A stretch of 64,000 bases of DNA from assembly GCA_020631855.1 (NCBI GenBank), contig JACKGU010000001.1, positions 363,118 through 427,117 on the forward strand, read 5' to 3'. This document shows, in pieces, positions 1 through 64,000 of the stretch. The position numbers and the translations under genes were made by a program. This DNA comes from Candidatus Nomurabacteria bacterium (GTDB lineage Bacteria > Patescibacteriota > WWE3 > UBA101185 > UBA10185). The notes under the pieces are model-generated. The model did not search any database. It had not been told where the DNA came from and saw nothing but the letters and a program-made list of their open reading frames with translations. The number at the start of each line of letters is the position of its first letter. Within the stretch, counting starts at the first letter, position 1.

Positions 1-33
1 TGATTAAGATCGAAAATTTGCTAAAATAATTGT

Positions 34-1020
34 GTGGATAGACAAATTATCATCTCAATAAAAACCATACTTCTTGTAGCTGCGGGTATAGCAACAACGT
101 TCATTGTTTATCAAATGAGAGGGATATTTTTAATCCTACTCATTGCCCTGCTTCTTGTCATATCTCTTGAACATGCGGTTTTATTTTTTCAAAAACAAAC
201 TGTGCTGAATAAACCCGTTCCCAGAAGCTTGGCCGTGATAATGGCCTATTTAAGCTTTGTACTAATAATTTTGCTGGCGGTTACAGTTGTAATGCCGCCT
301 GTGTTAATTCAAACTCAAATCTTGATTTCAAAAATATCGGGACTAAGTTTTCAGGTACAAGGAACGGAATTTAAATTTCAAAACCTAGTTCCTGACTCAG
401 CAACACTCTCCTCTCAACTTTTTAACAGGTCGCGCTCCTTATTTACCAATCTCGCAAATATTATGAGCGTTCTTATCTTGGCACTATACATTTCCTTAGA
501 CTGGGAAAACATGAAACGAAGAGGCATCTCGTTACTTAACGACCCGTATAAAACTTTAGTCAAGAATATTATATCTGAAATTGAGGTAAGCATAGGGCAG
601 TGGGTTAAGGGTCAGGCCATACTAATGTTAACGATCGGGTCAATAAGTACAGTCGGCCTGTTGATATTGGACGTTGATTATGCGATACCTCTGGGAATTG
701 CTGCAGGCATGCTAGAGGTCGTACCTTTGTTGGGACCGATTGTTGCAACGGTACTAGCCGGAATTGTCGGCTTCACAGACAGCTATACTAAAGGCCTGGC
801 TGTCACAGCCATGTTTATAATAGTACAGCAGCTTGAAAACAACCTTCTAGTGCCCAAAATAATGCACAAAGTCTCCGGTTTCAGTCCATTGGTCATTCTA
901 ATGGCAATGCTTATAGGAACTGACTTGCTGGGGGTTGTGGGGGCTTTACTGGCCATACCAATGATGATGATAGGGGTAATTGTATTCCGAAGAGTAGCAA
1001 AATATCCCGTTAAGTCCTAG
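34..1020 (+). CDS. AI-2E family (PerM/YhhT-like) polytopic membrane transporter
   Basis: 328 aa with about 8 hydrophobic helices; overall pattern matches the AI-2E/UPF0118 permease family; stop TAG at 1018-1020. Confidence 0.5.
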   Translation: MDRQIIISIKTILLVAAGIATTFIVYQMRGIFLILLIALLLVISLEHAVLFFQKQTVLNKPVPRSLAVIMAYLSFVLIILLAVTVVMPPVLIQTQILISKISGLSFQVQGTEFKFQNLVPDSATLSSQLFNRSRSLFTNLANIMSVLILALYISLDWENMKRRGISLLNDPYKTLVKNIISEIEVSIGQWVKGQAILMLTIGSISTVGLLILDVDYAIPLGIAAGMLEVVPLLGPIVATVLAGIVGFTDSYTKGLAVTAMFIIVQQLENNLLVPKIMHKVSGFSPLVILMAMLIGTDLLGVVGALLAIPMMMIGVIVFRRVAKYPVKS

Positions 1021-1029
1021 AAGGAGGCT

Positions 1030-1368
1030 TTCGCAGAAAGCCCGTAAGCCGGATTCTGTATTATGTAGCCATCTATCTACGCCCCATCTTTATACCTCGC
1101 CGAGTAAGCTATAGCGGTAAATTCGTGGGTTGCTGCAGGTGGGATTGCCCGTTTCAACTTAAACCTTATGCAAGCACTTAGGCTCAAGCTCGTCTCTGTT
1201 GCTCTCAAAGAATGTCGATTCACTCTCTGTTCTATTAACTTTTCAATTAACAGACACCAGCGCTTTTCCCGCAAGCGGGATTATACGTCGGGGCTTGCGC
1301 CCCGTCCCCTACTCTGTGCAGTCCGGACTTTCCTCCTTTGTTAAAAGGCGACTACTAGGCTTTCTGCA
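1030..1368 (-). ncRNA. rnpB: RNase P RNA (bacterial type A)
   Basis: On the minus strand: GGAGGAAAGUCCGGACUGCACAGAGUAGGG (universally conserved P4 region), CGCAAGCGGGA, and the 3' ACAGAAUCCGGCUUAC box. The 5' GCAGAAAGCC pairs with the 3' GGCUUUCUGC to form P1. Three ORFs of the track (1077..1274, 1199..1420, 1309..1605) lie inside this RNA and are rejected. Confidence 0.8.
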
Positions 1369-1416
1369 TCGATTATTGTACCAAATTTTGGCGCAATATG
1401 TTAACATAACTCTGTT

Positions 1417-2493
1417 ATGAACACAGATCTGGATCCATCTAAGTACCATGTTATTAGCGTCCAAAAACTTAAGAAAATAGTTTTTTTCAGCCTCATCGGC
1501 ATAGCTATTATCGGTCCGCTTGTTTCCTACGGATACTATAAGTTTGCAGTTACCAGGCCTTCTCAAACCGACAAGGAAGTTACCTACAGGGTTGAAAAGG
1601 GTCAAAGTGTCGCAGATATCTCAAACGAACTGTACAGTGCCGAAGCTATAAATTCTGCTTTCCTGCTAAAGCTATATATCGTAATAAATAAACTTCAAGA
1701 CAATATTCAAGCCGGAAACTATATAATACCTGCCGGAAGCTCGGTAGCTGAAGTCGCTAACCTTCTTCAGCACGGGAAAGATGACGTAGATATAACTTTC
1801 ACCGAAGGTATGAGGGTAGAGGAATACGCTCTTGCTGCAAGCAAAACATTTAAAAATATAGGATACGAAAACTTTATCGAACTTGCTAAATCATACGAAG
1901 GAACTCTTTTCCCGGAGACATACAGATTTAATATAGAGGTGAAAGAAAATGAAATTATAGATCAAATGAGAGAAACTTATAAACAACGCACAGCTTCTAT
2001 CTTAACTCAAGAAAACATATTAAAAACGGGACTTTCAGAAAAAGAGATATTAATTTTAGCATCAATTGTTGAGAGAGAGGCATCTGATCCTGCTGAAAGG
2101 CCCGTAGTTGCGGGAATTCTAATAAACAGATTCAAAGAGGGGGAACTTATAGGAGCAGACGCTACAACCCAGTATGCAATTGCGGCAAAAAGATATGGAT
2201 GTGATACAAACTCTCCGGTGGTGTGCCCTAATAAAACCCAGGCAGAAGAGGTGAACTGGTGGCCACACGATCTTACCGTAGACGAGCTTAAAGACCAAAG
2301 CCCCTACAATACTAGGGCGATCGTAGGGCTTCCGCCTGCACCAATTTGCAGCCCCGGCCTTGATGCAATAGAAGCAGTAATTAACTACACACAAACCGAC
2401 TATAATTACTATCTCAATGATTCACAAGGAAAAACTCATTACGCCAAAACCTTAGAGGAGCATAATATAAACGTATCTAAATACCTACGATGA
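1417..2493 (+). CDS. mltG: endolytic murein transglycosylase MltG (YceG-like)
   Basis: N-terminal TM anchor; motifs ITFTEGMRVEE, ASIVEREA and GLPPAPICSPGLDAIEAV match the YceG/MltG family. Confidence 0.8.
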   Translation: MNTDLDPSKYHVISVQKLKKIVFFSLIGIAIIGPLVSYGYYKFAVTRPSQTDKEVTYRVEKGQSVADISNELYSAEAINSAFLLKLYIVINKLQDNIQAGNYIIPAGSSVAEVANLLQHGKDDVDITFTEGMRVEEYALAASKTFKNIGYENFIELAKSYEGTLFPETYRFNIEVKENEIIDQMRETYKQRTASILTQENILKTGLSEKEILILASIVEREASDPAERPVVAGILINRFKEGELIGADATTQYAIAAKRYGCDTNSPVVCPNKTQAEEVNWWPHDLTVDELKDQSPYNTRAIVGLPPAPICSPGLDAIEAVINYTQTDYNYYLNDSQGKTHYAKTLEEHNINVSKYLR

Positions 2494-3081
2494 ATTAATC
2501 GCTGATTCCAACAATTCTTTGGTAATTTTAATACCTGCTTCTTCCACAACCTTAGGGCTTAATAATATAGGCACATTTAGCTGATAAGATAAACAAAGCC
2601 CGTCAACAAGATCAATCAAAATCTCGGCAGTTTCAGAGGCAGAGGCATGTGTCTCTTTATACAGATCTTCGGGCCCGCCTTTGTCTGCAAAGGCGGGCCC
2701 CGGAACAACAAAAGAAGACAATTCCGAGCCACTACCCGCAACATCGGTGCTGCCAGGCTTGAAAAATGTTTTCAAGCTGTTACAAGATTGCCCCGAACAC
2801 GATAACACCACATAGGAATAAAGGGCGTTGTCTACAATTTCTGAGATGGAAAAGTGAAGTAAATGGATATTATAATAGCAAAGAACGCGTTTTACAGTGT
2901 CCCAGATAGTTGGGGATGCTGCGGGTTCTTTTTTCATTGCCTCAAGCAAAACTAAACCACGAGTATAAGATTCTTCTATTGGCACTAGTACTTTCTCAGC
3001 TTCATCAAAAAGGTAGATAGTACAAGAATCCGGATTATCATTATTTCTGGTAATATATTTTACTGAATATCTTCCATACAT
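2485..3081 (-). CDS. hypothetical protein
   Basis: 198-aa ORF with no recognisable motif; it contains a 12-bp perfect GC-rich inverted repeat at 2671-2700. Confidence 0.35.
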   Translation of the reverse strand: MYGRYSVKYITRNNDNPDSCTIYLFDEAEKVLVPIEESYTRGLVLLEAMKKEPAASPTIWDTVKRVLCYYNIHLLHFSISEIVDNALYSYVVLSCSGQSCNSLKTFFKPGSTDVAGSGSELSSFVVPGPAFADKGGPEDLYKETHASASETAEILIDLVDGLCLSYQLNVPILLSPKVVEEAGIKITKELLESAINSS

Positions 3082-3083
3082 AG

Positions 3084-3116
3084 TTGTATGAATATATTAA
3101 GCTTTTAGGGTATAAT
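3084..3116 (+). promoter_or_regulatory. candidate sigma70-type promoter (-10 TATAAT at 3111-3116) upstream of 3128 CDS
   Basis: Perfect TATAAT lies 12 nt upstream of the ATG; the -35 is weak (TTGTAT/ATGAAT). Confidence 0.25.
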
Positions 3117-3127
3117 ACTATTAAAGT

Positions 3128-3544
3128 ATGCTTGCCCAGCTTAAAACCATATACTCAAGAATCGAGGCTCTAAAAGGGCCCAAACTCCTAATATTGCTAT
3201 TTGGAATCTTTTTGCTGTTTTTTGCAACAGGAGGACTCCTTAATTACTTTATCGATAAAAAATTAATAAATGATGAACTTTTAGTAAGCGGCCAACCTGA
3301 ACCACAAAAGGTTTCCATAAGCTACACAGGAAAGATAGTCTTTGCGGGAGAGCTGTCAATGCCTGACGAAAAGATTAAATATAAATTATTGGATGAGGAT
3401 AACAACGATATTATCTATCTTTATGCTAAAGACCAAAAGCTTGAAGTATCAGAAGGTCTATACGCTACAGTAGAGGGAACTATTTTCAAAACGCAAGACG
3501 GCCAAGATGTGTTAGAAGTATATAAAATTACACTAAAAAGGTGA
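3128..3544 (+). CDS. small membrane-anchored protein (hypothetical), first gene of ftsEX cluster
   Basis: 138 aa with one N-terminal TM helix; it abuts ftsE with a 1-nt gap. Confidence 0.45.
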   Translation: MLAQLKTIYSRIEALKGPKLLILLFGIFLLFFATGGLLNYFIDKKLINDELLVSGQPEPQKVSISYTGKIVFAGELSMPDEKIKYKLLDEDNNDIIYLYAKDQKLEVSEGLYATVEGTIFKTQDGQDVLEVYKITLKR

Positions 3545-3545
3545 T

Positions 3546-4232
3546 ATGAGCCAAATAGAATTTTTTAATTTAACTAAACAATACGAAAATGGCTTTTACG
3601 CGGTCAAAGACGTGTCCTTCGCAGTATCTAAAGGTGAATTTGTATTTATAGTAGGATCTTCCGGAGCCGGTAAATCAACTCTGGTGAGATGTCTCATAAG
3701 AGAAGAGGAGCCTACGGCGGGGCAAATACTTTTTAACGGAAAAAACGTGATAGAAATACCTAAAAAAGAGCTACCGGAACTAAGAAGACAAATAGGTGTA
3801 GTTTTCCAGGACTTTAAAGTCTTGGATACAAGAAATGTTGCCGACAACGTAGCAGTTGCACTAGAGGTTGTAAACACACCTGCCGAAGTAAAAAACGAAA
3901 TAATACCAAACGTATTAAACATGGTAGGGCTTCAAGATAAATCTAATCTGTTTCCATACCAGCTTTCGGGAGGCGAAAAACAGCGCCTGTCTATTGCAAG
4001 GGCACTGGCGCACGAGCCTGATGTGCTAGTAGCAGACGAACCCACCGGCATGATAGACCCCAAAGCTACATGGGAAGTTATGGAAATTTTGGAAAAAATT
4101 AACACGCTGGGAACAACTATTTTAATGGCTACCCACGATCAAAGTATAGTGGATAAGTTGAGAAAACGGGTTGTCAGAATTGAAAAAGGCCAGATAGTTT
4201 CTGACGTAGAGAAAGGCAAATATGAAGAATAG
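3546..4232 (+). CDS. ftsE: cell division ABC transporter ATP-binding protein FtsE
   Basis: Walker A GSSGAGKST, ABC signature LSGGEKQR and Walker B LVADEPT are present, and the gene is fused in an operon with ftsX. Confidence 0.85.
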   Translation: MSQIEFFNLTKQYENGFYAVKDVSFAVSKGEFVFIVGSSGAGKSTLVRCLIREEEPTAGQILFNGKNVIEIPKKELPELRRQIGVVFQDFKVLDTRNVADNVAVALEVVNTPAEVKNEIIPNVLNMVGLQDKSNLFPYQLSGGEKQRLSIARALAHEPDVLVADEPTGMIDPKATWEVMEILEKINTLGTTILMATHDQSIVDKLRKRVVRIEKGQIVSDVEKGKYEE

Positions 4233-5091
4233 CTTTTACAAAAAAGAGAAACTGCTAATTGCAACAAACATAATATCTGTAACTATAACCTTTTTATTGC
4301 TTGGGGGGCTTGCCTTTGTAATAGCTTTCACACAAACAGGAATAAGAAAGCTTGAAGAACAAGCACAAATAACTATTTTTTTTGAAGATGCCTATCCTGA
4401 GTCATCAATACTCAACCTTGCAAACGAGCTAGAAAACGACCCTCAAGTAAGTAACGTGAACTACGTTTCAAAAGAAGAGGCCTATAGCATATTTACCGAT
4501 TTAAACAAGGACGAGCCTGTTCTTTTAGAATCAATAACTCCGGACATACTTCCGGCCAGCCTTGAGATAAAAACCAAAAAACTTGCCGATATGAACGATA
4601 TCTCAGAGAGACTATCGAACATGGATGGGGTTGAAGAAATAAAATTTTACAAAGATGTGATTGAACGCTTTACTTTTTGGACCAATGTTTCCTATGCTGT
4701 GGGAATAGCCCTCGTGTCATTGTTCTTGATAGTTTCGTATGCAATTATTCTCATAACGCTGCGCATAAACATAGGGTACATCGGCAAAGAACTTGAAATT
4801 CTAAAGCTAGTTGGTGCTTCAGATGCTTATATAAAAAATCCTCTAGTTAAGCAGGGGGTGAGTCTGGGATTAATTTCAGCATTTATTTCGGGAGCATTGC
4901 TACTTTCCTTTGCCCTGATCGTTCAATTTGCTCATCTTATTAACACAAACATTAAATTCGGCTTTATTCCTGAAATAGAAATAGCTTTGCCGATTTTCGC
5001 ACTAATTATAAATTTTGTACTTGTTGCTTCAGGTGCTGCACTAGGCTACATTGGTAGCGTTTCAGCAATTCAAAAATATATAAACCACTAA
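4222..5091 (+). CDS. ftsX: cell division permease FtsX
   Basis: TM1, a periplasmic domain and three C-terminal TM helices; it overlaps the ftsE stop. Confidence 0.75.
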   Translation: MKNSFYKKEKLLIATNIISVTITFLLLGGLAFVIAFTQTGIRKLEEQAQITIFFEDAYPESSILNLANELENDPQVSNVNYVSKEEAYSIFTDLNKDEPVLLESITPDILPASLEIKTKKLADMNDISERLSNMDGVEEIKFYKDVIERFTFWTNVSYAVGIALVSLFLIVSYAIILITLRINIGYIGKELEILKLVGASDAYIKNPLVKQGVSLGLISAFISGALLLSFALIVQFAHLINTNIKFGFIPEIEIALPIFALIINFVLVASGAALGYIGSVSAIQKYINH

Positions 5092-5093
5092 AA

Positions 5094-6305
5094 ATGAGGA
5101 TAACAAAAATACTACTATCGACAACTTTTCTTCTGGGCGCGCTATTTTTTATAGGAAAAACTTCTATTTTAGCGCAATTAGAAGAAGGGCCTATCTATGG
5201 AGCAACAGAGGGTGGCGACGATTTCGACAAAACAATGAAAGAGCTGGAAAAAAAGAAGCAGGAATATGAAAAGAAAATTAAAGACCTCCAGCAGGAAGAA
5301 AATTCTTTGCAGAAACAGATTGATACAGCAACCACACAAATATATTTAACACAAACTGAAATTAATATTAAACAACAAGAGATTGCAGAAACCGAAAAAG
5401 AGATACGGGAGTTAGGGGAAGATATAAGCGACCTTAAGAATAGAATAGCAAAGCTTAAGAAAACTATAGCGATACAACAAGATTACTTATCAGAGAGAAT
5501 GCGCGCAAGATATAAAACGGGAGAAAATTCATATGTAATAATGGTTTTTGGGTCAGATAAGTTCAATTCACTTTTACAAAAAACAAAATTCTTAAAAGTA
5601 ATGGAATACCAAGATAAAAAGCTTATTGCTGAAATGGACGCCACAAAAGCCGCCTACAACGACCAAAAAGATATTGCCGAAGACAAAAAGAAAGAAGCCG
5701 AAACACTACAAGATCAGCTGGAAAGGCAGCAAAACGAACTTGCAGCGGCCCGAGCGGAGCTTGACAGGCAAAAGGCAGATAAAGAAACTTTGCTCCGAGA
5801 AACTCAAAATGACGAGCAAAAATACCAATCCTTGCTCGCACAAGTAGAATCGGAAATGGCAGCCCTCAATATGGCTATAAACCTCCCTGAGGGGGGAGAA
5901 GAGGTGAAAAAAGGCGACATAATAGGTTTAATGGGAAATACGGGATGTTCCTCCGGACCGCACGTACATTTTGGCTTTATTAAAAACAGCAAAGCGGTCG
6001 ATCCTCTCCCCTACCTTAACGACGGCCATCTAAAGTGGCCTGTCAGTGACTGGCAGATAACCCAAGGGTTTGGCGCAAATTACTGGTTCTACATGAACAA
6101 CTTTGGGATTCCCGGACACGATGCTTTAGATATTGTCTCAAGAGGTCAGTGGTCAGGCGCGCCAATTAAGGCGGCCCGTGATGGAAAGTTACGCTATGCT
6201 CAAGATGCAAGAGTCTACTGCCCGTGGCTAAACAACTCCATCGGCAAGGGCGCGATTATTGACCACGGAGACGGAGAGAAAACTATCTACTGGCACCTGC
6301 AGTAA
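5094..6305 (+). CDS. coiled-coil M23 (LytM-type) peptidase, EnvC-like; M23 domain apparently circularly permuted
   Basis: N-terminal signal/TM and a long coiled coil (residues about 40-250). This is followed by GDIIGLMGNTGCSSGPHVHF...VDPLPYL (the C-terminal third of an M23 domain, with HxH), and only then by GHDALDI...(HxxxD)...GAIIDHGDGEKTIYWHLQ, which is the N-terminal two-thirds of the domain. Confidence 0.75.
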   Translation: MRITKILLSTTFLLGALFFIGKTSILAQLEEGPIYGATEGGDDFDKTMKELEKKKQEYEKKIKDLQQEENSLQKQIDTATTQIYLTQTEINIKQQEIAETEKEIRELGEDISDLKNRIAKLKKTIAIQQDYLSERMRARYKTGENSYVIMVFGSDKFNSLLQKTKFLKVMEYQDKKLIAEMDATKAAYNDQKDIAEDKKKEAETLQDQLERQQNELAAARAELDRQKADKETLLRETQNDEQKYQSLLAQVESEMAALNMAINLPEGGEEVKKGDIIGLMGNTGCSSGPHVHFGFIKNSKAVDPLPYLNDGHLKWPVSDWQITQGFGANYWFYMNNFGIPGHDALDIVSRGQWSGAPIKAARDGKLRYAQDARVYCPWLNNSIGKGAIIDHGDGEKTIYWHLQ

Positions 6306-6423
6306 AATCTTAATTCTTTATTGGCGAAAAAATGTAATGCCAAGGCCAAAATCAAAAAGGCATAAATCTATCCTACTTGTAATAGACACTTTTGCGCAAA
6401 GTTTTATATTAGCAATATAGAAT

Positions 6424-6915
6424 TTGATCGTGGGTATTTTCACAGCAACAAAGATTCTAAAATTTTTTGTATATCTCGCTACCTCTTTTTGTCTACTAAA
6501 AGCAAACGTGGCCGGTGCCCGAACTTTAAATTTTTATATCAAATCAAAATTTTTTGAAAATAGTACACCTATTATACTGAGCACAGACTCTGGCAAGGTC
6601 TTAGATGACAGAGTAATTCTATACAACCTAAGCACCTCAAACGGGACTGTAGAATATTACTTGGAGAAAGAAAAGAGATGGATATTTCCTGCGATAGATG
6701 AAGTGAAATTAAACGAGAAAGGCGAGATAAAGCTACGGCTTAATGTGGGCAATTCCTTTAGTACTATAGTGACAATAACAGTAGTGGACAAAAGAACAGG
6801 CGCCAATCTAGGTACTACACAATTTAAAATTTATAATAAGAAATATGCTATGTACTATATCCAACGGCTGAGCTCGTACTTAGAGAAACAAAAAGAAACG
6901 ATAAAAAATAACTAG
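6424..6915 (+). CDS. hypothetical secreted protein
   Basis: 163 aa with an N-terminal hydrophobic segment. Confidence 0.4.
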   Translation: MIVGIFTATKILKFFVYLATSFCLLKANVAGARTLNFYIKSKFFENSTPIILSTDSGKVLDDRVILYNLSTSNGTVEYYLEKEKRWIFPAIDEVKLNEKGEIKLRLNVGNSFSTIVTITVVDKRTGANLGTTQFKIYNKKYAMYYIQRLSSYLEKQKETIKNN

Positions 6916-6948
6916 AACACCAAGGTAAATATCGTGTAAAATTACTAG

Positions 6949-7326
6949 GTGAAAAAAAATAAAAAACTACTACGATGGTTGCCCTCAGTAATAGTTGCAA
7001 CAATAATTTTTGCGGCATCTACCATACCCGGAGATCAGATACAAGCTTCGGGGTATGGGCAAGAAAAGTACCAAATAAACGCCCATTTCGTCTTATACAT
7101 GGCATTAGCCGGGGCAGTTTATTATGCATCACAAAATCCAAAAAGAACAGTGCTGATTTGTTTTGTTTATGCACTATCTGATGAATTTCATCAGGTATTT
7201 ACGCCACAGAGATCTCCGCAGATCTTTGACATAGCTGTAGACATGGTCGGTGTTATAATATCTACATTGCTATGGAGTACAATATTACCGAAATTTCGCA
7301 AACACAAAAACTTGCCGAAAAAATAG
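6949..7326 (+). CDS. VanZ-family membrane protein
   Basis: TM helices plus the C-terminal motif DEFHQVFTPQRSPQIFDIAVDMVGVII, typical of the VanZ-like family. Confidence 0.55.
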   Translation: MKKNKKLLRWLPSVIVATIIFAASTIPGDQIQASGYGQEKYQINAHFVLYMALAGAVYYASQNPKRTVLICFVYALSDEFHQVFTPQRSPQIFDIAVDMVGVIISTLLWSTILPKFRKHKNLPKK

Positions 7327-7706
7327 CCAAAGAAATCAGCGAAAATACCGTAATTTTACTTTTCGGAGACCTTGGATCCGGTAAAACAACCTTTAGTAGA
7401 TTTTTCTCTATAGCCATGGGAAGCGAAAACAGGGTTCAAAGCCCCACTTTTGTAATACATCGCCAATACATTGCGCCGAATAACGAAAATGTTCAAAGAA
7501 TAAACCACTACGACTTGTATAGAATAACAAATAAAGCAGAACTGGAGGATTTGAGCATCTACGAAGCGCTTAACGAACCGGAGCAAGTAAGTTTAGTTGA
7601 ATGGCCGGAATTATTAGAAAAAACACAAATTACAGCTAAAATAATAAGTATAGAATTTGAAGATAATAATGGAAAAAGAATCGCAAAAATTAACACTAAT
7701 AATTAA
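7272..7706 (+). CDS. tsaE: tRNA t6A biosynthesis ATPase TsaE (YjeE)
   Basis: P-loop GDLGSGKTTF, SPTFVI, HYDLYRI and the LVEWPE motif. The start is uncertain because it overlaps the preceding ORF by about 55 nt. Confidence 0.7.
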   Translation: MEYNITEISQTQKLAEKIAKEISENTVILLFGDLGSGKTTFSRFFSIAMGSENRVQSPTFVIHRQYIAPNNENVQRINHYDLYRITNKAELEDLSIYEALNEPEQVSLVEWPELLEKTQITAKIISIEFEDNNGKRIAKINTNN

Positions 7707-7995
7707 CGCCTCCGATAGATACAGCAAAAAAATAACGCTGTGGTCAGAAACCGGAAGTATAGATGAAATAGAAGGAGATATAGACATCGTCTTTGAAATG
7801 CATAACATACTTATTAGAAACGGTTTAGATATTTCTGACATCATCGAGATAAAGAGCTTTCCCGGACCCGGGTCCTTTACCGGCTTGAAGATAGGGGCAG
7901 TTATAGCAAACGTTCTTAACTGGGCTTTAAATAAGAAAAATCTAGAACAGCTAGAATATCCTGCTTATGGCAGTGAGCCAAATATTCAGAAATAG
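7657..7995 (+). CDS. tsaB: short TsaB (YeaZ)-like protein
   Basis: GPGSFTGLKIG motif of the Kae1/TsaB family; only 112 aa; adjacent to tsaE. Confidence 0.5.
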   Translation: MKIIMEKESQKLTLIINASDRYSKKITLWSETGSIDEIEGDIDIVFEMHNILIRNGLDISDIIEIKSFPGPGSFTGLKIGAVIANVLNWALNKKNLEQLEYPAYGSEPNIQK

Positions 7996-8096
7996 TAACT
8001 TCCGCACTAACAAATAACGGTTCTTACAACTACCCCGCGGCTTTCTCTTCTAGAGCGGCAATTTACGCACACTATAAAATACTGTAAAATATACGT

Positions 8097-9071
8097 ATGA
8101 AGATTTTGGTAACAGGGGCGGCAGGATTTATAGGTTCCAACTTATGCGAGTTTTTACTTTCAAAAGGCCACCAGGTTATAGGGCTGGACAATTTTAACGA
8201 TTACTACAGCCCAAAGGTCAAAAGATTCAATATAGAGTCATTTGAAAAAAATGCAAATTTTCAACTTGCTGAAATAGATATACTAAATGTTGAGGGCCTT
8301 GAGAGCATGTTCACGACTCATAGACCTGAAGCAATAGTCCATCTAGCAGGTTGGGCAGGAGTAACTTACTCTGTATCAAATCCAAAAATTTATCTTGAAG
8401 TAAATATAGTCGGAACAAACAACCTAGCGCAAATGGCCACAAAACACGGAGTAAACAGTTTTGTTTTTGCTTCAACGTCATCAATATACGGAAACACAAA
8501 TCCGGTACCTTTCAACGAATCCATGGACTCAAGCAAACCTGCGTCTCCTTACCCAGCATCTAAAAAAGCTGCAGAAGTTCTTCTTTGGACATATAAAACA
8601 AACTTTGACCTAAATGTAACAATATTTAGATTTTTTAATCCTCTTGGACCAAAATTAAGGCCCGACATGGCGCTGCCTAAACTTGTAAAAGCCGCAGAAT
8701 ACGGACTTGAATTTCCATTATATATGTTAAATATTCAAACAGCTGCTAGAGACTATACTCACATAGTTCCAATGCTGGAAACAATGGAATATGTATGTGA
8801 GAATCCTTTATCTTATGAGATTCTAAATTTAGGAAATTCTCAACCGATAGAACTTGCCAATCTAATTCAAATGGTAGAGCGAGTAACAGGAAAATCTATT
8901 AAGATAGTAAAAAAACCTCTTCCGGGACAAATGGAAGTTACATATGCTAACGTAGAAGCCGCAAAGAAAATTGCAAACTACAATCCAAGATTTTCTGCTG
9001 AACAAGCTGTTGAAGAATATTATCAATGGTTTTTAAAACAACCTGAATGGTACAAGAAAGGAGAATACTGA
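8097..9071 (+). CDS. NAD-dependent nucleotide-sugar epimerase/dehydratase (GalE/UDP-glucuronate 4-epimerase family)
   Basis: Rossmann motif VTGAAGFIGSNL, catalytic YxxxK (YPASKKAAE), 324 aa. Confidence 0.8.
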   Translation: MKILVTGAAGFIGSNLCEFLLSKGHQVIGLDNFNDYYSPKVKRFNIESFEKNANFQLAEIDILNVEGLESMFTTHRPEAIVHLAGWAGVTYSVSNPKIYLEVNIVGTNNLAQMATKHGVNSFVFASTSSIYGNTNPVPFNESMDSSKPASPYPASKKAAEVLLWTYKTNFDLNVTIFRFFNPLGPKLRPDMALPKLVKAAEYGLEFPLYMLNIQTAARDYTHIVPMLETMEYVCENPLSYEILNLGNSQPIELANLIQMVERVTGKSIKIVKKPLPGQMEVTYANVEAAKKIANYNPRFSAEQAVEEYYQWFLKQPEWYKKGEY

Positions 9072-9117
9072 TCGGAGCAAGCTTGCCTCAAGGCACGCAT
9101 AACTCGAAGAATTAAAT

Positions 9118-10092
9118 ATGACAAAAAAGGAAAATAAATTTATATCAATAGTTATACCTTGCAGAAATGAAGAAGGTAACATGGTGGAGAATATAAGGGG
9201 TATTTCAAAAGTTCTAACTGAAGCCCAATACAGACACGAGATCATCTGTATTGACGACGGGAGTAAAGATAAAACATGGGAAAAAATACAAGAACTCTCT
9301 AAGAAATATACCGAGCTCAAGGGCATAAGATTCATGAGAAACCACGGAATGACGCAGGCTTACTCCGCCGGCTTCGATTCCTCTAAAGGAGATTACGTAA
9401 TCACTATGTCCGCCGACATGGAGATACCAGCAAAAAACCTATTAAAAGTGATTGAACTACTAGACGAGGGGTACGACTTTGTTAACACTAACCGCGAAGG
9501 AAGGTGGGGAAATGCCGACAGGGCGCTCCCAAGCAAAATTGCTAACAATATTATTGGAAAAATCTCAGGAGTTTACATGAAAGATACCGGTTCGGGAATG
9601 AAGGGTTTTAGAAGAGTGCTTATAGATAACTTTTCTTTATACGGTGAGATGCACAGGATGATCCCGGCTTATTTAAGTTCTTTTGGGGCTAAAATGACTG
9701 AATTCGATGTTGAGTTCAAAGATCGTACATACGGAACATCTTCCTACGGTGGGCTAAGCAGAACTTTTAAGGTTTTGTTGGACATTATAACAATGGCATT
9801 TATGATAAATCTAACTAAAAAGCCTTTCATGGCAATCCCGGGAAGATTATTCGGAGCAACCGGGGCGTTGATTTCGGGAATGGGCGGTCTCATAGCTTTT
9901 TATCTTCTTATACTAAAGCTTATGGGACAAAGTATAGGGGGGAGGCCGTTATTTTTTGTATCTATATTCATGATAGTAATAGGTTTACAATCTTTAATGA
10001 TCGGCATGATAGGAGAACTGCTCATGAGAACTTACTTCGAGGCCTCAGGTAGAAAAACCTACACTATCAGGGAAAAAATAAACATAGCCTAA
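9118..10092 (+). CDS. GT2 polyprenyl-phosphate glycosyltransferase (DPM1/GtrB-like) with C-terminal TM helices
   Basis: ISIVIPCRNEEGN, a DDGSKD acidic motif, and two C-terminal TM helices. Confidence 0.75.
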   Translation: MTKKENKFISIVIPCRNEEGNMVENIRGISKVLTEAQYRHEIICIDDGSKDKTWEKIQELSKKYTELKGIRFMRNHGMTQAYSAGFDSSKGDYVITMSADMEIPAKNLLKVIELLDEGYDFVNTNREGRWGNADRALPSKIANNIIGKISGVYMKDTGSGMKGFRRVLIDNFSLYGEMHRMIPAYLSSFGAKMTEFDVEFKDRTYGTSSYGGLSRTFKVLLDIITMAFMINLTKKPFMAIPGRLFGATGALISGMGGLIAFYLLILKLMGQSIGGRPLFFVSIFMIVIGLQSLMIGMIGELLMRTYFEASGRKTYTIREKINIA

Positions 10093-10163
10093 GTAAGCAA
10101 AAGCACACAACGGGAAACATTTACTTTCATACTCAGTGCCAATCTCGTGGTAATAAAGGAAGG

Positions 10164-10239
10164 TGGTGGGTGATCCTGGGCTCGAACCAGGGACCACTCG
10201 TGTATAAGACGAGCGCTCTACCAACTGAGCTAATCACCC
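10164..10239 (-). tRNA. tRNA-Ile (anticodon UAU), CCA encoded
   Basis: A manual fold gives acceptor GGGUGAU/AUCACCC, a GCUC/GAGC D-stem, and an anticodon stem CUCGU/ACGAG with loop CUUAUAC (anticodon UAU). The T-loop is UUCGAGC and the 3' end is ACCA. Confidence 0.8.
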
Positions 10240-10261
10240 ATATACTAAAAGTTAGTGACCT

Positions 10262-10285
10262 AGTATAGCAAAAAAAGGCGCCTTT
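10262..10285 (-). terminator. intrinsic terminator (AAAAAGGCGCCUUUUC palindrome with flanking A/T runs), downstream of hpf
   Basis: GC palindrome GGCGCC flanked by an A7 run and a T4 run. On the minus strand the hairpin is followed by UUUUUUU. Confidence 0.4.
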
Positions 10286-10389
10286 TCAAATGCCGGACAC
10301 AAACCCTTAACGTATCTAGAATTTAACAGCCGACCTAAAAAGTTGACCACCTGTAAATGCCGAAAAGGCGCCAACAACCTTAAACTATT

Positions 10390-10746
10390 CTAAAGAACCA
10401 GATCGTCTTCCGATACTACTTTCGCATCTCTAACGCGATCCCATTTTTCAGACCTGTCAGTATCTTTTAGCACACTACGTTCAACTTTATTTACTGCAGA
10501 CACCAAGGCTTCTTCAAAGCTATAGCCAATTCCGTCGGCATAATATATCTCACCTTTAACGTTGGCTTCGATCTTGACCTCAAATTTCGTGTCAGCTCCC
10601 GGGGCACTATTTAAAACTACCCTTATATTAGTTAGATCTTCCTCTATTCTTCCCCACAACTTCTCGAGTTTGCCCATTTTGGACATTACCAAATTTTGCA
10701 TACTTGCAGTCACCTGCATATTATCTGACGTAATTTGATATTTCAT
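10390..10746 (-). CDS. hpf: ribosome hibernation promoting factor (HPF/RaiA, sigma54-modulation protein family)
   Basis: MKYQITSDNMQVTASMQ...KLEKLWGRIE...FEVKIEANVKGEIYYAD matches the YfiA/HPF fold signature. Confidence 0.8.
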   Translation of the reverse strand: MKYQITSDNMQVTASMQNLVMSKMGKLEKLWGRIEEDLTNIRVVLNSAPGADTKFEVKIEANVKGEIYYADGIGYSFEEALVSAVNKVERSVLKDTDRSEKWDRVRDAKVVSEDDLVL

Positions 10747-10811
10747 ATTTATATTTTACCATTTTAAGGACTCGCTGGGGGCTAAGTTCACTGACCTTAT
10801 AATTTTTTATG

Positions 10812-11132
10812 TCAGTTGTCTTTGGGGAATATTTTATTACCATCTTTATCGTATAAAATAATAGCGGCAGTGGGACAAGATTGAGCAGCCATTAATAATT
10901 CATCATCGCTTATTTTCTCTCCGTTTTCTTTAACAACTGCTATGCTATCATCGTCCATCTCAAAAGCCTGGGGTGAAACCACTACACAAGTTGTCGCCCC
11001 AATGCAAAGCTCTCTCACAACCTCAATTCGATGTATTAATTTTGTCTTTGGATCCGATGAAACATCTTTGCCCAAAACTAGATTTTTATTTTTTTGAGCA
11101 TCGGGTACTTTTTTCGACATATCACTCTTCAA
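10812..11132 (-). CDS. small ferredoxin (3-Cys CxxAxxC...CP cluster motif)
   Basis: CIGATTC plus SCPTAAI resembles single-cluster ferredoxins (CIGCGAC...CP) with the second Cys replaced by Ala. It is the last gene of the suf operon. Confidence 0.5.
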   Translation of the reverse strand: MKSDMSKKVPDAQKNKNLVLGKDVSSDPKTKLIHRIEVVRELCIGATTCVVVSPQAFEMDDDSIAVVKENGEKISDDELLMAAQSCPTAAIILYDKDGNKIFPKDN

Positions 11133-11370
11133 AATTTATAACTTCATTTACTCTTTCTATTAATTCAGCGATCTCTTCGTCGCCCATCCCGTGTATCTTT
11201 GCGCCCATCTCTATTGTGTCAAAGGTATTAGCAAAGCACCCTACACAGTGTAACCCGTAATCCAGCAAAACCTCTGCAGCCTCGGGGTACTCCATAACAA
11301 GCTCTCCAAGATTTGTTTCTTTAGTTACCTTAGAGTGGGATAGCGTCGACGTATCCGCAGTATTAGCCAT
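11122..11370 (-). CDS. DUF1858 (hybrid-cluster-protein-associated redox disulfide) domain protein
   Basis: LGELVMEYPEAAEVLLDYGLHCVGCFANTFDTIEMGAKIHGM matches DUF1858. The start was moved to the internal Met (MANTAD) to avoid a 47-nt overlap with sufU. Confidence 0.5.
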   Translation of the reverse strand: MANTADTSTLSHSKVTKETNLGELVMEYPEAAEVLLDYGLHCVGCFANTFDTIEMGAKIHGMGDEEIAELIERVNEVINFEE

Positions 11371-11425
11371 AACATCTTTTCCCACCTTATCTGCAGGAGC
11401 TGGTTTTATACTATTTTTATTTTGT

Positions 11426-11806
11426 TTAATCTTTTTTGTCATATGATTGTAATGCGACCTGCAGGGCATCAAGTATCAAAGTCGCACATTTAACCCTACT
11501 GGTAGTTAAATCTATCGACAATAAATCCAGTATATCATTCTTAGTAAAGCTTCGAATCTCAGATATCGACCTTCCTATTAAAAAATCCAGTACTAAAGAA
11601 GCGGCTATAATACTAACCGCGCAGGAGTCTCCGGTAAAACCGGCGTCTATAAGCTTGCCCTCTGCAAATTGTAATTCGAGATCAAGACTATCTCCGCACA
11701 TTTCATTACGAACACTTGTACTTACGGTAGGGCTTTTTATCTTTGCCCTGTGCATAGGATTTTTATAAATCTCTAATAAATCTTCTCTGGTGTATATGTC
11801 TGCCAT
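11426..11806 (-). CDS. sufU: Fe-S cluster assembly scaffold SufU (NifU-like)
   Basis: MCGDSL, GDSCAVS and a C-terminal Cys provide the three conserved cysteines of SufU/IscU. Confidence 0.7.
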   Translation of the reverse strand: MADIYTREDLLEIYKNPMHRAKIKSPTVSTSVRNEMCGDSLDLELQFAEGKLIDAGFTGDSCAVSIIAASLVLDFLIGRSISEIRSFTKNDILDLLSIDLTTSRVKCATLILDALQVALQSYDKKD

Positions 11807-11840
11807 AGTTTATATGAATTTAAACAGTAAAATTAAGTAA

Positions 11841-13070
11841 CTAAGCTCCCCTAAGTAATTTTATAGCTTTTAATATGGCGTCGCACAGCGCGTCAATGTC
11901 TTCCTTTGTTGTATATATTCCAAAGCTTGCTCTTATTGTTGAATTTACCTGAAGCTTATCGTGCAAAGGCATGGTGCAGTGCTGGCCGGATCTTACCGCT
12001 ATACCCTCCGCATTTAACACCGCCGCAACATCGTGAGAATGTAAACCTTCAAGAGAGAAAGAAACCAGGGCCCCGCGCTCAGCTGCTACTTTCGGACCAT
12101 ATATGAACATGCCGTCAATCGAACTCAGCCTATCAATAGCGTACCCGGTAATCTCTTCACCATGCGAAACAATAGAATCCATACCAATAGAATTGATGAA
12201 ATCTACAGCAATACCTAAACCATAGGCACCGGCAACATTTGGGGTTCCAGCTTCATATTTTTCGGGAGAGGGGGCCCAAGTAGAAGAGTTCAAACTTACT
12301 GTTCTTATCATGCCGCCGCCAAATTCAAACGGAGGTATTAAATCGTGCAACGACTTCTTTATATAAAGAGCCCCCACTCCCATGGGACCATACATTTTGT
12401 GAGCAGAAAAACTATAAAAATCGCACCCTAAAGAAACGACATCTACAGGTATGTGCCCCACTGCCTGGGCACCGTCGACACTAATTACCGCCCCTCTAGA
12501 GTGTGCCAACTTCGCAAGTTGTTTAATTGGATAAATATTGCCAAGAACATTTGATACATGAGCGAGAGAGATAATTTTTACTCCCGGAGTAAAATATTTT
12601 TCAACCTTTTTTAAATCAAGCGAGCCATCTAATTCAAGGGGTAAAAAAATTAATTTAAGTTTTAGGATATTTGCTATCTCCTGCCATGGAACAAAATTGC
12701 TATGGTGTTCGGAATCCAACAGCAAAATGGAATCTCCCTCCTTGAGTGCTGAAACCGCATAGCTCATCGCAACTCTATTTAGACCTTCGGTAGCTCCTTT
12801 AGTAAAAATAACTTCTGTGGAAGATTCTGCATTCAAAAATTTTTGAACCTTTATTCTTGCTTGCTCGTATAAGTCGGTAGACTCATCTGATAAAAAATGC
12901 ACACCTCTGTGAACATTCGCATTGTGTAGAGAGTAATACTCAGTTTGAGAATCAATAACTGAGTAGGGTTTTTGACTTGTTGCTGCAGTATCCAGATAAA
13001 CTAAAGGCTTACCGTTGTAGATTCTTTTAAAAATAGGAAAATCATTTTTGACGGTGTTTATATCTTTCAC
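11841..13070 (-). CDS. sufS: cysteine desulfurase SufS (class V aminotransferase)
   Basis: PLP lysine context SAHKMYGPMGVGALY, active-site Cys in RSGQHC, 409 aa. Confidence 0.85.
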   Translation of the reverse strand: MKDINTVKNDFPIFKRIYNGKPLVYLDTAATSQKPYSVIDSQTEYYSLHNANVHRGVHFLSDESTDLYEQARIKVQKFLNAESSTEVIFTKGATEGLNRVAMSYAVSALKEGDSILLLDSEHHSNFVPWQEIANILKLKLIFLPLELDGSLDLKKVEKYFTPGVKIISLAHVSNVLGNIYPIKQLAKLAHSRGAVISVDGAQAVGHIPVDVVSLGCDFYSFSAHKMYGPMGVGALYIKKSLHDLIPPFEFGGGMIRTVSLNSSTWAPSPEKYEAGTPNVAGAYGLGIAVDFINSIGMDSIVSHGEEITGYAIDRLSSIDGMFIYGPKVAAERGALVSFSLEGLHSHDVAAVLNAEGIAVRSGQHCTMPLHDKLQVNSTIRASFGIYTTKEDIDALCDAILKAIKLLRGA

Positions 13071-13669
13071 TTTTCCCCAATTCCGAGCAAAGGCTCTAAA
13101 TAATTCTTGACAGAGGCTTCTTTAATGTTACCAAGTACCGACTCAAAGAAACCTCTTACAATTAAACCTTCAGCTTCGTTTCTGGTCAATCCCCTACTTT
13201 CCAAGTAGTACAGCATACTCTCGTCAACTCTGCCGGTAGTCGAGCCGTGCGATGCCTTTACTTCATTTGCTTCTATCTCTAAAATCGGGTCGGAGCGAGT
13301 GTGCGTACCTTTACCCACGACAAGAACCGCATCGTCAAGAAAAGAGCTTGTATCAATTGCAGTTTTTTCAATTTTTATTTTACCTAAATAATCAGAAAGA
13401 GAATTGTCACGGAGAACTGCACGAACAACAGTGTTACAAGAAGTTGATCTTGCAACATGTCTCGCTGAAGTTCTCAACTTCACTGGAGAAAGCTCGTCAC
13501 AGCTATATAAAGCTATTATCTCCGAAGTTACTCCGGGAGTATTAAATAAAAACTCTACTTCAACAACATCCTGCCCTTTCAATAGCTTAGGATCAAAAAC
13601 ATACTGCGCCGAGCTTGAAACCTCAATTATATTTTTAGACGGTATTTTATCAATTAATATAGTGCGCAT
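13067..13669 (-). CDS. sufD: short SufD-like Fe-S assembly protein
   Basis: The C-terminal SufB/D beta-helix region shows similarity to the SufB C-terminus (GSTTGRVDESMLYYLESRGLTRNEAEGLIV). The gene is 200 aa and sits between sufB and sufS. Confidence 0.6.
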   Translation of the reverse strand: MRTILIDKIPSKNIIEVSSSAQYVFDPKLLKGQDVVEVEFLFNTPGVTSEIIALYSCDELSPVKLRTSARHVARSTSCNTVVRAVLRDNSLSDYLGKIKIEKTAIDTSSFLDDAVLVVGKGTHTRSDPILEIEANEVKASHGSTTGRVDESMLYYLESRGLTRNEAEGLIVRGFFESVLGNIKEASVKNYLEPLLGIGEK

Positions 13670-15069
13670 TAACCAACCGATCCTTCCATTTCAAGCTCAA
13701 TAAGCCTATTCAACTCTACCGCGTATTCAAGCGGAAGCTCTTTTACAATGGGCTCGATGAAACCCGAAACAACAAGCCCCATCGCCTCGGCTTCAGTTAA
13801 ACCCCTGCTCATAAGATAAAAAAGCTTTTCTTCGCCAACCTTACTTACAGTAGCCTCGTGTTCGATCTGAGCAGTATCATTATCTATCTTCATTGTTGGA
13901 TAGGTGTCTGATGCCGATTCCGCATCTAGTATAAGCGCGTCGCATTCAACTCGGCACTTTGCATTGTTTGCCGTAGGAGTAACAGACACCAAACCTCTAT
14001 AGCTGGACCTGCCGCCAAGCACACTAACAGACTTTGAGATAATTGTAGAAGAGGTATTAGGAGCTAAATGAACCATTTTGGCCCCTGCATCTTGGTGCTG
14101 ATGCTTGCCTGCATACGCTATGGATAGTACTTCTCCATGAGCACCCTCGCCCACTAAATAACACGAGGGGTATTTCATAGTAAGACGCGATCCCAAATTG
14201 CCATCAACCCACTCCATAACTCCGTTTTTTTCTACACGAGCTCTCTTTGTTACAAGATTGTAAACATCGTTCGACCAATTCTGAATAGTTGTATATCTAA
14301 AACGCGCGCCCGGCTTAACAATTACTTCAACAACAGCAGAGTGCAAAGAATCTTTTGAATAAACCGGTGCTGTACAACCCTCAACATAATGTGCGTAACT
14401 TCCCTCATCGGCAATTATTAAAGTTCTTTCAAACTGCCCCATATTCATAGCATTAATTCTAAAATATGCTTGCAAAGGTCTTTTAACATGTATGCCTTTT
14501 GGAATATAAACAAAAGAACCGCCCGACCAAACCGCAGTATTCAACGCGGCAAACTTATTATCTGCGGCAGGGATAACGGTACCAAAATACTGTTCAAAAA
14601 TTTCAGGGTATTTTTTCAGAGCATCATCAGTGCCTAGGAATATAACTCCCTGCTCCTCCAACTCAGCCATCAAAGAACCGTAAATAACTTCAGAATCAAA
14701 CTGTGCTTTTACTCCGGCCAAGTGCTCTCTTTCAGCTTGAGGAATTCCTAGCCTTTCAAACGTGTCTTTAACTCCTTGAGGAACATCGTCCCAGCTTTTT
14801 TCTTCTTTATCGGCCGGCTTTAGATAATAATAAATGTCATCATAATTAATTTTGCTCAAATCTCCTCCCCAAGTAGGATTTGGTTTAGATAAAAAAATTG
14901 AATATGCTTTCAAGCGCAACTCTCGCATCCATTCGGGTTCGTGTTTCATTGCAGATATTTGAGAGACTATATCTTCATTTAACCCTTTTGGGGTTTTGAA
15001 AACAAAATCCTCTTTTACATTAAAGCCGTACTTGCTTTTGTAATTTGAATTAAGTTTTATATCTTGCAT
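13669..15069 (-). CDS. sufB: Fe-S cluster assembly protein SufB
   Basis: 466 aa with a conserved SufB core (…[26 protein letters not shown]…FYLMSRGL…). Confidence 0.85.
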
Positions 15070-15082
15070 AATTTAATTATTC

Positions 15083-15817
15083 CTACTCGCCAAAAGGAGC
15101 GTACCCCTTATCTTCTAGTTCCTGCGCTAACGAACTATCTCCTTCTTTTACAATAATGCCCTTTCTCATAATGACAACTTTATCAGGCTCTAAATACTGC
15201 AACACACGGGTGTAGTGGGTGATTATTAAAACTGCCATTCCCTTTTCCTGCCTTAGATAACTCACGGCCTTTGCGACTATTTTTAAAGCATCAATATCGA
15301 GTCCGCTATCAGTTTCGTCCAACACAGCGAGCTTAGGTTCAAGAACCAACATTTGCAGCATTTCCATTCTTTTTTTCTCACCACCAGAAAAACCTTCATT
15401 AAGATATCGGGACATAAAATCTTCAGGCATTTCTAGAATAGATAGTTTTTCTTTTAAAATCGTTCTAAACTTTGCCGGAGAAATCTTAGTGTTATTTTTC
15501 TTATTGTAAATTAATCGCAAAAAATTAGAGATTGTTACGCCTGTAACCTCACTGGGATACTGAAAAGATAAAAATAAACCTAAATTCGACCTTTCATTAG
15601 CTTCCAAAGAAAACAATTTTTGAGAATCAAACAAAGCATTTCCGTCTGTTACAGTGTAAGCAGGGTTTCCCATTAGGGTTTGAGCTAAGGTACTCTTGCC
15701 GGAGCCGTTGGGGCCCATTAAAGCTACGACCTCCCCTTCACCAAGCTTCAAAGTAATACCTTTCAATATTTCTTTATCTTCAATAGAAACTCTAAGATTA
15801 TTTATTTGCAATAACAT
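15083..15817 (-). CDS. sufC: Fe-S cluster assembly ATPase SufC
   Basis: Walker A GPNGSGKST, signature FSGGEKKR, Walker B LAVLDETDSG. Confidence 0.85.
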   Translation of the reverse strand: MLLQINNLRVSIEDKEILKGITLKLGEGEVVALMGPNGSGKSTLAQTLMGNPAYTVTDGNALFDSQKLFSLEANERSNLGLFLSFQYPSEVTGVTISNFLRLIYNKKNNTKISPAKFRTILKEKLSILEMPEDFMSRYLNEGFSGGEKKRMEMLQMLVLEPKLAVLDETDSGLDIDALKIVAKAVSYLRQEKGMAVLIITHYTRVLQYLEPDKVVIMRKGIIVKEGDSSLAQELEDKGYAPFGE

Positions 15818-15820
15818 TTG

Positions 15821-16147
15821 TTATTTTTCCTTAAAATTACTGACTGTAATATTTTTCATAACACAAGGGGCGTTAATTACAGGGCAAGTTTCGCTTATGC
15901 TATAGAAGGCCTCCTTGCCTACCTTGGATCTATTTAGTAATCCCGATTGCTGCATTTGTTGCAGATGGTGTGTAACTGTAGGCTGAGACAACTTTAGCAT
16001 TTTGGCTAAGGTTTTAACATTTGCCCTACCTTCAGTTTGAAGGTAGCCATATATAGTATATTTGGCCTCCACACCTAAGTTTTTAAAGCATGCTGTACAT
16101 TGAGGTGCTGAAACACTATCTCTATGCCCTGAAGATGAATTTTTCAC
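15821..16147 (-). CDS. ArsR/SmtB-family winged-helix regulator with Cys pairs (SufR-like candidate)
   Basis: HTH LKLSQPTVTHHLQQMQQSGLL and Cys motifs CTAC / CPVINAPC. It is the first gene of the suf operon, with a GTG start. Confidence 0.55.
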   Translation of the reverse strand: MKNSSSGHRDSVSAPQCTACFKNLGVEAKYTIYGYLQTEGRANVKTLAKMLKLSQPTVTHHLQQMQQSGLLNRSKVGKEAFYSISETCPVINAPCVMKNITVSNFKEK

Positions 16148-16182
16148 ATATAGATACTAATCTATATGTGCCTAAAAGTCAA
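16147..16182 (-). promoter_or_regulatory. suf operon promoter (-35 TTGACT, 17-nt spacer, -10 TAGTAT) with overlapping 9-bp inverted-repeat operator CATATAGAT-acta-ATCTATATG
   Basis: On the minus strand: TTGACT (16177-16182), a 17-nt spacer, and TAGTAT (16154-16159). A perfect palindrome at 16147-16168 overlaps the -10 and the predicted start. Confidence 0.4.
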
Positions 16183-16203
16183 AGTCTTTTAAAATCAGTT
16201 TCT

Positions 16204-16348
16204 AGCCGGTGGGTTTTACGCAGCAATCAAACACCACCGGTCTACGCAGGTGGTTTATTGTAATTTATTTGAATTGCAAAGCCCAACAGGTTAGATGACG
16301 ATGTCTACTAGCTTACGCAAGCAGTTCAAGTAACGAAATTATAAAAAA
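16204..16348 (-). repeat. copy C of a 120-nt intergenic repeat family (inverted relative to copies A/B)
   Basis: The reverse complement aligns at about 75% with 26808-26930 and 37944-38180. Shared blocks: TTTATAATTTCGTTACT, AAGCTAGTAGA, GTTGGGCTTTGCAA, AAACCACCTGCGTA..GGTGG. Confidence 0.6.
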
Positions 16349-16349
16349 A

Positions 16350-19300
16350 CTATCTCTCCGCTCGGCTGCTGGTTACAGCTTGATACCACCTATATGCCGC
16401 CGTTGCAGATCCCATGCGAAACCATTGATCAAAAGGACCTATTAAATCCTCCCCGTCGGGACCTGTCGGGGGGTCATTATTATAATTAATCTCGGGTTCA
16501 ATTGGACAAATATCTACGTAATTGCCAAAATCCGGGTGGAAACCGCAAGACATAAGCCCCATGTTGCTGTGTTCTGAATCAATAAGGTTTAAAGGCAGGT
16601 TGTCGTAGCCTTCGTAAGGAAGAGGGTCGCTGCAATACTGTGCAAACCCCGGATACACTACGTATGGGTCATTGTATTGAGTAAGTTTGTGTCCACAATT
16701 TTTATAAAATGGCGATGTATATCTAGAAAATGCTCTCACAGAAGAATAGTAATCAAGATTTGAAGCTGAAGTCCCGGAATGCGCAATAAAAATTCTTGCG
16801 GCATCAACGCCCGATTCATAAAGGCCCGGAAGACAAGATTCAAATGTTGTATCTCCTTCCTCGCAAGGGGGATAAGTTTTACCAACATCAGGTTCGTTCT
16901 CGCCTAAGACCCTACCACTTATAATTGAACGGTTAGGGGCGTTTGTGCCGCCTGTTTCGTTATAATGAAGACCCGCAAATATCTCGCATGCTAAACCTGT
17001 AACATCCTCAAGCGCGGCATAAACGCCCTCAACCTGGGGGGAAACATTCGGCACATCCGATGTTGTCGGAGATAAATTCGGAGCATTCTTCAAAAAAGTA
17101 CTGGCAAAAACAGAACCGTTGCATTTACCATCAAAGCCTGGAGGTGGGGGCGTAGTCCCGGTACCATCGTCACCTTTATCAACAAGTTCGGGAGCTTCCA
17201 TTCCGGAGTATGATGTTGAATTCGGCACCTTCACATATGAGCTGACGTTTTGCAAGGTTGTCACACCACTACCGCCACTGTTCATGGCATAACGTTCTTT
17301 GTCGTAGTCGGAAAGCAAGTTTTGAGGATCAATATCGTGGAATGTCATACTGCCTGTTCTGTAGGCTTCTTGAGACGGCAGTCTAAAAGTCAGAGCAGCT
17401 AACTCAGTTGCCGCAGAGATCTCTTTAGGATGAGTCGGGTCTTCAGGAGCATACATTATGCCAGTGTATGGCCCGACAATATCCCCCCTGCACTGAGAAA
17501 GCCCGTCGGGATTATACACAGTGGCCTTTCTAAATATACACTGATACGAAGTTGCAGGAGAGATGCCCGTGCAAACAGCATCCCAACCGTATGTGTCACA
17601 GGCGGTCTCAGGAACACTAGTGCATTGAGAAACCTCACACCAATCCTCCCTTATATCACAAGATTGGCCTGCCGCCATATCTACAAAAGGCAGACACTCA
17701 CTTCCTATCATTGAAGGATCCCAATTATCCATAGTTGGCCCGCCGAACTTCGAAACAACATCAACGTACTCGGTAGAATAAGCTCCCAGGGCTCCTTGGC
17801 CACTCACAGATCCGGCAAAATCAATTTTTTCTTGGTCTGCAAATAACGTGTGGAACGTAATTAAAAAGAAAAATCTCTGTAACCACGAAATAAGCGACGG
17901 ATCTTTTGTTAAATACCTGTAACCAGAAGTAAAAGGGCTCTTTACATCTCCTTTTGTCTTGGAGTCCCACTCATATAATTTTTCTTCGCATGCACCATCT
18001 ACAAAATTGCAGCTACAAAGCAGGTAGGGCTTGCCAATCTGGTAATGTCCTTTTCCTGATCTTATAATTCCTGTATCCGGGCCGGGCATTAATTGAGGAA
18101 TACGTACCCCGTTTTCATCCAACCCAAAAGGAAGACCCGGCAACAAACGAACTGCCCCCAAAGGCCCTTTTAATCCCATGTCTTGAGCAACTTTTTCGCT
18201 AGCGTACATTTCCGAAGCAAATAAATTGGTCTCGGGAACACCTGACGGAATTATAGGTAACATGTTATAAGATTTCATATCTTGTTCCACTTCGTTATCA
18301 TCAAGACGAGCTTTTCTCGAACACGCTATATCAGGATTTCCATCGGTTAAAATACAATCCGCAGAGTCTTTAGTATTTTCATAAAATGCCTGTCCATAAA
18401 CTGTTGTGTCTATTGCAGATAAAACAGCCAAAACAGGATATTCGCTAAACGAAGAAGACGGAACTCCGTCATCAAAAGGATTTGGGAAGTCATTATAATA
18501 TTTATAATTTGTACCATCTTTGCAAACTGCAGGATTAGCTATTTTAGCTACCTCATGCAAACTTTCTAAAGCATTAGGGAGCTGCATTGTAACCGAATAG
18601 TTGTAACACGTATTCATACTTTGAGAAGGTTTTTCATTTGTTTCTGGAATTACAAGACGATTACAGGCCTCAATATTTTCACATAGGGGTAACTTGGCGA
18701 GCCTCTCTTCTTCCGTGCCTTCAACAAAAGGATCAACCTGCCTATCTTCTTCTCCTCGATACGAGCCGAAGGGGTTTTCAGTCACCTTGGCCCCTAGCCC
18801 AGTAGTACTGTCTCGGCCCTCTAAATCTTCTTTCGAGGGTTGGACGGAATAAGGCAAGCGAGTTGGCACGCCGTTTACAAACCCTACATCTTTATTGTCA
18901 TAAGAACCATCAGCTCCTTCTCGTCCTACATAAGCCTCGCGCCTGTAACCAAGGGCTATTTCAGAAGACCCCGATAAATTAAGTTCGGCCGGAGTACTGT
19001 TCTCATCTCCAAAACAAGCTAGTGGTTGTTTCTCGTTGTAAAGTTTTTGCAAAGAAAAAGTTAACGGAGCAACAGCGGGACGATCGTAATTTAAATCGGA
19101 ACAAGAAATTTTATGGTTCATTTCAACAACGTTGTTACTTAAGTCAACAGACCAGGCATCAACTACCTGATCGTCTTCTTCACACGTCAGCAGTAAATAA
19201 ACCGAGTTATTAAAAGAGCCTCCATCAGCCTTTCGCGTACATTGAATTTCATAATTTCCATCTCCATCGGTTGTAGTGGAGGCATCCCAATCAACAAAAC

Positions 19301-20516
19301 CGGAGACATTGCCGGACTCTGTATCCCAAGTGCCTTGATAACAATGCAAACCTACGCCTCTAATGGGGGCGTCTACCTTCATTCTATTTCCGTCAAGTGT
19401 GTCACGAACCGGATTAAGGTTTGTAACCTTTCCCCTTATAGTTACTTTTACATCAAATGGGTCGGTCTTCACCATACAACCATTTGGAAAACAGTCTCCG
19501 TTAATATCCCACCAACACTCCGATTCGGGCTCGTTAGGCCCGGCTATTGCATAAACCGTACCACTGGCTCCGGCGTTCACCAACTCCAAAAAAGCCAGAT
19601 ACTCCTCGGGGGTTTCAAAAGCCGAGCCGGTCAGATCTCCAATTCTAATTATTGGCGTAGCGCCCTTAGCTATTGCAGCATTTACAGCTTGAATTGTAGA
19701 AGACGCATCTGCGTCCGTTGAAATTTCGACAGTATAACCTAAGCCTGCCGACCCTACACCGTCATAAAAATAGCTCGGGGCTGGGGTGTAAGCGGCTGAG
19801 TGCGCTCCAACCTTCGAACAATCCTCATTTCCGTCTGGCCCGGGACACAATGACCTTACCGCCTCGCCCGTAACACCTCCATTGCTACCTACTGACCCAG
19901 TCGACAAAGAATGATAGAAGAAGCCCTCCGGATAACTTGCGGCGTTGCCGGTATTAAAAATGTTAAATAAAATAGTAGCCTCAATGATTGGATCTCCCTG
20001 AAGCTGAACTAGCTGCTGCTGCAATTCAGCTATAGTTTCTGGCCTATCTCTAACCTGTCTAAGGGGCGGATACCAGCCTGCCTCGGTGATAATAATCCTT
20101 TTATTTGGAACAAGACTTTTTAAACGTCCCACGTATTCCGTAATTGTACCTTGAAGCTCAGCCCCTGAATTGTATGTGTTGTATGCGTTGCCCGACAGAG
20201 CGTAAAAATCATTTAAGCTGTAGGGGGCAAGGGATGCATCCATTTCCAAAACAATAGATTGTAATAAACTTTCAGGAGCTGTTAAATTAAATGTAGGAGA
20301 TAGTAACTCAATATTATTCAGCTGACCTGCATTTTTAGCCGCCAACAAAGGCTTAGCAAAACTTGCGATTCCCCTGCCTACACACTCTGCTGTAGCAGTA
20401 GACACATTTCCGCCCGCATTAGACCTTAGGGCACCAAACCAAAAAGAAAAACCCAGCGAAGTAACAAATATAAGGGTTAATACTAACTTGTTTTGTAAAA
20501 ATTTGAGCGCAGCCAT
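16350..20516 (-). CDS. giant secreted/surface protein (1388 aa), Cys-rich C-terminal two-thirds; N-terminal region carries glycoside-hydrolase clan GH-A-like motifs
   Basis: Signal peptide/TM at the N-terminus; IIITEAGW (TExG-like) at about residue 147 and GPNEPE (NEP-like) at about residue 330; more than 60 Cys in the C-terminal region. Confidence 0.7.
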   Translation of the reverse strand: MAALKFLQNKLVLTLIFVTSLGFSFWFGALRSNAGGNVSTATAECVGRGIASFAKPLLAAKNAGQLNNIELLSPTFNLTAPESLLQSIVLEMDASLAPYSLNDFYALSGNAYNTYNSGAELQGTITEYVGRLKSLVPNKRIIITEAGWYPPLRQVRDRPETIAELQQQLVQLQGDPIIEATILFNIFNTGNAASYPEGFFYHSLSTGSVGSNGGVTGEAVRSLCPGPDGNEDCSKVGAHSAAYTPAPSYFYDGVGSAGLGYTVEISTDADASSTIQAVNAAIAKGATPIIRIGDLTGSAFETPEEYLAFLELVNAGASGTVYAIAGPNEPESECWWDINGDCFPNGCMVKTDPFDVKVTIRGKVTNLNPVRDTLDGNRMKVDAPIRGVGLHCYQGTWDTESGNVSGFVDWDASTTTDGDGNYEIQCTRKADGGSFNNSVYLLLTCEEDDQVVDAWSVDLSNNVVEMNHKISCSDLNYDRPAVAPLTFSLQKLYNEKQPLACFGDENSTPAELNLSGSSEIALGYRREAYVGREGADGSYDNKDVGFVNGVPTRLPYSVQPSKEDLEGRDSTTGLGAKVTENPFGSYRGEEDRQVDPFVEGTEEERLAKLPLCENIEACNRLVIPETNEKPSQSMNTCYNYSVTMQLPNALESLHEVAKIANPAVCKDGTNYKYYNDFPNPFDDGVPSSSFSEYPVLAVLSAIDTTVYGQAFYENTKDSADCILTDGNPDIACSRKARLDDNEVEQDMKSYNMLPIIPSGVPETNLFASEMYASEKVAQDMGLKGPLGAVRLLPGLPFGLDENGVRIPQLMPGPDTGIIRSGKGHYQIGKPYLLCSCNFVDGACEEKLYEWDSKTKGDVKSPFTSGYRYLTKDPSLISWLQRFFFLITFHTLFADQEKIDFAGSVSGQGALGAYSTEYVDVVSKFGGPTMDNWDPSMIGSECLPFVDMAAGQSCDIREDWCEVSQCTSVPETACDTYGWDAVCTGISPATSYQCIFRKATVYNPDGLSQCRGDIVGPYTGIMYAPEDPTHPKEISAATELAALTFRLPSQEAYRTGSMTFHDIDPQNLLSDYDKERYAMNSGGSGVTTLQNVSSYVKVPNSTSYSGMEAPELVDKGDDGTGTTPPPPGFDGKCNGSVFASTFLKNAPNLSPTTSDVPNVSPQVEGVYAALEDVTGLACEIFAGLHYNETGGTNAPNRSIISGRVLGENEPDVGKTYPPCEEGDTTFESCLPGLYESGVDAARIFIAHSGTSASNLDYYSSVRAFSRYTSPFYKNCGHKLTQYNDPYVVYPGFAQYCSDPLPYEGYDNLPLNLIDSEHSNMGLMSCGFHPDFGNYVDICPIEPEINYNNDPPTGPDGEDLIGPFDQWFRMGSATAAYRWYQAVTSSRAER

Positions 20517-20661
20517 TCACAACTATTATACATCAAAGCTCGTGCGTGGAGTAAAAATACTAAGAAATAATTTTTATGTTAATATTGTTAGCATGAGACC
20601 AAAAACTTTTGTCTACACTTTCATAAAATCAATATTTAATTTGCAATACTATAACGACATA

Positions 20662-21456
20662 ATGAAAGCAAAAGTATCCTTTTCAATAAGATACTACTTA
20701 ATGCTTACCCTTTTATTGTCTTTGGGATATGCTGTAGTTACAACTACAAATACCGGACCGGTAGTAATTGAAAAATATTACGAAGTACGTAACGAAGCTT
20801 TAAAATACTACCCCGATGATTTATCTATAATAGGGGAAGACGGGGTTGTCACGACAAATCAGGGGGATCCTTACTTCTTCCCGCTTCCTAAAGAAATAGA
20901 ACTTGGAGACGGCGAGATGCTTAAAAATGCGATAGTTTTTTCTAAACAAGGAACAATCGAAGACATATTCAACTATGAAAGCTTCGCACTGGTTAACAGT
21001 AAAAATATAATCTACCGAAGTAGCCCCGGTACAAATAACAAACTTGAAATAGAACCCACTAAAAACTTAGGTAATTTTACATTTACGAAGGCCGACTTAG
21101 AGAAAGCGGCTCAATACGTAGATACCTACATAAAATACACCTACGCAATAATTGGAGTAAGTGTTTTTATAGCATTCGCTTTATTTATGTTGCTATGGAT
21201 AATGACAGGAAATGTTATTTTATCTGCAATAATGACCGTGGCAAGCAAACTTATGAACAAAAAACTACCATTTGAAAAAGCCTTTCAAATTGCACTTCAT
21301 ACGGCCACACTTCCTCTTATTGTGGGGGCTCTTATTGATGCCTTTGGAATATGGATGCCTATAAGTTTCTGGTTTTCGGGACTGCATTTTCTTTTAGCAT
21401 TGATAATAATATTGAATTTAAAAGAAGAGGCACAAACTTCGCCTGCGCAAGCTTAA
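20662..21456 (+). CDS. hypothetical membrane protein
   Basis: The start is taken at the internal Met (MKAKVSF) preceding the first TM helix. The track ORF begins at 20488 inside the divergent promoter region. Confidence 0.45.
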   Translation: MKAKVSFSIRYYLMLTLLLSLGYAVVTTTNTGPVVIEKYYEVRNEALKYYPDDLSIIGEDGVVTTNQGDPYFFPLPKEIELGDGEMLKNAIVFSKQGTIEDIFNYESFALVNSKNIIYRSSPGTNNKLEIEPTKNLGNFTFTKADLEKAAQYVDTYIKYTYAIIGVSVFIAFALFMLLWIMTGNVILSAIMTVASKLMNKKLPFEKAFQIALHTATLPLIVGALIDAFGIWMPISFWFSGLHFLLALIIILNLKEEAQTSPAQA

Positions 21457-21634
21457 AAGAAATAATCGAAAATAAGAGATTGATATAGGTGTTTAAAGGA
21501 GAAAATCTCAGATCTTTTGTGAAAAGGGCACTGCATTGAAAAACATAACAACAGTGTGTTAATATTCTGTACAGTTTTGAACACTCGGCCCGTACGTAAC
21601 AACTACACAAGGCCGCAAAAAACTTTACGAGCGG

Positions 21635-21709
21635 TCCCCTGTAGCTCAATGGTAGAGCGCCCGGCTGTTAACCGGTAGGTTGGTGGTTCGAGTCCACCCG
21701 GGGGAGCCA
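21635..21709 (+). tRNA. tRNA-Asn (anticodon GUU), CCA encoded
   Basis: U1-A72 acceptor (UCCCCUG/CGGGGGA), D-arm GCUC-AAUGGUA-GAGC, anticodon loop CUGUUAA, T-loop UUCGAGU, and a G discriminator followed by CCA. Confidence 0.8.
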
Positions 21710-22945
21710 AGTAGAATCAGTAGGCTCAGAAACACCATATTTAGCTGTGACAGCAACTAAATCCACTGGTTCTAACCGTCTATTTTTCACATATTCAGGA
21801 TTTTTACCCTCCTTGAATATCAAGAAGGGTTTTTCCAAGTCAATACACAGTTTTCTGTTATTAAGCATGAGGTTCTGACCAAGTAAAGATAAGATTTCTC
21901 TTTTAACAGTAAGTCCGCCATTTTCAAATCTCTCACGAACACTTGTAGCAAAGTTGAATACATCTTCAATCTTTTTGAGATATGCCTCTCTATTTTGTTC
22001 ATCTGCACTTAGTTCATCTTTAAGCTCGTCTCGTTTAGCTTTTACTTCAACTTTAATGTCTAGGTACTCTTCGCTAGAAATCTCATTATTCATACGCATG
22101 GTCAACAAATCTGCCAACTGCTTCTCTAGTCTTTTATATTCTTTTTGTTTTGATTCCAAGATTTGAAGAGAAGTTTCAGATTCGGTTTTACTCTTTTCAG
22201 TGAGGTATTTAACCGCCCAATCACGAAACTCAATTGGTATTTCGATTGATGACACCAACTCTATTATCTGCTCTTCTAAATCTAATAATGTTATAGATTT
22301 TTGCTTGCATTTAACGTGGGGTTTTCTTTTGGAACAATGATAGTAATCATATATGCCTATATTGCCCGTTTTAGGATAGTGCTTTTCCTTATGTGTTGCC
22401 GTTATAGCACACCCACATTCAGCACAATGTATCAGACCCGTATAAAGATGTACGTGTGTCTTTGGTTTTCGTTTAAGCTTTCTGCTCAGGATTTCTTGCA
22501 CCGAGTTAAATTCCTTTTTGGTCACCATTTTGGGGTGTTCACCTTTCCGTAACTGACCCTTATACCTAAAGTAACCATAATAAAAGGGGTTACTGAAAAT
22601 GTCATATAATCCTGATTTAGATATAGGTTTGCCACCAGATTTTTTTCTCTTAATAGAGCGGTAATTCCATTGGTTATTAGCAATTTCAAGTATTTCAGGA
22701 ACTGTATATGCTCCTGTAAGCATCAAATCCCACATTTTCCTTACCAAATCGAAGCGTTCTTGGTCTTTAATGATGGTGTTTTTACCTTTTTCCTTATACA
22801 TTGTGTTTAGATAACCCGCAGGAGCAACAGAAGGTAACCACCCTTTTTCAACTTTGGATTCTAGACCATCTGCAACTCTTTCCCCTTTTACATCATTCTC
22901 AAATTTAGCATTAAGCATGTTGTATTGGAGCATTAAGATTCCCAT
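21668..22945 (-). pseudogene. 5'-truncated large serine recombinase (lacks catalytic resolvase domain); C-terminal 14 codons antisense to tRNA-Asn
   Basis: It aligns with residues from about 150 onward of the intact recombinase at 60434..62047 (GWLPSVAPAGY vs LSPTPKYGY; FSNPFYYGYF vs FRDPFYYGVL). Zn-ribbon cysteines CAECGC...HC and a coiled coil are present. The resolvase domain and its catalytic serine (conserved RSxE/DQ context) are absent. Confidence 0.65.
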
Positions 22946-24755
22946 TGGCGTGGCTTCAATCGCCTTTTTAGTATCAATAGGATACGGGCTTCAAGATTTG
23001 GTAATTTCACGAGTAGCGCGATTAGACGAAATGCAACAAGCTGAAATCTACTCCCCTCCAGCAAGTAATACAAAAATAAACGACGAGTCAATAGCAAAAA
23101 TAGCAAATGTCCAAAATGTAGAAAAAGTTTTACCTCTTATTACTCTAGTAGCGAAAGTTAACTATAATAACTCAATTTCCGACATGGCGGTATACGCTGT
23201 AACAAGCGACTATCTTGAACAATCTGCAATAAAACCTGTTAAAGGAAAAATATTCGACAACGATTTAACAAGCTTTAATCTCACTGAAGAAGATGAAAAT
23301 AAAGAGGAAGTGGCCGGGGCATCGAGCTCCCGTCAAGGCGGTGAACAGGGTGGAGAAATTTCTGCATCTCAAAACAATAATCTTAATGAGGGTCTGACGA
23401 ATATTGAAGTCGGAAAAAGAATTACAGAAGCAGAAATTTCAATATTTCCTGAAACTTGGGTTAGAGTGAGAGAAAAACCTTCCTTAGACAGCAAAATTTT
23501 AGGCTACACTAAAAGACCCGAAGGAAAGCAAACAGGCTACGAGGTCTGGGGAAACTCCTACCCGGATAATATAAACGGAACAATACAGGCTGCTGACGGC
23601 AAGGTATACGGCAAATGGGTTGAATCAAAAGTATTTTTATGGGAAGAAAAAAATAACGGCTATATTCAAGTTATTGATGAGCAAGGAAGTCAAGTACAAA
23701 AAACAGGATTTATGGCCGAAGTTAATTTAGGATTGCAGCGTTATACTCTGGAAAGACAGCCCGAAGTACTTGCAGAGGCCGACACAAGGGCCGTAACTGA
23801 TTCTACGGAAACACAAACAGATTCGCAAATAACTACAGGCACCGGGCAGGCTGCGGCAGAAGATGCAACTACTTACGAGGATTTAAAATTTGACGGAACA
23901 GACTGGATACTAATAGAAGAAGGGAATAAGACTGAACAGATTGAGAGAGTACAAGTTTCCGAAAAGGCCACAAGAGAAGCAGTAGCTAATACTGCGATGT
24001 TAGATGTTTTGGGACTAACAGAGTCCGAGGCAATAGGAAAAGAAATAGAAGTTTCTTTTATTGTTACCGCATCATTATTAGAGCCGGGGGCGGCTAAAAT
24101 AGAGTCTGTACCAACTAAATATAAAATTATTGGGGTCGTACCCCAAAAAGATGCACCATATTTTTATGTACCTTTTATAGATATTAGAAGCCTGGGAGTA
24201 ATGAATTATTCACAAGCAAAAATAATTGTGCAGGATCAGCAAAGCCTTACAGATGTAAGGAAAAAGATTGAGGCGATGGGTTTTGAAACCACATCAGTTG
24301 TAGACACAGTAGAGCAAATAAATACACTTTTTGCGACACTTAGAAAAATGCTGGCGCTTGCAGGAACCGTGGCACTAAGCGTTGCCGCACTGGGGATGTT
24401 TAATACTCTAACTGTTTCTCTTTTGGAAAGAACCAGGGAAATAGGACTTATGAAAGCAATGGGAATGAAATCTTTTGAAGTTAAGGAGCTGTTTTTAACA
24501 GAATCTATGATAATGGGAGTTTTCGGAGGAATTATAGGCGTATCCTTAGGCGCACTCGCCGGAGAGTTACTTGGGTTTATCATTTCAATATTTTCTATTT
24601 CGAAAGGTTTGGGGTATATTGATGTAGCATCAATGCCCGTCGGATTTACGCTGTTTGTGCTTTCCCTTTCATTAATAGTTGGGACTCTAACAGGAATCTA
24701 TCCCGCCCGCAGAGCCACAAATATATCAGCACTTAACGCAATGAGGTACGAATAG
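22917..24755 (+). CDS. ABC transporter permease, FtsX/MacB-like with large extracytoplasmic domain
   Basis: N-terminal TM IPIGVASIAFLVSIGYG and a long periplasmic region. The C-terminus has 3 TM helices (LAGTVALSVAALGMFNTLTVSLLERTREIGLMKAMGM...). The start was moved to the internal Met, which overlaps the recombinase fragment by 29 nt. Confidence 0.65.
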   Translation: MLYWSIKIPIGVASIAFLVSIGYGLQDLVISRVARLDEMQQAEIYSPPASNTKINDESIAKIANVQNVEKVLPLITLVAKVNYNNSISDMAVYAVTSDYLEQSAIKPVKGKIFDNDLTSFNLTEEDENKEEVAGASSSRQGGEQGGEISASQNNNLNEGLTNIEVGKRITEAEISIFPETWVRVREKPSLDSKILGYTKRPEGKQTGYEVWGNSYPDNINGTIQAADGKVYGKWVESKVFLWEEKNNGYIQVIDEQGSQVQKTGFMAEVNLGLQRYTLERQPEVLAEADTRAVTDSTETQTDSQITTGTGQAAAEDATTYEDLKFDGTDWILIEEGNKTEQIERVQVSEKATREAVANTAMLDVLGLTESEAIGKEIEVSFIVTASLLEPGAAKIESVPTKYKIIGVVPQKDAPYFYVPFIDIRSLGVMNYSQAKIIVQDQQSLTDVRKKIEAMGFETTSVVDTVEQINTLFATLRKMLALAGTVALSVAALGMFNTLTVSLLERTREIGLMKAMGMKSFEVKELFLTESMIMGVFGGIIGVSLGALAGELLGFIISIFSISKGLGYIDVASMPVGFTLFVLSLSLIVGTLTGIYPARRATNISALNAMRYE

Positions 24756-24790
24756 TACCTCTCTAAGAAAATTTATTGGAGGGGCTAAAA

Positions 24791-25360
24791 TTACTCCCCT
24801 AAAATTATGATGGCAACTTTCCGGGCCAGCTCTTTCAACTGCTCGTTGTCTGCAGTGTTTGGCGTTCTATCAACACGCACAAACTTGTTCGGCGTCATTA
24901 CTAAATAAATAGCGTTAATATTTCCGTCATCTTGCATTGCAATAAAATGTTCCATAGGAATGGAGGAGTCTGTTTCGATAGATCTTCCAGCAATCTTGTG
25001 TCCTTCTTTTTGAGTGTCTGCAGACAAGTAAGAAACTTGAACGAGGATGTGTTCATAACGTGCTTTGTTTGTGAAATATGTGCAACCCGTGCCTGTACTT
25101 GTAGAGGAATCAGACACTTCCTGAATCGGTATGCCAATAATATCTGAAACCAGTTCTGAAGGAACTTCTTCACAAACCGAAAGCCCAAAAGAATCTTGGC
25201 CATCCATAGGTCTTTTAGCTACGTATTTTTGCGAACCTAATTGCTGTTCTTCAATTGTTACTGAGGTATTATTTTTTGGGGTTTGGCTAGTTTTAGAAAG
25301 TACAATAAGACCGAAAGATACAGCAACTAAAACTGCCCCCACGAGAATTATTTTTTTCAT
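24791..25360 (-). CDS. hypothetical secreted/lipoprotein-like protein
   Basis: 189 aa with N-terminal signal MKKIILVGAVLVAVSFG. Confidence 0.4.
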   Translation of the reverse strand: MKKIILVGAVLVAVSFGLIVLSKTSQTPKNNTSVTIEEQQLGSQKYVAKRPMDGQDSFGLSVCEEVPSELVSDIIGIPIQEVSDSSTSTGTGCTYFTNKARYEHILVQVSYLSADTQKEGHKIAGRSIETDSSIPMEHFIAMQDDGNINAIYLVMTPNKFVRVDRTPNTADNEQLKELARKVAIIILGE

Positions 25361-25407
25361 ATTCTGATTATATGCCGTTAATTTAAAAAAATATAGCGAG
25401 ACCGATT

Positions 25408-26775
25408 TTAGGGCTTTGGAAGTAATAGTTGATCTAGATCTTCAGGTGTCGGATTCTTGTAGTTAATTAGAACATACTGGGAAGGAGTGAACATATTTTC
25501 GTCCGCCACCCAATCTTCACATAAATTTTCTTGATCTTTAATAGCTGCTATCTCTGCATCAACGATTGATGCTACAGAAGAATACTGCGATTGAGTTTCT
25601 GCGGTATATTCTTCAGATGTTAATTTCCACACATAACTACCTGTTGCAGGAAGAGTTTCAAACTCCTCCCATATAAAATAGTCATCATTTACGTGCAGAA
25701 TATTTCTTGTAGGTCCGGAGTTAATATTACCGCCAATCGAAGAGACGTAATAGAAATATTCACCTGCTTCATGGTACTCAAAACTTTTATTGTTAGTACA
25801 AAGAAGGCCATTTTCGGGCATATTAGAAAAATCTATTTCATAGATTACAACATCCTCTTCACCAATGAGACTTGAGAATACGGATCTTTTTGGTTCTGTT
25901 TCATTCAAGCTTTTTCGATCCTTGTCACCATTCTCTCCGCCTAAATTCTGCTCCTCACTCATAACAGGCATTTCGGAAGTTTGCTGTTTCTTAGAATCAG
26001 ACCTTTCTTGCCAATAAGGAATAAGGGCCTTTGCAGATAAAAATCCTGCAGTAGTCATTAATAAAGCCAACAAAACTGCCCCCGCAATTGTAAATGCTTT
26101 TTTAATTGAGAAGCCTTCTTTATAAACTCCAAGCTCTACTTCGTTCTTTTCTTTAGGCCCAGGCTCTTGTTCGAAATTTCCTGCATAAGTATCTTCTGAC
26201 GTAAGCAAAGGTTCGCGATGTACCTCTTCTTCAGCGAGCGTGTTTCCCTGCTCCCCCTCAAGCTCGTCTTTCCCTTCTGTTGCCTCAGGACTTAACTCAA
26301 ATTCAGGTGCCGACTGAGTTTCTTCTGCGCCAACCTCCTTATTGTCTTCTACTCCGACGTTATTTTCAGGGGCATTTTCGAAATTATTATTATCGACACC
26401 GGGCTCAATGTTTGAGGCAGCTTTTTCATGTGGCTCAGTCTCAGGGTATTGAGGCCGTTTTGCAGAAAATTCTGCGTTTGGCGAAAAATTGTTGCGGTTT
26501 TCTACGGGCCCACTACTACCGTTGCTGAAGCCATCTCTTGTTATTGGCGGAATAGAGTTCTCCGAGGCTGTTTCTTGACGTGAAGTTAAGGGGTCGAATC
26601 TCTCGTTTGGAAGACTTGTTTCAGGAAAAACTCCGCCCTCACCTTGTAAAGAATGTGCTTCTGAATCTGGACTGGGCGACATAGCCGAGCTCTCCGAATT
26701 TGCTCCTAGTGGGGCTTCGAGATTTTTGTTTGGGCCCTCATTTTCCGGAACTATGATGTCTTCTTTTTCAGCCAT
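25408..26775 (-). CDS. bitopic membrane protein with disordered acidic/Pro-Ser-rich N-terminal half and extracytoplasmic C-terminal domain
   Basis: Low-complexity residues 1-220, a single TM (AFTIAGAVLLALLMTTAGFL), and a C-terminal globular region. Confidence 0.45.
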   Translation of the reverse strand: MAEKEDIIVPENEGPNKNLEAPLGANSESSAMSPSPDSEAHSLQGEGGVFPETSLPNERFDPLTSRQETASENSIPPITRDGFSNGSSGPVENRNNFSPNAEFSAKRPQYPETEPHEKAASNIEPGVDNNNFENAPENNVGVEDNKEVGAEETQSAPEFELSPEATEGKDELEGEQGNTLAEEEVHREPLLTSEDTYAGNFEQEPGPKEKNEVELGVYKEGFSIKKAFTIAGAVLLALLMTTAGFLSAKALIPYWQERSDSKKQQTSEMPVMSEEQNLGGENGDKDRKSLNETEPKRSVFSSLIGEEDVVIYEIDFSNMPENGLLCTNNKSFEYHEAGEYFYYVSSIGGNINSGPTRNILHVNDDYFIWEEFETLPATGSYVWKLTSEEYTAETQSQYSSVASIVDAEIAAIKDQENLCEDWVADENMFTPSQYVLINYKNPTPEDLDQLLLPKP

Positions 26776-26807
26776 AAATTAATTCTAACATAAATAAGTG
26801 CATTAAT

Positions 26808-26930
26808 TTTTATAATTTCGTTACTAAAACTACTTACATAAGCTAGTAGATGTGGTTTACCCAACATGTTGGGCTTTGCAACGCAAAGAAGGTACGGCAA
26901 ACCACTTGCGTAAGCTGGCAGTGTTTAATA
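26808..26930 (+). repeat. copy A of 120-nt intergenic repeat family
   Basis: TTTATAATTTCGTTACT...AAGCTAGTAGATG...CCCAACATGTTGGG (perfect 14-bp palindrome)...GCAAACCACTTGCGTAAGCTGG. It sits between the stop of 26942..28624 and the start of 25408..26775. Confidence 0.6.
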
Positions 26931-26941
26931 TCAGCAGAAAA

Positions 26942-28624
26942 TTACTGATTCTGAGGAAACTTGTAACTAACTGTTTCCAATAATTCGGAGAAAACCTCAT
27001 CCAGCTTTCCCGGAACTTCTTCACTTTTTACAAGTACCACAACTCGATTTGAATCCGAAATATAACTAAAATAAATCTCTCCCCACCAAGCATAATTAGT
27101 TAAATGAGTCCAGACAAAACCGTTTACTTCAAAAGTCTCATCTGAAACTTCCGGTTCAATTCCTACCACAACCCTATACTCCTCTTTTAGAAGTTCTTTT
27201 TGTTCGGCCATAAAACTTTCGTACGTCTCATCGTTTTTTAAGGTAAGTGAATAAGCAGCAAGGCCGTTGAAAACAGCCTGGTCATCTTCGCCAATACTTA
27301 ATGGGTCCACCGCTACAAAATACTTTGTAACCTCGCCTGCAATTGGCCCCCTAAGATTACAACACGTATCGTCCCAATCAGAAGGATAGCTAACAGCAAG
27401 TTCCGGATTGCCATGGACAATCTTTGTCCAGGTATCTTTTGGCTCAGGAGCAATTATGTTTGTAAATTTAAAAGCCTCGCGAATTAGGTCCGTCTGTGCC
27501 TGATAGCGCTGTTTAAAACCAACATCGCCTCTGTATGCTTGGGCAATTTCATACATGTTTGATCCCTTTATTAAGAAGGTTTCAACATAATTTACATTAC
27601 AATTATCCACAACAAAAGTTTTAGCCGGTTCTCCGGAAATCACAGCATCTTTGATATCTCCATATTCAGCAGTTGCAGGGCACAAACTTAGATAGCCCGA
27701 TCGCTTATTAAGTGCGATCTGAGCTAAATCGGTATTTAAAACATTTTTATACATTGTTATTTTTACCAAATAACCATCAGAGATATCCGTAGCCGTAGTT
27801 ATAGCTTCGTCTTGCTTTTCTCCCGCATAAGTTATCGTGTAAGTAACTGATTGTGCCGCCATATCAGAAGGTAACTTAAATAGAGTTTCTTTGGGGTAAT
27901 CTATTTGAAATTCGTATTCTCTGTTTACATAGGTCTTCCAGTCAGGATCGGGTTTGGAAGGAGTTTCGATTACAACAGGGGTTTCAGGATTTTCTGTCGG
28001 CAAGGGCTCGACGGCCCCCGGCTGTAGACTGGAGTTGTTATATAGATATACTAGAGACGACCCTAGACCAATAACAACAAAGGAAATTAGTAGAAATACG
28101 TATAGAGTTCGATTTGGCATAAAGCTGAATATTCTTCGGGATGGCTTGTTTTTTGATGTGGTTGTGGCGGCCGGCGCCCCAACAGCCCCCTCCCCATCTG
28201 CAGGAACGTATGGATTTTGAGCTTGAAAAGAAGAGCCTCCGTCGCCGGCCGCCGGATCTTCTTCACTTACCGTATCTAAAAAATGTGGGGCAACAGTACC
28301 ATCCTCAGAAACCTCTTCAGACAAAGCGCTGCCCCCTTCCAAAACCTGAGAAACAGGAACATCCTTACCCTCGTCACTAGCAGTACCGCTGTCTACTACA
28401 GGCGGCTCTTGCAATTTCGCACCTTGATCTTCAACAGAAATATTTTCAGCAACAGGGTGCGGGCCAGAATCTTCTGGTCCGGAAACCGTTTGGTCAACAA
28501 CGTTTTCTGGGATATTTTCTTGCTTTGCCGTACTACCCGAACGGGTAATTCCAGGATTATTGTTATCCGAGCTACCATCATCAAGAGGCTGGATCGGTAT
28601 TATATTGGGCTGTTCATCACTCAT
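26942..28624 (-). CDS. bitopic membrane protein with disordered N-terminal region and large extracytoplasmic domain
   Basis: 560 aa; acidic/Pro-rich N-terminus; a single TM (LYVFLLISFVVIGLGSSLVYLY). Confidence 0.45.
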   Translation of the reverse strand: MSDEQPNIIPIQPLDDGSSDNNNPGITRSGSTAKQENIPENVVDQTVSGPEDSGPHPVAENISVEDQGAKLQEPPVVDSGTASDEGKDVPVSQVLEGGSALSEEVSEDGTVAPHFLDTVSEEDPAAGDGGSSFQAQNPYVPADGEGAVGAPAATTTSKNKPSRRIFSFMPNRTLYVFLLISFVVIGLGSSLVYLYNNSSLQPGAVEPLPTENPETPVVIETPSKPDPDWKTYVNREYEFQIDYPKETLFKLPSDMAAQSVTYTITYAGEKQDEAITTATDISDGYLVKITMYKNVLNTDLAQIALNKRSGYLSLCPATAEYGDIKDAVISGEPAKTFVVDNCNVNYVETFLIKGSNMYEIAQAYRGDVGFKQRYQAQTDLIREAFKFTNIIAPEPKDTWTKIVHGNPELAVSYPSDWDDTCCNLRGPIAGEVTKYFVAVDPLSIGEDDQAVFNGLAAYSLTLKNDETYESFMAEQKELLKEEYRVVVGIEPEVSDETFEVNGFVWTHLTNYAWWGEIYFSYISDSNRVVVLVKSEEVPGKLDEVFSELLETVSYKFPQNQ

Positions 28625-28635
28625 GTAGTTATATT

Positions 28636-30507
28636 CTAAATCTTTCCTAGAGTTTTTGCTAGTTCTGTTGCTTTCGCTAAATCATTTGAGATCTTCGCCA
28701 AACCTAAATCCCAAACCTCTCTTTTAGTAATATCAATGCCAACGGTTAAAAACGCATCTTTTGGCGAAACAGAACTACCTAGAGAAAGAATATGTTTAAA
28801 ATCATCTATAAACCTAGGGTCTAGTCGAACCCTTTCTTGAAGAGCTTTGGAAATTAACAAACCACTTGCATATGAATAAACGTAAAAAGGTCTTCTAATA
28901 TGTGACCACATTGCCCAGTGCCTGCCTGCTCCTTTTGAATTCTTGCCCAGATACAAACTCATCTTTTCTTCAAATATTTCCCCTATGAGCTCTTCTGGCA
29001 GGTAGTTTTCTTTTGTGTATGTGTCGTAAAGCGCAAGTTCAAAAATATAACAGGCTATCTGTCTGTGAACAGTGGATATATCGTCATCTAATTTCAGCAT
29101 TTTATAAATCAGTTGCTCTTCGAGAGTTAACTCTTTAACCAAAAGCGCATTAGCAAAATCTTCCATAAAAGTGCTCGCCACCTCGGCTATACCCATAGGA
29201 TAGTCGGCATTTAATGCATTTTGTGCACTTGAAGATATAAAATGATGAATAGCATGGCCCATCTCATGAGCCAAGGTCGAAACATCTCTAAATTCGTTGT
29301 TATAGTTTAGCAGTATATAGGCAGGATAATCATTTGTTATAGAGACACAGAAAGCACCTCCCGACTTCCCCTTCTTTGGAAAGAAGTCTATATTACCGCC
29401 ACACAGCATGGACTCGAAATATTCCCCAAATATCGGGTCTAAGGACATGAAACAGTCATGAACTACCTCGACTGCTGTAGCAACATTAATTTCATGTTTT
29501 AATTTTCCATATTCAATGTTTCTTTGATTGTAAGTGAGGACTTTTTTACCCAATAATTTTGCCTTTAAATCATAAAATTGGGCGGAAACACCAAAATTCG
29601 CCGACACTGCTTCAATTAGAACGTCAATTGTGGCGGCGTCCATATCTTCACTCAACAAGCGACGCTCATCGGCTCGCTTAAAGTTTCGTAGCTTATTTAA
29701 AGTTTTTAGATAGTATAAAATGGCATTTATCTCTCGTTCCGCTGTTTTAATATGCTTCTCTAAAACTTGCTCCAAAGATTTAGATGCATACTTCTGTACT
29801 TTATCATCCGAACTTTTCAAGTATTTTGAAATTTCCGAAATAGAAATTGTGATTTTCTCGTGTCTTTCGTTTAGAACTTTTACTGTTTCCAAAGAATAGA
29901 AGGTACTCACCATGTCTACCCAGTCACCATAGGCACCCTTTGAAATCAAATTCAATAGTTGCTCCTCTTTTTCCGACAAGTCGTGCTTTGCAGAAGCAAA
30001 AAGCTGTTCTAAGTAATGTTTGTAATCTTGTAGGTCATGATGAGACAGAAACTCTTTTTGCTTTTCTTCAGGAATTTTACCTAATGTGAGTGCGAAAAAT
30101 TCAAGTTCATTATATTTTTCTGTCAAAAACTCGTTTAAAGAATTTAACTTCGCCTTAATTTTGTTATCAGCTGAATCGAGACTGGAACGCAAGTAAAAGT
30201 AAAAACCGGCCCTCCCCCCTACAGAAATTAACCTTGAAAGCTTCTCATACTCGTCTAGTGCGTTTTTTAAGGCCGGAGCAGAAGTTAAATAGTCTTTTGA
30301 CTCTCTGTGCTTTGAAACAAACTGCTCTACTGATTTAGCGATTTCCGTTCTCTCAAGATCCTGCGCCGCATCTTCATCAGATTTCATAAGCACCGATAAA
30401 TCCCATTGAGAAGGAAACTCCCAAACAGCAGGGCTATTTGAAAAAGTTACTTTTATTTTCGGTTCTTTGGGGTCTGCTTTTTTGGGACTATCTTTCATAG
30501 CTTTCAC
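28636..30507 (-). CDS. pepF: oligoendopeptidase F (M3B family)
   Basis: HEMGHAIHH zinc motif; 623 aa; M3-family pattern downstream. Confidence 0.8.
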   Translation of the reverse strand: MKAMKDSPKKADPKEPKIKVTFSNSPAVWEFPSQWDLSVLMKSDEDAAQDLERTEIAKSVEQFVSKHRESKDYLTSAPALKNALDEYEKLSRLISVGGRAGFYFYLRSSLDSADNKIKAKLNSLNEFLTEKYNELEFFALTLGKIPEEKQKEFLSHHDLQDYKHYLEQLFASAKHDLSEKEEQLLNLISKGAYGDWVDMVSTFYSLETVKVLNERHEKITISISEISKYLKSSDDKVQKYASKSLEQVLEKHIKTAEREINAILYYLKTLNKLRNFKRADERRLLSEDMDAATIDVLIEAVSANFGVSAQFYDLKAKLLGKKVLTYNQRNIEYGKLKHEINVATAVEVVHDCFMSLDPIFGEYFESMLCGGNIDFFPKKGKSGGAFCVSITNDYPAYILLNYNNEFRDVSTLAHEMGHAIHHFISSSAQNALNADYPMGIAEVASTFMEDFANALLVKELTLEEQLIYKMLKLDDDISTVHRQIACYIFELALYDTYTKENYLPEELIGEIFEEKMSLYLGKNSKGAGRHWAMWSHIRRPFYVYSYASGLLISKALQERVRLDPRFIDDFKHILSLGSSVSPKDAFLTVGIDITKREVWDLGLAKISNDLAKATELAKTLGKI

Positions 30508-30552
30508 CTAATTTCTTTCCACAATATAACAAATTATGGCACAATATAATAG

Positions 30553-31869
30553 ATGAGCCCACTCGCCCAAGAACCAATTTCAATAGCTGAAGATAATAAT
30601 TTAATAATTAACAATACCGACGAAGTTCGGGAGAGCTTAATAGATCAACTTATTTACTCTGCAGTGTTCGGCTCGGGCAAGAAAAAGGGCGACGCTAGGT
30701 GGATAATAAAAAAAATTGGCCAAAAACTAGGAGTAAACTTTGCTTCAATAAACGTTTTTTACAAGAAACGTGCTAAAGAGAGCTCGATAAAACCATTCAC
30801 AGTTCCGGCATTTAATATTAGGGGTCTTACATACGACACGGCTCGCACACTTTTTAAAACCGCAAAAAAATTAAATACGGATGCTTTTGTTATAGAAATA
30901 GCAAGAAGCGAAATGAACTACTCTAAACAAAACCCCGAAGAATTTGCGACATGCGTTATAGCAGCAGCAATTAAAGAAAACTACACATGGCCAATATATC
31001 TACAAGGAGACCACTTTCAGGCAAAAGCTAAATCGCCCGGCATTGCAGATGTAGGTGAAATGGAAGCCTTAAAAAAATTAATTTCTGAGGCAGTTGCTGA
31101 AGGATTCTACAACATAGACATCGACACCTCCACCCTAGTAGATCTTGGACAAAAAACAATACAGAAACAGCAACTGCCGAACATACTAGCCACAGCCGAA
31201 CTCACCGACTTTATTAGAACAACCTACACCTCACCAAATTACCCAACAATTTCAATAGGCGGGGAAATTGGCCATATAGGAGGTAAAAACAGCACCGCAG
31301 AAGAATTTGAAATATTTATGCAAGGAGTAGAATCTGAAACTCAAGGAGCTGCGGGCTTAAGCAAGATAAGCATACAAACAGGAACCAGTCATGGGGGAAT
31401 GGTAGACGACAATGGAAATATCTTAGATGTGGAGGTAGACTTCGCATTACTTAAAAATATATCCTTGATAGCGAAAAATAAATTTAATATGGCCGGAGCC
31501 GTGCAGCACGGTGCCTCAACACTACCCGACAACTTATTCAGGATGTTTCCTAAGAATCTTACTGCAGAAATACACCTAGCAACAGGAACACAAAATATAA
31601 TATTTGACCATCCCCTATTTCCGGAGACGCTAAAAAAAGGCATGGATTCTTGGGTTCTACAAAATCTTCAGAAAGAAAGAATGCCCGGATGGAACAACGA
31701 ACAAACTATTTATAAACTACGCAAAAAAACTTGGGGCCAATTTAAAAAAGATCTATGGGAAATAGACGCAAACACAAAAAAAGCCATCTTTGCTGACCTT
31801 CAAAAAAGGTTCATTTTTTTATTTGCTGAGCTTGGAATTTCAGACGTTAAAACACAAAGCCAAAACTAA
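30553..31869 (+). CDS. class II fructose-bisphosphate aldolase family protein (FbaA-type, long form)
   Basis: VPAFNIRG, FVIEIARSE, YLQGDHF, SIGGEIGHIGG, QTGTSHGG and AVQHGAS align with the E. coli FbaA motifs LPAVNCVG, PVIVQFSNGG, LHTDHC, ELGCTGGEEDG, FGNVHG and FHGGSG. Confidence 0.6.
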   Translation: MSPLAQEPISIAEDNNLIINNTDEVRESLIDQLIYSAVFGSGKKKGDARWIIKKIGQKLGVNFASINVFYKKRAKESSIKPFTVPAFNIRGLTYDTARTLFKTAKKLNTDAFVIEIARSEMNYSKQNPEEFATCVIAAAIKENYTWPIYLQGDHFQAKAKSPGIADVGEMEALKKLISEAVAEGFYNIDIDTSTLVDLGQKTIQKQQLPNILATAELTDFIRTTYTSPNYPTISIGGEIGHIGGKNSTAEEFEIFMQGVESETQGAAGLSKISIQTGTSHGGMVDDNGNILDVEVDFALLKNISLIAKNKFNMAGAVQHGASTLPDNLFRMFPKNLTAEIHLATGTQNIIFDHPLFPETLKKGMDSWVLQNLQKERMPGWNNEQTIYKLRKKTWGQFKKDLWEIDANTKKAIFADLQKRFIFLFAELGISDVKTQSQN

Positions 31870-31895
31870 CAAACATCCTATACTAAATAGTATTT

Positions 31896-32300
31896 TTGGT
31901 TTATTATCTAAATATGACAAACACAACGAAGCAAAAAACAGAGCCCGAACAAATCAGTAAAACACTTACCGAAGTGGTGCAAGACGAAAAAAGCCTTGCA
32001 ATAATAGCGCACATAGGAGGGATATTCTTTGGGATTATAGCTCCCCTTATTATATGGATTCTTCAGAAAGATAAACCAAACGCGTCATTCTCAACCCATC
32101 ATGCCAAAGAAGCACTAAATTTCCAAATATCAGTACTACTAGCAAGTGCGGTAGCGGGACTTACAACCATAGTATTAATCGGATTCTTGTTCCTACCAGC
32201 TGTTATGGTAGCGAACGTAATATTTTGTATATTAGCTGCCATAGAAGCTAATAAGGGCCTACCTTACAACTACCCCTTCTCTTTGAGGTTAGTGAAGTAG
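31896..32300 (+). CDS. small membrane protein (hypothetical)
   Basis: 134 aa with three hydrophobic helices. Confidence 0.4.
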   Translation: MVYYLNMTNTTKQKTEPEQISKTLTEVVQDEKSLAIIAHIGGIFFGIIAPLIIWILQKDKPNASFSTHHAKEALNFQISVLLASAVAGLTTIVLIGFLFLPAVMVANVIFCILAAIEANKGLPYNYPFSLRLVK

Positions 32301-32338
32301 GATCTGGTAAGTTTAAGGATTTGAAAGGTACTTAAAAT

Positions 32339-34024
32339 ATGGAAGAAAATGAAGCAGTAATTCAAAACAAAGATTTGCCCTCCGAAGCAGAAGATCAGAA
32401 AAACTCTCGCATAAATAAACTTAAGTTTAGAATTAATGGGAAAAAGTTACTAATTCTTGGGGGTGCTGTTGTTTTAATTCTTCTTCTAATCTCTGCCGTT
32501 TTAGTTAGTAATAGTAAATCTAAAAAAGTCACGCCAAGCACTGCAAACGAATCACAAGAGACTATGAAACAAAAGCCAATAAAAAGTTCAGAATACAATC
32601 CTTCAACAGAAGGGGAAGTAGTTTTGCCTTGGACACCAAACAATATAAATACTTCTCATGATACATATTATTTATTCGGTGAGGTTAAAACAGACGGTGA
32701 CCTATTTCACGTTGATTTATTCACAAATGGGGAGCTTGTTGATGATTATACGATTGGGGTAAATAATTACCTGCTAGGGTTGAATTTCGGCCTAAGCAAC
32801 AGTGGTTTCGTCATCGAGAAGGGTAGAGCTCACAAAAATTTTTATTTTCCTATTAGAGATTTAAAGGTTGGCGAAAACAATGTATCAATTAAACTTTACA
32901 CAGACGATACTAAAGAAAAAGTATTAAGTGAAAAATCGGTTATTATCACAAGATCGGATACAACCTACAATTCAGAAGTGACTTTATACAACAGCCCGAG
33001 AGAAGTTAGTGCTGAAGAGATTTTCAATAAAGCGGGCATAGATTTTGAGAACGAGAAGTTATGGGAGTACTTTCATAATCAACCGTCTTGGTTCTTAGAC
33101 AACAAAAGTAACGATTTCTTCTACGGCAAGGCTGGGGATTGGATCGACTACAAAATAGAGGCTATGGGAGAAATAGGCATTAAAAATGAAAAAACATCTT
33201 TGTACAGATTCCTTTACACTCATCCAGGCGAAGGTCCGGGTCCTAGCGCATACAATAACTCGATATACTTTTACATTGTTAACAACCAAGCATATTTCGT
33301 AACAAACACACTTGTATCAGACGAGTATTTTGCTCCAATTTACCTTTTTTATATGCAACCTTCACCTTATATATTTGAGGATACGGTGGCTGAACTGGAA
33401 GAAATTTCTATCAATGAGAATAATACCCTAATTCCATCTGCTACCGGTGTTGGAGTACTTAGATATTGTGACCCAGCTAAGATTGAGGGGGAAAAGATTT
33501 ACACCTATCAATCATTTTCTGTATATGAAAACTTTGATGTATACGACCAATACGGGAATTGTAAAAACTTTAGATTGGTTCCTAGCTACTTTAGAGACGA
33601 TACATACGGCACATACCCCGGTGCCAGTGATTGGAATGACGGAGTAACCCCAGATTTTAATAAAATGACTGTTAATCTTGATGATGGTAAAAGTCTAGAC
33701 AGTTTTTATAACCCTTATTGGTATTGGTGTGCTCGTTCCCGTGGGTACAGAACCATAGATAGCAGTAATTACTTGGAAAAAGTAGGTAAAACTTCAACAG
33801 GAGAAGATGTTTATATATACAGTACTAATATGCCGTTCCCAAAGGACAGCCATCTACTGCCCTCTTCCACAAAAGAATATCCATACTACACAGCCTCTGA
33901 GGAAAATTGGCAAGAATTTCTAAATAATCAAAAAGAAACTTACCCGGTTTTAGTAATCAAAAATGTTTTTGGTGAATGGGTGGTGTACATAAATGCCGAT
34001 TATCTTTTTGCTCCGGGTTGCTAG
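32339..34024 (+). CDS. hypothetical membrane-anchored extracytoplasmic protein
   Basis: 561 aa; N-terminal TM (LLILGGAVVLILLLISAVLV); Tyr/Asn-rich beta-type composition. Confidence 0.45.
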   Translation: MEENEAVIQNKDLPSEAEDQKNSRINKLKFRINGKKLLILGGAVVLILLLISAVLVSNSKSKKVTPSTANESQETMKQKPIKSSEYNPSTEGEVVLPWTPNNINTSHDTYYLFGEVKTDGDLFHVDLFTNGELVDDYTIGVNNYLLGLNFGLSNSGFVIEKGRAHKNFYFPIRDLKVGENNVSIKLYTDDTKEKVLSEKSVIITRSDTTYNSEVTLYNSPREVSAEEIFNKAGIDFENEKLWEYFHNQPSWFLDNKSNDFFYGKAGDWIDYKIEAMGEIGIKNEKTSLYRFLYTHPGEGPGPSAYNNSIYFYIVNNQAYFVTNTLVSDEYFAPIYLFYMQPSPYIFEDTVAELEEISINENNTLIPSATGVGVLRYCDPAKIEGEKIYTYQSFSVYENFDVYDQYGNCKNFRLVPSYFRDDTYGTYPGASDWNDGVTPDFNKMTVNLDDGKSLDSFYNPYWYWCARSRGYRTIDSSNYLEKVGKTSTGEDVYIYSTNMPFPKDSHLLPSSTKEYPYYTASEENWQEFLNNQKETYPVLVIKNVFGEWVVYINADYLFAPGC

Positions 34025-34245
34025 TTGAGGGTTTGAAGAGTAAGAAAAAGGGCATGGCGGGATAGAAGATTGATTGGCTGATATCTCCAATCCACAGAAT
34101 ACCACGAAGCAAGCTTACTAATAGCCCCTGCGCCTGCAGAGAGGCCCATTAAATAAATCTCAGGTTTGTCGTAGCCGCAAATTTCTTTTGAATGTACTAT
34201 TGCATAGTTAAGCATATTTCTTAAAAATGTATCCAAATTACCCAC
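34021..34245 (-). pseudogene. fragment of an alpha/beta-hydrolase (GxSxG nucleophile elbow YLMGLSAGAGA)
   Basis: A 74-aa ORF that contains only the nucleophile-elbow segment typical of esterases/lipases. Confidence 0.3.
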
Positions 34246-34371
34246 ACATGAGCTGCCTTTTATTAGAACTGCTGCTAAGACTTGTTCGACATATCAAGAC
34301 CCTCGAAATTTAGACACTTTTAGCCACTGGTTTCAAGGTAATTAGGGAATTTGCTTCTGTTGAATCTTCTT

Positions 34372-34390
34372 TGGTGACCCCACGGGGAAT
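34372..34390 (-). repeat. 19-bp direct repeat of the tRNA-Glu 3' end (TGGTGACCCCACGGGGAAT)
   Basis: Identical to 34507-34525 (the tRNA-Glu 3' end including CCA) and lying 117 nt downstream of the tRNA. Confidence 0.55.
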
Positions 34391-34459
34391 AAGCAAAGCT
34401 TGCATTTGTCTTCGACAAAAGTCGAACCTAGCTTCGCTATAGCTCTCTCATACCAGCAG

Positions 34460-34486
34460 CATCACATGAACAAAAACCTCCACCTA
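34460..34486 (-). terminator. intrinsic terminator downstream of tRNA-Glu (CUCCACC-GGUA-GGUGGAG + GUUUUUGUU)
   Basis: 7-bp stem with a 4-nt loop, followed by a U-rich tract on the minus-strand transcript. Confidence 0.45.
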
Positions 34487-34506
34487 CCGGTGGAGAACTT
34501 TGTTCA

Positions 34507-34581
34507 TGGTGACCCCACGGGGAATCGAACCCCGATTTACAGACTGAGAACCTGCCGTCCTAACCGTTAGACGATGGGGCC
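34507..34581 (-). tRNA. tRNA-Glu (anticodon CUC), CCA encoded
   Basis: Acceptor GGCCCCA/UGGGGUC, D-arm GUCU-AACGGUUA-GGAC as in bacterial tRNA-Glu, anticodon loop UUCUCAG, T-arm CGGGG-UUCGAUU-CCCCG. Confidence 0.7.
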
Positions 34582-34697
34582 ATAAACTCTAGAGCATAAG
34601 AGAATGGCGGTTTGGTAACCGAGAGATAACACATAAAGCCTTTCTCAATAGCCAAAGACTATAATTAAAGCTTTTTGTTTTCGACTCTAACCAAACG

Positions 34698-35327
34698 ATG
34701 AAAGCATTATACCAAAACTTCACATTTGCTCAACAAAACAATATAATAAGTATAATGACCCCAATGTTTAAAAGAAAATCCCGTACTTCTAATAATTTTG
34801 TAGAGCAAGGTGCGCAGCACCCCAACGCTTTGCCCAACCATAAAAGCAAAAAACTCAATAAAGCTACAAAGCACGTTACAAAAATACTTATAGCGTGCCT
34901 GTTTCTACTGGGGGCGGTTTTTTCATATTACTTCTTTAATTTAGAAAAAAGTGTAACCAGAACTTCAATAGATTCTGAGGTCATGGGGATTTCGAAAAAA
35001 ATTAACTCGGGAGAGACTGATACCACTTCTCTTTATTTTGAGGATAAAGTATTACACGTGCCCTCGGACGCTAAGCTTTTGAGCTCAATTCAAAATTTTG
35101 TAAGTGTGGGTAAAACTTATGAAACCAGTCTTAAACCAATTGAAATATTTGATTTCTACGCCAATAATCTTGGAAATGCGGGTTGGGAAGAGGTCAAAAG
35201 AATAACCCCGACTGATACAGAATACTATGCAACATACAGACTTGATAGAACAGAAACAACCATAAAAGTAACTTATGAACCTAGCCTACAAAAGTCAATA
35301 CTTAGTGTAACTTTATCTAGAGAGTAG
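34698..35327 (+). CDS. hypothetical membrane-anchored protein
   Basis: 209 aa; basic N-terminus then a TM (ILIACLFLLGAVFSYYFF). Confidence 0.4.
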   Translation: MKALYQNFTFAQQNNIISIMTPMFKRKSRTSNNFVEQGAQHPNALPNHKSKKLNKATKHVTKILIACLFLLGAVFSYYFFNLEKSVTRTSIDSEVMGISKKINSGETDTTSLYFEDKVLHVPSDAKLLSSIQNFVSVGKTYETSLKPIEIFDFYANNLGNAGWEEVKRITPTDTEYYATYRLDRTETTIKVTYEPSLQKSILSVTLSRE

Positions 35328-35331
35328 GTTT

Positions 35332-37266
35332 TTATTTTGTACCAACCAAATAAACAGCCCTCCACGGCTGGTACCTGGTTACAAAAGTGTCTTCAATTAT
35401 TTTTTTATCATCTTTATATACTATTCTGTTAAAACTGGCCGTTGCTCCCCAAGCAGCAAAATCTACCTGTTTAACTACACCCTTCGGCAAAGTTGGGTCG
35501 TCTTGATATAACGCAGGGGGAGGAGGAGATTGATTGGAAACAACTGGTTCCGAAATTTCAACTTTCCGACCGTCGGGAGTTCCATATAATTTAAAAGTTA
35601 AGGAATATTCGACTTCGTTGGGAACTGCTTCTATTAAAATAAAGTTTGGCGTATCATTTTTAAATTCAAAATCAAGCGATGGCTGATATATTGAGGCGTC
35701 AACTCCAACGGGCGATTCAATTTCGTAGTAACCGACACGATAGGCATGGGGGTGCCTAGTAACAATGGGTAAGCCCGAATTTAGCGCTGCGCGAAACAAA
35801 GTTGTGGATGTTTGGCACACTCCCCCACCGTCTCCCAAAACAGTACGACCGTTAGATATAACATAGGCCGTAGCATATCCGGTAGAACTACTTATTTTCC
35901 CAACCGAAGTATTAAATGAATAAATCTCTCCGGGCGGTACAAGAACTCCGTCGGTTCTCTTGGCCGCCAAAAGCAAATTATGAATTCGGGAAGGGGCTGA
36001 TCCGGTATATTTGGAAGTTCCCTCGCCAATAAGTTTGTAGATGCCGTACTTTGAGGGATCTGCCGCACCTTCTATTTTATTAAAGGTCAAAACAACAGAA
36101 GTAGGTTTTTTCTCTTCTAGACCAATATCATCAACAGGAGTTTCCCATAACAACGCGTCTTTTAAGTTTCTCTCGAATGATTTTTTTTCAAGTTCGTAGC
36201 CGGGCTCAACGAACTCAAACTCTGTTACGATATCGTTTGAGATAGCGGTTATTTTCCCTCGCGGTAATGTATTTACCTCCTGAGCAATAGCCGAGGTGTA
36301 GGCTTCGAACTGAGGTTTATTTATGACCAGGCTGTACGAATCGTCAACTTTGGAAACTTCTACCAAACTAAGCTTTTCTAAATCCGATAAAATAATAGGC
36401 TCAAAATTTGGAAAATTTGAAACACTTTCACTCCCTAACTTGCTATTACCGTTTTTCGACTCGGGATCCTTCTCGTCATCTTTGGTGACTTTTATTTTTT
36501 CTTGCGTTTCGCCCTCGCTATTGTTGCTTGCAGGTACTGCTTGAGGAACTAAAGTTATTTCATTTTTTAAAAGGGCTTTTATTTTTGGCTCAAACAATTT
36601 AAGTGCGACGGTGTTAACCTTAGGATACACTTTTTCTACTAATAAAATTTTTTGAGTAAAATCAAAATTATTTAGTGACCACAAAGACTGATCATATAAA
36701 TTTTGGTGGTCTACCTTAAAGCCAGCGGAAGATTCTACAAGAGACAAACGGCCTTCTTCATCAAGGCTAAAACGGGCGTCTTTTGCCTGCACATCAAGAG
36801 TTCCAACTATTACTGCGAAAAAGTTGTTTAAAGCCTTTTCATCATGAGTTAAAGAGGCAGGTACAGTTAACTTTTTACCTATTAGGCCGGCAATTTTGTC
36901 TTTGGTGTCTATGTAAAGATTTCCGGTGCGCCCAACTTGCAAAGCTCGTTGGACAGATTGTGACGGATTGTAAGTAATATCTAAATCAGACAAAGAGGTT
37001 GTGTAAACATTATCTTCAAAAACAAAAGATAGCTCAGAAGGCAAAGAACTTATTGTATCCGCGAGTTTTTTCTCGGCATCACCATAAGTTAAACCCCCTA
37101 CATCAACAACACCAACATATACTCCAGGAATAATTTTGCGACCAAAAAAAACATGGTAGGCTGCAAAAAATGCAAGCAAAGCGCAAAGTAAATAAAAAGC
37201 TACCAAGCCAAGTCTAAGCCGACTAAACATTTTTGAACTTAGTAATAAAAATTTGCGAAATAGCAT
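35332..37266 (-). CDS. VanW-family protein with N-terminal TM anchor
   Basis: C-terminal GGGVCQTSTTLFRAALNSGLPIVTRHPHAYRVGYY matches the VanW domain signature. Confidence 0.65.
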   Translation of the reverse strand: MLFRKFLLLSSKMFSRLRLGLVAFYLLCALLAFFAAYHVFFGRKIIPGVYVGVVDVGGLTYGDAEKKLADTISSLPSELSFVFEDNVYTTSLSDLDITYNPSQSVQRALQVGRTGNLYIDTKDKIAGLIGKKLTVPASLTHDEKALNNFFAVIVGTLDVQAKDARFSLDEEGRLSLVESSAGFKVDHQNLYDQSLWSLNNFDFTQKILLVEKVYPKVNTVALKLFEPKIKALLKNEITLVPQAVPASNNSEGETQEKIKVTKDDEKDPESKNGNSKLGSESVSNFPNFEPIILSDLEKLSLVEVSKVDDSYSLVINKPQFEAYTSAIAQEVNTLPRGKITAISNDIVTEFEFVEPGYELEKKSFERNLKDALLWETPVDDIGLEEKKPTSVVLTFNKIEGAADPSKYGIYKLIGEGTSKYTGSAPSRIHNLLLAAKRTDGVLVPPGEIYSFNTSVGKISSSTGYATAYVISNGRTVLGDGGGVCQTSTTLFRAALNSGLPIVTRHPHAYRVGYYEIESPVGVDASIYQPSLDFEFKNDTPNFILIEAVPNEVEYSLTFKLYGTPDGRKVEISEPVVSNQSPPPPALYQDDPTLPKGVVKQVDFAAWGATASFNRIVYKDDKKIIEDTFVTRYQPWRAVYLVGTK

Positions 37267-37293
37267 CCGAACTCCAAAAACCTTATTGGATAA

Positions 37294-37884
37294 CTAGGAC
37301 TTATCATTCTTTGCAGCCCCTGCATTATTCTTGGGCTTAGGCTCAACCCCTTTTGGAATAAAAGGAATACGAGGCTTTCTAATTATGTATTTCTTTGGAT
37401 CCGCACACATATCAATGACATCGTCAGCCTCGTCAAACAACTTGGTTGAACCGGTTTTGCTAAACGCTACAACCTCTGTTCGAACGCCTTGACTTTTTGC
37501 ATACTGCAACAAGTGAATGTAGTCACCATCGCCTGATATCAAAACCATAACATCTATTTTTGGAAGCATTCTAACAACATCCATGCATAGACCAACGTCC
37601 CAGTCACCTTTTTTTGAACCATCTATAAAAATTTGGAGCTCCTTTGCCTTAACCTCATACCCGCGCTGGGTAAGAGCATCAAAAAACTCCTTTTCTAAAC
37701 CAACATCTGCTTTGATAACATAAGCAAAAGCCCTAACTAAACGGCGGTTTCCCACAGACTCAGTTAAAATTCGGCCAAAGTCTACCTTTCCCGAATATAG
37801 GTTTTTAGCGGAGTAATACATATTTTGTACGTCAGCAAAGATCGCAACTCTCTGTTCCGGATGTTTTGTTGTGTCAGCATTCAT
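37294..37884 (-). CDS. NYN-domain (LabA-like) protein
   Basis: VAIFADVQNMYY, DVGLCMDV and VLISGDGDYIHLL motifs of the NYN/LabA family. Confidence 0.65.
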   Translation of the reverse strand: MNADTTKHPEQRVAIFADVQNMYYSAKNLYSGKVDFGRILTESVGNRRLVRAFAYVIKADVGLEKEFFDALTQRGYEVKAKELQIFIDGSKKGDWDVGLCMDVVRMLPKIDVMVLISGDGDYIHLLQYAKSQGVRTEVVAFSKTGSTKLFDEADDVIDMCADPKKYIIRKPRIPFIPKGVEPKPKNNAGAAKNDKS

Positions 37885-37943
37885 ACGGTCATTTTAACAG
37901 AATTACTCTAAAGATGCGAAAAACTACTTAAAGCAACTGAGAT

Positions 37944-38180
37944 TTATAATTTCGTTACTTAAACCTACTTACCCGAGCTAGTAGATGTAGTTTACCCAAC
38001 ATGTTGAGCTCTGCAAGGCAAAGAAATTACAGCAAACCACCTGCGTAAGCTGGTGATAGTTGATAATTTCGTTACTTAAACCTACTTACCCGAGCTAGTA
38101 GATGTAATTTACCCAACATGTTGAGCTCTGCAAGGCAAAGAAATTACAGTAAGCCACCTGCGTAAGCTGGTGGTAGTTGA
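37944..38180 (+). repeat. two tandem copies (period about 118 bp) of the 120-nt intergenic repeat family (copies B1, B2)
   Basis: 37944-38062 and 38064-38180 are about 95% identical to each other and about 80% identical to copy A. Confidence 0.7.
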
Positions 38181-38351
38181 TAGCCATATGCAAGGATACG
38201 TATTACAATACAACTGCTACTGTTTGAAACAAACGACGATCTGCCTACATAAAGACAGCTTGCAACTTCCCAACTACGGGCCGGTCAGTGTTAAAAGTAG
38301 TAACTAAAAAAGGTACAAAAAACCATATATAAATAGAAGGGAGGCGAAAAA

Positions 38352-38594
38352 ATGCTAAATAAAATAAAGGATCTACTTAAAATAGGAGATAAAAAATCTT
38401 GTTGCGGAGGGGCAAAAGACGATTGTTGCCAAAACCACGAGGATTCTTGTTGCGGCGGACATTGCTCGCCCGAGGACACAGAGAAAGGCTGCTGTTGCAA
38501 CGGTAACGGACAGTGCAATTGCTCTAAAGACGAATGCTGCTGCGAATGCAAAGAGGACGAAACTTGCGAATGTAAATGCCATACAATAGAATAA
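38352..38594 (+). CDS. Cys-rich small protein (19 Cys in 80 aa), metallothionein-like
   Basis: A GGGAGG RBS lies 8 nt upstream of the ATG. The sequence is SCCGG..DCCQNHEDSCCGGHCSP..GCCCNGNGQCNCSKDECCCECKEDETCECKCH. Confidence 0.55.
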   Translation: MLNKIKDLLKIGDKKSCCGGAKDDCCQNHEDSCCGGHCSPEDTEKGCCCNGNGQCNCSKDECCCECKEDETCECKCHTIE

Positions 38595-38611
38595 CTGCCC
38601 AAAAACAAAAG

Positions 38612-38640
38612 AAAAAGCACGCCGAAAAGGGCGCTTTTTG
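38612..38640 (+). terminator. weak intrinsic terminator after Cys-rich gene
   Basis: CGCC-gaaaag-GGCG stem followed by a T5 run. Confidence 0.3.
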
Positions 38641-38735
38641 GAAAGTTGATAGCCGTAGTATCTCCGGATATACGGAAAGAGAAGGTACGAAGAAGTTAAC
38701 AAACTAGCTCGCCCGCGATATAATGTCGGGCACAT

Positions 38736-38809
38736 TGGGGGATCGTCTAATGGTAGGACACTGCACTCTGGATGCAGGAATTGGGGTTCGAATCCCTGTC
38801 CCCCAGCCA
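38736..38809 (+). tRNA. tRNA-Gln (anticodon CUG), CCA encoded
   Basis: U1-A72 pair (UGGGGGA/UCCCCCA), the Gln hallmark; D-arm GUCU-AAUGGUA-GGAC; perfect anticodon stem CUGCA/UGCAG with loop CUCUGGA; T-loop UUCGAAU; ends GCCA, as in E. coli tRNA-Gln. Confidence 0.8.
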
Positions 38810-38867
38810 AGGAAAATATCCCTAAGCCTGAGAGGTTTGCGGATGTTTTTCTTTAACGGTTTAGACA

Positions 38868-39341
38868 TTAAAGTTCTCTAATTGCTATTGCTTGAAAAAC
38901 TGAACTTTCAGAATATCCCCATGTTTGGTAACCGTGAATTTCTACTTTTTTATCTATGTATTTTTCTAAATCATAAAAGTCCTTGCTATTAGGTCGTAAC
39001 ACTTGTATTTTATCAATATATAATGGCAATCCGGAAGCATTATTCATCAATAGATAGGGCTCCTCAAAATATATCCAGTACCAATAATCTCCCAACTCCA
39101 GCTCATCAGGAATATTTTCTTTTTTTAACGTGCCTTGTAAAAAAATTGGATTATCTTCCCCAGTAAATTCTATAACTCTATCTTGATCTTTTTCAACGTC
39201 CTTTGTAAAAGAGTCATTAACTACCGAGTATTCAATCTGCTTATTTATCTTTTTGATGGAATAAAAATAATAAGCAAATAAAATATTTATAAATAACGAA
39301 AGTGCTAATAAAGTAGATAAATATTTTTTAAACATAAACAT
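38868..39341 (-). CDS. hypothetical membrane-anchored protein
   Basis: 157 aa with an N-terminal TM helix. Confidence 0.45.
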   Translation of the reverse strand: MFMFKKYLSTLLALSLFINILFAYYFYSIKKINKQIEYSVVNDSFTKDVEKDQDRVIEFTGEDNPIFLQGTLKKENIPDELELGDYWYWIYFEEPYLLMNNASGLPLYIDKIQVLRPNSKDFYDLEKYIDKKVEIHGYQTWGYSESSVFQAIAIREL

Positions 39342-39434
39342 ATTTTACTACTTTATGGCAGTACGAAATAGCATATATGTGCAATTGACTTAAAAAATGG
39401 GTTTATATTTTTATAAGTACCAATTTGTGACCAT

Positions 39435-39512
39435 ACGGCCAGCCATATAGCCTTAAGAAACTACGTACAAGATAGAACTACCTTTTTGATGCTAGACCCA
39501 TATGCTCAGCCA
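39435..39512 (+). repeat. cassette-junction repeats J1a (39435-39478) and J1b core CTAGACCCATATGCTCAGCCA (39492-39512)
   Basis: J1a matches 44646-44687 (ACGGCCAGCCATATA...AGAAAC...ACA.GATAG). J1b matches the cores at 40455, 41168 and 43588. Confidence 0.55.
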
Positions 39513-39514
39513 GG

Positions 39515-39551
39515 AATTTGGCAATCAGCCTGAAGGGCTGGTTGCCAAATT
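39515..39551 (+). repeat. 16-bp near-perfect inverted repeat AATTTGGCAATCAGCC-tgaag-GGCTGGTTGCCAAATT
   Basis: 15 of 16 positions are complementary (one U-G in RNA); it lies between junction repeat J1b and the attR-like copy. Confidence 0.5.
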
Positions 39552-39640
39552 ACTTGTTGAGAGCGAAAGGATTCGAATGGCGCAGGCACGACGGTGCCGA
39601 GCCGAGGTCGGGCAAAAATTCAGCAGAATTTTATGCGTGA

Positions 39641-39661
39641 CCGAATCCCTGTCCCCCAGCC
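39641..39661 (+). repeat. exact 21-bp copy of tRNA-Gln 3' end (attR-like)
   Basis: Identical to 38789-38809. Confidence 0.7.
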
Positions 39662-39730
39662 AGGGTTTCTCCCTATAACAACAATCCCAAATATAGGCCA
39701 TCAGGTAATTCGAACTGATATAATGTTCTT

Positions 39731-40402
39731 ATGAAACTAATTTTGGGCGGAGGCGGGGATGAAAACACCTCCATACAATCACATAAACGCTTTTTTGATC
39801 TTCTGAAAAATTCTAGAAAAGTCTTATACATCCCAATAGCAATTCTTTCAGATAAATATACACCAGAAGGGTGCCTTTCTTGGTTTTCAGGAGCTTTTAA
39901 AAATATGGGAGATCTAGATATCGAAATGGTCACTAGATTTGAGGATATCGATAGTGACTTAGGCAAGTATGCTGGTATCTATATTGGTGGTGGAAATACC
40001 TATAAGTTACTTCATGAGATGAAAAAATCTGGTATCGATGAGAGATTAGATACATATAAGGGAGTAGTCTATGGGGGCAGTGCTGGAGCTATCATATTTG
40101 GTAAAGATATATCTACTGCTGAACATGCGGATATAAATAATGTTGGTTTAAAAGATATTTCTGGGTTAAATTACCTAAAAGGTTATAACTTGTGGTGTCA
40201 CTATAAAGAAGAAGATATTCCCCTAATAGATCGGCTAGTAGAAAAGGGGCAGAAAATTATATCTATTGAGGAAGATTCGGCAATTTACATCAATAATACA
40301 CATATAATTCAAAGTATTGGTAATAATGTAAGAATTCATATACAAGGAAAAGATACTTTCAAACTTTTACCAAAAGAACAGTTCGAACTTCTTCCCCGAT
40401 GA
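39731..40402 (+). CDS. peptidase S51 (dipeptidase E/cyanophycinase-like) family protein
   Basis: IYIGGGNTYKLL and VYGGSAGAIIF (Ser nucleophile) align with the PepE motifs IIVGGGNTFQLL and IGWSAGA. Confidence 0.7.
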   Translation: MKLILGGGGDENTSIQSHKRFFDLLKNSRKVLYIPIAILSDKYTPEGCLSWFSGAFKNMGDLDIEMVTRFEDIDSDLGKYAGIYIGGGNTYKLLHEMKKSGIDERLDTYKGVVYGGSAGAIIFGKDISTAEHADINNVGLKDISGLNYLKGYNLWCHYKEEDIPLIDRLVEKGQKIISIEEDSAIYINNTHIIQSIGNNVRIHIQGKDTFKLLPKEQFELLPR

Positions 40403-40454
40403 ACAACCAAATGGCCTGGATACGCATCGTACAGGATAGAACCCTATTTTAGTA

Positions 40455-40500
40455 CTAGACCCGCATGCTCAGCCAAATATCCTGGAGAAACTGTGAATGG
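40455..40500 (+). repeat. cassette-junction repeat J2: core CTAGACCCGCATGCTCAGCCA + tail AATATCCTGGAGAAACTG
   Basis: The core is shared with J1b, J3 and J6; the tail is shared with 42961-42985 and 44659-44687; it is flanked by the inverted pair CAGGATA/TATCCTG. Confidence 0.6.
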
Positions 40501-40522
40501 GATATAGTGATATTATAATATC

Positions 40523-41158
40523 GTGAAAGAATTCGAGAACATAAAAAAATATATAGAATTTATTAACTCATTAGATTTAACTTTCGATAAAAATCCGGAA
40601 GAATATGGGTACAAAAACCCAGTAATACTCTTGATGGACGCAACCCTTTCAATAAATAGACAGTACAACAAATTTGTTCTTCCAAGAATTGAATATTTTA
40701 AACAGAGTTTTCCTAATATAAATACTCTTGAGAAACTTAATAATTTGATAAAAGAGACGGGTATAAATGACTTCGAAAACGTGTGGAATTATAATCATCC
40801 TAAGAGGGTGGAAATATTACAAAACCTAGCTAAGTTTTTTCTCGAATATAAAACTGAAAATTCTATCAAGGATGATTTAGAAAGTATGAAACATTGGGCT
40901 AAGAGTGTAGATATAAATTCTGGAAAAATATTACCAATAGATGGAATGGGATTTGCAACAAGCCAATATATAAGAAAGATGTTAGGCGTTGATTCTGTGA
41001 AACCAGATGTTCATATAAAAAGATCTATTATTGAAGGGATAGGAGAAAAAATGTCTGACAAAAAAACTGTGATGTTTATAGAAATTGTTGCAAAGGAAAT
41101 GGGTATTACTCCAACAGCTCTAGACCATGCTATTTGGAAACATTACTCCTTGAAATAA
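40523..41158 (+). CDS. HhH-GPD-like (DNA glycosylase superfamily) protein
   Basis: GMGFATSQYIRKMLGVDSVKPDVHIKR resembles the helix-hairpin-helix Gly/Pro-rich loop plus Asp of HhH-GPD proteins. It has a GTG start. Confidence 0.4.
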   Translation: MKEFENIKKYIEFINSLDLTFDKNPEEYGYKNPVILLMDATLSINRQYNKFVLPRIEYFKQSFPNINTLEKLNNLIKETGINDFENVWNYNHPKRVEILQNLAKFFLEYKTENSIKDDLESMKHWAKSVDINSGKILPIDGMGFATSQYIRKMLGVDSVKPDVHIKRSIIEGIGEKMSDKKTVMFIEIVAKEMGITPTALDHAIWKHYSLK

Positions 41159-41167
41159 CGTTTGGTG

Positions 41168-41188
41168 CTAGACCCGTATGCTCAGCCA
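41168..41188 (+). repeat. cassette-junction repeat J3 core CTAGACCCGTATGCTCAGCCA
   Basis: 20 of 21 identical to the J2 core; it lies about 40 nt upstream of the RyR gene ATG. Confidence 0.6.
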
Positions 41189-41229
41189 ATAGCTTGGAGA
41201 ATATAACTCTATATCTGTATAATTACGGA

Positions 41230-41445
41230 ATGAATTTCAACAAAGAGATGTTAGAAAGACTTGCCGAACTAGAACATAGACAATGGGCCACTTGGATGAA
41301 GTATATGCTAAAAAATCTTACATCTGAAAATATAGAAAAGTGGAAAAAGCAAGCTGATACCCCATACAAAGATTTAACCGAAAAGGAAAAGGACAGCGAT
41401 AGAAATTGGGCTAAAGAAGTGCAAAAAATACTTAATGGTTCTTGA
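41230..41445 (+). CDS. small RyR-domain protein
   Basis: LAELEHRQWATWM...TPYKDLTEKEKDSDR matches the bacterial RyR (ryanodine-receptor-like) domain pattern EHERW...PY..L.E.EK..DR. The start is taken at the internal Met MNFNKEM. Confidence 0.45.
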   Translation: MNFNKEMLERLAELEHRQWATWMKYMLKNLTSENIEKWKKQADTPYKDLTEKEKDSDRNWAKEVQKILNGS

Positions 41446-41462
41446 CCTGCTTGCTCAGCCAA
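41442..41462 (+). repeat. cassette-junction repeat J4 (TTGACCTGCTTGCTCAGCCAA)
   Basis: Shares GACC...GCTCAGCCA with the other cores; it lies 45 nt upstream of the HD gene. Confidence 0.5.
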
Positions 41463-41506
41463 GGCAGTAACTATTATTTTTAATAGTAGTAACGTAAAAT
41501 ACTCTT

Positions 41507-42142
41507 ATGAATACTTCGGAAATAGTCTCGTTCATTACATTCTCTGAAAAATTAAAAAAATTAGAAAGATTTAAAGGACAATTCTACTGGAAGGACTATC
41601 CCACGTTACCAAGATATGAGTCTGTAGCGGATCATTCTTGGCGATTATCTTTATTGATTTACGCTTTTGAAAAAAAACTTTCGCACCCCATAAATATTGA
41701 AAAAGCACTAAAAATGACAATTATTCACGATTTACCTGAAATTATTTCTGGCGATGATAGTCCAATGGGAAAAGATGGAACTGGTAAAGATTCGCATGCC
41801 TATAACGGTGATGTTCAAAAACAAAGACACGAAAGAGAAAAAGATGCTGCAAAGGAACTGTTCAGCAAACTTCCAAAAGATATTGGTGAGGAAATGTTTA
41901 ACTTGTGGGTTGAATATGAATCTCAGGAATGTTTTGAAGCAAAAGTAGTTAAAGCACTAGATAAAATTGAATGCTTGCTACAAGTACTTGAATATAGTAA
42001 TGGGAATTTGTTTAAAGACCATCTGGAATTTAGTATTAGTTATGGATTAAAACATGCGAATATCGATCCTGCCATTAAAAGCTTTGGGGAAGAAATTGCT
42101 CAAGAGATGAGAAATTCTTATAAGGAATACGTAAATGAATAG
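41507..42142 (+). CDS. HD-domain phosphohydrolase (YfbR-like 5'-deoxynucleotidase family)
   Basis: ESVADHSWRLSLL (H motif) and HDLPEIISGDD (HD motif) align with E. coli YfbR ENVSEHSLQVAMV and HDASEVLTGDL. Confidence 0.65.
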   Translation: MNTSEIVSFITFSEKLKKLERFKGQFYWKDYPTLPRYESVADHSWRLSLLIYAFEKKLSHPINIEKALKMTIIHDLPEIISGDDSPMGKDGTGKDSHAYNGDVQKQRHEREKDAAKELFSKLPKDIGEEMFNLWVEYESQECFEAKVVKALDKIECLLQVLEYSNGNLFKDHLEFSISYGLKHANIDPAIKSFGEEIAQEMRNSYKEYVNE

Positions 42143-42297
42143 TGGGTGAAAGTTTAAATAGCGTACAGTACGAACGGCCAAATTGAAAAAACACTACTTT
42201 CCTTTATAACCGCAAGTTCCAAAACACGCTAAAAAACGTAGGCCAATTTGAACTTTGGAACTTGCAGAATGTATGCAATAAAATGGTATCGTCTCTT

Positions 42298-42762
42298 CTA
42301 AAAGAAAAAACCTTTGGATTTAGATTTTAAGAAGTGTTTTAATTCGATCAAAAACTCTCGCACTTCTATAGGAAGCCTGCTTAATCCGTTTGTTTTTCCA
42401 TCCAACCAAGATATATATTTCTCATAAGAGACTTTACTATCAATGTAATAACTGTTTTTTGCTAACAAAGTATTTATTACAGGTTGAATTTTATCCATTA
42501 AGTAAACGGATTCAGATTCTGGGCTACTCTTGTTCTCATACTCTTCAATAGAAGTGTGTAAACCGTCAAAATCTTGCCATCTCTCTTTTATATTATTAAG
42601 TGCTTCCTGTTCTCTATCGAATTTATTGTTCTTTTGCTCTTCTGATGCGTTATGAGAGTCCGTATCACCGGCTTGAATTTCTACTAAATCATGCGTAAGG
42701 GCATACTTAAAGACCTTTAATAAATCCAAATTTAGGTTAAATTTCTCAATAAGATACAGCAA
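42298..42762 (-). pseudogene. degenerate HD-domain (YfbR-like) paralog lacking the N-terminal His motif
   Basis: It retains LTHDLVEIQAGDTDS (the HD motif), but the upstream region has an in-frame stop where the ExxxEHS motif should be. The ORF has a TTG start. Confidence 0.35.
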
Positions 42763-42943
42763 GTAATCGCTAGTTTGAAACTATGCTCTGGGTCTGTTTC
42801 CATTTGGTCTCGTCCACGGATAGGTGCTTTTCGATATATCTGGTCAAAATCATGTAAATAATCAATGAGGGAACAAAGCGCGTTATGTTATCCATATCAT
42901 GATTAAAACATTCCACAACTTATAAAAGTTCCAACCAAATCTC

Positions 42944-42985
42944 AACTGCCCAGTCATTAAACCTGGAGAAACTGCTTACAGGATA
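42944..42985 (+). repeat. cassette-junction repeat J5 (…CCCAGTCATTAAACCTGGAGAAACTGCTTACAGGATA)
   Basis: The tail is identical to the J2 and J7 tails; the core is degenerate. Confidence 0.5.
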
Positions 42986-42989
42986 ATAA

Positions 42990-43541
42990 TTATCTCCTTC
43001 TAGCCACTAAAATTTCACGTTCTTGGTTCATACCTGATTTAGTTCCACCTATTACTTTGTCGTGTAACAACACATCCCAGGATTTATATTTATTGACTAG
43101 ATAGTCTCCAACAAAATAGCATTTTTTATGGTTAATATTAAATTCACCTTGGTCTGTAAAACCAACGATTATATTTATTCCATCTGTTGCAGTATGTTCC
43201 TGTATCGAATCTATGAGTTTGTCTCCGGACGAAAGTTTTAAAAAATGAAAAGTAAAGAAGGAAATGATGTCATCATAAGTGTCGTTTATAATATAGTTAT
43301 TAAGATCTGCTCCTTCGGTATGTATGTTTAGATTGTTTTCATTTGCAAATATTTTTAAGTCATTAAGCGCTGCGTTATCCTTATCTATATTCATAACTTC
43401 AAACCCATTTCTTGCAAGAAAAATTGCGTTTGTTCCATCTGATCCGCCTAAATCCAAAACCTTTCCAGTCTTTAAATCAGCTAAATATTTTACCAATAGT
43501 TTATTAGGCTCCTTTGACCATCGTGAATTAATCACAGTCAT
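42990..43541 (-). CDS. class I SAM-dependent methyltransferase (TehB-like)
   Basis: Motif I VLDLGGSDGTNAIFLARNGFEV; 183 aa. Confidence 0.65.
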   Translation of the reverse strand: MTVINSRWSKEPNKLLVKYLADLKTGKVLDLGGSDGTNAIFLARNGFEVMNIDKDNAALNDLKIFANENNLNIHTEGADLNNYIINDTYDDIISFFTFHFLKLSSGDKLIDSIQEHTATDGINIIVGFTDQGEFNINHKKCYFVGDYLVNKYKSWDVLLHDKVIGGTKSGMNQEREILVARRR

Positions 43542-43587
43542 ATCTTTCAGTTTAACATCAATTTCTACACTAGATAATAAGTTGGTT

Positions 43588-43619
43588 CTAGATCTATTTG
43601 CTCAGCCAGTGTTTTCTCC
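43588..43619 (+). repeat. cassette-junction repeat J6: CTAGATCTATTTGCTCAGCCAGTGTTTTCTCC
   Basis: Core plus CAGCCAGTGTTTCTCC, which matches the attR flank CAGCCAGGGTTTCTCC at 39656-39671 at 15 of 16 positions. Confidence 0.6.
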
Positions 43620-43682
43620 TTGTCAAAACAACATAAAACAACCCATACCCAATAGAGATTAGAACTAAGGTATACTTTATGT

Positions 43683-44612
43683 ATGGAAAATAACTTTACC
43701 GACTTTCTAATAGAATTAACAAATATCTCACCTAGACGAGGTATTAACGAACAAAAAGCAGCCCAATCAATTAAAAAATATTTAACAGAAGCAGGTGTTG
43801 ATTTTACTACTCAAGAATTTGAAACGATAATCCCTGATATAAAAAAAGCTGAATTATATGCTGATGGTGAAAAAATTCCTTGTTTAGGAGCATCCTTTGT
43901 TAGCGGACATATAGACAACAAAGCAACTATAGTTAATGCAACAGGACCTAATGTGCAAAATCCCATGATAATTTTTAATCCGGTGTCGTTAGGTGTGTGT
44001 TTACAACAGTTTAAAAAATACCCTGCAGTTACTATAAATAGAGATTCAGTTATTCAATTAATAATGGCCAACAATATCAAGGGTGAGGTTATTGTAGAAG
44101 ATTTTAAATTTATATCCCAAAATATTTTAGTCGGTAACACGAGTAATCCTGAAAATATTGTTTTTGCTCATTATGACTCTTTAATAGGTGGTGCCTTAGA
44201 TAATGGAGGAGCTGTAGATGTTTTATACCAATTAATAACTGATGATAAAAATTTATTAATCAATAATCTTTTTGTTTTTATTGGTAGTGAGGAAGAATCA
44301 ACTTCAAGTGAAGATGGCTTATGGGGTTTTAATATTTTCGACAAAAAATATCATGAATTACTATTAAGCTGTAAAAAGGTTATAGTTCTGGATGGAGTAG
44401 GTATCGGAAAACCCAAATTTGTGTCTAACCATATTGATTGGGTTTTTGGAGTAGACCGTGATATGGATAAAATTAGTCCTAAAGTACTTTGGATGCAAAA
44501 CGATCAAACAATAGTTATGAAATACTATCATTCTGACTTGGATACAATATCAATCTTAAAAACCGAACATCTAAATGAAGCTAAAGAATTATTATTAAGT
44601 GAAATAAGTTAA
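43683..44612 (+). CDS. M28-family metallopeptidase-like protein
   Basis: FAHYDSLIGGALDNGGAVDVL...FVFIGSEEES matches the H-x-D / D / EE metal-ligand pattern of M28/M20 peptidases. Confidence 0.55.
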   Translation: MENNFTDFLIELTNISPRRGINEQKAAQSIKKYLTEAGVDFTTQEFETIIPDIKKAELYADGEKIPCLGASFVSGHIDNKATIVNATGPNVQNPMIIFNPVSLGVCLQQFKKYPAVTINRDSVIQLIMANNIKGEVIVEDFKFISQNILVGNTSNPENIVFAHYDSLIGGALDNGGAVDVLYQLITDDKNLLINNLFVFIGSEEESTSSEDGLWGFNIFDKKYHELLLSCKKVIVLDGVGIGKPKFVSNHIDWVFGVDRDMDKISPKVLWMQNDQTIVMKYYHSDLDTISILKTEHLNEAKELLLSEIS

Positions 44613-44645
44613 ATTTGAGTAAATATAGTTCTAACTTCGCAAGCT

Positions 44646-44687
44646 ACGGCCAGCCATATATCCTGTAGAAACGGCTTACAGGATAGA
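44646..44687 (+). repeat. cassette-junction repeat J7 (ACGGCCAGCCATATATCCTGTAGAAACGGCTTACAGGATAG)
   Basis: Matches J1a and the J2/J5 tails; it contains the inverted pair TATCCTG...CAGGATA. Confidence 0.55.
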
Positions 44688-44823
44688 GATTCTTTATGGT
44701 ACTACATCCATATACCCAACCAAAGTGAACACATCCATGACCGTGATTTGTGAGAAGTCTTAAACATCTTTGTTATTTTGAAGTTTTGCTATTGAGATTC
44801 GGACCGTTTTTGGCTTGTGGTTA

Positions 44824-45597
44824 CTAATCGATCTTGAAAAGATAAAATTTATCTTTTAGTTGAAACCCATTTTTTATCAATCCTTTATAAGACCCTGTTG
44901 CTTCCTCGGCTATTGAAATGAATTTATTAACGCCATGATTTACACCGAAATTACATCGTTCGTCCACGAGTGCGGTGTGCAGCCCCCTTCTTCTGTGATC
45001 TTTTACCACACCTGCGTTATGAAGGTAGGCCAATCCCAAACTTGTATCTACTATAACTGATCCTGCACCTATAATTTCTTGTTTATGTTTTGTTACAATA
45101 GTTTCGAATTTGCGATCCTCTTGGCCTTCCTCTTTATATTTTTCATAAAGTCTACAATAATATGATTCCCCAGGCCAACCAGGATGACAGCTCTCAAGGA
45201 CTTTTATGACCTCATTTAAGCTATATTCATTTGACAGATAATAGTCTGTCGGAAGGTTTGGATTTGTCTGTTTCCCAATCTCTTTAACTAGGTAGCTATC
45301 AGAGCCCAATTTTTCACCTCCATATTTTTTCACGAAAGGTAAATAGTTATCTTTTAATTTTTCGTTAACATAAAAGGACAGCTTTTTCCCTTCCGATTTA
45401 CTCTTGTGTATGATCTGGTCGATTAAGGATATATTTAGCTTTTTAGGATCAGATAGTTTTGGAACAACAAAGTTGTACCACTCATCTTTAAAATGAGAGT
45501 CAACATAAAAAAAATCGTTATACTCTATAAAACGAATCGAATTTGTGCCAAGAAATATTCTCATAATATCGGTAAAAATCGCACTAAAGTAATTCAT
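44824..45597 (-). CDS. GNAT-family N-acetyltransferase domain protein
   Basis: The C-terminal IGAGSVIVDTSLGLAYLHNAGVVKDHRRRGLHTALV matches GNAT motif A (acetyl-CoA binding R/Q-x-x-G-x-G/A). Confidence 0.55.
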   Translation of the reverse strand: MNYFSAIFTDIMRIFLGTNSIRFIEYNDFFYVDSHFKDEWYNFVVPKLSDPKKLNISLIDQIIHKSKSEGKKLSFYVNEKLKDNYLPFVKKYGGEKLGSDSYLVKEIGKQTNPNLPTDYYLSNEYSLNEVIKVLESCHPGWPGESYYCRLYEKYKEEGQEDRKFETIVTKHKQEIIGAGSVIVDTSLGLAYLHNAGVVKDHRRRGLHTALVDERCNFGVNHGVNKFISIAEEATGSYKGLIKNGFQLKDKFYLFKID

Positions 45598-46338
45598 GAT
45601 GAAATTATACTATAACAGTAACTAATAATTAGAATTTTTAAATCCTCGAAGTAAAATGGTTTTGTTATGGATATAGGGCGGAAGTTCTTACGCAACATTT
45701 TTGACTCGGCCGAAAAAATCTATACTATTATACATATATGCATGGCTTTAAAACACATGAACTTAAGAGTTATTATAGAACACATATTAAGCTGGGCCTT
45801 AAGATTGCTATTTTTAGCCTTTTTATAATAACAAGCAACAACAAATCTTATGCCGCAGAAATTAACCTAACATCTTCAGAATATCACTTCAGGATAGACG
45901 GCGCTGCGGCAAAAGACTTCCTAGGCATTACAACATACCTTAATATTTGAATTTTATTCTTAAAATTAAGTTCCGGATATTTGCAAATAGTTGAAGCGAT
46001 TGAGTTACTTCTTGATAATAGCAACATAAAAACCAGGTGATTTCTCTTGCAGCATTTCCGCATGCCTAAAAGATACAAGCCTAGTGGTACAGATTTGGTT
46101 GGAAAAGATAAACATGCCATAGATAAAATGTTGAGCTTTAACGCCCCTGCTTACAATGAGAAAGAAACAATTTCCATATATAACACTTTAATCAATTCAA
46201 ATGTTACAAACTCGAATAGTCGCAAGAACAATAATGTAGAGGTAAAATAATACGTAGAAACTAATTAAATATACCTTTTTACAGTATCCTATTTCTTGAA
46301 AAATTATTCATAAATCGCCTTTTATAAAGTAGTATCTA

Positions 46339-47949
46339 GTGTATATGATATTTGCTATCAGTGTAGTGATTACTTGGGTATATTATTTTTTTCTTTTTCA
46401 GTCATGGGGAATTCTTCTATTACAAATACTCAATAGAAACCACACGTCTAGGAAAGAATACCCCGTGCTTCGTATAACCACCACAAACATTCTAGGCATG
46501 ATATTTCTGACAGCTTTAATTTCAGTATTAAATATTTTTTTTAAAATTGATTTTCCCATTAGACTGCTGGTATCTTTGAACATAGCTATTTTTTATAAAT
46601 CGCTGTATAGAACTGCGCTGATTATAATTTCCGAAATTAAATATTTATTAAAAAATAGACCAGTTTTATTTTGTTTCTTTACAATCCCTGTTTTTCTCCT
46701 CTTAACTTCCTTGTCAATGCCTATACTCACTTACGATACAGGTTTATATCATGCCCAAAGTGTCAAATATATTACTGAATTTAAATTAATTCTAGGATTA
46801 GCGAACATACATTGCAGGCTTGGGTTCAATTCGAATCTATTTGTATTACAAAGTGCCTTAGTAATTATAGATTATAAATACATTATCAATTCCTATTTGA
46901 TACTTCTACTTTCATTAAATACAGTGTTTCATGCAAATAAAAGGAATAAGTCGCTCTTTCTAGCCAATATAGCTTCGATTTGTTTTATATTTTTATTCTT
47001 TTTTTTCAACATAAATGGTTTATCTAATGATGTTTTCGCAACTATTTTAGGCGTCATTTTAATAGATCTTTTACTTACTAATGAAAAAGATTATTCATTT
47101 AATAACCAATTACCCATACTGATTACTTCCTATCTAATAACTATAAAGTTAAGCGCAGTAGTTTTCGGAATTTTAATAATTTATCTGCTGGTTAAAAATA
47201 GGAATAAACTTATATATGGCATGTTACTTTCCGCTTTAATAATTGCACCTTGGCTAGTTAGAAACATAATGATAAGCGGCTACCTTATTTTCCCATATCC
47301 TCAAGTTGATTTATTTAATTTGCAATATAAAGTTCCAAAAGAGACAGCTTATGAAACTTTTTACGATATTAAAAATTGGGCCAGAACAGGTACCACTATG
47401 TCAATGCCATTTATTGAATGGGTAAAGACATGGTCTTCAAATTTTCAATATATAGATATAGTAAGTCTTTTAAGTTTATCGCTGCTTTTTTTAGTTATTT
47501 TTCATATGATTATTTACAATAGAAAAAACCACGATTTTTTGATCTACTGTTGTATTGGAGTTGTTGGTATATTTTTTTGGTTCTTTACAGCACCCGATAC
47601 TAGATTTGGAATGGTATATTTTGTTTACTCAACTTACTTATCTACCTACTATATTTTCAAAAATATACGTAAAAGTAGCGATGTCAAAATAGTGTATACA
47701 TTAACTCTAGTTAGTTATTTTTTAATTTCATTAATATCAGATGTGGGCATATGGAATCAGTATAGAAATGAGAACATAAATTACTATCCTGAGGTATATA
47801 CGGAAAGTTTGAGTAATGGCATCTCCATAAATGTATTGGAAAAAGGAGATCAGTGCTGGTACACACCCCTACCATGCACTTACAAAGTAAATACTGGTTT
47901 AAAATTAATTGGTACCACACTAGAAGATGGATTTAAAATTGATAAATAA
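46339..47949 (+). CDS. AT-rich polytopic membrane protein (about 12 TM; possible GT-C/O-antigen-polymerase-like)
   Basis: 536 aa, extremely Phe/Ile/Leu/Asn-rich and very low GC, with a C-terminal soluble tail. The functional family is not resolved. Confidence 0.5.
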   Translation: MYMIFAISVVITWVYYFFLFQSWGILLLQILNRNHTSRKEYPVLRITTTNILGMIFLTALISVLNIFFKIDFPIRLLVSLNIAIFYKSLYRTALIIISEIKYLLKNRPVLFCFFTIPVFLLLTSLSMPILTYDTGLYHAQSVKYITEFKLILGLANIHCRLGFNSNLFVLQSALVIIDYKYIINSYLILLLSLNTVFHANKRNKSLFLANIASICFIFLFFFFNINGLSNDVFATILGVILIDLLLTNEKDYSFNNQLPILITSYLITIKLSAVVFGILIIYLLVKNRNKLIYGMLLSALIIAPWLVRNIMISGYLIFPYPQVDLFNLQYKVPKETAYETFYDIKNWARTGTTMSMPFIEWVKTWSSNFQYIDIVSLLSLSLLFLVIFHMIIYNRKNHDFLIYCCIGVVGIFFWFFTAPDTRFGMVYFVYSTYLSTYYIFKNIRKSSDVKIVYTLTLVSYFLISLISDVGIWNQYRNENINYYPEVYTESLSNGISINVLEKGDQCWYTPLPCTYKVNTGLKLIGTTLEDGFKIDK

Positions 47950-48185
47950 TCCCATTGAAATATATTTAATATTTTCAGATGTAATAAGGAAACTTTCAGA
48001 ATATAGTATGGGATTTTTTTAAACACTCCTACAAACAGGTACTACAACTAAACCTTATAGCTAGAGGATTGATAGGATTTTAAGCAGGCGTTGTAGTATA
48101 AACAATTGTTATTTGCGAATTAGTATTATAAGTCAAGAGATAATAACAAAAAAATATAGATAAAAAGGTAGTATATAATACTTAT

Positions 48186-48947
48186 ATGAAAAAGCTTGTA
48201 ATAGTTGCGGATGATTTTGGAACCCTACCCTCAATAAATAGCGGGATAAGTTTCTTATATAAAAATATACCGACACTTGAAATTTCAATGGTTACTAAAG
48301 CGAAATACTCAAAAGAGGCGGCAACCATGGTGAAAGAGCAAAGTATTCAAAACATTGGTATACATATGGAATTGTTAGGCTTAGAAGATCTAGGTAGACC
48401 AGTTACTGCAAAAGATTACATCAAACTATTTAAAGAAAAAACTTATGAGGAGATTGAAAAAATTGCTTCAGAGGAACTAAAGGCTTTTGAAACAACTATT
48501 GGCAAGCCACCAACACATATTACATCACACAAAGGAATTCATGGAAACTTCAAGCTCTTGAATTTTATTATTGCATATGCAAAAGAAAAAAATATCCCAA
48601 TTAGAAAACCAGTTACTGCTTTAAATGTTGAATTGGGAAACCAAAATTATGCGGCAGAGATTTCTTTATCCAGGGCTAAATTAAAATCAACAAATTATCT
48701 TTTTGCCCATATGTTGGGAAATAACCTAGACAAAATTAAAAACGCATTCATAACAGACCTTGAAAAAGTAAATGAGGGGGAGACAGCTGAAATAGTAATA
48801 CACCCTGCATTTTTTGATGAAAGATTATTAAATTATTCATCATTAAATTATTTACGCACAAGAGATATAGATTTATTTACAGATCAAAATTTTATAGACC
48901 AAATAAAAAAAATGGGGTTTAAATTTTGTACTTACAAACAAATATGA
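48186..48947 (+). CDS. YdjC/ChbG-family carbohydrate deacetylase-like protein
   Basis: N-terminal VIVADDFGTLPSINSGI matches the YdjC motif ADDFG..xxxNxGI. Confidence 0.6.
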   Translation: MKKLVIVADDFGTLPSINSGISFLYKNIPTLEISMVTKAKYSKEAATMVKEQSIQNIGIHMELLGLEDLGRPVTAKDYIKLFKEKTYEEIEKIASEELKAFETTIGKPPTHITSHKGIHGNFKLLNFIIAYAKEKNIPIRKPVTALNVELGNQNYAAEISLSRAKLKSTNYLFAHMLGNNLDKIKNAFITDLEKVNEGETAEIVIHPAFFDERLLNYSSLNYLRTRDIDLFTDQNFIDQIKKMGFKFCTYKQI

Positions 48948-49768
48948 ACACAAAAATAACAAAAAAAAGAGTGGTATTTACGCTACATGATTTTGGAAAG
49001 TCTTTCTCTGTAAACGATGGGATTGTGTTTGCAATGAATCATGCTGAAAACATAGCAACACAGTATTCATTATTACCTAACGGCATTGCAAGCAACCAAG
49101 CCGCGCAAATCGCAAGAGAAAGAACCGATCTGTCTTTTGACTTGTGTTTTACTTTTACCGATTTCAAACCAATAGGTAAAGGGTACAAAACACTAACAGA
49201 CTCAGATGGGTACTTCTTAAAAGCAAACACCGCACAATGGGACTTTTCTGTTTTAGACAATTATAATTCTTACGAGATAGAGAAAGAGATTGAAGAACAA
49301 TATGAGTGGTTTCTAACTAATGTAGGAAGAAAACCTACGGCGCTAACAACCCAGAAATCAGAACATGGGGACCCTAAGATTTTAATACCAATAACAGACC
49401 TTGCAAAAAAAGAAAATATTCCGTTAAGAACTCCGGCGTGGCAATGGTTTAGTAATTATGCGGCGCAGTCGTATGTGGAAGACCTTGGCTTGACATTCTC
49501 TAACAGTGTTTTTGTGGCAACCAAAGACTGGAAGGGCGAACATGGATATAGCTTGGAAGAAGATGTTGACTTACTGATATCTGATATAAAAAATACAGAA
49601 GGCATTTCAGAAATAGTTGTACTGGCTGGTTTTGTGGATCAGGAACTATTCGACATGAGTTCTGTAAGTTGGCAAAGAGGAGAATACCTTAATCTACTAG
49701 TAAGAAAGCCTGAAATCTTAAAAAGATACGCCACTGAGTTTGATATTATAAGTTATTCGAAAATATAG
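48926..49768 (+). CDS. divergent YdjC-family paralog (ADDFG changed to LHDFG)
   Basis: VVFTLHDFGKSFSVNDGIVFAM parallels the upstream paralog; the two genes are tandem and overlap. Confidence 0.45.
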   Translation: MYLQTNMNTKITKKRVVFTLHDFGKSFSVNDGIVFAMNHAENIATQYSLLPNGIASNQAAQIARERTDLSFDLCFTFTDFKPIGKGYKTLTDSDGYFLKANTAQWDFSVLDNYNSYEIEKEIEEQYEWFLTNVGRKPTALTTQKSEHGDPKILIPITDLAKKENIPLRTPAWQWFSNYAAQSYVEDLGLTFSNSVFVATKDWKGEHGYSLEEDVDLLISDIKNTEGISEIVVLAGFVDQELFDMSSVSWQRGEYLNLLVRKPEILKRYATEFDIISYSKI

Positions 49769-49961
49769 TTCCAGATTTTTTAACTGTCAGAAATCCTGCT
49801 GGTATTTTCTGGGCCATATAGTAGTAATTTATCTACTTGTATTCATAAGAGTCGTAAGTTAAGTCAAAAAGCAATAACTTCTCCATAGCTATACCTCTGG
49901 GGCACCATACTAAGTCAGATAAACATCGGGCCTCTGCCCTAAATTGTAGTGAAGGAGAGCA

Positions 49962-49990
49962 TTGACAACGCAAAATTGTACAACTATTAT
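49962..49990 (+). promoter_or_regulatory. sigma70-type promoter (-35 TTGACA, 17-nt spacer, -10 TATTAT) predicting a leaderless mRNA for the FG-GAP gene
   Basis: TTGACA at 49962-49967 and TATTAT at 49985-49990. The ATG at 49999 lies 8 nt after the -10, and there is no SD between them. Confidence 0.4.
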
Positions 49991-49998
49991 TTGATATA

Positions 49999-51834
49999 AT
50001 GCAAAAAAATGCAAAAGTTCTTTCCATTATAATTTCTGTCACTTTAATTTTTAATTTTTTCCTTCAGCCAATGGCGGCTTTCGAACAAAATACCAGCTTG
50101 GCCGACTCCGACGCATCTTTTGCAGCAAACGTTCTTGGAGATAATGTTGGGAATGCCCTATCAAGCGCAGGAGATGTAAACGGGGACGGTTATGACGACT
50201 TTCTATTAGGCGTACGTTACGGCGGGGATATAGAGGCCGGCGCAGTTTATCTGATACTAGGAAAGGCAGAGGGCTGGGCTATGGGAGCAGATATAGACGA
50301 TGCAGACGCTTCTTTTGAAGGCGAAGAAGCTTACGACAACGCTGGATACTCAATCGCCGGCGCAGGAGATGTAAACAACGATGGTTATGACGATTTCTTA
50401 ATCGGTGCCCCAGATGCTGATTCCGGACTAGGTAAAACGTATCTGATTCTTGGTAAAGAAGAGGGTTGGGCTATGGAAACAAGCCTAGCTGACGCAGACG
50501 CTTCTTTTGTGGGAGAGTACGAATCTGATTACTCGGGCTCCTCAGTCTCCGGAGCAGGCGATGTAAACAACGATGGTTATGACGATTTCTTAATCGGTGT
50601 CTCAGATGCTGATTCCGGAATAGGTAAAACGTATCTGATTCTTGGTAAAGAAGAGGGTTGGGCTATGGAAACAAGCCTAGCTGACGCAGACGCTTCTTTT
50701 GTGGGAGAGTACGAATCTGATTACTCGGGCTTCTCAGTATCCGGAGCAGGTGATGTAAACAACGATGGTTATGACGATTTCTTAATCGGTGCCCCAGATG
50801 CTGACTCAGAAACAGGAGAAACATATCTGATTCTTGGTAAGGACGAAGGCTGGGCAGCAGAAACAAGCCTGGCTGATGCAGACGCTTCTTTTGTGGGAGA
50901 GTACGAATCTGATTACTCGGGCTTCTCAGTCTCCGGAGCAGGTGATGTAAACAACGATGGTTATGACGATTTCTTAATCGGTGCCCCAGATGCTGACTCA
51001 GAAACAGGAGAAATATATCTGATTCTTGGTAAAGAAGGGAGTTGGGCTATGGAAACAAGCCTAGCTGACGCAGACGCTTCTTTTGAAGGCGAAGAAGCTT
51101 ACGACAGCGCTGGATACTCAATCGCCGGCGCAGGAGATGTAAACGATGATGGCTATGATGATTTTCTATTAGGATCTCCGTGGTATAACGAAACAGAGGA
51201 CGCATACGAAGGAAAATCCTATTTAATACTGGGCAAAGAAGGGGGTTGGGCTATGGAAACAAGCCTGGCTGACGCAGACGCTTCTTTTATAGGAGAATAC
51301 ATATACGATTATTCAGGGCAAGCAGTCTCGGGTGCAGGAGATGTGAACGGGGATGGCGCAGATGACATACTTATAGGGGCTCCCGGAGATGGTGAAGATG
51401 AAAACCTATACGGAAGGGTGTATCTACTACTAGGCACTCCTTCGGAAGAGGATCCCTCCGAGGACATAATAACTAACGATAACAACAACCCCACCCCAAA
51501 AAACACATTCAAAAAAGATGCCAAATGCCGATGGCAAGATCCTAACGAACTCACGTGGGTTTTGCTAGAACCAATGGACAAAAACGGAGTGTCAGGAATC
51601 AATCTTACATGGGTACAGTATGGTGCCGATAAAATTAATATTAAAATAGACGACGGCACAGGCAGCTACCCCTGGAATATAACAGAAATTTCAAACGATG
51701 GGCAAGAGTTTCTTCCAAACGTATTTGCATGGCAAAATATAAAAGTGCAGGCGGTGAACCACTGTAACAAAGGTAAGTGGAGCCAAGAATTTTCTTACAC
51801 TTCCTATCCTGAGGGCTGGTATAACGTTAAGTAG
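49999..51834 (+). CDS. FG-GAP repeat (integrin-alpha-like 7-bladed beta-propeller) secreted protein with C-terminal beta-sandwich domain
   Basis: Signal peptide; seven repeats of GDVN(G/N)DGYDDFLIGAP...YLILGKEEGW...ADADASF. Confidence 0.75.
   Translation: MQKNAKVLSIIISVTLIFNFFLQPMAAFEQNTSLADSDASFAANVLGDNVGNALSSAGDVNGDGYDDFLLGVRYGGDIEAGAVYLILGKAEGWAMGADIDDADASFEGEEAYDNAGYSIAGAGDVNNDGYDDFLIGAPDADSGLGKTYLILGKEEGWAMETSLADADASFVGEYESDYSGSSVSGAGDVNNDGYDDFLIGVSDADSGIGKTYLILGKEEGWAMETSLADADASFVGEYESDYSGFSVSGAGDVNNDGYDDFLIGAPDADSETGETYLILGKDEGWAAETSLADADASFVGEYESDYSGFSVSGAGDVNNDGYDDFLIGAPDADSETGEIYLILGKEGSWAMETSLADADASFEGEEAYDSAGYSIAGAGDVNDDGYDDFLLGSPWYNETEDAYEGKSYLILGKEGGWAMETSLADADASFIGEYIYDYSGQAVSGAGDVNGDGADDILIGAPGDGEDENLYGRVYLLLGTPSEEDPSEDIITNDNNNPTPKNTFKKDAKCRWQDPNELTWVLLEPMDKNGVSGINLTWVQYGADKINIKIDDGTGSYPWNITEISNDGQEFLPNVFAWQNIKVQAVNHCNKGKWSQEFSYTSYPEGWYNVK
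50173..51400 (+). repeat. seven tandem 192-bp intragenic repeats (FG-GAP blades); units 2-5 nearly identical at nucleotide level
   Basis: GATGTAAAC recurs at 50173, 50368, 50560, 50752, 50944, 51136 and 51340. Units 50368-51135 are more than 90% identical. Confidence 0.7.
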
Positions 51835-51919
51835 AAACATAAAAGTTACACTTAAAAGTTCGAGAAATAGGCACGGACAAACAATACTCCCCAACAACCT
51901 TATAGTGTAAAATAAAAAA

Positions 51920-53116
51920 ATGAATATATCTTTGGAGAATCAGATTAAAAACTATATTGACCTGCTAGACATTCCTGCTGAAAGATTACAAAAAAGCGGC
52001 TATTCGAAAGAGAACCTTGCGCAAGAATTACTTAAAAAATTGGAAGAGATTAAGAGCGAACTTTTAGAAGTAGATAAAAAACTTAGCAAGAAAATAAATG
52101 TAGCCATAATATTTGCGATGTGGGGAGAGCAAAACCGACTGATGCCAAAATCTTCCAGCAATCCTTCAGGCGAAAATGCGCTTCGAGAAAAATATAATCA
52201 ACTTAGCGGTCTTTTTGAAAATACAAAAAACTTTTCATGGACACTTTATCCTGTAGACGATGGGTGCCCTCATGACAGCTTTGGTGTTGCACAGAAGATT
52301 GTCGCTCAGAATAAGCTAGAAGACCATGTAAAAGTTATTGCTCTGCAAGAAGGGGTAGATAAATCTTTTAAAGGCCTGTCCTCGGTAGACGAATCAAGAA
52401 AAGGCGGCTCAATAGCTTATGGAGCCTCGAGGGCGATTGAGGATGGCGCAAATATAATAATCTATACAGACACCGACCTGTCAGTTCACTTAGGACAAGC
52501 CGGCCTATTATTAACTGCTCTCCTGACCAACCCATCTCTTGTAGCGGCAATTGGAGACAGAAATCTTCCGGGCTCAATTAAAATAAAGGACGGAGTAAGG
52601 TGGGGTAAGGGCGTAAAGTTTTTTAGACACATACAAAGAATGGTGGGTAAAGAAATATTTTCAATAGGCATCACAGACACCCAAGCGGCTTTTAAAGCTT
52701 TTACTGCTAAGGCGGTTAAAGAGCTAATAGCTAAACAAAAACAATTTGACTTCGCCTTTGACACAGACTGGCTGCTTAATACAATTCAAACTTTCGGCCA
52801 AAGTTCTATTAAGCAGGTGCCGGTTGTTTTTATCGACTCCGACCGCGAATCGACATCAATACAGCAGGAAGCAGACTACCCGGGCATGAAAACATGGGAA
52901 CAGTTACTAAAAGGCATAACTCAAACCGTAAGTTCCAACCCTAACACACTGGATAAAGATTTAGTTGAGACAATTATGGGGCTGGATGCCTTGAAACTCG
53001 CAAAACTAGTTACAATAGTGCCCCCTCAGTTAGAAAATGTACGAAACGAGGATCTTGGAAAAATAGAAACAATGTCTCCAAAGGATATAGTAAGATTTAT
53101 AAAGGAGCATGAATAA
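51920..53116 (+). CDS. GT-A fold glycosyltransferase (GT2-like)
   Basis: VAIIFAMWGEQNRL, a DxD-like IIIYTDTDLS motif, and ITDTQAAFKAF. Confidence 0.5.
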   Translation: MNISLENQIKNYIDLLDIPAERLQKSGYSKENLAQELLKKLEEIKSELLEVDKKLSKKINVAIIFAMWGEQNRLMPKSSSNPSGENALREKYNQLSGLFENTKNFSWTLYPVDDGCPHDSFGVAQKIVAQNKLEDHVKVIALQEGVDKSFKGLSSVDESRKGGSIAYGASRAIEDGANIIIYTDTDLSVHLGQAGLLLTALLTNPSLVAAIGDRNLPGSIKIKDGVRWGKGVKFFRHIQRMVGKEIFSIGITDTQAAFKAFTAKAVKELIAKQKQFDFAFDTDWLLNTIQTFGQSSIKQVPVVFIDSDRESTSIQQEADYPGMKTWEQLLKGITQTVSSNPNTLDKDLVETIMGLDALKLAKLVTIVPPQLENVRNEDLGKIETMSPKDIVRFIKEHE

Positions 53117-54632
53117 ATATTTAAAAACAGCGGCAGGCTTATACTCAAGACCTGTATCAAAAATAAGCAGAATAAAAATTATTAATATACTTATTATAAT
53201 TTCGCTGCTCTTTTTTGGAGGTTTTTTAAGATTTTCAAACTTAGGGTATTCAGAATTTCAAGATGATGAGAAGAAAGCAGTTGTAAGAAAAATAAACGGA
53301 GAAACAACAGCTGAATTTTTACTTAACCAAAGAAAGGGGCCTCTGCAATTTGCTGTTACCTCAGCTACACTCCTTATTAATCAAAATAAAAGCGAGCTGG
53401 TTTTAAGAGCTCCCTTCACTTTTCTAAACCTTCTGTCCATAGTCGTTGTTTATTTTCTATTAAAAGAAATCACCGGCTCCAAAACCGCAGGATTTTTTGG
53501 AGCGTTCATCTTTTTGACAAACGGTTTTATAGTGGGTTTTTCCAGAATAGCGCAATACCAAAACTTAAATATATTCTTCTCTTTGTTATCATTACTTTTT
53601 TATAGAAATCTTGTCACAAAACAAACAAAACTTGCACTTTATTCGGTTCTTGGAACAATTTGCTTTTCCTTATCTGTCTTAGCACACTGGGATGCAGTTT
53701 TTTTTATTGTACCAATCGTCTACTTTTACATTGTATTTTTAATAAGGAAAGATATAACGAAACGAAGTAAATTGATTATTACCAGTATAAATTTTCTAGC
53801 TGGAAGCTTTGTTATACTACCTTTTCTTCTACCCTATTTAAATAATCTGTCAGCAAACTCAGGAAACTTAGAATACTTTGACAAAAGAATGGGACTACTC
53901 GCCTACCCTTTAAGCAGGCATAAATATATTTTTGAACTATATAATCCGTTTTATGCGCTATATTTTATTGGGGCATTAAGTGCTATAGCAATTTTTAAAA
54001 TTAAACAGAGCTGGCCTTATATGATGTGGCTGATCATAAATTTTGCGGGGATTTTTATATTCATGGAAAAACCCGGAACACATATTTATAACTACTTTAT
54101 ACCCGCGATTTTTCTTACAAGTTTTGGAATAAGCGCGCTTGCTAAAAATAAACACATTTTTATTCTTTTCCTTCTGCCCCTAGCACTGTCGGTATCATTT
54201 TTATACTTACAATCATATAAAATATTTGTTGATCATAAACAAGAGTATCCTTGGGATAGTAAAACAATAATCACTCTTTTTGGTACTAAATACGACACCA
54301 AAATTTATGACGATAAAGAAGTACTAACTTTTGGATTCCCTCATTTCAGAAATTGGAAAGAGGTGAACGAAATAATTAAGTCTGACAAGGATGGGTGTTC
54401 ATATATTACAAACGAGGGAAAAGAAATTTCACAAATATATGTTGAAGAGAAATACGGTATTCTAAACTCGAGGAGATGCTACTATATAGTTCAAGTTGTT
54501 AAACCTTTTATTACAAGGGGTAACGGGGCTAAGTTTGCTAAAATCTCGGGAAAGTCTCCGGTGTATACCTATAAAAAAGACGGCGAAACGCTTTTAAAAA
54601 TGTACAGGATCGATAATAAAAACTTTAAATAA
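53109..54632 (+). CDS. GT-C membrane glycosyltransferase (PMT/ArnT GT39/83-like)
   Basis: About 11 TM helices; a first extracytoplasmic loop with the acidic motif SEFQDDEKK; a C-terminal soluble domain. It overlaps the upstream GT-A gene. Confidence 0.5.
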   Translation: MNKYLKTAAGLYSRPVSKISRIKIINILIIISLLFFGGFLRFSNLGYSEFQDDEKKAVVRKINGETTAEFLLNQRKGPLQFAVTSATLLINQNKSELVLRAPFTFLNLLSIVVVYFLLKEITGSKTAGFFGAFIFLTNGFIVGFSRIAQYQNLNIFFSLLSLLFYRNLVTKQTKLALYSVLGTICFSLSVLAHWDAVFFIVPIVYFYIVFLIRKDITKRSKLIITSINFLAGSFVILPFLLPYLNNLSANSGNLEYFDKRMGLLAYPLSRHKYIFELYNPFYALYFIGALSAIAIFKIKQSWPYMMWLIINFAGIFIFMEKPGTHIYNYFIPAIFLTSFGISALAKNKHIFILFLLPLALSVSFLYLQSYKIFVDHKQEYPWDSKTIITLFGTKYDTKIYDDKEVLTFGFPHFRNWKEVNEIIKSDKDGCSYITNEGKEISQIYVEEKYGILNSRRCYYIVQVVKPFITRGNGAKFAKISGKSPVYTYKKDGETLLKMYRIDNKNFK

Positions 54633-54667
54633 CCAGCCACCGCCAACTTTACGCAGGTAAGCCGCTA

Positions 54668-56482
54668 TTATTTCCTTCGTGCGGCCCTGACACGCTGAGT
54701 GGTATCTAATATTTTCTTTCTTAAACGCAGGCTTTTTGGTGTAATCTCAAGAAGTTCATCTTCTTCAAGAAAACTTAAGCTTTGTTCTAAACTCATGTTT
54801 TGAGGAGGAGCTATTGTGATAGCCTCCTCGCCCAAAGACCTGACATTACTTAAAGCTTTACCTTTACAAACATTAATTTCCAAGTCTTTATCTCTACTGT
54901 TAAGGCCTACTATCATGCCTGTGTACACATCTGTACCGGGACCCACAAAAGTTATTCCATTATCTTGAGCTACTCTTAGGCCGTAGACAGTGGTTGACCC
55001 CGTATCGGAAGATATTAATACGCCCTTACGCAACTTATCCATACCTGCCGACATTTTTTGGTATCTTAGAAAAATAGTGTTTACAACAGCTGTGCCTTTT
55101 GTCTGCGTACTTAAAACTCCTACTAAACCAATAATGCTTTTGGTCGGAAGTTCAAATATCATTCGGGCGGTATTTGAGCCTAAATCTTCTTGAAAAACCT
55201 GTATTCCGCGCCTCCGGCCAAGTTCGCTTTTAACAGCACCGTCATAATCATTAGCAACATCAATTGTAACTTCTTCTATAGGTTCCATAACTACCCCATC
55301 CACTACCTTTGTTATAACCCTAGGCTGCCCAACCTCAAGCTCGTACCCTTCGCGCCTCAAAGTCTCTAAAAACACGGAGATGTGCAATTCCCCTCGTCCC
55401 GAAACAACATACTGCCCGGAAGAATCGATATTAAATTTCATGGCAATGTTTGTTTGTATCTCTTTCTCAATGCGAGCTAAAATTTGCCTACTATTGACAA
55501 AATCCCCCTCTCTTCCTTTAAAGGGAGACGTATTAGCTCCTATGGATACACTTAAAGTTGGTTCCTCTAAGTCAAGGTCCGGCAATCTTTCTGGGGAGGA
55601 CGGATCAGCAAGAGTATCTCCTATATCTGCATTTTTAATACCGGATATTGCCACTATATCCCCCGCCTTGCCTTCTTCAATATCAACTCTTTTTAATCCT
55701 TCTGTCATATAAACCTTATCTACAACACAATCTTCTTGAGAACCGTCATGTTTCAGCAACAACACTTTCTGACCCGCAACAACCTTGCCTCTATTAATTC
55801 TTCCCAAAGCATATTTCCCTTTATGGGTATCCCACGCCAGTGTTGTCACCTGAATTTGAAAAGGCCCTGTCGGATCTAAATTCGGCTCCGGGATAAAAGA
55901 TAAAATCGCATCAAAAACCGGAGACAGATCTGCTGGTAACGAAGGGTCGTCGGGTATTTTGGTCCATGCTTTGGCCTCACGACCAATTGCATATATTATA
56001 GGGAATTCCAGTTGACTCTCGTCGGTAGCTAGATCAAGGAATAAATCATAAACCCTCCCCACTGTATGATCTATATCAGCGTCGCGTTTGTCTATTTTAT
56101 TAACAACTACTATAGTTTTCAATCCCAACCCTAAGGCTTTTTTCAAAACAAATTTTGTTTGTGGCATAGGGCCTTCTTGAGCATCTACCAGAAGCAGGGC
56201 ACCGTCTGCCATATTTAAAGTTCTCTCAACTTCTCCCGCAAAGTCCGCATGGCCGGGAGTATCTATAATATTTATTTTTACACCTTTATATTTTACGGAA
56301 GTGTTTTTAGCCAATATTGTTATACCACGCTCTCGCTCCTGCTCATTGGTATCCATAATCAAATCCTGAGTCATGTAAGACTCGTGTTCTTGAAAAGTCT
56401 TGGATTGCTTTAATAAACCGTCAACTAGTGTGGTTTTTCCGTGGTCCACGTGTGCAATTATGGCTATATTTCTTAAATTCAT
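54668..56482 (-). CDS. typA: translational GTPase BipA/TypA
   Basis: G1 AHVDHGKTT, DTPGHADF and NKID, domain order as in EF-G/LepA, 604 aa. Confidence 0.85.
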   Translation of the reverse strand: MNLRNIAIIAHVDHGKTTLVDGLLKQSKTFQEHESYMTQDLIMDTNEQERERGITILAKNTSVKYKGVKINIIDTPGHADFAGEVERTLNMADGALLLVDAQEGPMPQTKFVLKKALGLGLKTIVVVNKIDKRDADIDHTVGRVYDLFLDLATDESQLEFPIIYAIGREAKAWTKIPDDPSLPADLSPVFDAILSFIPEPNLDPTGPFQIQVTTLAWDTHKGKYALGRINRGKVVAGQKVLLLKHDGSQEDCVVDKVYMTEGLKRVDIEEGKAGDIVAISGIKNADIGDTLADPSSPERLPDLDLEEPTLSVSIGANTSPFKGREGDFVNSRQILARIEKEIQTNIAMKFNIDSSGQYVVSGRGELHISVFLETLRREGYELEVGQPRVITKVVDGVVMEPIEEVTIDVANDYDGAVKSELGRRRGIQVFQEDLGSNTARMIFELPTKSIIGLVGVLSTQTKGTAVVNTIFLRYQKMSAGMDKLRKGVLISSDTGSTTVYGLRVAQDNGITFVGPGTDVYTGMIVGLNSRDKDLEINVCKGKALSNVRSLGEEAITIAPPQNMSLEQSLSFLEEDELLEITPKSLRLRKKILDTTQRVRAARRK

Positions 56483-56590
56483 GCGGAGTGATTATACATA
56501 AATAAAGAGAAAATACATAACAACTGGACCAAAAAACTTTTAACATGGTCGGGTTTTGCCCCCGGCCTTGAAGCAATAGAATAGTCTGTG

Positions 56591-57792
56591 CTAAGAGTCT
56601 TGTTGCAGAGTAGGGGCACTTAAAGCATATAATATGCTTCCAAGTTCCTTCTTCTGCTCTTCATTTAATAACATCTGTGGTTGTTCTTCAGGGTAGACGT
56701 TTTCAAGACTTTTAAGAAGTCCTAGTGCCTTCTGCAAGGGCAGTCTTGCCTCCAGATCTAAGATTACTTCGTTAAAACGAGTCCGCATTGGAAGCAAATT
56801 GTTGATTACTTCCTCTGAAAACACAGGAGAGAGAGAGCAGCCCAAAGTCTAGGACCTGCTACCATCTCTAGAAACCCACGCTCCCCCAAAGACATGCCTT
56901 GTACTGCTCTTAAAAACTCGACGGTGTCTTTTGCTGAGTAGTTCGTCGAATTAGCAAAAGTAATAAAATCGGGACGTGTTTCCCAAAAATGTCGGAGTGA
57001 CGAGGAGATTCTTTCTTCGATTTTATTAGAAAAAACTCCTCCTAGATCAGCGTAAACTGCGCAGGCAACTACCTGAGGCAAAACTGGTATGTGCGTCCCA
57101 GAAGCACACACCGCGTCAACTAGATCTTGGGCATCAATTATTTTTGTACGAGTAAGAGCGGCTGGCCAAGATCCTCCAACAAGATCCTCGGTATGTATTC
57201 TCAAGTTAGTTGCTGCGATAGTCCCCACAGCTACAAGCACAATAGCTTCATAGTCTAGGATTTCATCCCGTGAATTTTCGTTTATTGCGTTGGCCGAATA
57301 TAACATAGCCGCTATGGACTCGGTTTCGTTGCTGAGGCTAAAATTAGGACCTCGGCCATGTAGAAAAACGATCGAATCGTGGTATGCCATGCCCATTAAA
57401 AGTCCGAAGATTTGTTCCTTAGTGAGGGATTCTTTACATAAATCCGTAACTGTAGACAACCTCTCTATAGTTTGAAGAGTGTGAAGCTCGTCGTGATAAA
57501 CCCTATGATGAGCCTCTGATCCCTCTAACCTATATACTTCTGGAAACCAAATTCCATTTAACACTAAGTGTTGTAGGGAATTTTGAGCGTGCCCACTAGT
57601 AGCACAAGCTATAACATTACTAGAAATAAACCCTTCTACTGTTTTGGCCGCCGGTACACTCAGCCCCAGGCCTACAAATCTACTAAAAAGCTCTTCGCTA
57701 GAAAAGGCTACATCAAGCCTCCACCTTTTGTCTCCAGATGCAGCCCTTGCAATGCCTCCATCTTCAGGTTTTGGGCCTCCTTTGGTCGCCAT
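56591..57792 (-). pseudogene. hypothetical protein split by a frameshift (56806..57792 + 56591..56845), GC-richer than surroundings; possible HD-like motifs
   Basis: Two same-strand ORFs overlap by 40 nt in different frames. AHHRVYHD and MAYHDS motifs are present. The local GC content is visibly higher than the flanks. Confidence 0.35.
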
Positions 57793-57815
57793 ATAACTTT
57801 TCCTCTCATTAAATT

Positions 57816-59096
57816 TTATCTTGCAATAATGTTACTCAAATAATTACCAACTTTTTCGGCCACACTAACAAACTCTGCGTATGTTGTATTTTTACTCATT
57901 AAGCAAACTACAGCCCTAGCCTCAATTTGAGAGCTATCATACACTATACCGCAGTCGTGCCAAGATCCGGTATTTCCCCAACTTCCTATTTTATGCGAAA
58001 AAGAAAGTCCGGAATTTAGGCCGGAGCTTATTCTATCATCAAAATAAGTATTGAACATGGTTTTAATTATTGTAGAAGATCCATCGTTTCCTAAATAATA
58101 GTTCTTGTTAGAGCCAATGATCTGAAGAAAAAGATGTTCAAATATCGAGCCCACCTCGACAGGGGTAGTGATATTCTCTTCAAAAAAAATGCTTCCGGGA
58201 TTACCGGAAATGTTCGAGAACCCCTCTTCGATTTTAGAAAGGCCAATGTATCTGACAAGCATGTTTTGCGCAACATTGTCTGATTGTTTTAGTAATAAAT
58301 CCAGCAACTCCTTGACGGTAAATCTTGTCCCGTAAGGGTAAGTATTAATACTTCCTGTTCCTCCGTAAAAATCTATACGCAAATAAGAAACTTCGTCTTC
58401 TAGCGAAATTGTCCGGTCTTCAATTTGCTTTAGTACCGACACGGCAACGGGAACTTTGTACAAAGAAGCTCCAAAAAAACTTTCGTCAGCATTGTACTTA
58501 TACTCACTGCCCGAGGACAAATCTTTAATATATAAACCAAAAACACCTTGTGCTTGTTGAATCTCCTCAACAAGTTCTTCAAATAACTCTTTGTTGTTAA
58601 CACCGCCATTTAAACCTTCATGAAACTGCGTAAGTGGCTCCGGCGAGAAAGGCTTAGGCACTGTCTCTAAAGAAGGTTCTATTGTATTATCGTTATTGAA
58701 ATCCTCTCCTATTATTACAAAAGAATCGTTCGAAAGTGTTTGTACCTGATCACGATAAAAATCTAAAAAACTTTGTGCCGCAAACCAACCACGACTAACT
58801 TCTGAGGGCATGTTGTCTGAAACATATATCAGTTCTGCATAGGGCAGCGATTGAAAATCGGCAGAAAAATATGAGACTGAAAGTTCTTGGAAATTACTAT
58901 AAAAAAATGCAAGAATCCCGGCGCGATTTTCAATCGCCTTAAATCCTACTAAAAACAGGCAGCCGGCAAGAAAAAAGCCTGCAAGGCCCCACAATAAATG
59001 TGAAAGGAAAAACTGTACTTTTTGAATATACTCAAAAAAATGCTGGCTATCTCTCTCGTCCCACAAAACTTTATACTTAAAAAGACACTTATGCAT
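57816..59096 (-). CDS. membrane-anchored class A beta-lactamase-like serine hydrolase
   Basis: SxxK (GASLYK), SDN (KQSDNVAQNMLV) and a KTG-like HKIGSWG motif; N-terminal TM. Confidence 0.6.
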   Translation of the reverse strand: MHKCLFKYKVLWDERDSQHFFEYIQKVQFFLSHLLWGLAGFFLAGCLFLVGFKAIENRAGILAFFYSNFQELSVSYFSADFQSLPYAELIYVSDNMPSEVSRGWFAAQSFLDFYRDQVQTLSNDSFVIIGEDFNNDNTIEPSLETVPKPFSPEPLTQFHEGLNGGVNNKELFEELVEEIQQAQGVFGLYIKDLSSGSEYKYNADESFFGASLYKVPVAVSVLKQIEDRTISLEDEVSYLRIDFYGGTGSINTYPYGTRFTVKELLDLLLKQSDNVAQNMLVRYIGLSKIEEGFSNISGNPGSIFFEENITTPVEVGSIFEHLFLQIIGSNKNYYLGNDGSSTIIKTMFNTYFDDRISSGLNSGLSFSHKIGSWGNTGSWHDCGIVYDSSQIEARAVVCLMSKNTTYAEFVSVAEKVGNYLSNIIAR

Positions 59097-59159
59097 AATG
59101 TAATTTTATCACCCTGGCGTGTTTTTAGTCTCAAACATTAAATGTATAATTAAATTTAA

Positions 59160-60338
59160 ATGAGCCAACACAAAAAAATTTATATAGAAAAAAACTCACA
59201 TTTAAAAGCTTTTGCGGCTGTACTAATTTTAGGCGTTCTTATGTTCCTCGGAACCAACGCGCAAACAACCCACGCACAAAGCGAGTTCTACCCTCCGCAA
59301 TTAACTCAAACAGCAGTAAAGGGAATGGTTACTGAGGTAGTTAAAGAGCAGCTTATCCAGAACGAATACGCAAAATACACATATCAAGAACTAAAAATAA
59401 AACTGACGCAGGAACCATACCTAAATCAAGAAATTATAGTAAAAATAAACGAAACTCCTACATCTAACAGCACAAGATACGAAGTAGGAGATAAACTCAA
59501 TCTGCTTAGGGTGGAAGACGAAAACTCAAAGATCTCGTACTACATAACCGACTTCGATCGTACAAACGCTATTGTACTAATTTTTTTCGCTTTCATTATC
59601 TGCGTTTTATCGGTCAGTAGATTTTGGGGGCTTGCCGCAGTAATAGGAATGGTCTATTCCTTTGCGATTATTTTTAAACTCATGTTACCGCAAATTCTAA
59701 ACGGGCACGATCCCCTGCTCATAGCTATACTTAGCGCCTTTCTAATTGCGCCCGCCTCTTTTTATTTATCACACGGTATAAATAGAAAAACCACTATTGC
59801 CCTAATCTCAACAACAATTGCCCTAATAATAACCGGGATCCTCTCCATAATTGCAATTAACATGTCTAAACTCACAGGATTTGGCTCCGAAGAAGCATAT
59901 TTTTTGCAGCTTGCGAAACACGGCGAAATAAATATAAAAGGACTTTTATTGGCCGGCATAATAATTGGAACGCTGGGAATACTTGACGACGTAACTGTAT
60001 CGCAAGCCTCAATAGTAACTCAGCTTAAACACGCAAACAAAAGGCTATCCCAAATAGAGCTATATAAATACGCCATGCGTGTTGGGCACGACCATATAAC
60101 CTCAACAGTTAACACTCTTGTACTCGTTTACACCGGGGCCGCAATGCCACTACTTCTACTTTTTATTAATTCAGAAAAGAGCTTTACCGAGGTTATGAGT
60201 CTAGAAATTATTGCAGACGAAATAATTCGAACGCTTGTAGGAAGCATCGGGCTTATTCTTGCCGTACCCATAACAACATTCCTCGCCGTCAAGTTTGCCG
60301 ACGAAAACGACACATCTGCAGAACGACACTCTCACTAA
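59160..60338 (+). CDS. YibE/F-family membrane protein
   Basis: Signal/TM, an about 100-aa extracytoplasmic domain, then 7-8 TM helices, matching the YibE/F topology. Confidence 0.55.
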   Translation: MSQHKKIYIEKNSHLKAFAAVLILGVLMFLGTNAQTTHAQSEFYPPQLTQTAVKGMVTEVVKEQLIQNEYAKYTYQELKIKLTQEPYLNQEIIVKINETPTSNSTRYEVGDKLNLLRVEDENSKISYYITDFDRTNAIVLIFFAFIICVLSVSRFWGLAAVIGMVYSFAIIFKLMLPQILNGHDPLLIAILSAFLIAPASFYLSHGINRKTTIALISTTIALIITGILSIIAINMSKLTGFGSEEAYFLQLAKHGEINIKGLLLAGIIIGTLGILDDVTVSQASIVTQLKHANKRLSQIELYKYAMRVGHDHITSTVNTLVLVYTGAAMPLLLLFINSEKSFTEVMSLEIIADEIIRTLVGSIGLILAVPITTFLAVKFADENDTSAERHSH

Positions 60339-60413
60339 GTGGTATAATTGCTAAATAACTTCTAGCGAAATAAACTTGGATGAAAGCCCTAGGCCATTTC
60401 CACTAGAGTTCAT

Positions 60414-60491
60414 CGGGGTATAGCTCAGCTTGGCTAGAGCGCACGATTCGGGTTCGTGAGGCCGCAGGTTCGAATCCTGCTACCCCGACCA
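60414..60491 (+). tRNA. tRNA-Pro (anticodon CGG), CCA encoded
   Basis: Acceptor CGGGGUA/UACCCCG, D-arm GCUC-AGCUUGGCUA-GAGC, anticodon stem CACGA/UCGUG with loop UUCGGGU, T-arm GCAGG-UUCGAAU-CCUGC, ends ACCA. Confidence 0.8.
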
Positions 60492-62047
60492 TTGGATTTT
60501 TCCCTCTGTTTGAATAGGGTGTTGAATGGTTCTTTTAGTTGGTATGAAAGGATTTCGTCATCTCCAACATCGATGTTCAAGAATATAAATCGGCAAATTG
60601 CATCTTTTACAGCAGGACCGCCGTTTTTTACTGCTACTGGAGCGTTTTTCGATAAGTTCAAGAATTGTTCCAAACTTATCTCCTCTACCTCTGATTTTTC
60701 CAGCTTTTCATTTAATTTCTCCATTTCCATTTCCAATTCCTCTTGTTGAATTGATAAATTCTCGATTTCCTGTTCACCAACTTTTCTAGCCGTCTTGTTT
60801 GTGGATGACTTCAATACAGATAAGGACAATTCCTTTATTTGAGTTTTAACAAAGTTCAGAGAACCTTGCGTGCTATGCAACAAGGTCCTTAACTCAGCCC
60901 TTCTTTTATCGCTTATCTGCTTGAGGCTTCCGTAATAAGCGTTGTACTCCTTTTCAGTAAAATTGAGACCATCATCAAGTAGTTCATATATAAAATCCAT
61001 TACGAACTTCATCCTGACTGATTTTTTGATACCATTTGGGTTTTCTTCAGTCTCTTGGTAGCGTAAACAGCTCTTGTTATCACACCTTGCATACAGATTC
61101 CTCGTCACTTTATTTCCACTTAAAGAAGGTGCGATATACATATTCCCACCACAAAAAGCACACTTAACAATTCCTTTTAATGGATAGAAAGCTAGTCTCT
61201 GTCTAGTCCTGTAGGGGGTCTGATGGACTCTGGATTGTTGCTGTATGCGAAAGAAATCAGCCTCTGCAACCGCAGGGACAAAGTCATAAATTTCTCTCAA
61301 GTCCACGCTTTGGTTAGCCTGTACCAAAACACCATAATAAAAAGGGTCTCTAAACATTTCAGAAAGTTTCTGAGGTGTCATCTTTGTTTTCCTCCTAGTC
61401 TTTTTTATTTCTCTAAAATATCCAAAGGAATTTATAGTTTCAGAAATTTCTTCGTGGGGCTTTCCCTCTAGCTTCATACTCCATGCAGTTTTAATGAGTT
61501 CGTGGTTATCACCATCTGGTCTGTATATGCCATCCTCATTTTTGTAACCGTATTTAGGTGTTGGTGATAGACCCTTTTTCAGGTTATCTCTTACTCCTCT
61601 TGTGACATCCACTGATAGCTTGTCAGAATACTGTTTAGATAACACAAATGCTATACCTAATAGCATTTTTCCACTAGGCGTGTTTTCGAAGTGATGAGTT
61701 ACAAATTTCAGATCTACTATAGATCCCTCATCCAACATGTTTATTATTTCTCCTCCCTCCTTCATATTCCTTGCTAGACGGTCTGGGTGCCACGATAATA
61801 TGCCATCGTACTCTTTTCTTTTTAACTTACGTAATACTTCAGTAAACTTTTCTCGTTTCCCTGGAGATTTTGCGGAACCTTCTTCCTTTATTATCTCTAC
61901 GACATTAAGACCCTTATACTTAGCGAATTTTTCACAGACATCTTTTTGTTGAGGAATCGATTTCAACTGACCCTCATTGTCCTCTCGGGATCTTCTTAAA
62001 TACATTACATATTTTAACTTTGTAATATCCAATTGCTCATCTATCAT
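60434..62047 (-). CDS. large serine recombinase (integrase), full length; last 19 codons antisense to tRNA-Pro
   Basis: N-terminal resolvase domain YLRRSREDNEGQLKSIPQQ (catalytic Ser), a recombinase domain, a Zn-ribbon (CAFCGG...CDNKSC) and a coiled coil. The stop codon TAG lies at tRNA-Pro nt 21-23 on the opposite strand. Confidence 0.85.
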   Translation of the reverse strand: MIDEQLDITKLKYVMYLRRSREDNEGQLKSIPQQKDVCEKFAKYKGLNVVEIIKEEGSAKSPGKREKFTEVLRKLKRKEYDGILSWHPDRLARNMKEGGEIINMLDEGSIVDLKFVTHHFENTPSGKMLLGIAFVLSKQYSDKLSVDVTRGVRDNLKKGLSPTPKYGYKNEDGIYRPDGDNHELIKTAWSMKLEGKPHEEISETINSFGYFREIKKTRRKTKMTPQKLSEMFRDPFYYGVLVQANQSVDLREIYDFVPAVAEADFFRIQQQSRVHQTPYRTRQRLAFYPLKGIVKCAFCGGNMYIAPSLSGNKVTRNLYARCDNKSCLRYQETEENPNGIKKSVRMKFVMDFIYELLDDGLNFTEKEYNAYYGSLKQISDKRRAELRTLLHSTQGSLNFVKTQIKELSLSVLKSSTNKTARKVGEQEIENLSIQQEELEMEMEKLNEKLEKSEVEEISLEQFLNLSKNAPVAVKNGGPAVKDAICRFIFLNIDVGDDEILSYQLKEPFNTLFKQREKSNGRGSRIRTCGLTNPNRAL

Positions 62048-62342
62048 CTATTTAATTATAAAGGTGCAGATTAAACTTATAAACTGTTCAAGACATTCCA
62101 CGCTAATACTTTAAAAGTTGATTCGACCTCCATTATTATCACTCATTGAGGTTGCATTTATAGGCATTAATAACTGTTCATCAATGTTAAGCAAATATTC
62201 AACTAAACCTATTAGGTTTTTAGTTTGATTATTTACGGGGACTTTAGTCTCCTTTTGCTTAACTTTTTTAGCCATATATCTTGTTCGTAAAACATGTAAT
62301 TTTTTAGGTTATGAGGGATGTAGTTACACATCCCCCACACAT

Positions 62343-62855
62343 TTATCCTCTTTGCCAATTTCTAAGCTTTTCTGGTAAATTCTGTCCCAAAAGAAACTTT
62401 AGTTTCGCTTGAGGGTCGTCTCTAAACATTTCCAGTTTTCTTTCAAAAAGCATGTTCTCATCGATTTCCATGTTATCCAGCTCCCTAAGAGCCTCTAACA
62501 TCTTCATTTTTAATTCTGGTTCACTTGTTTCTTCTAGTCCGTCTTCTAATAAGTCCTGTACCTTCGCTTTCTTTCTCATGACCTCTGTTTCTTGAGTAAC
62601 CAAATCAGTAAGTAATTGTCTGATTTGTCCCAATGTATAGCCTTCTGACTTCAATACATCGATCAGCTCGAGATAGTCCACCATTGCTTCTGGGTAGTAT
62701 CCAGTTGACCCTACGCCTCCTTCTGGAAGCTTTTTCCTCAACATTCTAGGTAAAAGACCTTCTTTTCTTGCGGATTCAATGCTAGTACTTATGTTCCTAT
62801 TTAATATCTCTTTTTCCATCTGAGTTCTTGTTAGGTATTTCATTGTTATCACCAC
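62343..62855 (-). CDS. MerR-family HTH transcriptional regulator (phage-type)
   Basis: KEGLLPRMLRKKLPEGGVGSTGYYPEAMVDYLELIDVLKSEGYTLGQIRQLL matches the MerR DNA-binding domain pattern (GLL.P.R..g..R.Y......L..I..L...G.sL.eI..LL). Confidence 0.5.
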   Translation of the reverse strand: MVITMKYLTRTQMEKEILNRNISTSIESARKEGLLPRMLRKKLPEGGVGSTGYYPEAMVDYLELIDVLKSEGYTLGQIRQLLTDLVTQETEVMRKKAKVQDLLEDGLEETSEPELKMKMLEALRELDNMEIDENMLFERKLEMFRDDPQAKLKFLLGQNLPEKLRNWQRG

Positions 62856-63194
62856 CTTTAGTTGTTAAAATTTGCAACAAAAAAAGGAACTCGCCCACAA
62901 AGATTTGCAAATCCTCATGTTTGAATTCCTATTACTGATACTCGTTGAAAAAGTTATAAAAATATAACTTAGTAGATAGATTCTATTACAATTAAGAACA
63001 TGCGTCAACCACTATTTACTGTACCTAAAGCAAATTCCTTAGGCTTTCTACGAATTTTCAAGCCTTAAAATACCTTATAGTTGCGTTTGGGTAAGGACTT
63101 AAAAATACAAATACTTTAAGTACAACAAATATGGCAACTCGTTAAATATATTTAACGTTTATAAATTGATATTACTCGTTGATATAATACAAAC

Positions 63195-64000
63195 ATGGAA
63201 AACGAAATAAATGTAGAAGAACTAATTGCAAATATAGAAGATGCATCCTCCGACTATAAATACGATCACCAAATTGCCGATGCCTTCCGAAAGATTATCG
63301 AGGATAACAAAGAGAAACTGACGGATGAACAACATAAATACTTGCAGTGGGAATTCCTGCTTTTCAGATTAATGACAAAAAACAGATTTAACAACGACAT
63401 GATTAAGACACCTAGGTTTGTCCCGATGGCTACATTTACAGATGGAAGTATCTTTCCAGATCCCGACACATTCCCTAAAGAATCCTTTGAATATTTCAGT
63501 CGTAGAACTAAAAAAACCAAGAGTCCTATCTTTAAATCACGTTACTTGGACTTTCTCTGGGAAAAATCAGATCTGGAAAACAAACATCTATTTGCAATTG
63601 AAGCAATAGAGGAGTACCTAAAAGCAATAGATGCTTATGAAAATGAGGATGCAATAATAGAAAAACTAGATTGTATGCAACGAGCAGCAGAACTTGCGCT
63701 CATTTTAGAGAATTCTCTAGACGAAAAACCAAACATACTAAAGGTATCAGATAAAGTAAAGGAAATGATAACTGCAACTAGAGAATCTGGAAAACACAGA
63801 TGGCTGCTAGAACAGTTTGAGTTAGTCATTGCTCTGTCTGATTTCTTTTCCAGAGAAGAGATAGAAGAATATATTGGGTTAGTTGAAACCATAGTCAAAA
63901 AATATCATGCCGACGGTAATTTTCACTTGCAAAGAAGTTTCTTGGATATAAAGGGTAACCTAGCGACCCTACTTGAAGATAATAAGGATACAAAGAACAA
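63195..64000 (+). CDS. hypothetical protein, 3'-partial (runs off window); absent from ORF track because unterminated
   Basis: ATG at 63195 and no stop codon through 64000 (268 codons); MENEINVEELIANIED... Confidence 0.45.
   Translation, partial: MENEINVEELIANIEDASSDYKYDHQIADAFRKIIEDNKEKLTDEQHKYLQWEFLLFRLMTKNRFNNDMIKTPRFVPMATFTDGSIFPDPDTFPKESFEYFSRRTKKTKSPIFKSRYLDFLWEKSDLENKHLFAIEAIEEYLKAIDAYENEDAIIEKLDCMQRAAELALILENSLDEKPNILKVSDKVKEMITATRESGKHRWLLEQFELVIALSDFFSREEIEEYIGLVETIVKKYHADGNFHLQRSFLDIKGNLATLLEDNKDTKN

Follow-up and report, generated by a model that had tools for sequence, protein, structure and literature searches.

A circularly permuted M23 peptidase domain encoded behind ftsE-ftsX in Patescibacteria

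The protein encoded next to ftsE-ftsX in Candidatus Nomurabacteria bacterium (contig JACKGU010000001.1), a member of the candidate phyla radiation (CPR), has an M23/LytM zinc-peptidase domain whose last third precedes its first two-thirds. The five predicted catalytic residues are retained, and the swapped order is shared by 141 protein clusters and by 77 of 80 species-level genome loci from WWE3/Katanobacteria and Microgenomates, nearly all of them behind ftsEX. We found no paper or curated family that describes this permutation. The protein is most likely an FtsEX-controlled peptidoglycan endopeptidase rather than a degenerate activator of the EnvC type, although this function is inferred from sequence, gene context, and predicted structure.

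Results

Segment order of the M23 domain

A first-pass annotation of the window (the whole stretch of DNA analysed, 64,000 nucleotides) had reported that the EnvC-like protein encoded after ftsE and ftsX carries an M23 domain in which the HxH-containing C-terminal third comes first, followed by a 6-aa linker and the N-terminal two-thirds, with all zinc ligands present. This observation was confirmed. The 403-aa ORF ends in ...VKKGDIIGLMGNTGCSSGPHVHFGFIKNSKAVDPLPYL-NDGHLK-WPVSDWQITQGFG...GHDALDI...GAIIDHGDGEKTIYWHLQ, and the stop codon follows two residues after the catalytic His of the YWHL motif. The predicted zinc ligands H342 and D346 (HxxxD) and H292 (second His of HxH), and the predicted catalytic residues H290 (first His of HxH) and H401 (YWHL), are all present. 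The order is therefore HxH and VDP first, then HxxxD, DHG, and YWHL, and differs from the canonical linear order of the family (HxxxD, then DHG..YxHL, then GxxGxTGxSTGPHLHF, then VDP). The features of the locus are listed in Table 1.

Table 1 Features of the ftsE-ftsX-hydrolase locus. Coordinates are those of the window.
Feature	Coordinates	Strand	Residues	Description and supporting data
ftsE	3546-4232	+		ABC ATPase of the FtsEX complex; Pfam ABC_tran, E 1.6e-36; an FtsE homologue lies in the same position in about 75 of 80 related loci
ftsX	4222-5091	+		Membrane component carrying the extracellular domain that binds the coiled-coil hydrolase; Pfam FtsX_ECD, E 1.1e-19, plus the FtsX permease domain; directly upstream of the hydrolase gene in about 75 of 80 loci
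Hydrolase gene (whole ORF)	5094-6305	+	403 aa plus stop	Signal/anchor, coiled coil, and circularly permuted M23 peptidase domain
N-terminal signal peptide or membrane anchor	5094-5174	+	1-27	Hydrophobic, MRITKILLSTTFLLGALFFIGKTSILA; helical in the AlphaFold model (H3-20); export is inferred
Antiparallel coiled coil	5214-5879	+	41-262	Presumed FtsX-binding module; Pfam CC_PcsB, E 1.7e-8, aa 118-188; model helices at 72-142, 157-236, and 241-262; ends in the conserved motif TQNDEqKYQsLLAQ (aa 237-250), in which T237, N239, D240, E241, Y244, Q245, L247, and L248 are invariant or nearly so
Segment A	5889-6017	+	266-308	Canonical C-terminal third of M23, placed first; contains GNTGCSSGPHVHF with H290 and H292, then VDPLPYL
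Linker	6018-6035	+	309-314	NDGHLK, joining the canonical C-terminus to the canonical N-terminus
Segment B	6036-6302	+	315-403	Canonical N-terminal two-thirds of M23, placed last; WPV..ITQGFG, H342-DAL-D346, IDH391G, YWH401LQ, then the stop codon

Pfam PF01551 (Peptidase_M23) matched the protein at E 3.2e-17 (62.9 bits against a gathering score of 28.7), a match far beyond chance, but in two stretches. The best stretch, aa 266-304, corresponded to profile positions 58-96 of 96, so that the end of the model lies first in the protein. When scanned alone, the remaining piece (aa 309-403) matched profile positions 12-53.

To examine whether these two segments represent a true circular permutation, we cut the domain at the linker and re-joined it in canonical order (aa 309-403 followed by aa 262-308). 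The un-permuted sequence gave one contiguous Pfam match (profile positions 12-96, 75.9 bits), compared with 65.8 bits in two stretches for the native order. A search of PDB sequences with this construct returned 36 solved M23 sequences at E of 1e-3 or better, and the best alignments ran without a break across the re-made junction. For example, YWHLQ|INLPEGGEEVKKGD aligned with YYHLSKIDVKVGQKIKKGE of Campylobacter Pgp3 (6jmx, E 4e-15). This is the behavior expected of a permutant whose new termini lie in the loop after the YxHL strand.

Conservation of the permuted order

To examine whether the order is an artefact of one assembly, we searched for related proteins. A protein search returned about 85 full-length relatives (372-435 aa, 30-60% identity), which all end in DHGxGxxT(I/L)YWHxx, while canonical-order relatives appeared only at much weaker scores. 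A scan of one genome per GTDB species gave 80 loci, of which 77 end in Y[WL]H plus about two residues. The other three comprise one reading-frame problem and two loci that run off the contig end. Named records come from WWE3 (Katanobacteria), Daviesbacteria, Levybacteria, Curtissbacteria, Woykebacteria, Pacebacteria, and Gottesmanbacteria, that is, from WWE3 and the Microgenomates branch of the Patescibacteria.

We also ran a profile of the permuted domain against 1.84 billion representative proteins and found 201 proteins at E of 1e-30 or better. The high-scoring hits with three or more stretches were first read as possible permuted domains inside longer proteins. However, inspection showed that they carry two to four canonical M23 units in tandem and match the profile across the junction between the A segment of unit 1 and the B segment of unit 2 (E 1e-33 to 1e-51). 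The 201 hits are therefore a mixture, and only 62 of the 150 proteins listed are true permutants. Using separate HMMs for segment A (the HxH third) and segment B (HxxxD to YxHL), we assigned the A-B architecture to 141 of the 266 proteins fetched (83 of 120 homologue clusters from the first protein search and 58 more from the large search). Another 31 were canonical B-A, and about 88 were tandem canonical repeats.

In 220 permuted sequences, H290, H292, and D346 were kept in 220, H342 in 218, and H401 in 217. The chain ended exactly two residues after H401 in 194 of 215 sequences. The linker between the segments varied from about 5 aa to about 30 aa, the longer ones occurring in divergent family members, without loss of the motifs. 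Conservation of all five positions implies selection on catalysis or at least on zinc binding and argues for an active metallopeptidase, while the constant C-terminal breakpoint argues for a single origin. In agreement with this, the common ancestor of 60 un-permuted A-B domains in a neighbour-joining tree contained only three non-AB leaves, which are canonical units.

Predicted structure

The AlphaFold model of aa 255-403 was a single compact domain with a pTM of 0.89, and the linker had a pLDDT above 90. A Foldseek search with this domain-only model gave no significant PDB hit, which says nothing for or against the fold; the co-localisation of H292 with H342 and D346 is inferred rather than read from the model. 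The full-length model (pLDDT 82.9, pTM 0.51) showed an N-terminal hydrophobic helix, two long paired helices, a last helix, and a beta-rich domain. Its best Foldseek hits were the EnvC-FtsX structures 6tpi_A and 8tzl_E, followed by PcsB (4cgk) and RipC (8idc) complexes, a pattern that fits an M23 fold with rotated connectivity. The full-length model was too uncertain around aa 231-262 to bear on autoinhibition geometry, since the last coiled-coil helix (aa 241-262) had a pLDDT of 59-70.

Comparison with FtsEX partners and other M23 proteins

In E. coli, FtsEX holds EnvC, and a "restraining arm" helix blocks the groove of the catalytically dead LytM domain of EnvC until ATP binding releases it to activate amidases (PMC7668044). 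The protein described here resembles EnvC-type activators in its gene order (ftsE-ftsX-gene) and its predicted antiparallel coiled-coil N-domain. In contrast, the LytM domain of EnvC (E. coli, V. cholerae) has the canonical order, lacks the catalytic residues, and activates AmiA and AmiB (PMC7668044). The present protein scored 50.3 bits against the NCBIfam EnvC equivalog model NF008644 (cut-off 270), and the match covered only the coiled coil. The remark in the first-pass annotation that EnvC normally carries a degenerate, non-catalytic LytM domain holds for E. coli EnvC but not for this protein, which keeps an intact active site. No amidase was found among the 34 ORFs of the window that were scanned against Pfam.

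PcsB of S. pneumoniae, CwlO of B. subtilis, and RipC of M. tuberculosis are FtsEX-controlled direct hydrolases of monoderm bacteria. They have a coiled-coil FtsX-binding module followed by a catalytically competent hydrolase domain, as is predicted for the present protein, and in monoderm bacteria FtsEX is predicted to release an active hydrolase domain directly (PMC7668044). However, their catalytic domains are CHAP or NlpC/P60 cysteine peptidases, and no permutation is involved. The present protein scored 20.3 bits against the NCBIfam PcsB model (cut-off 450), and no NCBIfam model passed its cut-off.

Canonical coiled-coil M23 proteins of Firmicutes, Actinobacteria, and some CPR bacteria (for example, the database proteins P0089, P0091 from Bhargavaea, and P0095) have the same overall length (about 380-460 aa), a coiled coil, and an M23 domain with HxxxD, YxHL, and HxH all present. 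P0089 shares the TxQSExxFQSL motif at the end of the coiled coil. These proteins have the order B then A, end in GPHLHFE..VDP..YL, and share only 21-30% identity with the present protein.

In a sibling CPR lineage, the same slot (small ORF, ftsE, ftsX, hydrolase, and further on tsaE) holds the same coiled coil, including the end motif TQGSEAxYQxLLAQ, fused to a Peptidase_C39_2-type domain. The catalytic head therefore appears to be an exchangeable effector.

Tandem canonical M23 proteins (B-A-B-A, up to four units) are the arrangement expected of a precursor in a duplication-truncation model, because the junction between unit 1 and unit 2 reads like the permuted domain. Some have A-to-B linkers of only about 6 aa, for example the tandem protein P0183. 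They differ in that they keep complete flanking B and A segments, so that each unit is canonical, have different N-terminal regions, and lack the layout of a coiled coil followed by A-B. No duplication intermediate (coiled coil plus B-A-B-A or A-B-A) was found in the same lineage. We also looked for a remnant of a lost second A segment downstream of the stop codon, and the 118-bp intergenic region 6306-6423 showed nothing M23-like by eye.

Discussion

These results support the interpretation in the first-pass annotation that the domain is a genuine circular permutation. We are fairly confident that the gene encodes the extracytoplasmic partner of the FtsEX cell-division ABC complex in a lineage of the Patescibacteria, with an N-terminal anchor, an EnvC/PcsB-type coiled coil that would dock on the extracellular domain of FtsX, and a permuted M23 domain. 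In this view, the strand-loop-strand carrying HxH and the VDP..YL helix comes first, the linker joins the old C-terminus to the old N-terminus, and the two pieces would fold back into one M23-like domain with a complete active site. The protein most likely cuts peptidoglycan peptide cross-links itself at the division site, and its activity would be gated by ATP-driven conformational changes passed from FtsE through FtsX and the coiled coil, by analogy with PcsB, CwlO, and RipC. The gene order, the permuted order and its conservation, the conservation of the active-site residues, and a confident single-domain model rest directly on the present data. On the other hand, export, zinc binding, hydrolytic activity, gating by FtsEX, the evolutionary origin, and any functional consequence of the new attachment point are inferred.

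The permutation probably arose once, in the ancestor of WWE3/Katanobacteria and Microgenomates, by tandem duplication of the M23 domain followed by loss of the first B and last A segments. Duplication plus double truncation, which the first-pass annotation had offered as an example, is plausible given the tandem proteins with short linkers.

An alternative is that the domain is permuted but the protein is a non-hydrolytic regulator that, like E. coli EnvC, uses the M23 groove to bind and activate a separate amidase. The EnvC-FtsX complexes among the best structural matches, the classical gene order, and the naming of relatives as EnvC family activators are in line with this. However, EnvC-type activators have lost the catalytic residues that are kept here, the EnvC equivalog model is not passed, and the exchange of the catalytic head for a C39-type domain in the sibling lineage fits a direct-hydrolase module that can be swapped. 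We therefore consider this reading unlikely.

It is still less likely that segments A and B of one chain do not pair with each other, the active domain being formed by domain swapping between two chains, or that they are relics of two decayed domains. The linker is only 6 aa here, permutants made by duplication and truncation can pass through swapped intermediates, and tandem canonical proteins show the same A-linker-B junction without the two segments necessarily pairing. In contrast, the monomer model is a single compact domain with a confident linker, linker length varies across the family without loss of the motifs, and solved FtsEX-EnvC complexes (8tzl, 8hd0) contain one EnvC chain according to their entry descriptions.

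Misassembly of this one contig, which the first-pass annotation had named as a refuting outcome, could be considered because the window is a metagenome-type sequence, a single contig cannot exclude chimeras, and the only 100%-identical database entry is a 268-aa fragment on a 914-bp contig, but it is ruled out by the same order, stop position, and ftsEX context in independently assembled species-level genomes and by the 141 protein clusters.

In canonical proteins, the coiled coil leads into the WP..ITSxFG strand. Here it leads into the V-KKGD-IG strand that normally follows the catalytic YxHL His, and both the attachment point and the free C-terminus are next to the catalytic center in sequence. 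The permutation may be adaptive rather than a neutral accident. The last conserved coiled-coil helix (TQNDExKYQxLLAQ) would then be tethered at the rim of the active-site cleft, and FtsEX mechanotransmission would open or plug the catalytic groove directly, a gating geometry different from the EnvC restraining arm or the PcsB arrangement and specific to a large branch of the CPR. This remains a hypothesis that we regard as unlikely on present evidence. The model is not reliable in the connecting helix.

M23/LytM domains are among the best-studied peptidoglycan hydrolase and regulator modules and include lysostaphin, LytM, EnvC, NlpD, and the Csd and Shy enzymes. All described members and all solved structures that could be searched share one chain topology. 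Literature searches on circular permutation in M23, LytM, EnvC, and lysostaphin, and on FtsEX or FtsX in Patescibacteria or CPR, found no description of a permuted M23 domain, and a review of M23 (PMC9662197) does not contain the word 'permut'. The only precedent found for a cell-wall peptidase is the circularly permuted NlpC/P60 families (YaeF/poxvirus G6R and LRAT-like; Anantharaman and Aravind 2003, as cited in PMC6403190), in which the order of catalytic residues in the sequence is likewise swapped. These have a different fold and a Cys-His papain-like mechanism, are unrelated to M23, and are not linked to FtsEX. A natural, ancient, and widely inherited permutant would show that the M23 fold tolerates a new chain start next to the active site and would offer a ready-made design for engineered lysins with alternative fusion points. 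It would also change how the FtsEX motor is mechanically coupled to its hydrolase in a major uncultivated bacterial radiation whose cell-division machinery is otherwise reduced.

Order-dependent tools split the domain, as Pfam does, or miss it, as in the Foldseek search, and annotation pipelines may therefore mislabel such proteins. Databases name the orthologues generically as 'peptidoglycan DD-metalloendopeptidase family protein', 'murein hydrolase activator EnvC family protein', and, in one UniRef entry from Katanobacteria, 'M23ase beta-sheet core domain-containing protein'. Among these, the label of an EnvC family activator is probably the wrong functional label here.

Coiled-coil end motif and exchange of the catalytic head

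The motif T-Q-N-D-E-x-K-Y-Q-x-L-L-A-Q at the end of the coiled coil of the 403-aa protein is nearly invariant, and E241 and Q245 are invariant in 54 sequences. This motif is shared with a canonical-order relative (P0089) and with variants carrying a C39-type domain, and it may be an autoinhibitory or hinge element. In a sibling groundwater CPR lineage, the same syntenic slot (small ORF, ftsE, ftsX, X, and further on tsaE) holds the same coiled coil, with the end motif TQGSEAxYQxLLAQ (locus L081, positions 4001-5302, encoding protein P0082; also proteins P0084-P0087). There, the coiled coil is fused to a Peptidase_C39_2-type domain instead of M23. The catalytic head of the FtsEX partner has been exchanged.

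Family-specific features of the permuted domain

The Cys in GNTGC just before the HxH motif (Cys285) is kept in 159 of 220 family members. Close relatives also have a Cys in the family-specific loop VYCPW of segment B (Cys375 in the 403-aa protein), and the two residues may form a disulfide that staples the segments together. Additionally, segment B carries family-specific insertions relative to canonical M23. One is a short helix, NYWFYMNNF, before the HxxxD motif, and the other is a loop, ARVYCPWLNNSIGK, before the DHG strand. Both insertions may line the substrate groove.

P0090 (381 aa), encoded on a contig of only 2.1 kb, is a divergent permuted member. Its motifs look more like those of canonical M23 (GVDYAAPQGTPI, YAHM), and it has a 13-residue tail after the catalytic His instead of 2 residues. 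P0090 may represent an early branch or an independent permutation.

Tandem canonical M23 proteins

Among the proteins obtained with the profile of the permuted domain (P0124-P0265), many carry 2-4 tandem canonical M23 units (for example P0137, P0140, and P0183). The A1-linker-B2 junction of these proteins matches a permuted-domain profile at E 1e-33 to 1e-51, and the linker is sometimes only about 6 aa. This confounds any search for permuted M23. This arrangement is also a plausible precursor state for duplication followed by truncation.

Distribution of the locus and its genomic neighbourhood

Many TPA_asm MAG records titled "uncultured Gammaproteobacteria bacterium" carry this CPR-type ftsE-ftsX-permuted-M23 locus (L010, L016, L018, and about 35 other loci from the scan of one genome per GTDB species). 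Their closest named relatives are Daviesbacteria or Levybacteria, and the organism labels of those records look unreliable.

The neighbourhood of the hydrolase gene includes MltG/YceG (E 4e-70) two genes upstream of ftsE, and a VanZ-like protein and TsaE downstream. TsaE follows the hydrolase gene in 57 of 80 related loci. Farther along the window, a 1388-aa ORF showed no Pfam match at E of 1e-5 or better, and it lies in a stretch of slightly higher G+C (0.44, against about 0.38 around it). A tRNA gene abuts a large serine-recombinase-like ORF (Pfam Recombinase and Zn_ribbon_recom), and this site may be the edge of an integrated element. Farther on, G+C is markedly low (0.29-0.33) at 40-48 kb.

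Table. Coordinates in the window of additional features of the permuted M23 protein and its surroundings.
Position	Strand	Residues	Feature
1417-2493			MltG/YceG
5802-5843		aa 237-250	Motif at the end of the coiled coil
5946-5948		Cys285	Cys in GNTGC
6078-6104		aa 329-337	Short helix in segment B
6204-6245		aa 371-384	Loop in segment B
6216-6218		Cys375	Cys in the segment B loop
6949-7326			VanZ-like protein
7272-7706			TsaE
16350-20516	-		1388-aa ORF
21635-21706	+		tRNA gene
21668-22945	-		Serine-recombinase-like ORF
40-48 kb			Low G+C stretch

Follow-up and report, generated by a model that had tools for sequence, protein, structure and literature searches.

The genomes of CPR/Patescibacteria are streamlined, at about 1 Mb, and are generally thought to be poor in transposable elements. 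Among known hairpin repeats, a REP consists of one imperfect palindrome of 20-40 nt, and REPs typically form inverted pairs. RAYTs (REP-associated tyrosine transposases) are Y1 HUH enzymes related to TnpA.

Other elements combine short hairpins with defined ends. PATEs (palindrome-associated transposable elements) have no terminal inverted repeats, do not duplicate their target, carry similar palindromes near their termini and are too short to encode a protein (PMC3119063). Elsewhere, they have been reported to often encode omega RNAs (PMC10055086). In IS608, linkers of 19 nt and 10 nt separate the ends from their hairpins, which contain one unpaired T (PMC3201880). The target of ISDra2 is TTGAT (PMC2806898), while that of ISGst2 is TTTAT, an experimentally defined transposon-adjacent motif (TAM) that differs from the right-end motif at positions 3 and 5 (PMC10055086).

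The 117-nt repeat described here, from a genome labelled Candidatus Nomurabacteria, shows all four of the properties listed for PATEs. It is probably a non-autonomous, transposase-less IS200/IS605 derivative in which the left and right ends are fused, in the manner of a PATE. As such, it is a new member of a known element type, and no parent transposon with related ends was found.

Copies in the window and the wider family

The window, that is, the whole 64-kb stretch of DNA that was analysed, carries four copies of the repeat. An HMM built from the four recovers each of them (nhmmer, E = 1e-31 to 1e-41) at essentially the coordinates given in a preliminary description of this DNA, and its search of the window returned no other significant match. 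Two of the copies stand head-to-tail with a period of 117 nt. The refined boundaries leave out the 5-nt TTTAT that precedes the element. The span first proposed for the 16.2-kb copy (16204-16348) does hold a copy, but it runs about 20 nt past the 3′ end of the element. The features, with LE and RE denoting the left and right ends, are:

16226..16340, minus strand: copy 1, element proper, 115 nt (nhmmer E = 4e-31)
16305-16324, minus strand: LE hairpin of copy 1, CTGCTTGCGTAAGCTAGTAG
16234-16253, minus strand: RE hairpin of copy 1, CCACCTGCGTAGACCGGTGG
16226-16230, minus strand: terminal TTGAT of copy 1
16341..16345, minus strand: TTTAT directly 5′ of copy 1, proposed target or TAM, outside the mobile unit
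26809..26813, plus strand: TTTAT (proposed TAM) directly 5′ of copy 2
26814..26929, plus strand: copy 2, element proper, 116 nt (nhmmer E = 2e-36)
26830-26849 and 26902-26921, plus strand: LE and RE hairpins of copy 2
26925-26929, plus strand: terminal motif of copy 2, TTAAT
37943..37947, plus strand: TTTAT (proposed TAM) directly 5′ of copy 3
37948..38064, plus strand: copy 3, element proper, 117 nt (nhmmer E = 1e-39)
37965-37984 and 38037-38056, plus strand: LE and RE hairpins of copy 3, the latter with its foot pair broken (GGTGA)
38060-38064, plus strand: terminal TTGAT of copy 3
38065..38181, plus strand: copy 4, element proper, 117 nt (nhmmer E = 3e-39)
38082-38101 and 38154-38173, plus strand: LE and RE hairpins of copy 4
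38177-38181, plus strand: terminal TTGAT of copy 4

Copies 3 and 4 follow each other with zero spacer: copy 4 starts with AATTTCG right after the terminal TTGAT of copy 3, which here takes the place of TTTAT. These two units differ at 4 of 120 positions, and copy 1 is 17% diverged from the family consensus. The conserved blocks quoted in the preliminary description are present, as is the perfect 14-bp palindrome CCCAACATGTTGGG, which lies in the 26.8-kb copy. The gene context had also been described correctly. The 16.2-kb copy begins 3 nt past the stop codon of a large (1388-aa) minus-strand gene, and the others are near gene starts: the 26.8-kb copy has the stop of a 560-aa gene on one side and the start of a 455-aa gene on the other, antisense to both, and the 37.9-kb pair is 58 nt upstream of the start of an NYN-domain gene. 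The product of the 455-aa gene is an orphan, and for the VanW-domain neighbour (35332-37266) the closest homologue shares 48% identity. The lineage is isolated, and the search for close relatives failed.

The family extends well beyond the window. Including the four copies above, the count for this organism rises to 21 distinct loci; at least 17 of them are on metagenome contigs labelled Candidatus Nomurabacteria (CPR), at a density of about 1 per 20 kb. Column identity is about 0.9 inside the unit and falls to about 0.4 immediately outside TTTAT...TTGAT, and the flanking sequences of different loci are unrelated. Thus, the repeats do not belong to larger duplications, a possibility that had been raised at the outset. 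The unit is strictly intergenic and non-coding, and its 117 nt are too few for a transposase. The only ORF inside it, of 15 codons, was dismissed for lack of a conserved start, the ATG being lost in several copies. Copies are 6-25% diverged from the consensus, so the family may be largely fossil, and no two copies at different loci are identical, which leaves recent activity unproven. One block, AAAGAAATTACAG, is more conserved (0.94) than expected (0.87) and than the rest of the unit.

Searches in other genomes returned no further members. A scan for ATAATTTCGTTAC...GCTAGTAG gave 0 matches in 185,579 species-representative genomes, and blastn of the consensus found no match in plasmid and phage collections. 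Nor does the repeat occur in the 1.35 Mb surrounding SufB homologues at 80 loci of other genomes, and none of the deposited elements showed sequence similarity to it. Matches from a scan of viral contigs, together with two metagenome loci (L023 and L024), proved to be chance matches within a coding gene.

Anatomy of the ends and proposed mobility

From 5′ to 3′, the mobile unit consists of AATTTCGTTACT, a left guide (AAAA), a left hairpin (CTACT-T-GC-GTAA-GC-T-AGTAG), a centre of about 52 nt that is able to form two small hairpins, a right guide (CAAA), a right hairpin (CCACC-T-GC-GTAA-GC-T-GGTGG), TGG and the terminal TTGAT. The two subterminal hairpins are near-identical and point in the same direction. 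They share the core T-GC-GTAA-GC-T, and two compensated pairs (T-A to C-G, twice) set their outer stems apart. Each has a T·T mismatch, located identically in the two, and column T33 does not vary. Both hairpins are conserved across copies and fold with z = -3.5 and -3.9 under DNA parameters.

TTTAT stands directly 5′ of 19 of the 21 copies, and the 3′ end is TTGAT or a one-base variant of it. These two motifs differ consistently at position 3 and, therefore, do not represent a duplicated target. In agreement, flank matches do not exceed 3 nt in 22 copies, that is, there is no target-site duplication. Terminal inverted repeats are also absent, as the 5′ end and the reverse complement of the 3′ end match at no more than 40% over 15 nt, less than the average of 50% in shuffled sequences. 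At the tandem junctions (38064/38065 in the window and around position 11080 of locus L026), TTGAT is followed directly by the AATTTCG of the next unit. Since the length obtained in this way, 117 nt, equals the tandem period, the unit is taken to start after TTTAT. No true empty site came to light, and the exact boundaries are therefore based on these junctions, which could also stem from recombination between TTTAT and TTGAT.

The arrangement of guides and motifs suggests how such ends might be recognised. The putative left cleavage site is 17 nt 5′ of the foot of the left hairpin, and the right one 8 nt 3′ of the foot of the right hairpin. A pairing rule was derived from the IS608 combinations TTAC/AAAG and TCAA/GAAT and from the contacts described for them: position -1 of the cleavage motif pairs with guide base 4, -3 with guide base 1 and -4 with guide base 2, while the A at -2 remains unpaired. 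Under this rule, the left AAAA fits TTTAT and the right CAAA fits TTGAT at the level of the consensus, within-family covariation being sparse. The sole difference between the guides (A versus C) complements the sole difference between the motifs (T versus G).

According to the mobility that we infer from this anatomy, a Y1 HUH transposase (TnpA), supplied in trans, would bind the two look-alike hairpins on the single-stranded top strand. It would cut on the 3′ side of both the flanking TTTAT and the terminal TTGAT, the cut sites being recognised by base pairing with the 4-nt guides that precede the hairpins. The unit would then be excised as a single-strand circle and reinserted 3′ of another TTTAT on the lagging-strand template, leaving the target unduplicated, in a 'peel and paste' manner. 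A Y1 transposase, TnpB or IscB was found neither in the window nor in about 230 kb of accessible DNA, which represents approximately a fifth of the ~1-Mb genome. This search was based on Pfam labels, on phmmer with an IS200 TnpA (a validated Y1_Tnp) and on a zinc-finger screen for TnpB. In addition, a metagenome scan revealed no full-length element with these ends.

A variation between strains at the 37.9-kb locus bears on mobility. Strains L009, L010 and L120 lack precisely the unit of copy 3 (37948-38064), and this first tandem unit is the one difference between strains with 100% identity over 6 kb. Recent slippage duplication is excluded because the tandem units differ at 4 positions. The polymorphism fits an insertion at TTTAT or a seamless excision from it; the single-copy state could also be a homologous deletion within the first 44 nucleotides, which are identical in both units. 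Ten further contigs that cover the locus have one or two units or break inside the repeat, and none is empty. An all-against-all comparison of metagenome loci found no second sample covering another copy.

Copy orientation follows strand composition and not the direction of genes. Copies occur in both orientations, as had been noted for the window, where the 16.2-kb copy is on the minus strand and the other three are on the plus strand. Relative to neighbouring genes, 19 are co-oriented and 19 opposed. On multi-copy contigs the copies are co-oriented in 5 of 5 cases. The top strand of the element coincides with the strand rich in G and T: of 13 contigs, 11 show a positive GC skew and 12 a negative AT skew, the latter comprising all 8 contigs for which the opposite would be predicted from coding bias. 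Within the window, this rule is followed at one of three loci, the other two being exceptions. A bias toward the lagging-strand template has been reported for the IS200/IS605 family (PMC5027513). The composition bias of the top strand appears to match it.

Alternative readings of the repeat

The preliminary description ruled out a simple promoter or a simple terminator as the explanation of the repeat, with which the present analysis concurs, and proposed a MITE-like mobile repeat or a structured regulatory RNA instead. The mobile part of the former is supported by the dispersed family, an orientation that is independent of genes, neutral decay and the one-unit polymorphism, while the repeat is not a classical MITE, as it has neither terminal inverted repeats nor target-site duplication. 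Size, copy number and intergenic location are typical of MITEs, and the tandem pair could have arisen by unequal recombination. Nevertheless, it is very unlikely that the repeat is a MITE mobilised by a DDE transposase or that it spread by recombination or segmental duplication in the absence of dedicated mobility, given that flanks are unrelated among loci, that the two end motifs consistently differ, and that the tandem units differ at 4 positions while strain flanks are identical. Somewhat less improbable, though still hardly to be expected, is a REP/BIME-like element not derived from IS ends and kept by a domesticated RAYT or by structural roles in the host. Units are indeed hairpin-bearing, strictly intergenic, numerous and orientation-biased, no transposase is nearby, and RAYTs are relatives of TnpA. 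By contrast with the short single palindromes in inverted pairs that characterise REPs, however, the unit is a composite of constant length (117 nt) that has two directly oriented hairpins, asymmetric distances from hairpin to end, distinct flanking and terminal pentanucleotides and a conserved centre; isolated single hairpins are absent from the window, save for one non-significant match. Readings as integron attC, as Helitron/IS91-like elements or as REPs were set aside on anatomy alone.

The RNA readings start from the 5′ edge of the unit, where the junction TTTAT|AAT creates a TATAAT. This hexamer could act as a -10 box, and copies may, therefore, be transcribed. The units might then be sRNA genes, each with its own -10 box and a GC-rich hairpin as terminator, producing a trans-acting RNA of about 105 nt; this includes orphan omega RNAs of TnpB, such as those described for PATEs elsewhere (PMC10055086). 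TATAAT is conserved in 19 of 21 copies, the consensus folds well, with z = -4.5 on the top strand and -3.4 on the bottom strand under DNA parameters, AAAGAAATTACAG is unusually conserved, and units are intergenic in any orientation, as would be expected of independent genes. The comparison of copies, however, makes this reading unlikely. No Rfam match was obtained, as searches of the whole window at the gathering threshold and of the tandem locus up to E = 10 returned only tRNAs and noise. Across 21 copies, the paired fraction is 86.8%, versus 87.3% in shuffled controls, with only 1 pair changed on both sides. Wobble (G·T-type) changes are as common on either strand (36 versus 37). The check for covariation that had been suggested earlier thus gives no sign of selection on pairing, and the long-range pairings proposed by RNAalifold from four copies are lost in 21. 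As the changes in hairpins are not compensatory, copies decay neutrally. Folded as RNA, single copies are ordinary (forward-strand z from +0.2 to -0.7). A -35 element is not conserved, since the upstream flank is at background identity, and there is no U run after the 3′ hairpin. Furthermore, a bias toward strand composition and not gene direction is unexpected for sRNA genes, and tnpB was not seen in the accessible DNA. Nothing indicates a selected RNA function of the copies, and the structured regulatory RNA of the preliminary description is not upheld.

The strong conservation of AAAGAAATTACAG is unexplained by a mini-transposon. This block is complementary to TAATTTC, which is equally conserved at the left edge. 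It is conceivable, but improbable, that the units are functioning, promoter-bearing, orphan omega-RNA-like guide genes read into their own 3′ flank, or that they are moved by an unrecognised single-strand DNA enzyme in a CPR bacterium devoid of any IS200/IS605 transposase. In such a case, the conservation of AAAGAAATTACAG, its complementarity to TAATTTC and the TATAAT at TTTAT|AAT would all be functional.

Significance and comparison with known systems

The repeat is most likely an ordinary selfish element, and not a regulatory RNA, now present at dozens of sites in the genome of a tiny bacterium that is uncultured. If a cognate TnpA or TnpB exists, the target motif (TTTAT) and the minimal ends of a compact single-strand transposon from an unexplored phylum would be at hand. 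Around 50 copies would amount to approximately 0.5% of a ~1-Mb genome. Metagenome assemblies break at repeat copies, and the copies matter for the assembly and annotation of CPR/Patescibacteria lineages. Moreover, unit number varies between otherwise identical strains and, thus, offers a handle for strain typing.

Among intergenic repeats, Correia, ERIC and BOX-type MITEs are likewise dispersed elements of 100-150 nt that can supply stop codons and bring promoter-like or hairpin sequences next to genes. Unlike the present repeat, they end in terminal inverted repeats and usually duplicate a TA or another short target. REP/BIME elements and REPINs, too, are intergenic hairpin repeats, and the enzyme that handles them (RAYT) is a Y1 HUH protein encoded elsewhere in the genome, as is proposed for the repeat. 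REPs, however, are short single palindromes, usually in inverted pairs, and the repeat is a directional, two-ended unit of 117 nt.

The PATEs of Haloquadratum walsbyi and the PATE-like minimal elements of Geobacillus stearothermophilus (PMC3119063; PMC10055086) are closer. They also lack terminal inverted repeats and target duplication, have similar palindromes near their termini, are non-coding, exist as many heterogeneous copies and may occur in genomes with no evident intact tnpA. By contrast, the host of the repeat is a member of CPR/Patescibacteria with a very small genome, its 117 nt are near the minimum size, and it has no known IS605-type parent with related ends and no similarity to deposited elements. 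With ISGst2, the repeat shares the TTTAT flank, its own two motifs differing at position 3.

Relative to IS608 of Helicobacter pylori and ISDra2 of Deinococcus radiodurans, a comparison made by sequence alone, the repeat has no tnpA or tnpB and its hairpin sequences are unrelated. The organisation is nevertheless alike: in all of them, the subterminal hairpins are on one strand and contain an unpaired T, the target motif stays beyond the left end, each hairpin is preceded on its 5′ side by a 4-nt guide complementary to the cleavage motif except for the unpaired A at -2, and there is an orientation bias consistent with the lagging-strand template. A long left and a short right linker are found in both IS608 (19 and 10 nt) and the repeat (17 and 8 nt), and a pentanucleotide motif, TTGAT, in both ISDra2 and the repeat. 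In the latter, TTGAT forms the right end and is close to the target TTTAT, which would permit head-to-tail self-targeting.

Copies of the repeat and their host

The repeat is real and genome-wide. The four copies listed in the preliminary description are present at 16204-16348 (minus strand), 26808-26930 and, as a tandem pair, 37944-38062 and 38064-38180 (plus strand), and gene calls around them bear out its placement of copies behind the stop codons of large secreted or membrane proteins and just upstream of other gene starts. In a repeat search of the window, the three plus-strand copies form one direct repeat family, with a spacing of 117 nt in the tandem pair, and the 16.2-kb copy is their inverted partner. 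When the four copies are modelled as an HMM, each is recovered (E = 1e-31 to 1e-41) and nothing else in the window matches significantly. Separately, 54628-54677 (minus strand), between two convergent genes, bears a weak likeness to the right-end part (ACCTGCGTAA...GGCGGTGGCTGGTTAT; nhmmer E = 0.22, non-significant); this could be what is left of a solo right end, or only a terminator hairpin.

The further copies that were to be sought do exist. A pattern for the left part of the repeat has no match in 185,579 species-representative genomes but matches 16 metagenome contigs. Fourteen of these are genuine, all from the two samples in which the window's genes also occur; the remaining two are chance matches within a coding gene. 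Nhmmer on metagenome contigs added copies missed by the pattern, for a total of 21 distinct loci. Four copies lie in 84 kb around the window and 6 secondary copies in ~135 kb; this unbiased density of about one in 20 kb suggests ~50 copies per roughly 1-Mb genome. Assembly contigs often end inside the repeat. Viral, plasmid and phage collections hold no copies, and none occurs in 1.35 Mb of sequence surrounding SufB genes from other taxa.

Regarding the host, window proteins have exact matches in MAGs from anaerobic digesters and wastewater, including GCA_020631795.1, GCA_020631805.1, GCA_020427845.1 and several ENA, JGI and Logan assemblies. The organism bears the NCBI name Candidatus Nomurabacteria bacterium, and candidate division WWE3 supplies the nearest homologues of its VanW-domain protein (48% identity) and SufB (83%). 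At SufB loci L039, L040, L041, L085 and others, the 466-aa SufB aligns by tblastn over 1,900-1,950 nt rather than ~1,370 nt, which suggests an insertion, possibly an intein, in sufB of several CPR relatives.

The window has other features besides. At 39434-44722, small genes cluster in DNA of low GC (32-34%) that holds a second, unrelated repeat: a ~27-nt motif, TTKGTRCTAGACCCRTATGCTCAGCCA, occurs six times, always on the plus strand and with a plus-strand gene starting 70-250 nt downstream, and a 43-nt motif (TACGGCCAGCCATATA...TACAGGATAGA) occurs five times. This looks like a common promoter or leader module of co-regulated or cassette-like genes. The FG-GAP repeat gene at 49999-51834 contains 192-nt tandem repeats, whose number varies among strains, as its product has 483 aa in strain L032 and 611 aa in L033. 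At 21635-22945 (286 or 416 aa among strains) and 60414-62047 (present or absent), large serine recombinase genes adjoin tRNA genes or overlap with them, which probably marks integrative elements at tRNA sites. Finally, a perfect 11-bp inverted repeat at ~16135-16160 (CACATATAGAT-ACTA-ATCTATATGTG), where the first gene of the suf operon, of HTH (MarR/HTH_24-like) type, begins, looks like an operator.

Boundaries and possible mobility of the unit

In the 21-copy alignment, column identity rises from ~0.45 to 0.94 at TTTAT and drops from 0.90 to 0.41 past TTGAT. At the window's tandem junction, TTGAT of the first unit is followed, with no gap, by AATTTCG of the second, and the same junction is found in contig L026; at both, TTGAT occupies the usual position of TTTAT. 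Thus, the proposed mobile unit is AATTTCG...GGTTGAT, 117 nt long like the tandem period, and TTTAT lies outside it. At two loci, the TAA stop codon of the upstream gene is formed across the TTTAT|AA junction. TTTAT and TTGAT differ consistently at position 3 and are, therefore, not a duplicated target; no further flank duplication was found at the copies, nor any terminal inverted repeat in the unit. At 11049-11200 of L026, a full copy precedes a 25-nt left-end fragment ending in TTTAT (AATTTCGTTACTCAAACCTATTTAT|GCAACAG), which would be in keeping with cleavage at an alternative TTTAT, for which ISGst2 mini-transposons offer a reported precedent.

The 37.9-kb locus holds one unit in strains L009, L010 and L120 and two in the window and four other assemblies, between flanks that are 100% identical over ~6 kb. 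As the tandem units differ at 4/120 positions despite these identical flanks, the second unit is not a recent slippage copy. Where only one unit is present, the sequence is exactly TTTAT and then the downstream unit, as expected if a new unit had entered at TTTAT or if the upstream one had been seamlessly excised; a homologous deletion in the first 44 nt common to the units would leave the same product. In addition, near-identical variants at unrelated loci (4883-5008 of contig L014 and the end of L026), together with a GGTGA-plus-junction variant common to the window locus and L026, point to possible copying between loci.

Orientation and RNA structure

All four arrangements of repeat and flanking genes are seen, with 19 neighbours co-oriented and 19 opposed. 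This excludes leaders, terminators and any other device relying on transcription of the neighbours. By contrast, copies share one orientation within each of the five multi-copy contigs, and the top strand of the element is the G>C strand in 11 of 13 contigs and the T>A strand in 12 of 13. Coding direction is not the source of this bias, since coding strands of this genome have on average A>T (+0.067), yet the top strand has T>A in every one of the eight contigs in which the majority of genes are oriented like the element. The leading strand is usually G- and T-rich and has the sequence of the lagging-strand template. The window follows this bias only in part: leading-type composition is on the minus strand here, and the 16.2-kb copy alone agrees with it.

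A structured regulatory RNA, the other option initially put forward, would be expected to keep its pairing. The block AAAGAAATTACAG is conserved at 0.94 against an expected 0.87 and is complementary to the left-edge TAATTTC, two features for which the element model does not account. In a pairing test on the copies, 86.8% of cells in four local hairpins are paired, against 87.3% with partners shuffled among sequences, and only one base pair shows double changes. Transitions leaving G·T are symmetric (36 on the top strand, 37 on the bottom), copies diverge from the consensus by 6-25%, the consensus folds far better than single copies, and there is no Rfam match. This is the pattern of neutral decay of copies from a structured master, not that of a family of maintained RNAs. 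What stands of the suggested mobile repeat is a selfish dispersed DNA repeat rather than a selected structured RNA, a conclusion more secure than the class assignment below; inverted termini and target duplication are absent.

Likeness to IS200/IS605 elements

The unit carries two subterminal hairpins:

Left hairpin, 17 nt inside the left end: CTACT-T-GC-GTAA-GC-T-AGTAG
Right hairpin, 8 nt before the right end: CCACC-T-GC-GTAA-GC-T-GGTGG

Both point in the same direction, share a core with a T·T mismatch at the matching place (one column of these positions is invariant among the 21 copies) and fold as predicted under DNA parameters; their outer stems show two compensated pair differences. Just 3' of the 16.2-kb copy, 16204-16240 contains TGCGTAA, the hairpin core, and a 7-bp stem (CCGGTGG/CCACCGG) that reuses the 3' arm of the right hairpin; it may be an older copy fragment or the terminator of the 1388-aa gene, and it explains the extra length of the span first given for this copy.

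This layout matches published IS200/IS605 ends. The cleavage motifs of IS608 are 19 nt from the foot of the left hairpin, on its 5' side, and 10 nt from that of the right hairpin, on its 3' side; there is an unpaired T in the hairpins, and a 4-nt guide directly before each of them reads the motif (PMC3201880), the motif/guide sequences being TTAC/AAAG and TCAA/GAAT (PMC5934647). From these sequences and the described contacts we infer a pairing rule (-1:G4, -3:G1, -4:G2, A-2 unpaired), under which the left guide AAAA would fit TTTAT and the right guide CAAA would fit TTGAT; the lone A/C difference of the guides complements the lone T/G difference of the motifs. For ISGst2, experiments have defined TTTAT as the motif, and there, too, the motifs at the two ends differ at position 3 (PMC10055086); TTGAT is the target of ISDra2 (PMC2806898). 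The strand-composition bias also matches the lagging-strand-template bias reported for this family (PMC5027513).

No tnpA, tnpB or iscB was found in the window, its 10-kb extensions and other contigs (~230 kb in total) by precomputed Pfam labels, phmmer with an IS200 TnpA (131 bits on Y1_Tnp) and a zinc-finger screen. Similarly, the metagenome collection holds no full-length element with the repeat's left end, and no close relatives of the lineage able to supply empty sites were found. The repeat is probably best explained as a transposase-less IS200/IS605-type element akin to palindrome-associated transposable elements (PATEs). Four traits define these: near-terminal palindromes, a length too short for a transposase gene, and the lack of both inverted termini and target duplication (PMC3119063). 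The repeat shares all four. It would thus be a known type of element in an unusual host.

What the first reader, a model, noticed from the sequence alone, without database searches (positions are those of the whole stretch)
21635..22945. Truncated large serine recombinase abutting tRNA-Asn: remnant of an integrated element
ORF 21668..22945 aligns with the C-terminal about 390 residues of the intact recombinase at 60434..62047 (recombinase domain, Zn ribbon and coiled coil). It lacks the whole catalytic resolvase domain. Its last 14 codons and its stop are antisense to tRNA-Asn (from the anticodon loop to the 3' end). The 5' break coincides with the start of the FtsX/MacB-like permease gene (22917), which overlaps it by 29 nt. 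This looks like a decayed integration event whose deletion endpoint defines the current permease start.
Basis: partly seen in the sequence, partly recalled or inferred. Interest (0 to 1): 0.55.

Follow-up and report, generated by a model that had tools for sequence, protein, structure and literature searches.

The report
Dead serine integrase beside tRNA-Asn
This is the leftover end of a mobile element that once inserted at the 3' end of the tRNA-Asn gene of a tiny CPR bacterium; one later rearrangement, most simply a deletion, cut off the integrase's catalytic domain, the rest of the element and the start of a neighbouring transporter gene, an ordinary kind of scar that nevertheless exposes an apparently undescribed group of integrases that target tRNA genes.

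Summary
ORF 21668..22945 (-) is a large serine recombinase (LSR) that keeps the Recombinase and zinc-ribbon domains but lacks the roughly 120-residue catalytic Resolvase domain. Its last 13 codons and its stop are antisense to tRNA-Asn(GTT).

Nearly all of the 120 closest homologues listed are about 540 aa with the catalytic domain. A syntenic relative (L001) has an intact 545-aa LSR at the same tRNA-Asn/DUF1189 site.

It lacks about 105-120 residues, including half of TM1, and the ABC ATPase gene that precedes it in relatives. One junction (22944-22957) therefore fuses two beheaded genes head to head. It is 100% identical in eight contigs from eight samples.

The tRNA overlap is a family trait. 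In 29 of 62 related genome loci a tRNA overlaps the LSR stop codon. A 93%-identical LSR pair differs only in a tRNA-antisense versus a non-tRNA C-terminal tail. So attP appears to lie inside the integrase ORF, with a short common core (TGGCTCCC here). No long attR repeat of the tRNA should be expected.

Verdict: an ordinary decay scar, sitting in an apparently undescribed tRNA-targeting LSR clade.

The parts
21635..21709 (+). tRNA-Asn(GTT), intact, with an encoded CCA. It was the integration target (attB side of the hybrid site).
   Evidence: ARAGORN; sequence. A promoter-like site lies at 21536-21565 upstream, a consensus match only.
21702..21709 (.). 8-nt common core GGGAGCCA (+), which is TGGCTCCC on the integrase strand. 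The window sequence (tRNA side) diverges at this point from the attP-like junctions in L002 and L014. The crossover is inferred to lie within or beside it.
   Evidence: L014 is 100% identical to the window from 30918 down to 21702 and then diverges. L002 (62%-identical LSR, no tRNA) diverges at the same base.
21668..22945 (-). 5'-truncated large serine recombinase ORF (425 aa). It comprises the C-terminal part of helix alpha-E, the recombinase domain, the zinc ribbon with its coiled-coil region, and a tail. The whole catalytic Resolvase domain (about 120 aa) is absent. Homology continues upstream to about 22948-22957.
   Evidence: PDB matches are the A118 integrase C-terminal DNA-binding constructs 4KIS and 6DNW.
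21668..21709 (-). Last 13 codons (WLPRVDSNHQPTG) plus the TAA stop, read from the antisense of tRNA-Asn. All but the first 8 nt (the common core) are on the host side of the junction.
22481..22747 (-). Recombinase domain (PF07508), residues 67-155.
22253..22447 (-). Zinc beta-ribbon domain (PF13408), residues 167-231. The two cysteines of the first CxxC pair are invariant in alignment A1.
22944..22957 (.). Rearrangement junction. Recombinase-derived sequence ends at or beyond 22948 (possibly 22957), and permease-derived sequence starts at or before 22947 (possibly 22944). That leaves 2-14 nt of ambiguous or microhomologous sequence. ATTGGCGTGGCTTC encodes IGVAS on the + strand and EATP(M) on the - strand.
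   Evidence: Alignments to homologues of both genes.
22917..24755 (+). 5'-truncated MacB/FtsX-type ABC permease ORF (612 aa from ATG 22917; real homology starts at 22944). It lacks about 105-120 N-terminal residues, including the first half of TM1. No partner ATPase gene lies upstream. The first 9 codons are antisense recombinase sequence.
60434..62047 (-). Intact 537-aa LSR of a different lineage (24% identity). Its last 58 nt are antisense to tRNA-Pro(CGG) at 60414..60491. It is a comparator showing the same integrated-state architecture.

Best explanation
An integrative element carrying a large serine recombinase (LSR) once integrated at the 3' end of tRNA-Asn(GTT) in an ancestor of this CPR (WWE3-labelled) bacterium.

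In this LSR clade attP lies inside the 3' end of the integrase ORF. After recombination at a short common core (here TGGCTCCC, the antisense of the tRNA's GGGAGCCA end), the integrase reading frame runs out of the element into the antisense of the tRNA. It takes its last dozen codons and its stop from there.

Later a single illegitimate rearrangement, most simply a deletion with its junction at 22944-22957, removed five things:
- codons 1 to about 120 of the integrase (the whole catalytic Resolvase domain with the serine nucleophile);
- the remainder of the element, including its far attachment site;
- any chromosomal DNA in between;
- the ABC ATPase gene;
- the first 105-120 codons of a MacB/FtsX-type permease.

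What remains is a hybrid att site next to an intact tRNA and two head-to-head 5'-truncated ORFs overlapping by 29 nt. The element is immobilised: it has no catalytic domain and no second att site. Both ORFs are most likely young pseudogenes. The scar is fixed in the sampled population.

Shown: the domain content, the truncation of both genes, the synteny with an intact copy, the core position, and the clade-wide tRNA overlap. Inferred: the order of events, deletion rather than another rearrangement, and loss of function of both ORFs.
For: - Domains: the remnant has PF07508 and PF13408 but no PF00239, whereas the intact paralogue has all three.
- Homologues: about 113 of the 120 listed are roughly 530-600 aa with PF00239. 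The closest full-length ones are 58-62% identical and extend about 120 residues further at the N-terminus.
- Synteny: L001 has the order Suf operon, large protein, DUF1189, tRNA-Asn, then an intact 545-aa LSR (59% identical). L020 has LSR, tRNA-Asn, DUF1189.
- Permease: all 119 homologues have at least 14 more N-terminal residues, and nearly all about 90 or more. The alignment places the window's first homologous residue in the middle of TM1. In L015 and L016 an ABC_tran gene sits immediately upstream of the permease; the window has none there. The window's only similar ATPase belongs to an FtsEX-PcsB division operon.
- The missing N-terminal parts are not elsewhere in the 64-kb window.
- Core: L014 and L002 diverge from the tRNA path exactly after TGGCTCCC.
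- Clade trait: 48 of the 120 homologue tails read as tRNA T-arm antisense and 14 more stop just after W-L. In 29 of 62 GTDB loci a tRNA overlaps the LSR stop by 10-76 nt, 13 of them tRNA-Asn.
- Tail swap: P0095 (tail antisense to tRNA-Gln) and P0083 (no tRNA, longer conserved tail) are 93% identical and diverge at the junction.
- Reality of the junction: it is 100% identical in eight contigs from eight samples.
- Literature: short cores of 5-8 bp are typical for serine integrases (PMC8092301).
Against: - No close relative with an intact permease or an empty tRNA-Asn site was found. The best permease homologue is 54% identical, so the ancestral order tRNA-Asn ... ATPase-permease, and the size of the deletion, are not reconstructed.
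- The rest of the genome (a 629,590-bp contig in NCBI) could not be scanned. An inversion or translocation that placed the missing halves elsewhere is therefore not excluded.
- Both truncated ORFs are still uninterrupted (425 and 612 codons). That fits a recent event but also fits retained function.
- L014 shows the same remnant joined at the core to a non-tRNA arm. The simple story does not predict this.
Confidence: 0.8

Rival explanations
1. Domesticated catalytically dead integrase. The remnant is expressed as a DNA-binding protein (recombinase domain, zinc ribbon and coiled coil, equivalent to the A118 C-terminal construct). It would occupy tRNA-Asn-type att half-sites or trap incoming integrase subunits, protecting the essential tRNA-Asn locus from re-integration by related elements.
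For: - The ORF is intact over 425 codons and the first CxxC cysteine pair of the zinc ribbon is invariant in alignment A1.
- It covers the region of the A118 integrase DNA-binding constructs 4KIS and 6DNW.
- It is fixed and identical in many samples.
- The tRNA-Asn/DUF1189 site is used repeatedly by related LSR elements (L001, L020).
Against: - There is no sequence variation among the available copies, so selection cannot be tested.
- No promoter-like site lies near the junction, and the would-be promoter region is permease coding sequence.
- The other homologues without a Resolvase domain are scattered and unrelated to one another.
- The neighbouring permease is also an intact ORF despite obvious truncation, which argues that intactness simply reflects a recent event.
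Confidence: 0.1
2. Rearrangement other than deletion. An inversion or translocation with breakpoints in the integrase and the permease would leave the catalytic-domain fragment, the rest of the element, the ATPase gene and the permease 5' end intact elsewhere in the chromosome.
For: - A head-to-head fusion of two 5'-truncated genes is also what one end of an inversion looks like.
- The genome outside the 64-kb window was not searchable.
- L014 shows that this remnant's att arm can be found in another configuration.
Against: - Neither missing half is found in the 64-kb window.
- The Mrr-type gene on the far side of L014 has no hit above 78% identity in the database that holds this species' MAG proteins. 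That arm is therefore apparently not in the window-type genome.
Confidence: 0.08
3. Naturally split or short recombinase: the protein starts here by design and works with a separately encoded catalytic subunit.
For: A few homologues lack PF00239: P0044, P0052, P0072 and P0078 (394-474 aa).
Against: - Those are only 38-43% identical, scattered among full-length relatives, and mostly on short contigs.
- There is no stand-alone Resolvase ORF in the window; tblastn with five N-terminal domains hits only the intact LSR at 60434..62047.
- The break falls inside helix alpha-E, not at a domain boundary.
- The opposite side of the break is an equally truncated permease.
Confidence: 0.02

Closest known systems
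Phage-type large serine integrases (Listeria A118/LI integrase, phiC31, Bxb1)
   Same: - The domain order is Resolvase, recombinase domain, zinc ribbon with coiled coil, seen in full-length homologues and in the window's intact copy.
- The remnant matches the A118 C-terminal DNA-binding constructs 4KIS and 6DNW.
- The common core between att sites is short, 8 nt here against 5-8 bp reported for Int-S systems (PMC8092301).
   Different: - The remnant lacks the catalytic domain.
- Identity to phage LSRs in the INPHARED collection is below 28%.
- The clade targets tRNA 3' ends, which serine integrases were described as rarely or never doing (PMC7192596: 14 of 297, 'not reported previously').
- attP lies inside the integrase ORF, so integration changes the protein's C-terminus.
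Integrase pseudogenes and genomic-island remnants next to tRNA genes (classically tyrosine-integrase islands)
   Same: A decayed integrase abuts the 3' end of an intact tRNA gene. The element is immobilised by an internal deletion, and the scar is fixed in the population.
   Different: The enzyme is a serine recombinase, not a tyrosine recombinase. There is no long direct repeat of the tRNA 3' part. The same event also truncated a host transporter operon.
SSV1-type archaeal integrases (attP inside the integrase ORF; from my own knowledge)
   Same: The attachment site lies within the integrase coding sequence and the target is a tRNA gene. Integration therefore alters the integrase gene.
   Different: SSV-type enzymes are tyrosine recombinases, and their gene is split into two separated parts on integration. 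Here only the last 12 to about 35 codons are exchanged and the ORF stays continuous.
Integration-dependent immunity of mycobacteriophages (attP inside the repressor gene; PMC8092301 and my own knowledge of Broussard et al. 2013)
   Same: Integration changes the C-terminus of a phage protein because attP is intragenic. The free and integrated forms of the protein differ only in their tails.
   Different: There the gene is the repressor and the integrase is a tyrosine recombinase. Here the gene whose tail changes is the serine integrase itself, and no functional consequence has been shown.

Membership tests
Large serine recombinase (serine integrase) | N-terminal catalytic Resolvase domain (PF00239) with the serine nucleophile | tested here: not met
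   Absent from ORF 21668..22945. The alignment starts at about residue 120-126 of full-length homologues. No fragment of it lies upstream in any frame or elsewhere in the window. The remnant is therefore a derivative of an LSR, not a functional one.
Large serine recombinase (serine integrase) | Recombinase domain (PF07508) followed by a zinc beta-ribbon (PF13408) | tested here: met
   E=4.3e-8 and 1.5e-10, both above the gathering scores. The two cysteines of the first CxxC pair are invariant in alignment A1. PDB hits are 4KIS and 6DNW.
Large serine recombinase (serine integrase) | Coiled-coil motif inserted in the zinc-ribbon domain | tested here: inconclusive
   Residues of about 250-340 align with homologues and are rich in E, K and L. 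No coiled-coil predictor or structure model was run.
Large serine recombinase (serine integrase) | Short common core at the att sites, with no long direct repeats | tested here: met
   An 8-nt core, TGGCTCCC, is defined by divergence of the window (tRNA arm) from L014 and L002 (non-tRNA arms). The window has no repeat of the tRNA 3' part.
Large serine recombinase (serine integrase) | Catalysis of attP x attB recombination | not testable with these tools
   This needs an in vitro or in vivo assay with a full-length relative such as P0005 or P0002.
Integrated genetic element at a tRNA gene | Integrase gene at the element edge, abutting the tRNA 3' end | tested here: met
   The same arrangement with an intact LSR occurs at the syntenic site in L001 and L020.
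Integrated genetic element at a tRNA gene | A second attachment site and cargo genes delimiting the element | tested here: not met
   Directly after the integrase break comes a truncated host-type permease, then peptidase M3 and FBP aldolase genes. There are no cargo genes and no second core with a P' arm in the window. Only a remnant is left.
Integrated genetic element at a tRNA gene | An empty site (attB) in a related genome | tested here: inconclusive
   No relative with an unoccupied tRNA-Asn/DUF1189 site was retrieved. The two relatives found are both occupied.
MacB/FtsX-type ABC transporter permease (the neighbouring gene) | N-terminal cytoplasmic segment plus a complete TM1 | tested here: not met
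   The Pfam MacB_PCD match starts at profile position 10. The homologue alignment shows that the segment ...IELSxxNMxxKxxRTxITIGGM and the 75-90 residues before it are missing.
MacB/FtsX-type ABC transporter permease (the neighbouring gene) | MacB periplasmic core domain and C-terminal FtsX domain | tested here: met
   PF12704 at E=3.2e-13 and PF02687 at E=5e-15.
MacB/FtsX-type ABC transporter permease (the neighbouring gene) | Cognate ABC ATPase gene directly upstream | tested here: not met
   It is present in L015 and L016. In the window the upstream sequence is the recombinase remnant.

The most novel reading that the evidence does not exclude
The remnant belongs to a large and, as far as I could find, undescribed clade of CPR/Patescibacteria serine integrases. 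They integrate into the 3' ends of tRNA genes (Asn, His, Gly, Asp, Ala, Gln, Pro and others) through an attP embedded in their own coding sequence. Integration replaces a conserved free-form C-terminal extension with a short peptide read from the antisense of the tRNA.

The enzyme made from the prophage therefore differs from the enzyme made from the free element. That could be a built-in switch for stability or directionality.

A further possibility is that this remnant's half-site is still used. L014 shows it joined at the core to a non-tRNA arm that carries a restriction endonuclease gene.
Probability: 0.4. Interest if true: 0.65.

Novelty: new variant of a known kind. Interest (0 to 1): 0.4.

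Why it matters
The scar itself has limited consequences.
- Two genes annotated in public MAG records as ordinary CDSs are most likely pseudogenes: a 'zinc ribbon domain-containing protein' and an 'ABC transporter permease'.
- This small genome has lost a MacB-type transporter.

The context matters more.
- Serine integrases were thought to avoid tRNA genes (PMC7192596). Here a whole clade in CPR bacteria uses them, with very short cores at conserved tRNA ends.
- These att sites can be predicted from sequence alone, which is useful for LSR tool discovery.
- The integrase's own C-terminus depends on the integration state. This suggests an unexplored regulatory principle for serine integrases.

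Tried and rejected
- **Repeat of the tRNA-Asn 3' part (attR).** None with up to 3 mismatches in 25 or 36 nt in the window. With an 8-nt core none is expected.
- **The missing halves elsewhere in the window.** tblastn with five LSR N-termini and six permease N-termini found only the other intact LSR.
- **Selection test on the remnant.** All retrieved copies are 99.98-100% identical, so dN/dS cannot be computed.
- **P0244 / L018 as a decayed allele.** Rejected: it is a chimeric 2-kb contig that fuses the remnant to an internal part of nusG at an A-rich stretch.
- **L014's far arm.** The Mrr-type fragment has no database hit above 78% identity, and the nearest hits are mostly Bacteroidota. It is not part of the known genome of this species. 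Two exact-pattern scans of JGI metagenome contigs returned nothing.
- **Walking to the far end of the intact element in L001.** There is no second TGGCTCCC and no permease within the 10 kb available. The tool does not allow a look-up of proteins from L001.
- **Ancestral junction from permease relatives.** The nearest is 54% identical and not syntenic on the tRNA side.
- **IMG/VR and INPHARED phages.** No close relative of the LSR; identity stays below 28%.
- **Inverted-repeat motif analysis of the att arms.** GGTGTTTC at -27..-20 has a 7/8 inverted match in the tRNA arm at +13 and a 6/8 match in L002's other arm at +18, but none in L014. Inconclusive, so not used.
- **Promoter scan.** Nothing above chance near the junction.
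- **Literature.** Five searches found no description of tRNA-targeting CPR serine integrases.

Full report
**1. What is there**

ORF 21668..22945 (-) encodes 425 aa. Pfam finds a Recombinase domain (residues 67-155) and a recombinase zinc ribbon (residues 167-231) but no Resolvase catalytic domain. The 537-aa ORF at 60434..62047 (-) has all three.

ARAGORN places tRNA-Asn(GTT) at 21635..21709 (+) and tRNA-Pro(CGG) at 60414..60491 (+). Both recombinase genes therefore end inside the antisense of a tRNA.

For the truncated gene the overlap is 42 nt. TGG (W) is antisense to the CCA end. The codons LPRVDSNHQPTG read back through the acceptor and T arms. The TAA stop is antisense to TTA at the anticodon.

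The two window recombinases are distant paralogues: 24% identity over about 180 residues, E=3e-8. The alignment does start at residue 126 of the intact protein, in helix alpha-E.

**2. It is a truncation, not a natural short form**

A search of 5.8 billion proteins gave 319 hits.
- Of the 120 listed, about 113 are roughly 530-600 aa and carry PF00239.
- The closest full-length ones (P0002, P0003, P0005; 58-62% identity) extend about 120 residues further at the N-terminus.
- The homologues without PF00239 are mutually unrelated and mostly on short contigs.
- tblastn with five N-terminal domains finds nothing in the window except the intact LSR at 60434.

By sequence the remnant covers the part of the A118 integrase crystallised as the DNA-binding C-terminal domain (4KIS, 6DNW).

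**3. A relative carries the intact state at the same site**

P0005 lies on a 233-kb contig (L001). Its order is Suf operon, a large protein, DUF1189, tRNA-Asn, then an intact 545-aa LSR whose end overlaps the tRNA.

The Suf genes (SufB 76% identical) and DUF1189 match the window genes at 11.4-21.5 kb in the same order. L020 also has LSR, tRNA-Asn and DUF1189. The tRNA-Asn/DUF1189 locus is thus a recurrent landing site for this LSR lineage, and the window holds a decayed occupant.

**4. The permease is beheaded too**

The + strand ORF is annotated in NCBI MAGs as a 612-aa 'ABC transporter permease' starting at 22917. It has MacB_PCD and FtsX domains, but the MacB_PCD match starts at profile position 10.
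- Its 119 listed homologues are mostly 660-720 aa.
- The alignment shows the window protein becoming homologous only at IGVASIAFLVSIGYGLQ (22944), in the middle of TM1. It lacks the conserved ...INRINLIELSxxNMxxKxxRTxITIGGM segment and the 75-90 residues before it.
- Every homologue has at least 14 more N-terminal residues.
- In the nearest relatives an ABC_tran ATPase gene sits immediately upstream (L015, L016).
- In the window that position is occupied by the recombinase remnant. The only similar ATPase in the window belongs to an FtsE/FtsX/PcsB-like division operon at 3546-6305.

A single junction therefore joins two 5'-truncated genes head to head. Recombinase homology reaches at least 22948 (...PMGILMLQ), possibly 22957 (EATPM against EANPM). 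Permease homology starts at 22947 or earlier, possibly 22944. The junction lies within 22944-22957, with 2-14 nt that could belong to either parent.

The most economical event is one deletion. It would have removed the integrase 5' third, the rest of the element with its far att site, the ATPase gene and the permease 5' end.

**5. The junction is real and fixed**

The 4.3-kb region is 100% identical in L006-L008 and L010-L013, and differs by one base in L009. These are contigs from different ENA and Logan samples. The same proteins occur in four NCBI MAG records labelled candidate division WWE3 or Nomurabacteria, on contigs of up to 629,590 bp.

Because there is no variation, selection on the remnant cannot be assessed. 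No promoter-like site lies near the junction (weak evidence).

**6. Why the gene ends inside the tRNA**

This is a property of the clade.
- Among the 120 closest homologues, 48 end in peptides that are the antisense reading of a tRNA T arm (...WLxxxDSNxxP...). A further 14 stop just after W-L, the antisense of CCA and the acceptor stem. About 20 carry a different, conserved tail (...DDVRTxxxKAxRAAALIYAHFKKEFG...).
- In 62 related loci from GTDB genomes, 29 have a tRNA gene on the opposite strand overlapping the LSR stop by 10-76 nt. Thirteen are tRNA-Asn; the others are His, Gly, Asp, Ala, Arg, Phe, Met, Val and Thr.
- P0095 and P0083 are 93% identical over 532 residues and diverge exactly at ...NVLGxLD|. 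P0095 continues into the antisense of tRNA-Gln, which overlaps its ORF by 61 nt (L099). P0083 has no tRNA nearby and carries the conserved long tail (L100).

The simplest reading is that attP lies inside the 3' end of the integrase ORF, and that integration into a tRNA 3' end exchanges the C-terminal tail.

**7. The core for the window's lineage**

P0002 (62% identical, 581 aa) occurs on four contigs, flanked on both sides by mobile-element genes and with no tRNA. Its DNA follows the window sequence through TGGCTCCC and then departs.

L014, from a JGI sample, is 100% identical to the window from 30918 to 21702, including the integrase-permease junction. It departs after the same TGGCTCCC into a sequence that ends in an Mrr-type restriction endonuclease gene.

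The common core is therefore the 8 nt GGGAGCCA at the tRNA 3' end. This is in line with the 5-8 bp cores of serine integrases (PMC8092301). It also explains why no tRNA-derived direct repeat exists in the window.

An attempt to find symmetric half-site motifs was inconclusive.

**8. What L014 means is unresolved**

The Mrr-type fragment has no database hit above 78% identity, and none from this species' MAGs. L014 is therefore not simply an inversion isomer of the window-type genome. Three possibilities remain:
- a strain that carries a tandem or second copy of the element, so that P'-core-P(remnant) is an internal junction;
- a site-specific rearrangement catalysed in trans;
- an assembly chimera through an identical integrase 3' end belonging to a living copy of the element.

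Chimeras do occur in these data. L018 fuses the remnant to nusG. In every case, though, L014 pins the junction to the same 8 nt.

**9. Comparison with what is known**

The protein is a derivative of a large serine integrase, and the scar is the usual fate of integrated elements. Two things are unusual.
- The clade targets tRNA genes. Mageeney et al. 2020 found only 14 of 297 serine-integrase elements at t(m)RNA genes and wrote that such use 'has not been reported previously' (PMC7192596).
- attP is intragenic, so integration alters the integrase's own C-terminus. The nearest analogies use tyrosine recombinases: SSV-type archaeal integrases (from my own knowledge) and integration-dependent immunity in mycobacteriophages (PMC8092301).

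Five literature searches found no description of this for CPR serine integrases. The library covers open-access papers only. Known phage LSRs are below 28% identical, and IMG/VR gave no relative.

**10. Verdict**

- the permease and its ATPase partner were casualties of the same event;
- a long attR repeat is not to be expected;
- the tRNA overlap reflects the integration chemistry of an apparently undescribed tRNA-targeting LSR clade.

The scar itself is ordinary; the clade is the interesting part.

Noticed in passing
window 60414-62855: An apparently intact 537-aa LSR (60434..62047, -) ends 58 nt inside the antisense of tRNA-Pro(CGG) (60414..60491). A MerR-like HTH gene (62343..62855, -) lies just upstream. 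This is probably an intact element of a different LSR lineage that runs past the window end.
   Followed up: partly
window 38736-39665: The 3' end of tRNA-Gln(CTG) (CGAATCCCTGTCCCCCAGCCA, 38789-38812) is repeated 853 nt downstream (39642-39665; 23 of 24 nt). It brackets a 157-aa ORF with no Pfam hit. It looks like an att pair or the remnant of a small tRNA-integrated element of the long-repeat (tyrosine-type) kind.
   Followed up: no
L014 9210-9730 (JGI 3300010350, 13.3-kb contig): This contig has the same truncated LSR-permease junction as the window. After TGGCTCCC, however, it continues into a non-tRNA arm and an Mrr_cat restriction endonuclease gene (best database hit 78%). It may be a tandem or second element, a rearrangement in trans, or a chimera.
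   Followed up: partly
L099 4680-4751 and L100 3985-4098: Two LSRs that are 93% identical differ only in the C-terminal tail. P0095 reads into the antisense of tRNA-Gln(TTG). P0083 carries a conserved tail of about 30 aa (..DDVRAYGHKAERAAALIYAHFKKEFG..) with no tRNA nearby. These look like the integrated and free forms of the same kind of element.
   Followed up: yes
L001 1-1425: The relative with the intact LSR at tRNA-Asn carries a second LSR about 8.5 kb away in the same orientation. Its tail (TWLYIAEDVRNCFV) is of the non-tRNA, attP type. It could be a second integrase inside the same element or a nested element.
   Followed up: no
L018 (ENA ERZ28655859, 2,020-bp scaffold): This is a chimeric contig. 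It is 1,626 nt identical to window 23947-22322 and is then fused at an A-rich stretch to an internal part of a nusG gene. It is a reminder that short contigs in these collections can be mis-joined.
   Followed up: yes
window 21668-24755 (public annotation): NCBI MAG records annotate the remnant as a 286-aa 'recombinase zinc beta ribbon domain-containing protein' and the truncated permease as a 612-aa 'ABC transporter permease'. In the source names I retrieved, neither is marked as a pseudogene.
   Followed up: partly
window 50165-51383: Six to seven tandem 192-nt repeats lie inside ORF 49999..51834. They encode a repeated GDVNGDGYDDF-like (FG-GAP/VCBS-type) motif.
   Followed up: no
window 37943-38176 and 26808-26924: A 117-nt unit is tandemly duplicated (96% identity). 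A third copy, 77% identical, lies 11 kb away.
   Followed up: no

Follow-up and report, generated by a model that had tools for sequence, protein, structure and literature searches.

Large serine recombinases and partial tRNA copies at tRNA 3' ends in a Candidatus Nomurabacteria genome

Large serine recombinases (LSRs), such as the integrases of phiC31, Bxb1, A118 and TP901-1 and the TnpX/TndX enzymes, combine a Resolvase, a Recombinase and a Zn ribbon domain, and to our knowledge their targets are protein-coding or intergenic sites. The 3' part of a tRNA gene is the target of tyrosine-integrase islands and prophages (P4-like), which leave the tRNA intact and have strain-variable cargo beyond it; sublocation classes for tyrosine-integrase elements in tRNA genes were reportedly defined by Williams in 2002. 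In staphylococci, SCC elements are inserted by the LSRs CcrAB/CcrC at the 3' end of rlmH/orfX with the gene preserved. Short direct repeats hold the end of the gene, and the elements, recombinase-less ones included, stack in tandem, each bounded by repeats. The IS607-family transposases belong to the small serine recombinases; they carry an N-terminal HTH and show little target specificity. In a 2020 survey of 2,168 genomes, a tRNA or tmRNA was used by 14 of 297 serine-integrase islands, and its authors stated that no earlier report of a serine integrase using a tRNA existed (PMC7192596).

The five tRNA genes of the window

The window, a 64,000-nucleotide stretch of Candidatus Nomurabacteria DNA, shows 100% identity with contig JACKGT010000005.1 of GCA_020631805.1. 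Both ARAGORN and Rfam call five tRNA genes and no more, at the positions of the original prediction:

10164-10239, (-) strand: tRNA-Ile(TAT), surrounded by housekeeping genes; internal control
21635-21709, (+) strand: tRNA-Asn(GTT), intact, CCA encoded
34507-34581, (-) strand: tRNA-Glu(CTC), intact
38736-38809, (+) strand: tRNA-Gln(CTG), intact
60414-60491, (+) strand: tRNA-Pro(CGG), intact

All but tRNA-Ile had been predicted to carry integration scars at their 3' ends. The four loci show two signatures rather than one: at tRNA-Asn and tRNA-Pro an LSR abuts the tRNA and a direct repeat is absent, and at tRNA-Glu and tRNA-Gln there is a direct repeat from the T-loop to the CCA and a recombinase is absent. 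tRNA-Ile alone lacks a signature, as expected, with no 3'-end duplicate in the window and no recombinase nearby. The view that tRNA 3' ends in the window are recombination sites is supported. No tyrosine recombinase was found in the scanned ORFs, the precomputed annotations, an 8-kb extension of the window or the alternative islands of other strains.

Serine recombinases at tRNA-Asn, tRNA-Pro and in relatives

The two LSRs of the window represent distinct families (24% identical to each other), in both of which the reading frame typically enters a tRNA gene antisense; almost all of their relatives are Patescibacteria/CPR. The LSRs and the genes next to the Pro LSR are as follows:

21668-22945, (-) strand: truncated family 2 LSR (Asn LSR), Recombinase and Zn_ribbon_recom domains, no Resolvase domain
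60434-62047, (-) strand: intact family 1 LSR (Pro LSR), 537 aa, Resolvase, Recombinase and Zn ribbon domains
62111-62275, (-) strand: 54-aa ORF just upstream of the Pro LSR, no family match
62343-62855, (-) strand: 170-aa ORF, partial MerR-type HTH match (22.4 bits, cutoff 21.6)
63195-64000, (+) strand: start of a 606-aa gene that runs to about 65015, past the window end

The prediction of a truncated recombinase overlapping tRNA-Asn and an intact one overlapping tRNA-Pro proved correct. The Asn LSR aligns only to residues 123-545 of its full-length relatives; therefore, the catalytic serine region is missing with the N-terminal ~120 aa, and the protein is catalytically dead in all strains seen. 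A weak out-of-frame remnant extends to about 23095. At the other end, the genuine LSR coding sequence stops at 21710, and the last 14 codons of the ORF (21668-21709) are tRNA-Asn antisense, reading WLPRVDSNHQPTG and then a stop, and begin at TGG (the CCA). In the Pro LSR, the invariant catalytic R18 and S20 are both present, the catalytic Ser being shared with the known LSR integrases. Its LSR-derived sequence stops at 60492, and the last 19 codons (60434-60491) are tRNA-Pro antisense, GRGSRIRTCGLTNPNRAL followed by a stop. The KEPF motif and the tRNA discriminator are 47 nt apart, a spacing found in 21 of 36 relatives and spanning eight tRNA identities; the Lys clade has 56 nt instead.

The 54-aa ORF, which is the sole neighbour conserved alongside the LSR in the closest relatives (L116 and L117), may be a regulator or directionality factor; for the 170-aa ORF, a regulator or excisionase-like role is possible. 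The 606-aa gene matches PDC-S39, a candidate anti-phage defence protein, as well as DUF7380/DUF4209, and is cargo in a low-GC island of ~9 kb that adjoins the Pro LSR and shows a GC dip. As with the LSR integrases of phages and mobile elements, the LSR borders variable accessory DNA; a distant relative (29% identical) is located at one end of a bona fide prophage, where it abuts tRNA-Gly. A copy of the tRNA-Pro 3' end was not found within 10 kb in the island; a probable host aaRS gene is only 9.3 kb away. No sign that the system is active was detected in this genome: the Asn LSR is dead, every strain of the species has the Pro island in unaltered form, and among these strains neither LSR showed an empty site, a circular form or a strain polymorphism. 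LSRs may nevertheless act in this genome at the present day.

Scanning 185,579 species genomes with the Pro LSR family alignment returned 80 loci. A convergent tRNA stands at the LSR 3' end in 45 of the 52 assessable full-length relatives, each from another species, and 12 tRNA identities are adjoined in this way; two further LSRs enter tRNAs truncated at contig ends. The background tRNA density is 0.11 per kb, and therefore the chance of such an adjacency is about 1%. The predicted recombinase-tRNA association is thus borne out in species-level genomes. The C-terminal tails of database homologues are tRNA-antisense peptides in both families (xRGxRTRT.. in family 1; WLPRVDSNH.. or ..VRT in family 2). 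Two LSR families sit convergently at tRNA CCA ends, and this arrangement is widespread in these bacteria. In contrast to the known LSR integrases, both families as a whole regularly sit at tRNA 3' ends, and the gene is in a fixed register with the tRNA, its frame terminating in tRNA antisense; we found no description of LSR-tRNA 3' end pairing as a rule in the searchable literature. Related recombinases also tend to go with the same target: of 28 LSRs compared with their nearest neighbour, 15 matched it in tRNA identity (permutation p <= 2e-4), and LSR clades correlate with tRNA identity. Related LSRs occupy tRNA-Pro genes of three different anticodons.

The LSR module moves between species. 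Modules are 92-95% identical in nucleotide sequence across species-level genomes whose flanking sequences show no relationship or reach only 79% identity, and similarity between close modules ends at or inside the tRNA. The left limits are not sharp (-147 to -663 nt), and the element ends are therefore undefined. Like IS607-family serine transposons, these are compact units of ~2 kb that encode a serine recombinase and move between genomes; unlike IS607, the enzymes are LSRs of ~510-580 aa that strongly prefer their targets, and the unit has no discrete left boundary. A copy of the tRNA 3' end was absent at 51 of 54 LSR-tRNA loci in the up to 10 kb available upstream of the LSR, and the junctions showed no detectable dyad symmetry of the kind typical for LSR att sites. 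Either the elements are mostly longer than 10 kb or have lost the distal site, or the crossover is too near the 3' end for a detectable repeat to form. The module loci thus differ from tyrosine-integrase islands both in the associated enzyme, which is a serine recombinase, and in that a direct repeat is undetectable at most of them.

Partial tRNA copies at tRNA-Glu and tRNA-Gln

The features of the two repeat-bearing loci are:

34372-34390, (-) strand: tRNA-Glu 3'-end copy, T-loop to CCA, 19 nt, exact match
34391-34506, (-) strand: 116-nt spacer between tRNA-Glu and its fragment, terminator-like hairpin at 34477-34495, then a T-run on the tRNA strand
38810-39641, no strand: 832-nt insert between tRNA-Gln and its fragment, with one ORF, a cassette repeat copy and a hairpin
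38868-39341, (-) strand: 157-aa ORF in the Gln insert, no family match
39434-39512: first cassette repeat copy, in the Gln insert
39505-39561: strong hairpin in the Gln insert
39642-39662, (+) strand: tRNA-Gln 3'-end copy, T-loop CGA to CCA, 21 nt, exact match
39663-45600, (+) strand: low-GC array of single-gene units, recombinase absent

The 19-mer at the tRNA-Glu 3' end (34507-34525) and the 21-mer at the tRNA-Gln 3' end (38789-38809) are thus repeated exactly, with 116 and 832 nt between the copies. Both duplicates had been predicted, the first with a pseudogene fragment that is not recognisable in 34025-34371 and the second with a cassette array that is present. Shuffled windows gave 0 matches even at 5 mismatches in 22, and therefore a chance origin is excluded. 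In a survey of 1.62 Mb, the 3' 18-mer was copied outside any tRNA gene for 13 of 155 tRNAs, while chance predicts ~0, so the duplicates are more frequent than expected; the 5' 18-mer was copied for only 4 of 155. Nine of the 13 copies lie 54-205 nt downstream of their tRNA on the same strand.

Comparison of strains places a breakpoint at the Glu fragment. Sister strain GCA_020427845.1 matches the window identically down to base 34372 and then has different genes, the divergence of sister strain L118 from the window falls exactly at the CCA end of the fragment, and two metagenome contigs likewise stop at 34372. The unit of spacer and fragment has a second copy at another place in L118 (98.6% identical) and is also found behind two other '...CACCA' ends. 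In strain L128, a variant fragment, incompatible with the 5' acceptor strand of the host tRNA, stands where the tRNA should be. L118 also has a second tRNA-Glu copy (95% identical, preceded by 22 nt of leader) that is embedded in variable DNA. Duplicates of the Glu/Gln type are real recombination junctions.

The array after tRNA-Gln, which is invariant among available strains, encodes an S51 peptidase, a 211-aa ORF, a RyR-domain ORF, two HD proteins, a TehB methyltransferase, an M28 peptidase and a GNAT protein. Five to six copies of a repeat, all in one orientation, lie between the single-gene units from 39.4 to 44.7 kb; the core is CTAGACCCnTATGCTCAGCCA, the end of which resembles the tRNA-Gln 3' end (CAGCCA). 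Like integron cassette arrays and CALINs, this array has single-gene units, a recurring site, one fixed chromosomal anchor and low GC. However, it lacks IntI, the repeat has no attC core motifs and ends in the tRNA-3'-like CAGCCA, and, unlike attC, most copies have folding z-scores of about 0. Neither the surroundings of the Glu and Gln scars nor the alternative islands of sister strains yielded an LSR or LSR remnant. The predicted serine-driven system is supported as far as LSRs are associated with tRNA ends and no tyrosine recombinase was found, but no recombinase is tied to these two scars.

Insertion at tRNA 3' ends

Loci in other genomes connect the two signatures. L116 (LSR 72% identical to the Pro LSR) has the order LSR, 21-nt tRNA-Pro fragment in normal register, 153-nt terminator spacer and full tRNA-Pro. 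L042 is arranged likewise; its 29-nt tRNA-Lys fragment is unlike the resident tRNA and matches the tRNA-Lys of another host, and its spacer is 54 nt long. In L076, tRNA-Lys is followed by the LSR with 3.5 kb of element and an 18-nt T-loop-to-end repeat. In L117, L037 and L110, the LSR module is followed by non-tRNA sequence after 0, 6 or 8 nt of tRNA identity; therefore, a crossover at the extreme 3' end fits these loci and a 20-nt repeat model does not. The tRNA-spacer-fragment-LSR arrangement of L116 and L042 resembles SCC stacking, as does the Glu locus in three strains. Unlike SCC, the target is a tRNA and not rlmH, the LSR families differ, the LSR is at the very edge and overlaps the target rather than lying inside the element, and repeats are missing at most loci. 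The direct repeats from the T-loop (Glu, Gln, L116, L076) are shared with tyrosine-integrase islands.

The best overall explanation, which we consider probable, is that tRNA genes are docking sites for foreign DNA and that the associated recombinases are LSRs. The conserved unit that moves horizontally is a compact integration module, the LSR with up to ~0.66 kb upstream, placed on the tRNA side of cargo that varies strongly, here the ~9-kb island with its candidate defence gene. The LSR gene lacks a stop codon of its own, so its reading frame runs on into tRNA antisense and terminates there. Recombination would be confined to the final ~20 nt of the tRNA, from T-loop to CCA end, and the tRNA would thus stay intact; the crossover itself would lie either within this segment or at the extreme 3' end. 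Incoming DNA that bears its own copy of the segment would leave an 18-21-nt direct repeat, and the Glu and Gln duplicates, which have precisely this anatomy, would mark junctions of strain difference. LSRs acting in trans may have made these recombinase-less insertions, a link drawn solely because of the analogous loci L116, L042 and L076.

It is possible, though rather unlikely, that two unrelated processes share the tRNAs: LSR modules would insert repeat-free at the extreme 3' end (Asn, Pro), and another element, a classical tyrosine-integrase type or one of unknown type, would cross over inside the tRNA at the T-loop or anticodon loop and bring its own 3' end and terminator, giving the Glu/Gln duplicates and the fragment-spacer-tRNA arrangements elsewhere. 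The inner ends of the duplicates do lie in the T-loop for Glu, Gln, L116 and L076 and in the anticodon loop for L024, both classical tyrosine integrase sublocations, and modules not followed by a full tRNA retain 0, 6, 8, 21, 29 or 43 nt of it, as if breakpoints were of more than one class. An LSR does not adjoin most of the short fragment-spacer units of the survey, and LSR remnants are absent from the Glu and Gln scars. However, the searches described above found no tyrosine recombinase, L076 is an LSR-bearing unit with such a repeat as its boundary, and the tiny inserts of the nine survey cases (54-205 nt) are unlike decayed integrase islands.

We regard as very improbable a linkage without target insertion, in which the element would carry the tRNA along as cargo or the pair would be an old, vertically inherited neighbourhood. 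The second tRNA-Glu copy of L118 indicates that tRNA copies can move, and the LSR-tRNA pair is invariant in all strains of the species; yet one register is kept over the 12 tRNA identities, related LSRs sit at tRNA-Pro genes of three anticodons, and homology between close modules ends at or within the tRNA, beyond which lies syntenic host DNA (79% versus 95% identity). Local duplication of a tRNA 3' end and terminator by replication slippage or repair would suit the short distances of the nine survey duplicates, but it is disfavoured to the point of being hardly credible for Glu and Gln: the CCA end of the Glu fragment is precisely where strain-specific DNA begins, the spacer-fragment unit recurs behind two other '...CACCA' ends, the L042 fragment matches the tRNA of another host, and the L128 variant does not fit the acceptor strand of its own. 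Returning to docking at tRNA genes by LSRs, serine rather than tyrosine integrases appear to insert foreign DNA at tRNA genes in these bacteria.

tRNA genes and serine recombinases of the window

The window contains five tRNA genes, all with an encoded CCA end, and two reading frames for large serine recombinases (LSRs), named here after the tRNA genes that they overlap.

tRNA genes and LSR reading frames (window coordinates; strand; description)
10164-10239; minus; tRNA-Ile(TAT), ARAGORN and Rfam
21635-21709; plus; tRNA-Asn(GTT), ARAGORN and Rfam
34507-34581; minus; tRNA-Glu(CTC), ARAGORN and Rfam
38736-38809; plus; tRNA-Gln(CTG), ARAGORN and Rfam
60414-60491; plus; tRNA-Pro(CGG), ARAGORN and Rfam
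21668-22945; minus; Asn LSR, Recombinase and Zn-ribbon domains only
60434-62047; minus; Pro LSR, 537 aa, intact, with Resolvase, Recombinase and Zn-ribbon domains

The original prediction placed an intact recombinase over tRNA-Pro and a truncated one over tRNA-Asn, and both are present. In the Pro LSR, the Resolvase domain (PF00239, E 4.8e-20) is followed by the Recombinase domain (PF07508, 2.5e-07) and a Zn-ribbon (PF13408, 5.2e-05; at 24.0 bits slightly below the 25.3-bit cutoff). The catalytic residues Arg18 (R18) and Ser20 (S20) are invariant in an alignment of 29 homologous sequences, and the four Zn-ribbon Cys residues are invariant in the LSR alignment. The antisense strand of tRNA-Pro, read from the CCA end, supplies the final 19 codons of the protein, GRGSRIRTCGLTNPNRAL, up to the stop. 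The Asn LSR retains PF07508 (4.3e-08) and PF13408 (1.5e-10) and aligns only with residues 123-545 of its full-length 545-aa relatives; therefore, it lacks the catalytic domain. Its tail, WLPRVDSNHQPTG up to the stop, is likewise the antisense of tRNA-Asn. Every strain seen has the same truncated gene, beside a MacB/FtsX gene. The two LSRs are only 24% identical to each other, yet the contact with a tRNA is common to both families. Both are ordinary by domain content; target and geometry set them apart.

As predicted, tRNA-Ile alone has neither a 3'-end duplicate nor a recombinase signature. We also noticed that its anticodon is TAT (UAU), which is uncommon in bacteria, where AUA is normally read by a lysidine-modified CAU tRNA; this suggests that TilS may be absent from this genome. 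Elsewhere in the window, a large ORF at 16350-20516 (1388 aa) has no Pfam match, and a 536-aa ORF at 46339-47949 had no match in the domain scan and is listed with DUF8201 in the precomputed record.

LSR contact with tRNA 3' ends across related genomes

The protein database contains more than 1,400 homologues of the Pro LSR, the closest being ~50% identical, and the relatives of the window recombinases come nearly all from Patescibacteria/CPR genomes, a group to which the organism of the window therefore probably belongs. The tails of the Pro LSR homologues read xRGxRTRTxxLxxPxxAL or end in RGxxN before the stop, which corresponds to the tRNA acceptor and T-arm read backwards, while those of the Asn LSR homologues (WLPRVDSNH, WLRGWDSNPRP or a tail containing VRT) are tRNA antisense in two reading frames. 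A scan of 185,579 species, one genome per species, with the family alignment gave 80 loci. A convergent tRNA lies at or overlaps the LSR 3' end in 45 of the 52 assessable full-length relatives of the Pro LSR, comprising tRNAs for Pro, Leu, Lys, Met, Asp, His, Ser, Ile, Val, Gln, Ala and Gly; contig ends cut the tRNAs at two further LSRs, and nine LSRs of a more distant clade likewise terminate at a tRNA. With a background of 0.11 tRNAs per kb, chance adjacency is expected at ~1%. No tRNA stands beside the few scan matches outside Patescibacteria (Caulobacter, Acidobacteriota and others).

The geometry of the contact is also conserved. The distance from the first base of the KEPF motif, a conserved LSR motif, to the tRNA discriminator is 47 nt in 21 of 36 relatives, spanning eight tRNA identities, and 56 nt in the Lys clade. 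Target identity follows recombinase relatedness, as had been proposed for testing: for 15 of 28 LSRs, the nearest neighbour sits at the same tRNA identity (permutation p <= 2e-4). Clades for Pro, Lys and His can be made out, with a switch of tRNA here and there, and the closest relatives of the Pro LSR are found at tRNA-Pro genes with three different anticodons. The LSR-tRNA contact is thus a family property and not a local accident. The central idea of the original prediction, that serine recombinases tied to tRNA 3' ends are the route for accessory DNA, is upheld.

In an all-against-all comparison of the species-level loci, LSR modules from different species proved to have 92-95% nucleotide identity, for example in the Lys clade (L022, L023, L037, L038, L039, L040 and L042) and in the L012/L024 pair at tRNA-Met. 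The similarity takes in the LSR with no more than 0.66 kb upstream of it and breaks off at or within the tRNA; host DNA across the tRNA from the LSR is 79% identical in the single alignable pair. These comparisons indicate that the LSR module moves between species. Almost no cargo is common to the LSR loci on the element side beyond the module, and the left boundary of the conserved module varies from copy to copy (-147 to -663 nt). The conserved stretch is, therefore, better regarded as an integration module that borders highly variable cargo than as a discrete 2-kb element. An 11-bp perfect inverted repeat, CCCTGCGAGGA and TCCTCGCAGGG about 25-35 nt apart, was observed at the left edge of the conserved Lys-clade modules (L023 9338-9420, L038 9436-9500) and may bind a protein or act as a terminator.

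In the window, the module extends from 60492 to ~62275 and includes a 54-aa ORF common to its two closest relatives. Beyond it lie a MerR-like ORF, a NUDIX gene, several genes of unknown kind and a gene with a match (E 2.8e-49) to PDC-S39, a candidate defence protein; the 54-aa and MerR-like ORFs are candidate directionality factors for excision. A GC dip of ~9 kb next to the Pro LSR ends at a probable host aminoacyl-tRNA synthetase gene. The flanks of L117 and L116, two loci with related LSRs, showed no homology to the far end of the window island. Viral contigs yielded only distant LSR relatives (at most 34% identity), one of which, 29% identical, terminates a genuine prophage and lies against tRNA-Gly. 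When metagenomes were scanned for close relatives, the identical contig was the sole match.

Homology breakpoints and repeats confine the LSR junction to the last ~20 nt of the tRNA. Within this region, two sets of observations conflict on the exact spot, one pointing to the extreme 3' end and the other to the T-loop. For the extreme 3' end, the homology between the window and L117 (LSR 73% identical) stops one base before the CCA end, past which the L117 sequence is not tRNA; L037 and L023, which are 95% identical over 2.2 kb, diverge 6 nt into tRNA-Lys; and L110, whose LSR is 62% identical to the Asn copy, has only TGGCTCCC in common with the tRNA-Asn end. In agreement with this, a tRNA-end repeat is absent within up to 10 kb in 51 of 54 LSR-tRNA loci and in the Pro island of the window. 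No distal repeat was found for the Asn and Pro LSRs by exact or fuzzy search (<=5 mismatches in 22) of the window and its 8-kb extension. The alternative, a crossover in the T-loop by an element that brings its own tRNA end, is favoured by four other loci. L076 has the order tRNA-Lys, LSR, 3.5 kb and an 18-nt repeat of the tRNA from its T-loop to its end. At L116, the LSR (72% identical to that of the window) lies directly against 21 nt of tRNA-Pro in the normal register; a terminator-bearing 153-nt spacer and then the full tRNA-Pro come next. L042 is arranged in the same way with a 29-nt tRNA-Lys fragment, whose sequence is not that of the resident tRNA-Lys and agrees with the tRNA in another host, and a 43-nt tRNA-Met fragment is retained at L024.

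Dyad symmetry at the candidate att/attP sites was not above that of shuffled controls. Where the 29-nt fragment of L042 has its inner end (~1945-2027), GAACCCTCG recurs after 12 nt as its exact reverse complement, CGAGGGTTC; this 9-bp palindrome might be an LSR-binding dyad, and it was not seen at the other tRNA fragments. A look-up of the flanking host proteins showed that every strain has both the Pro island and the Asn remnant, neither matched empty and occupied sites nor an attB/attP/attL/attR quartet were recovered, and the short contigs L082, L083 and six others showed no terminal overlap indicative of circular or excised forms. To call the system active in this genome was, therefore, an overreach, since the Asn copy lacks a catalytic domain and neither an empty site nor a circular junction was found.

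Duplicated 3' ends at tRNA-Glu and tRNA-Gln

Repeats and array downstream of tRNA-Glu and tRNA-Gln (window coordinates; description)
34372-34390; Glu fragment, exact 19-nt copy of the tRNA-Glu 3' end from T-loop to CCA, 116 nt downstream
39642-39662; Gln fragment, exact 21-nt copy of the tRNA-Gln 3' end, 832 nt downstream
39434-44722; cassette-like array in one orientation, single-gene units with a two-part intergenic repeat, 29-34% GC

The two exact duplicates and the array had all been predicted correctly, while the pseudogene fragment proposed beside the Glu duplicate was not found in 34025-34371 by six-frame translation or tblastx. Shuffled windows gave no match even at 17/22. These repeats enclose only 116 and 832 nt, and no such repeat was found for Asn and Pro; reading the four loci as one signature went too far. 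The assumption that LSRs made the Glu and Gln scars also went too far: tblastn with 122 LSR proteins detected no LSR remnant near tRNA-Glu, tRNA-Gln or tRNA-Ile, and the Glu and Gln units of the window contain no recombinase. A role of LSRs in these units is proposed from L116, L042 and L076, loci that link an LSR with a tRNA fragment.

The window is 100% identical to contig JACKGT010000005.1 of GCA_020631805.1, and parts of it are covered by GCA_020427845.1, GCA_020631795.1 and several metagenome contigs. In the sister strain, GCA_020427845.1, the identity to the window begins at 47884 and reaches down to 34372, where the Glu fragment ends in CCA; the strain then continues with a 414-aa ORF, a short-chain dehydrogenase, a GDSL lipase and an EamA protein. 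These are followed by a second spacer+fragment copy (98.6% identical) behind another CACCA end, a 669-aa ORF and a second tRNA-Glu. The 414-aa ORF was considered as a recombinase and ruled out. The 135-nt spacer+fragment unit, present in two copies in this strain, looks like a small mobile or duplicated module. The alternative island spans 13514-19936 of the sister-strain locus, and its second tRNA-Glu(CTC) is 95% identical including 22 nt of leader. Two metagenome contigs end at base 34372, and a third strain matches window 14791-34523 and has a 20-nt variant fragment where tRNA-Glu would be, which is unable to pair with the 5' strand of the host tRNA and is preceded by PLD-like and HTH genes. 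From these strain differences, the tRNA-Glu locus is a hot spot at which segments are exchanged at tRNA-3'-end sequences. The Glu and Gln duplicates are real recombination junctions.

A survey for 3'-end duplicates, of the kind proposed, covered 155 tRNAs in 1.62 Mb of sequence. For 13 of them, the 3' 18-mer recurs outside tRNA genes, in nine cases on the same strand 54-205 nt downstream, whereas the 5' 18-mer recurs for only four; both counts are far above chance. The short spacer+fragment unit is clearly a recurrent structure. The 5' copies (L038 11724-11741, L042 2201-2218, L013 6704-6721 and L073 4824-4841) lie 65-273 nt upstream of their tRNA genes, a mirror image of the 3' fragments.

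The array after tRNA-Gln consists of genes for an S51 peptidase, an unknown ORF, a RyR-domain ORF, two HD proteins, a TehB methyltransferase, an M28 peptidase and a GNAT protein. The first part of its repeat is a hairpin-containing module (e.g. ATATCCTGTAGAAACGGCTTACAGGATAGA), and the second has the core CTAGACCCnTATGCTCAGCCA, which ends like the tRNA-Gln 3' end; the two are alike at 12 of 22 positions, with specificity limited to the last 6 nt. The repeat has no Rfam match and was seen in this species only, and the array is unchanged across all available strains. An integron or CALIN was considered for this array and rejected: no recombinase was found nearby, IntI included, and the repeats lack attC-like folding, with z-scores for five copies of -3.7 (due to the adjacent hairpin), 0.0, -2.0, -0.4 and +1.0. 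The array may have been built up by units that stacked at the tRNA end through insertion, which we treat as a lead. Between an NYN-domain gene and tRNA-Gln, we also observed two tandem ~120-nt units (37943-38182) that are 96% identical.

A broader reading, which we offer tentatively and consider rather doubtful, is a Patescibacteria stacking system at tRNA 3' ends that would be part SCC element and part integron in character. Its units, both LSR modules and small ones without a recombinase, would each terminate in an 18-21-nt arm resembling a tRNA 3' end. They would insert successively at a CCA end, either that of the tRNA or that of a fragment already in place, and would be mobilised by LSRs in trans. 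The stacks would then comprise the 135-nt Glu unit, a 150-nt unit ending in the exact Gln fragment and the whole tRNA-Gln array, with CAGCCA at the end of its repeats.

Relation to known integration systems

In textbooks, tRNA genes are the targets of tyrosine integrases, and protein-coding or intergenic sites are those of serine integrases. The loci described here resemble tyrosine-integrase islands in the tRNA target and, at Glu and Gln, in the T-loop repeat and differ from them in lacking a tyrosine recombinase: no Phage_integrase domain was found in any scanned ORF, nor do the precomputed Pfam lists for 14.8-72 kb or for the alternative strain islands contain one. The nearest functional analogue known to us is the SCC family, in which LSRs insert at the rlmH 3' end, leave short repeats and permit stacks that include recombinase-less units. 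The resemblance is one of mechanism only, seen in the repeat-bearing stacks at Glu (three strains), L116 and L042, whereas the target here is a tRNA and not rlmH. Among serine-integrase islands, 14 of 297 were reported to use tRNA or tmRNA genes, compared with 44.5% for tyrosine integrases, and such use by serine integrases "has not been reported previously" and needed proof (Mageeney et al., PMC7192596). No later account of tRNA targeting by LSRs in these bacteria came up in full-text literature searches; one apparent match concerned a tyrosine integrase. As far as we could establish, two LSR families in dozens of species with a fixed register and target-specific clades are undescribed.

A reading frame that ends in tRNA antisense means that the recombinase C-terminus would vary with the integration state, and tRNA transcription could extend antisense into the recombinase gene; both are possible forms of regulation. 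As tRNA sequences are conserved, these LSRs would find targets in almost any genome, which makes them attractive as one-protein integration tools, including for Patescibacteria, which are still hard to manipulate genetically. A large and recognisable set of tRNA-3'-end serine integrases would alter the textbook picture for a major, poorly understood branch of bacteria and would also account for the uptake of accessory and defence genes by very small genomes.
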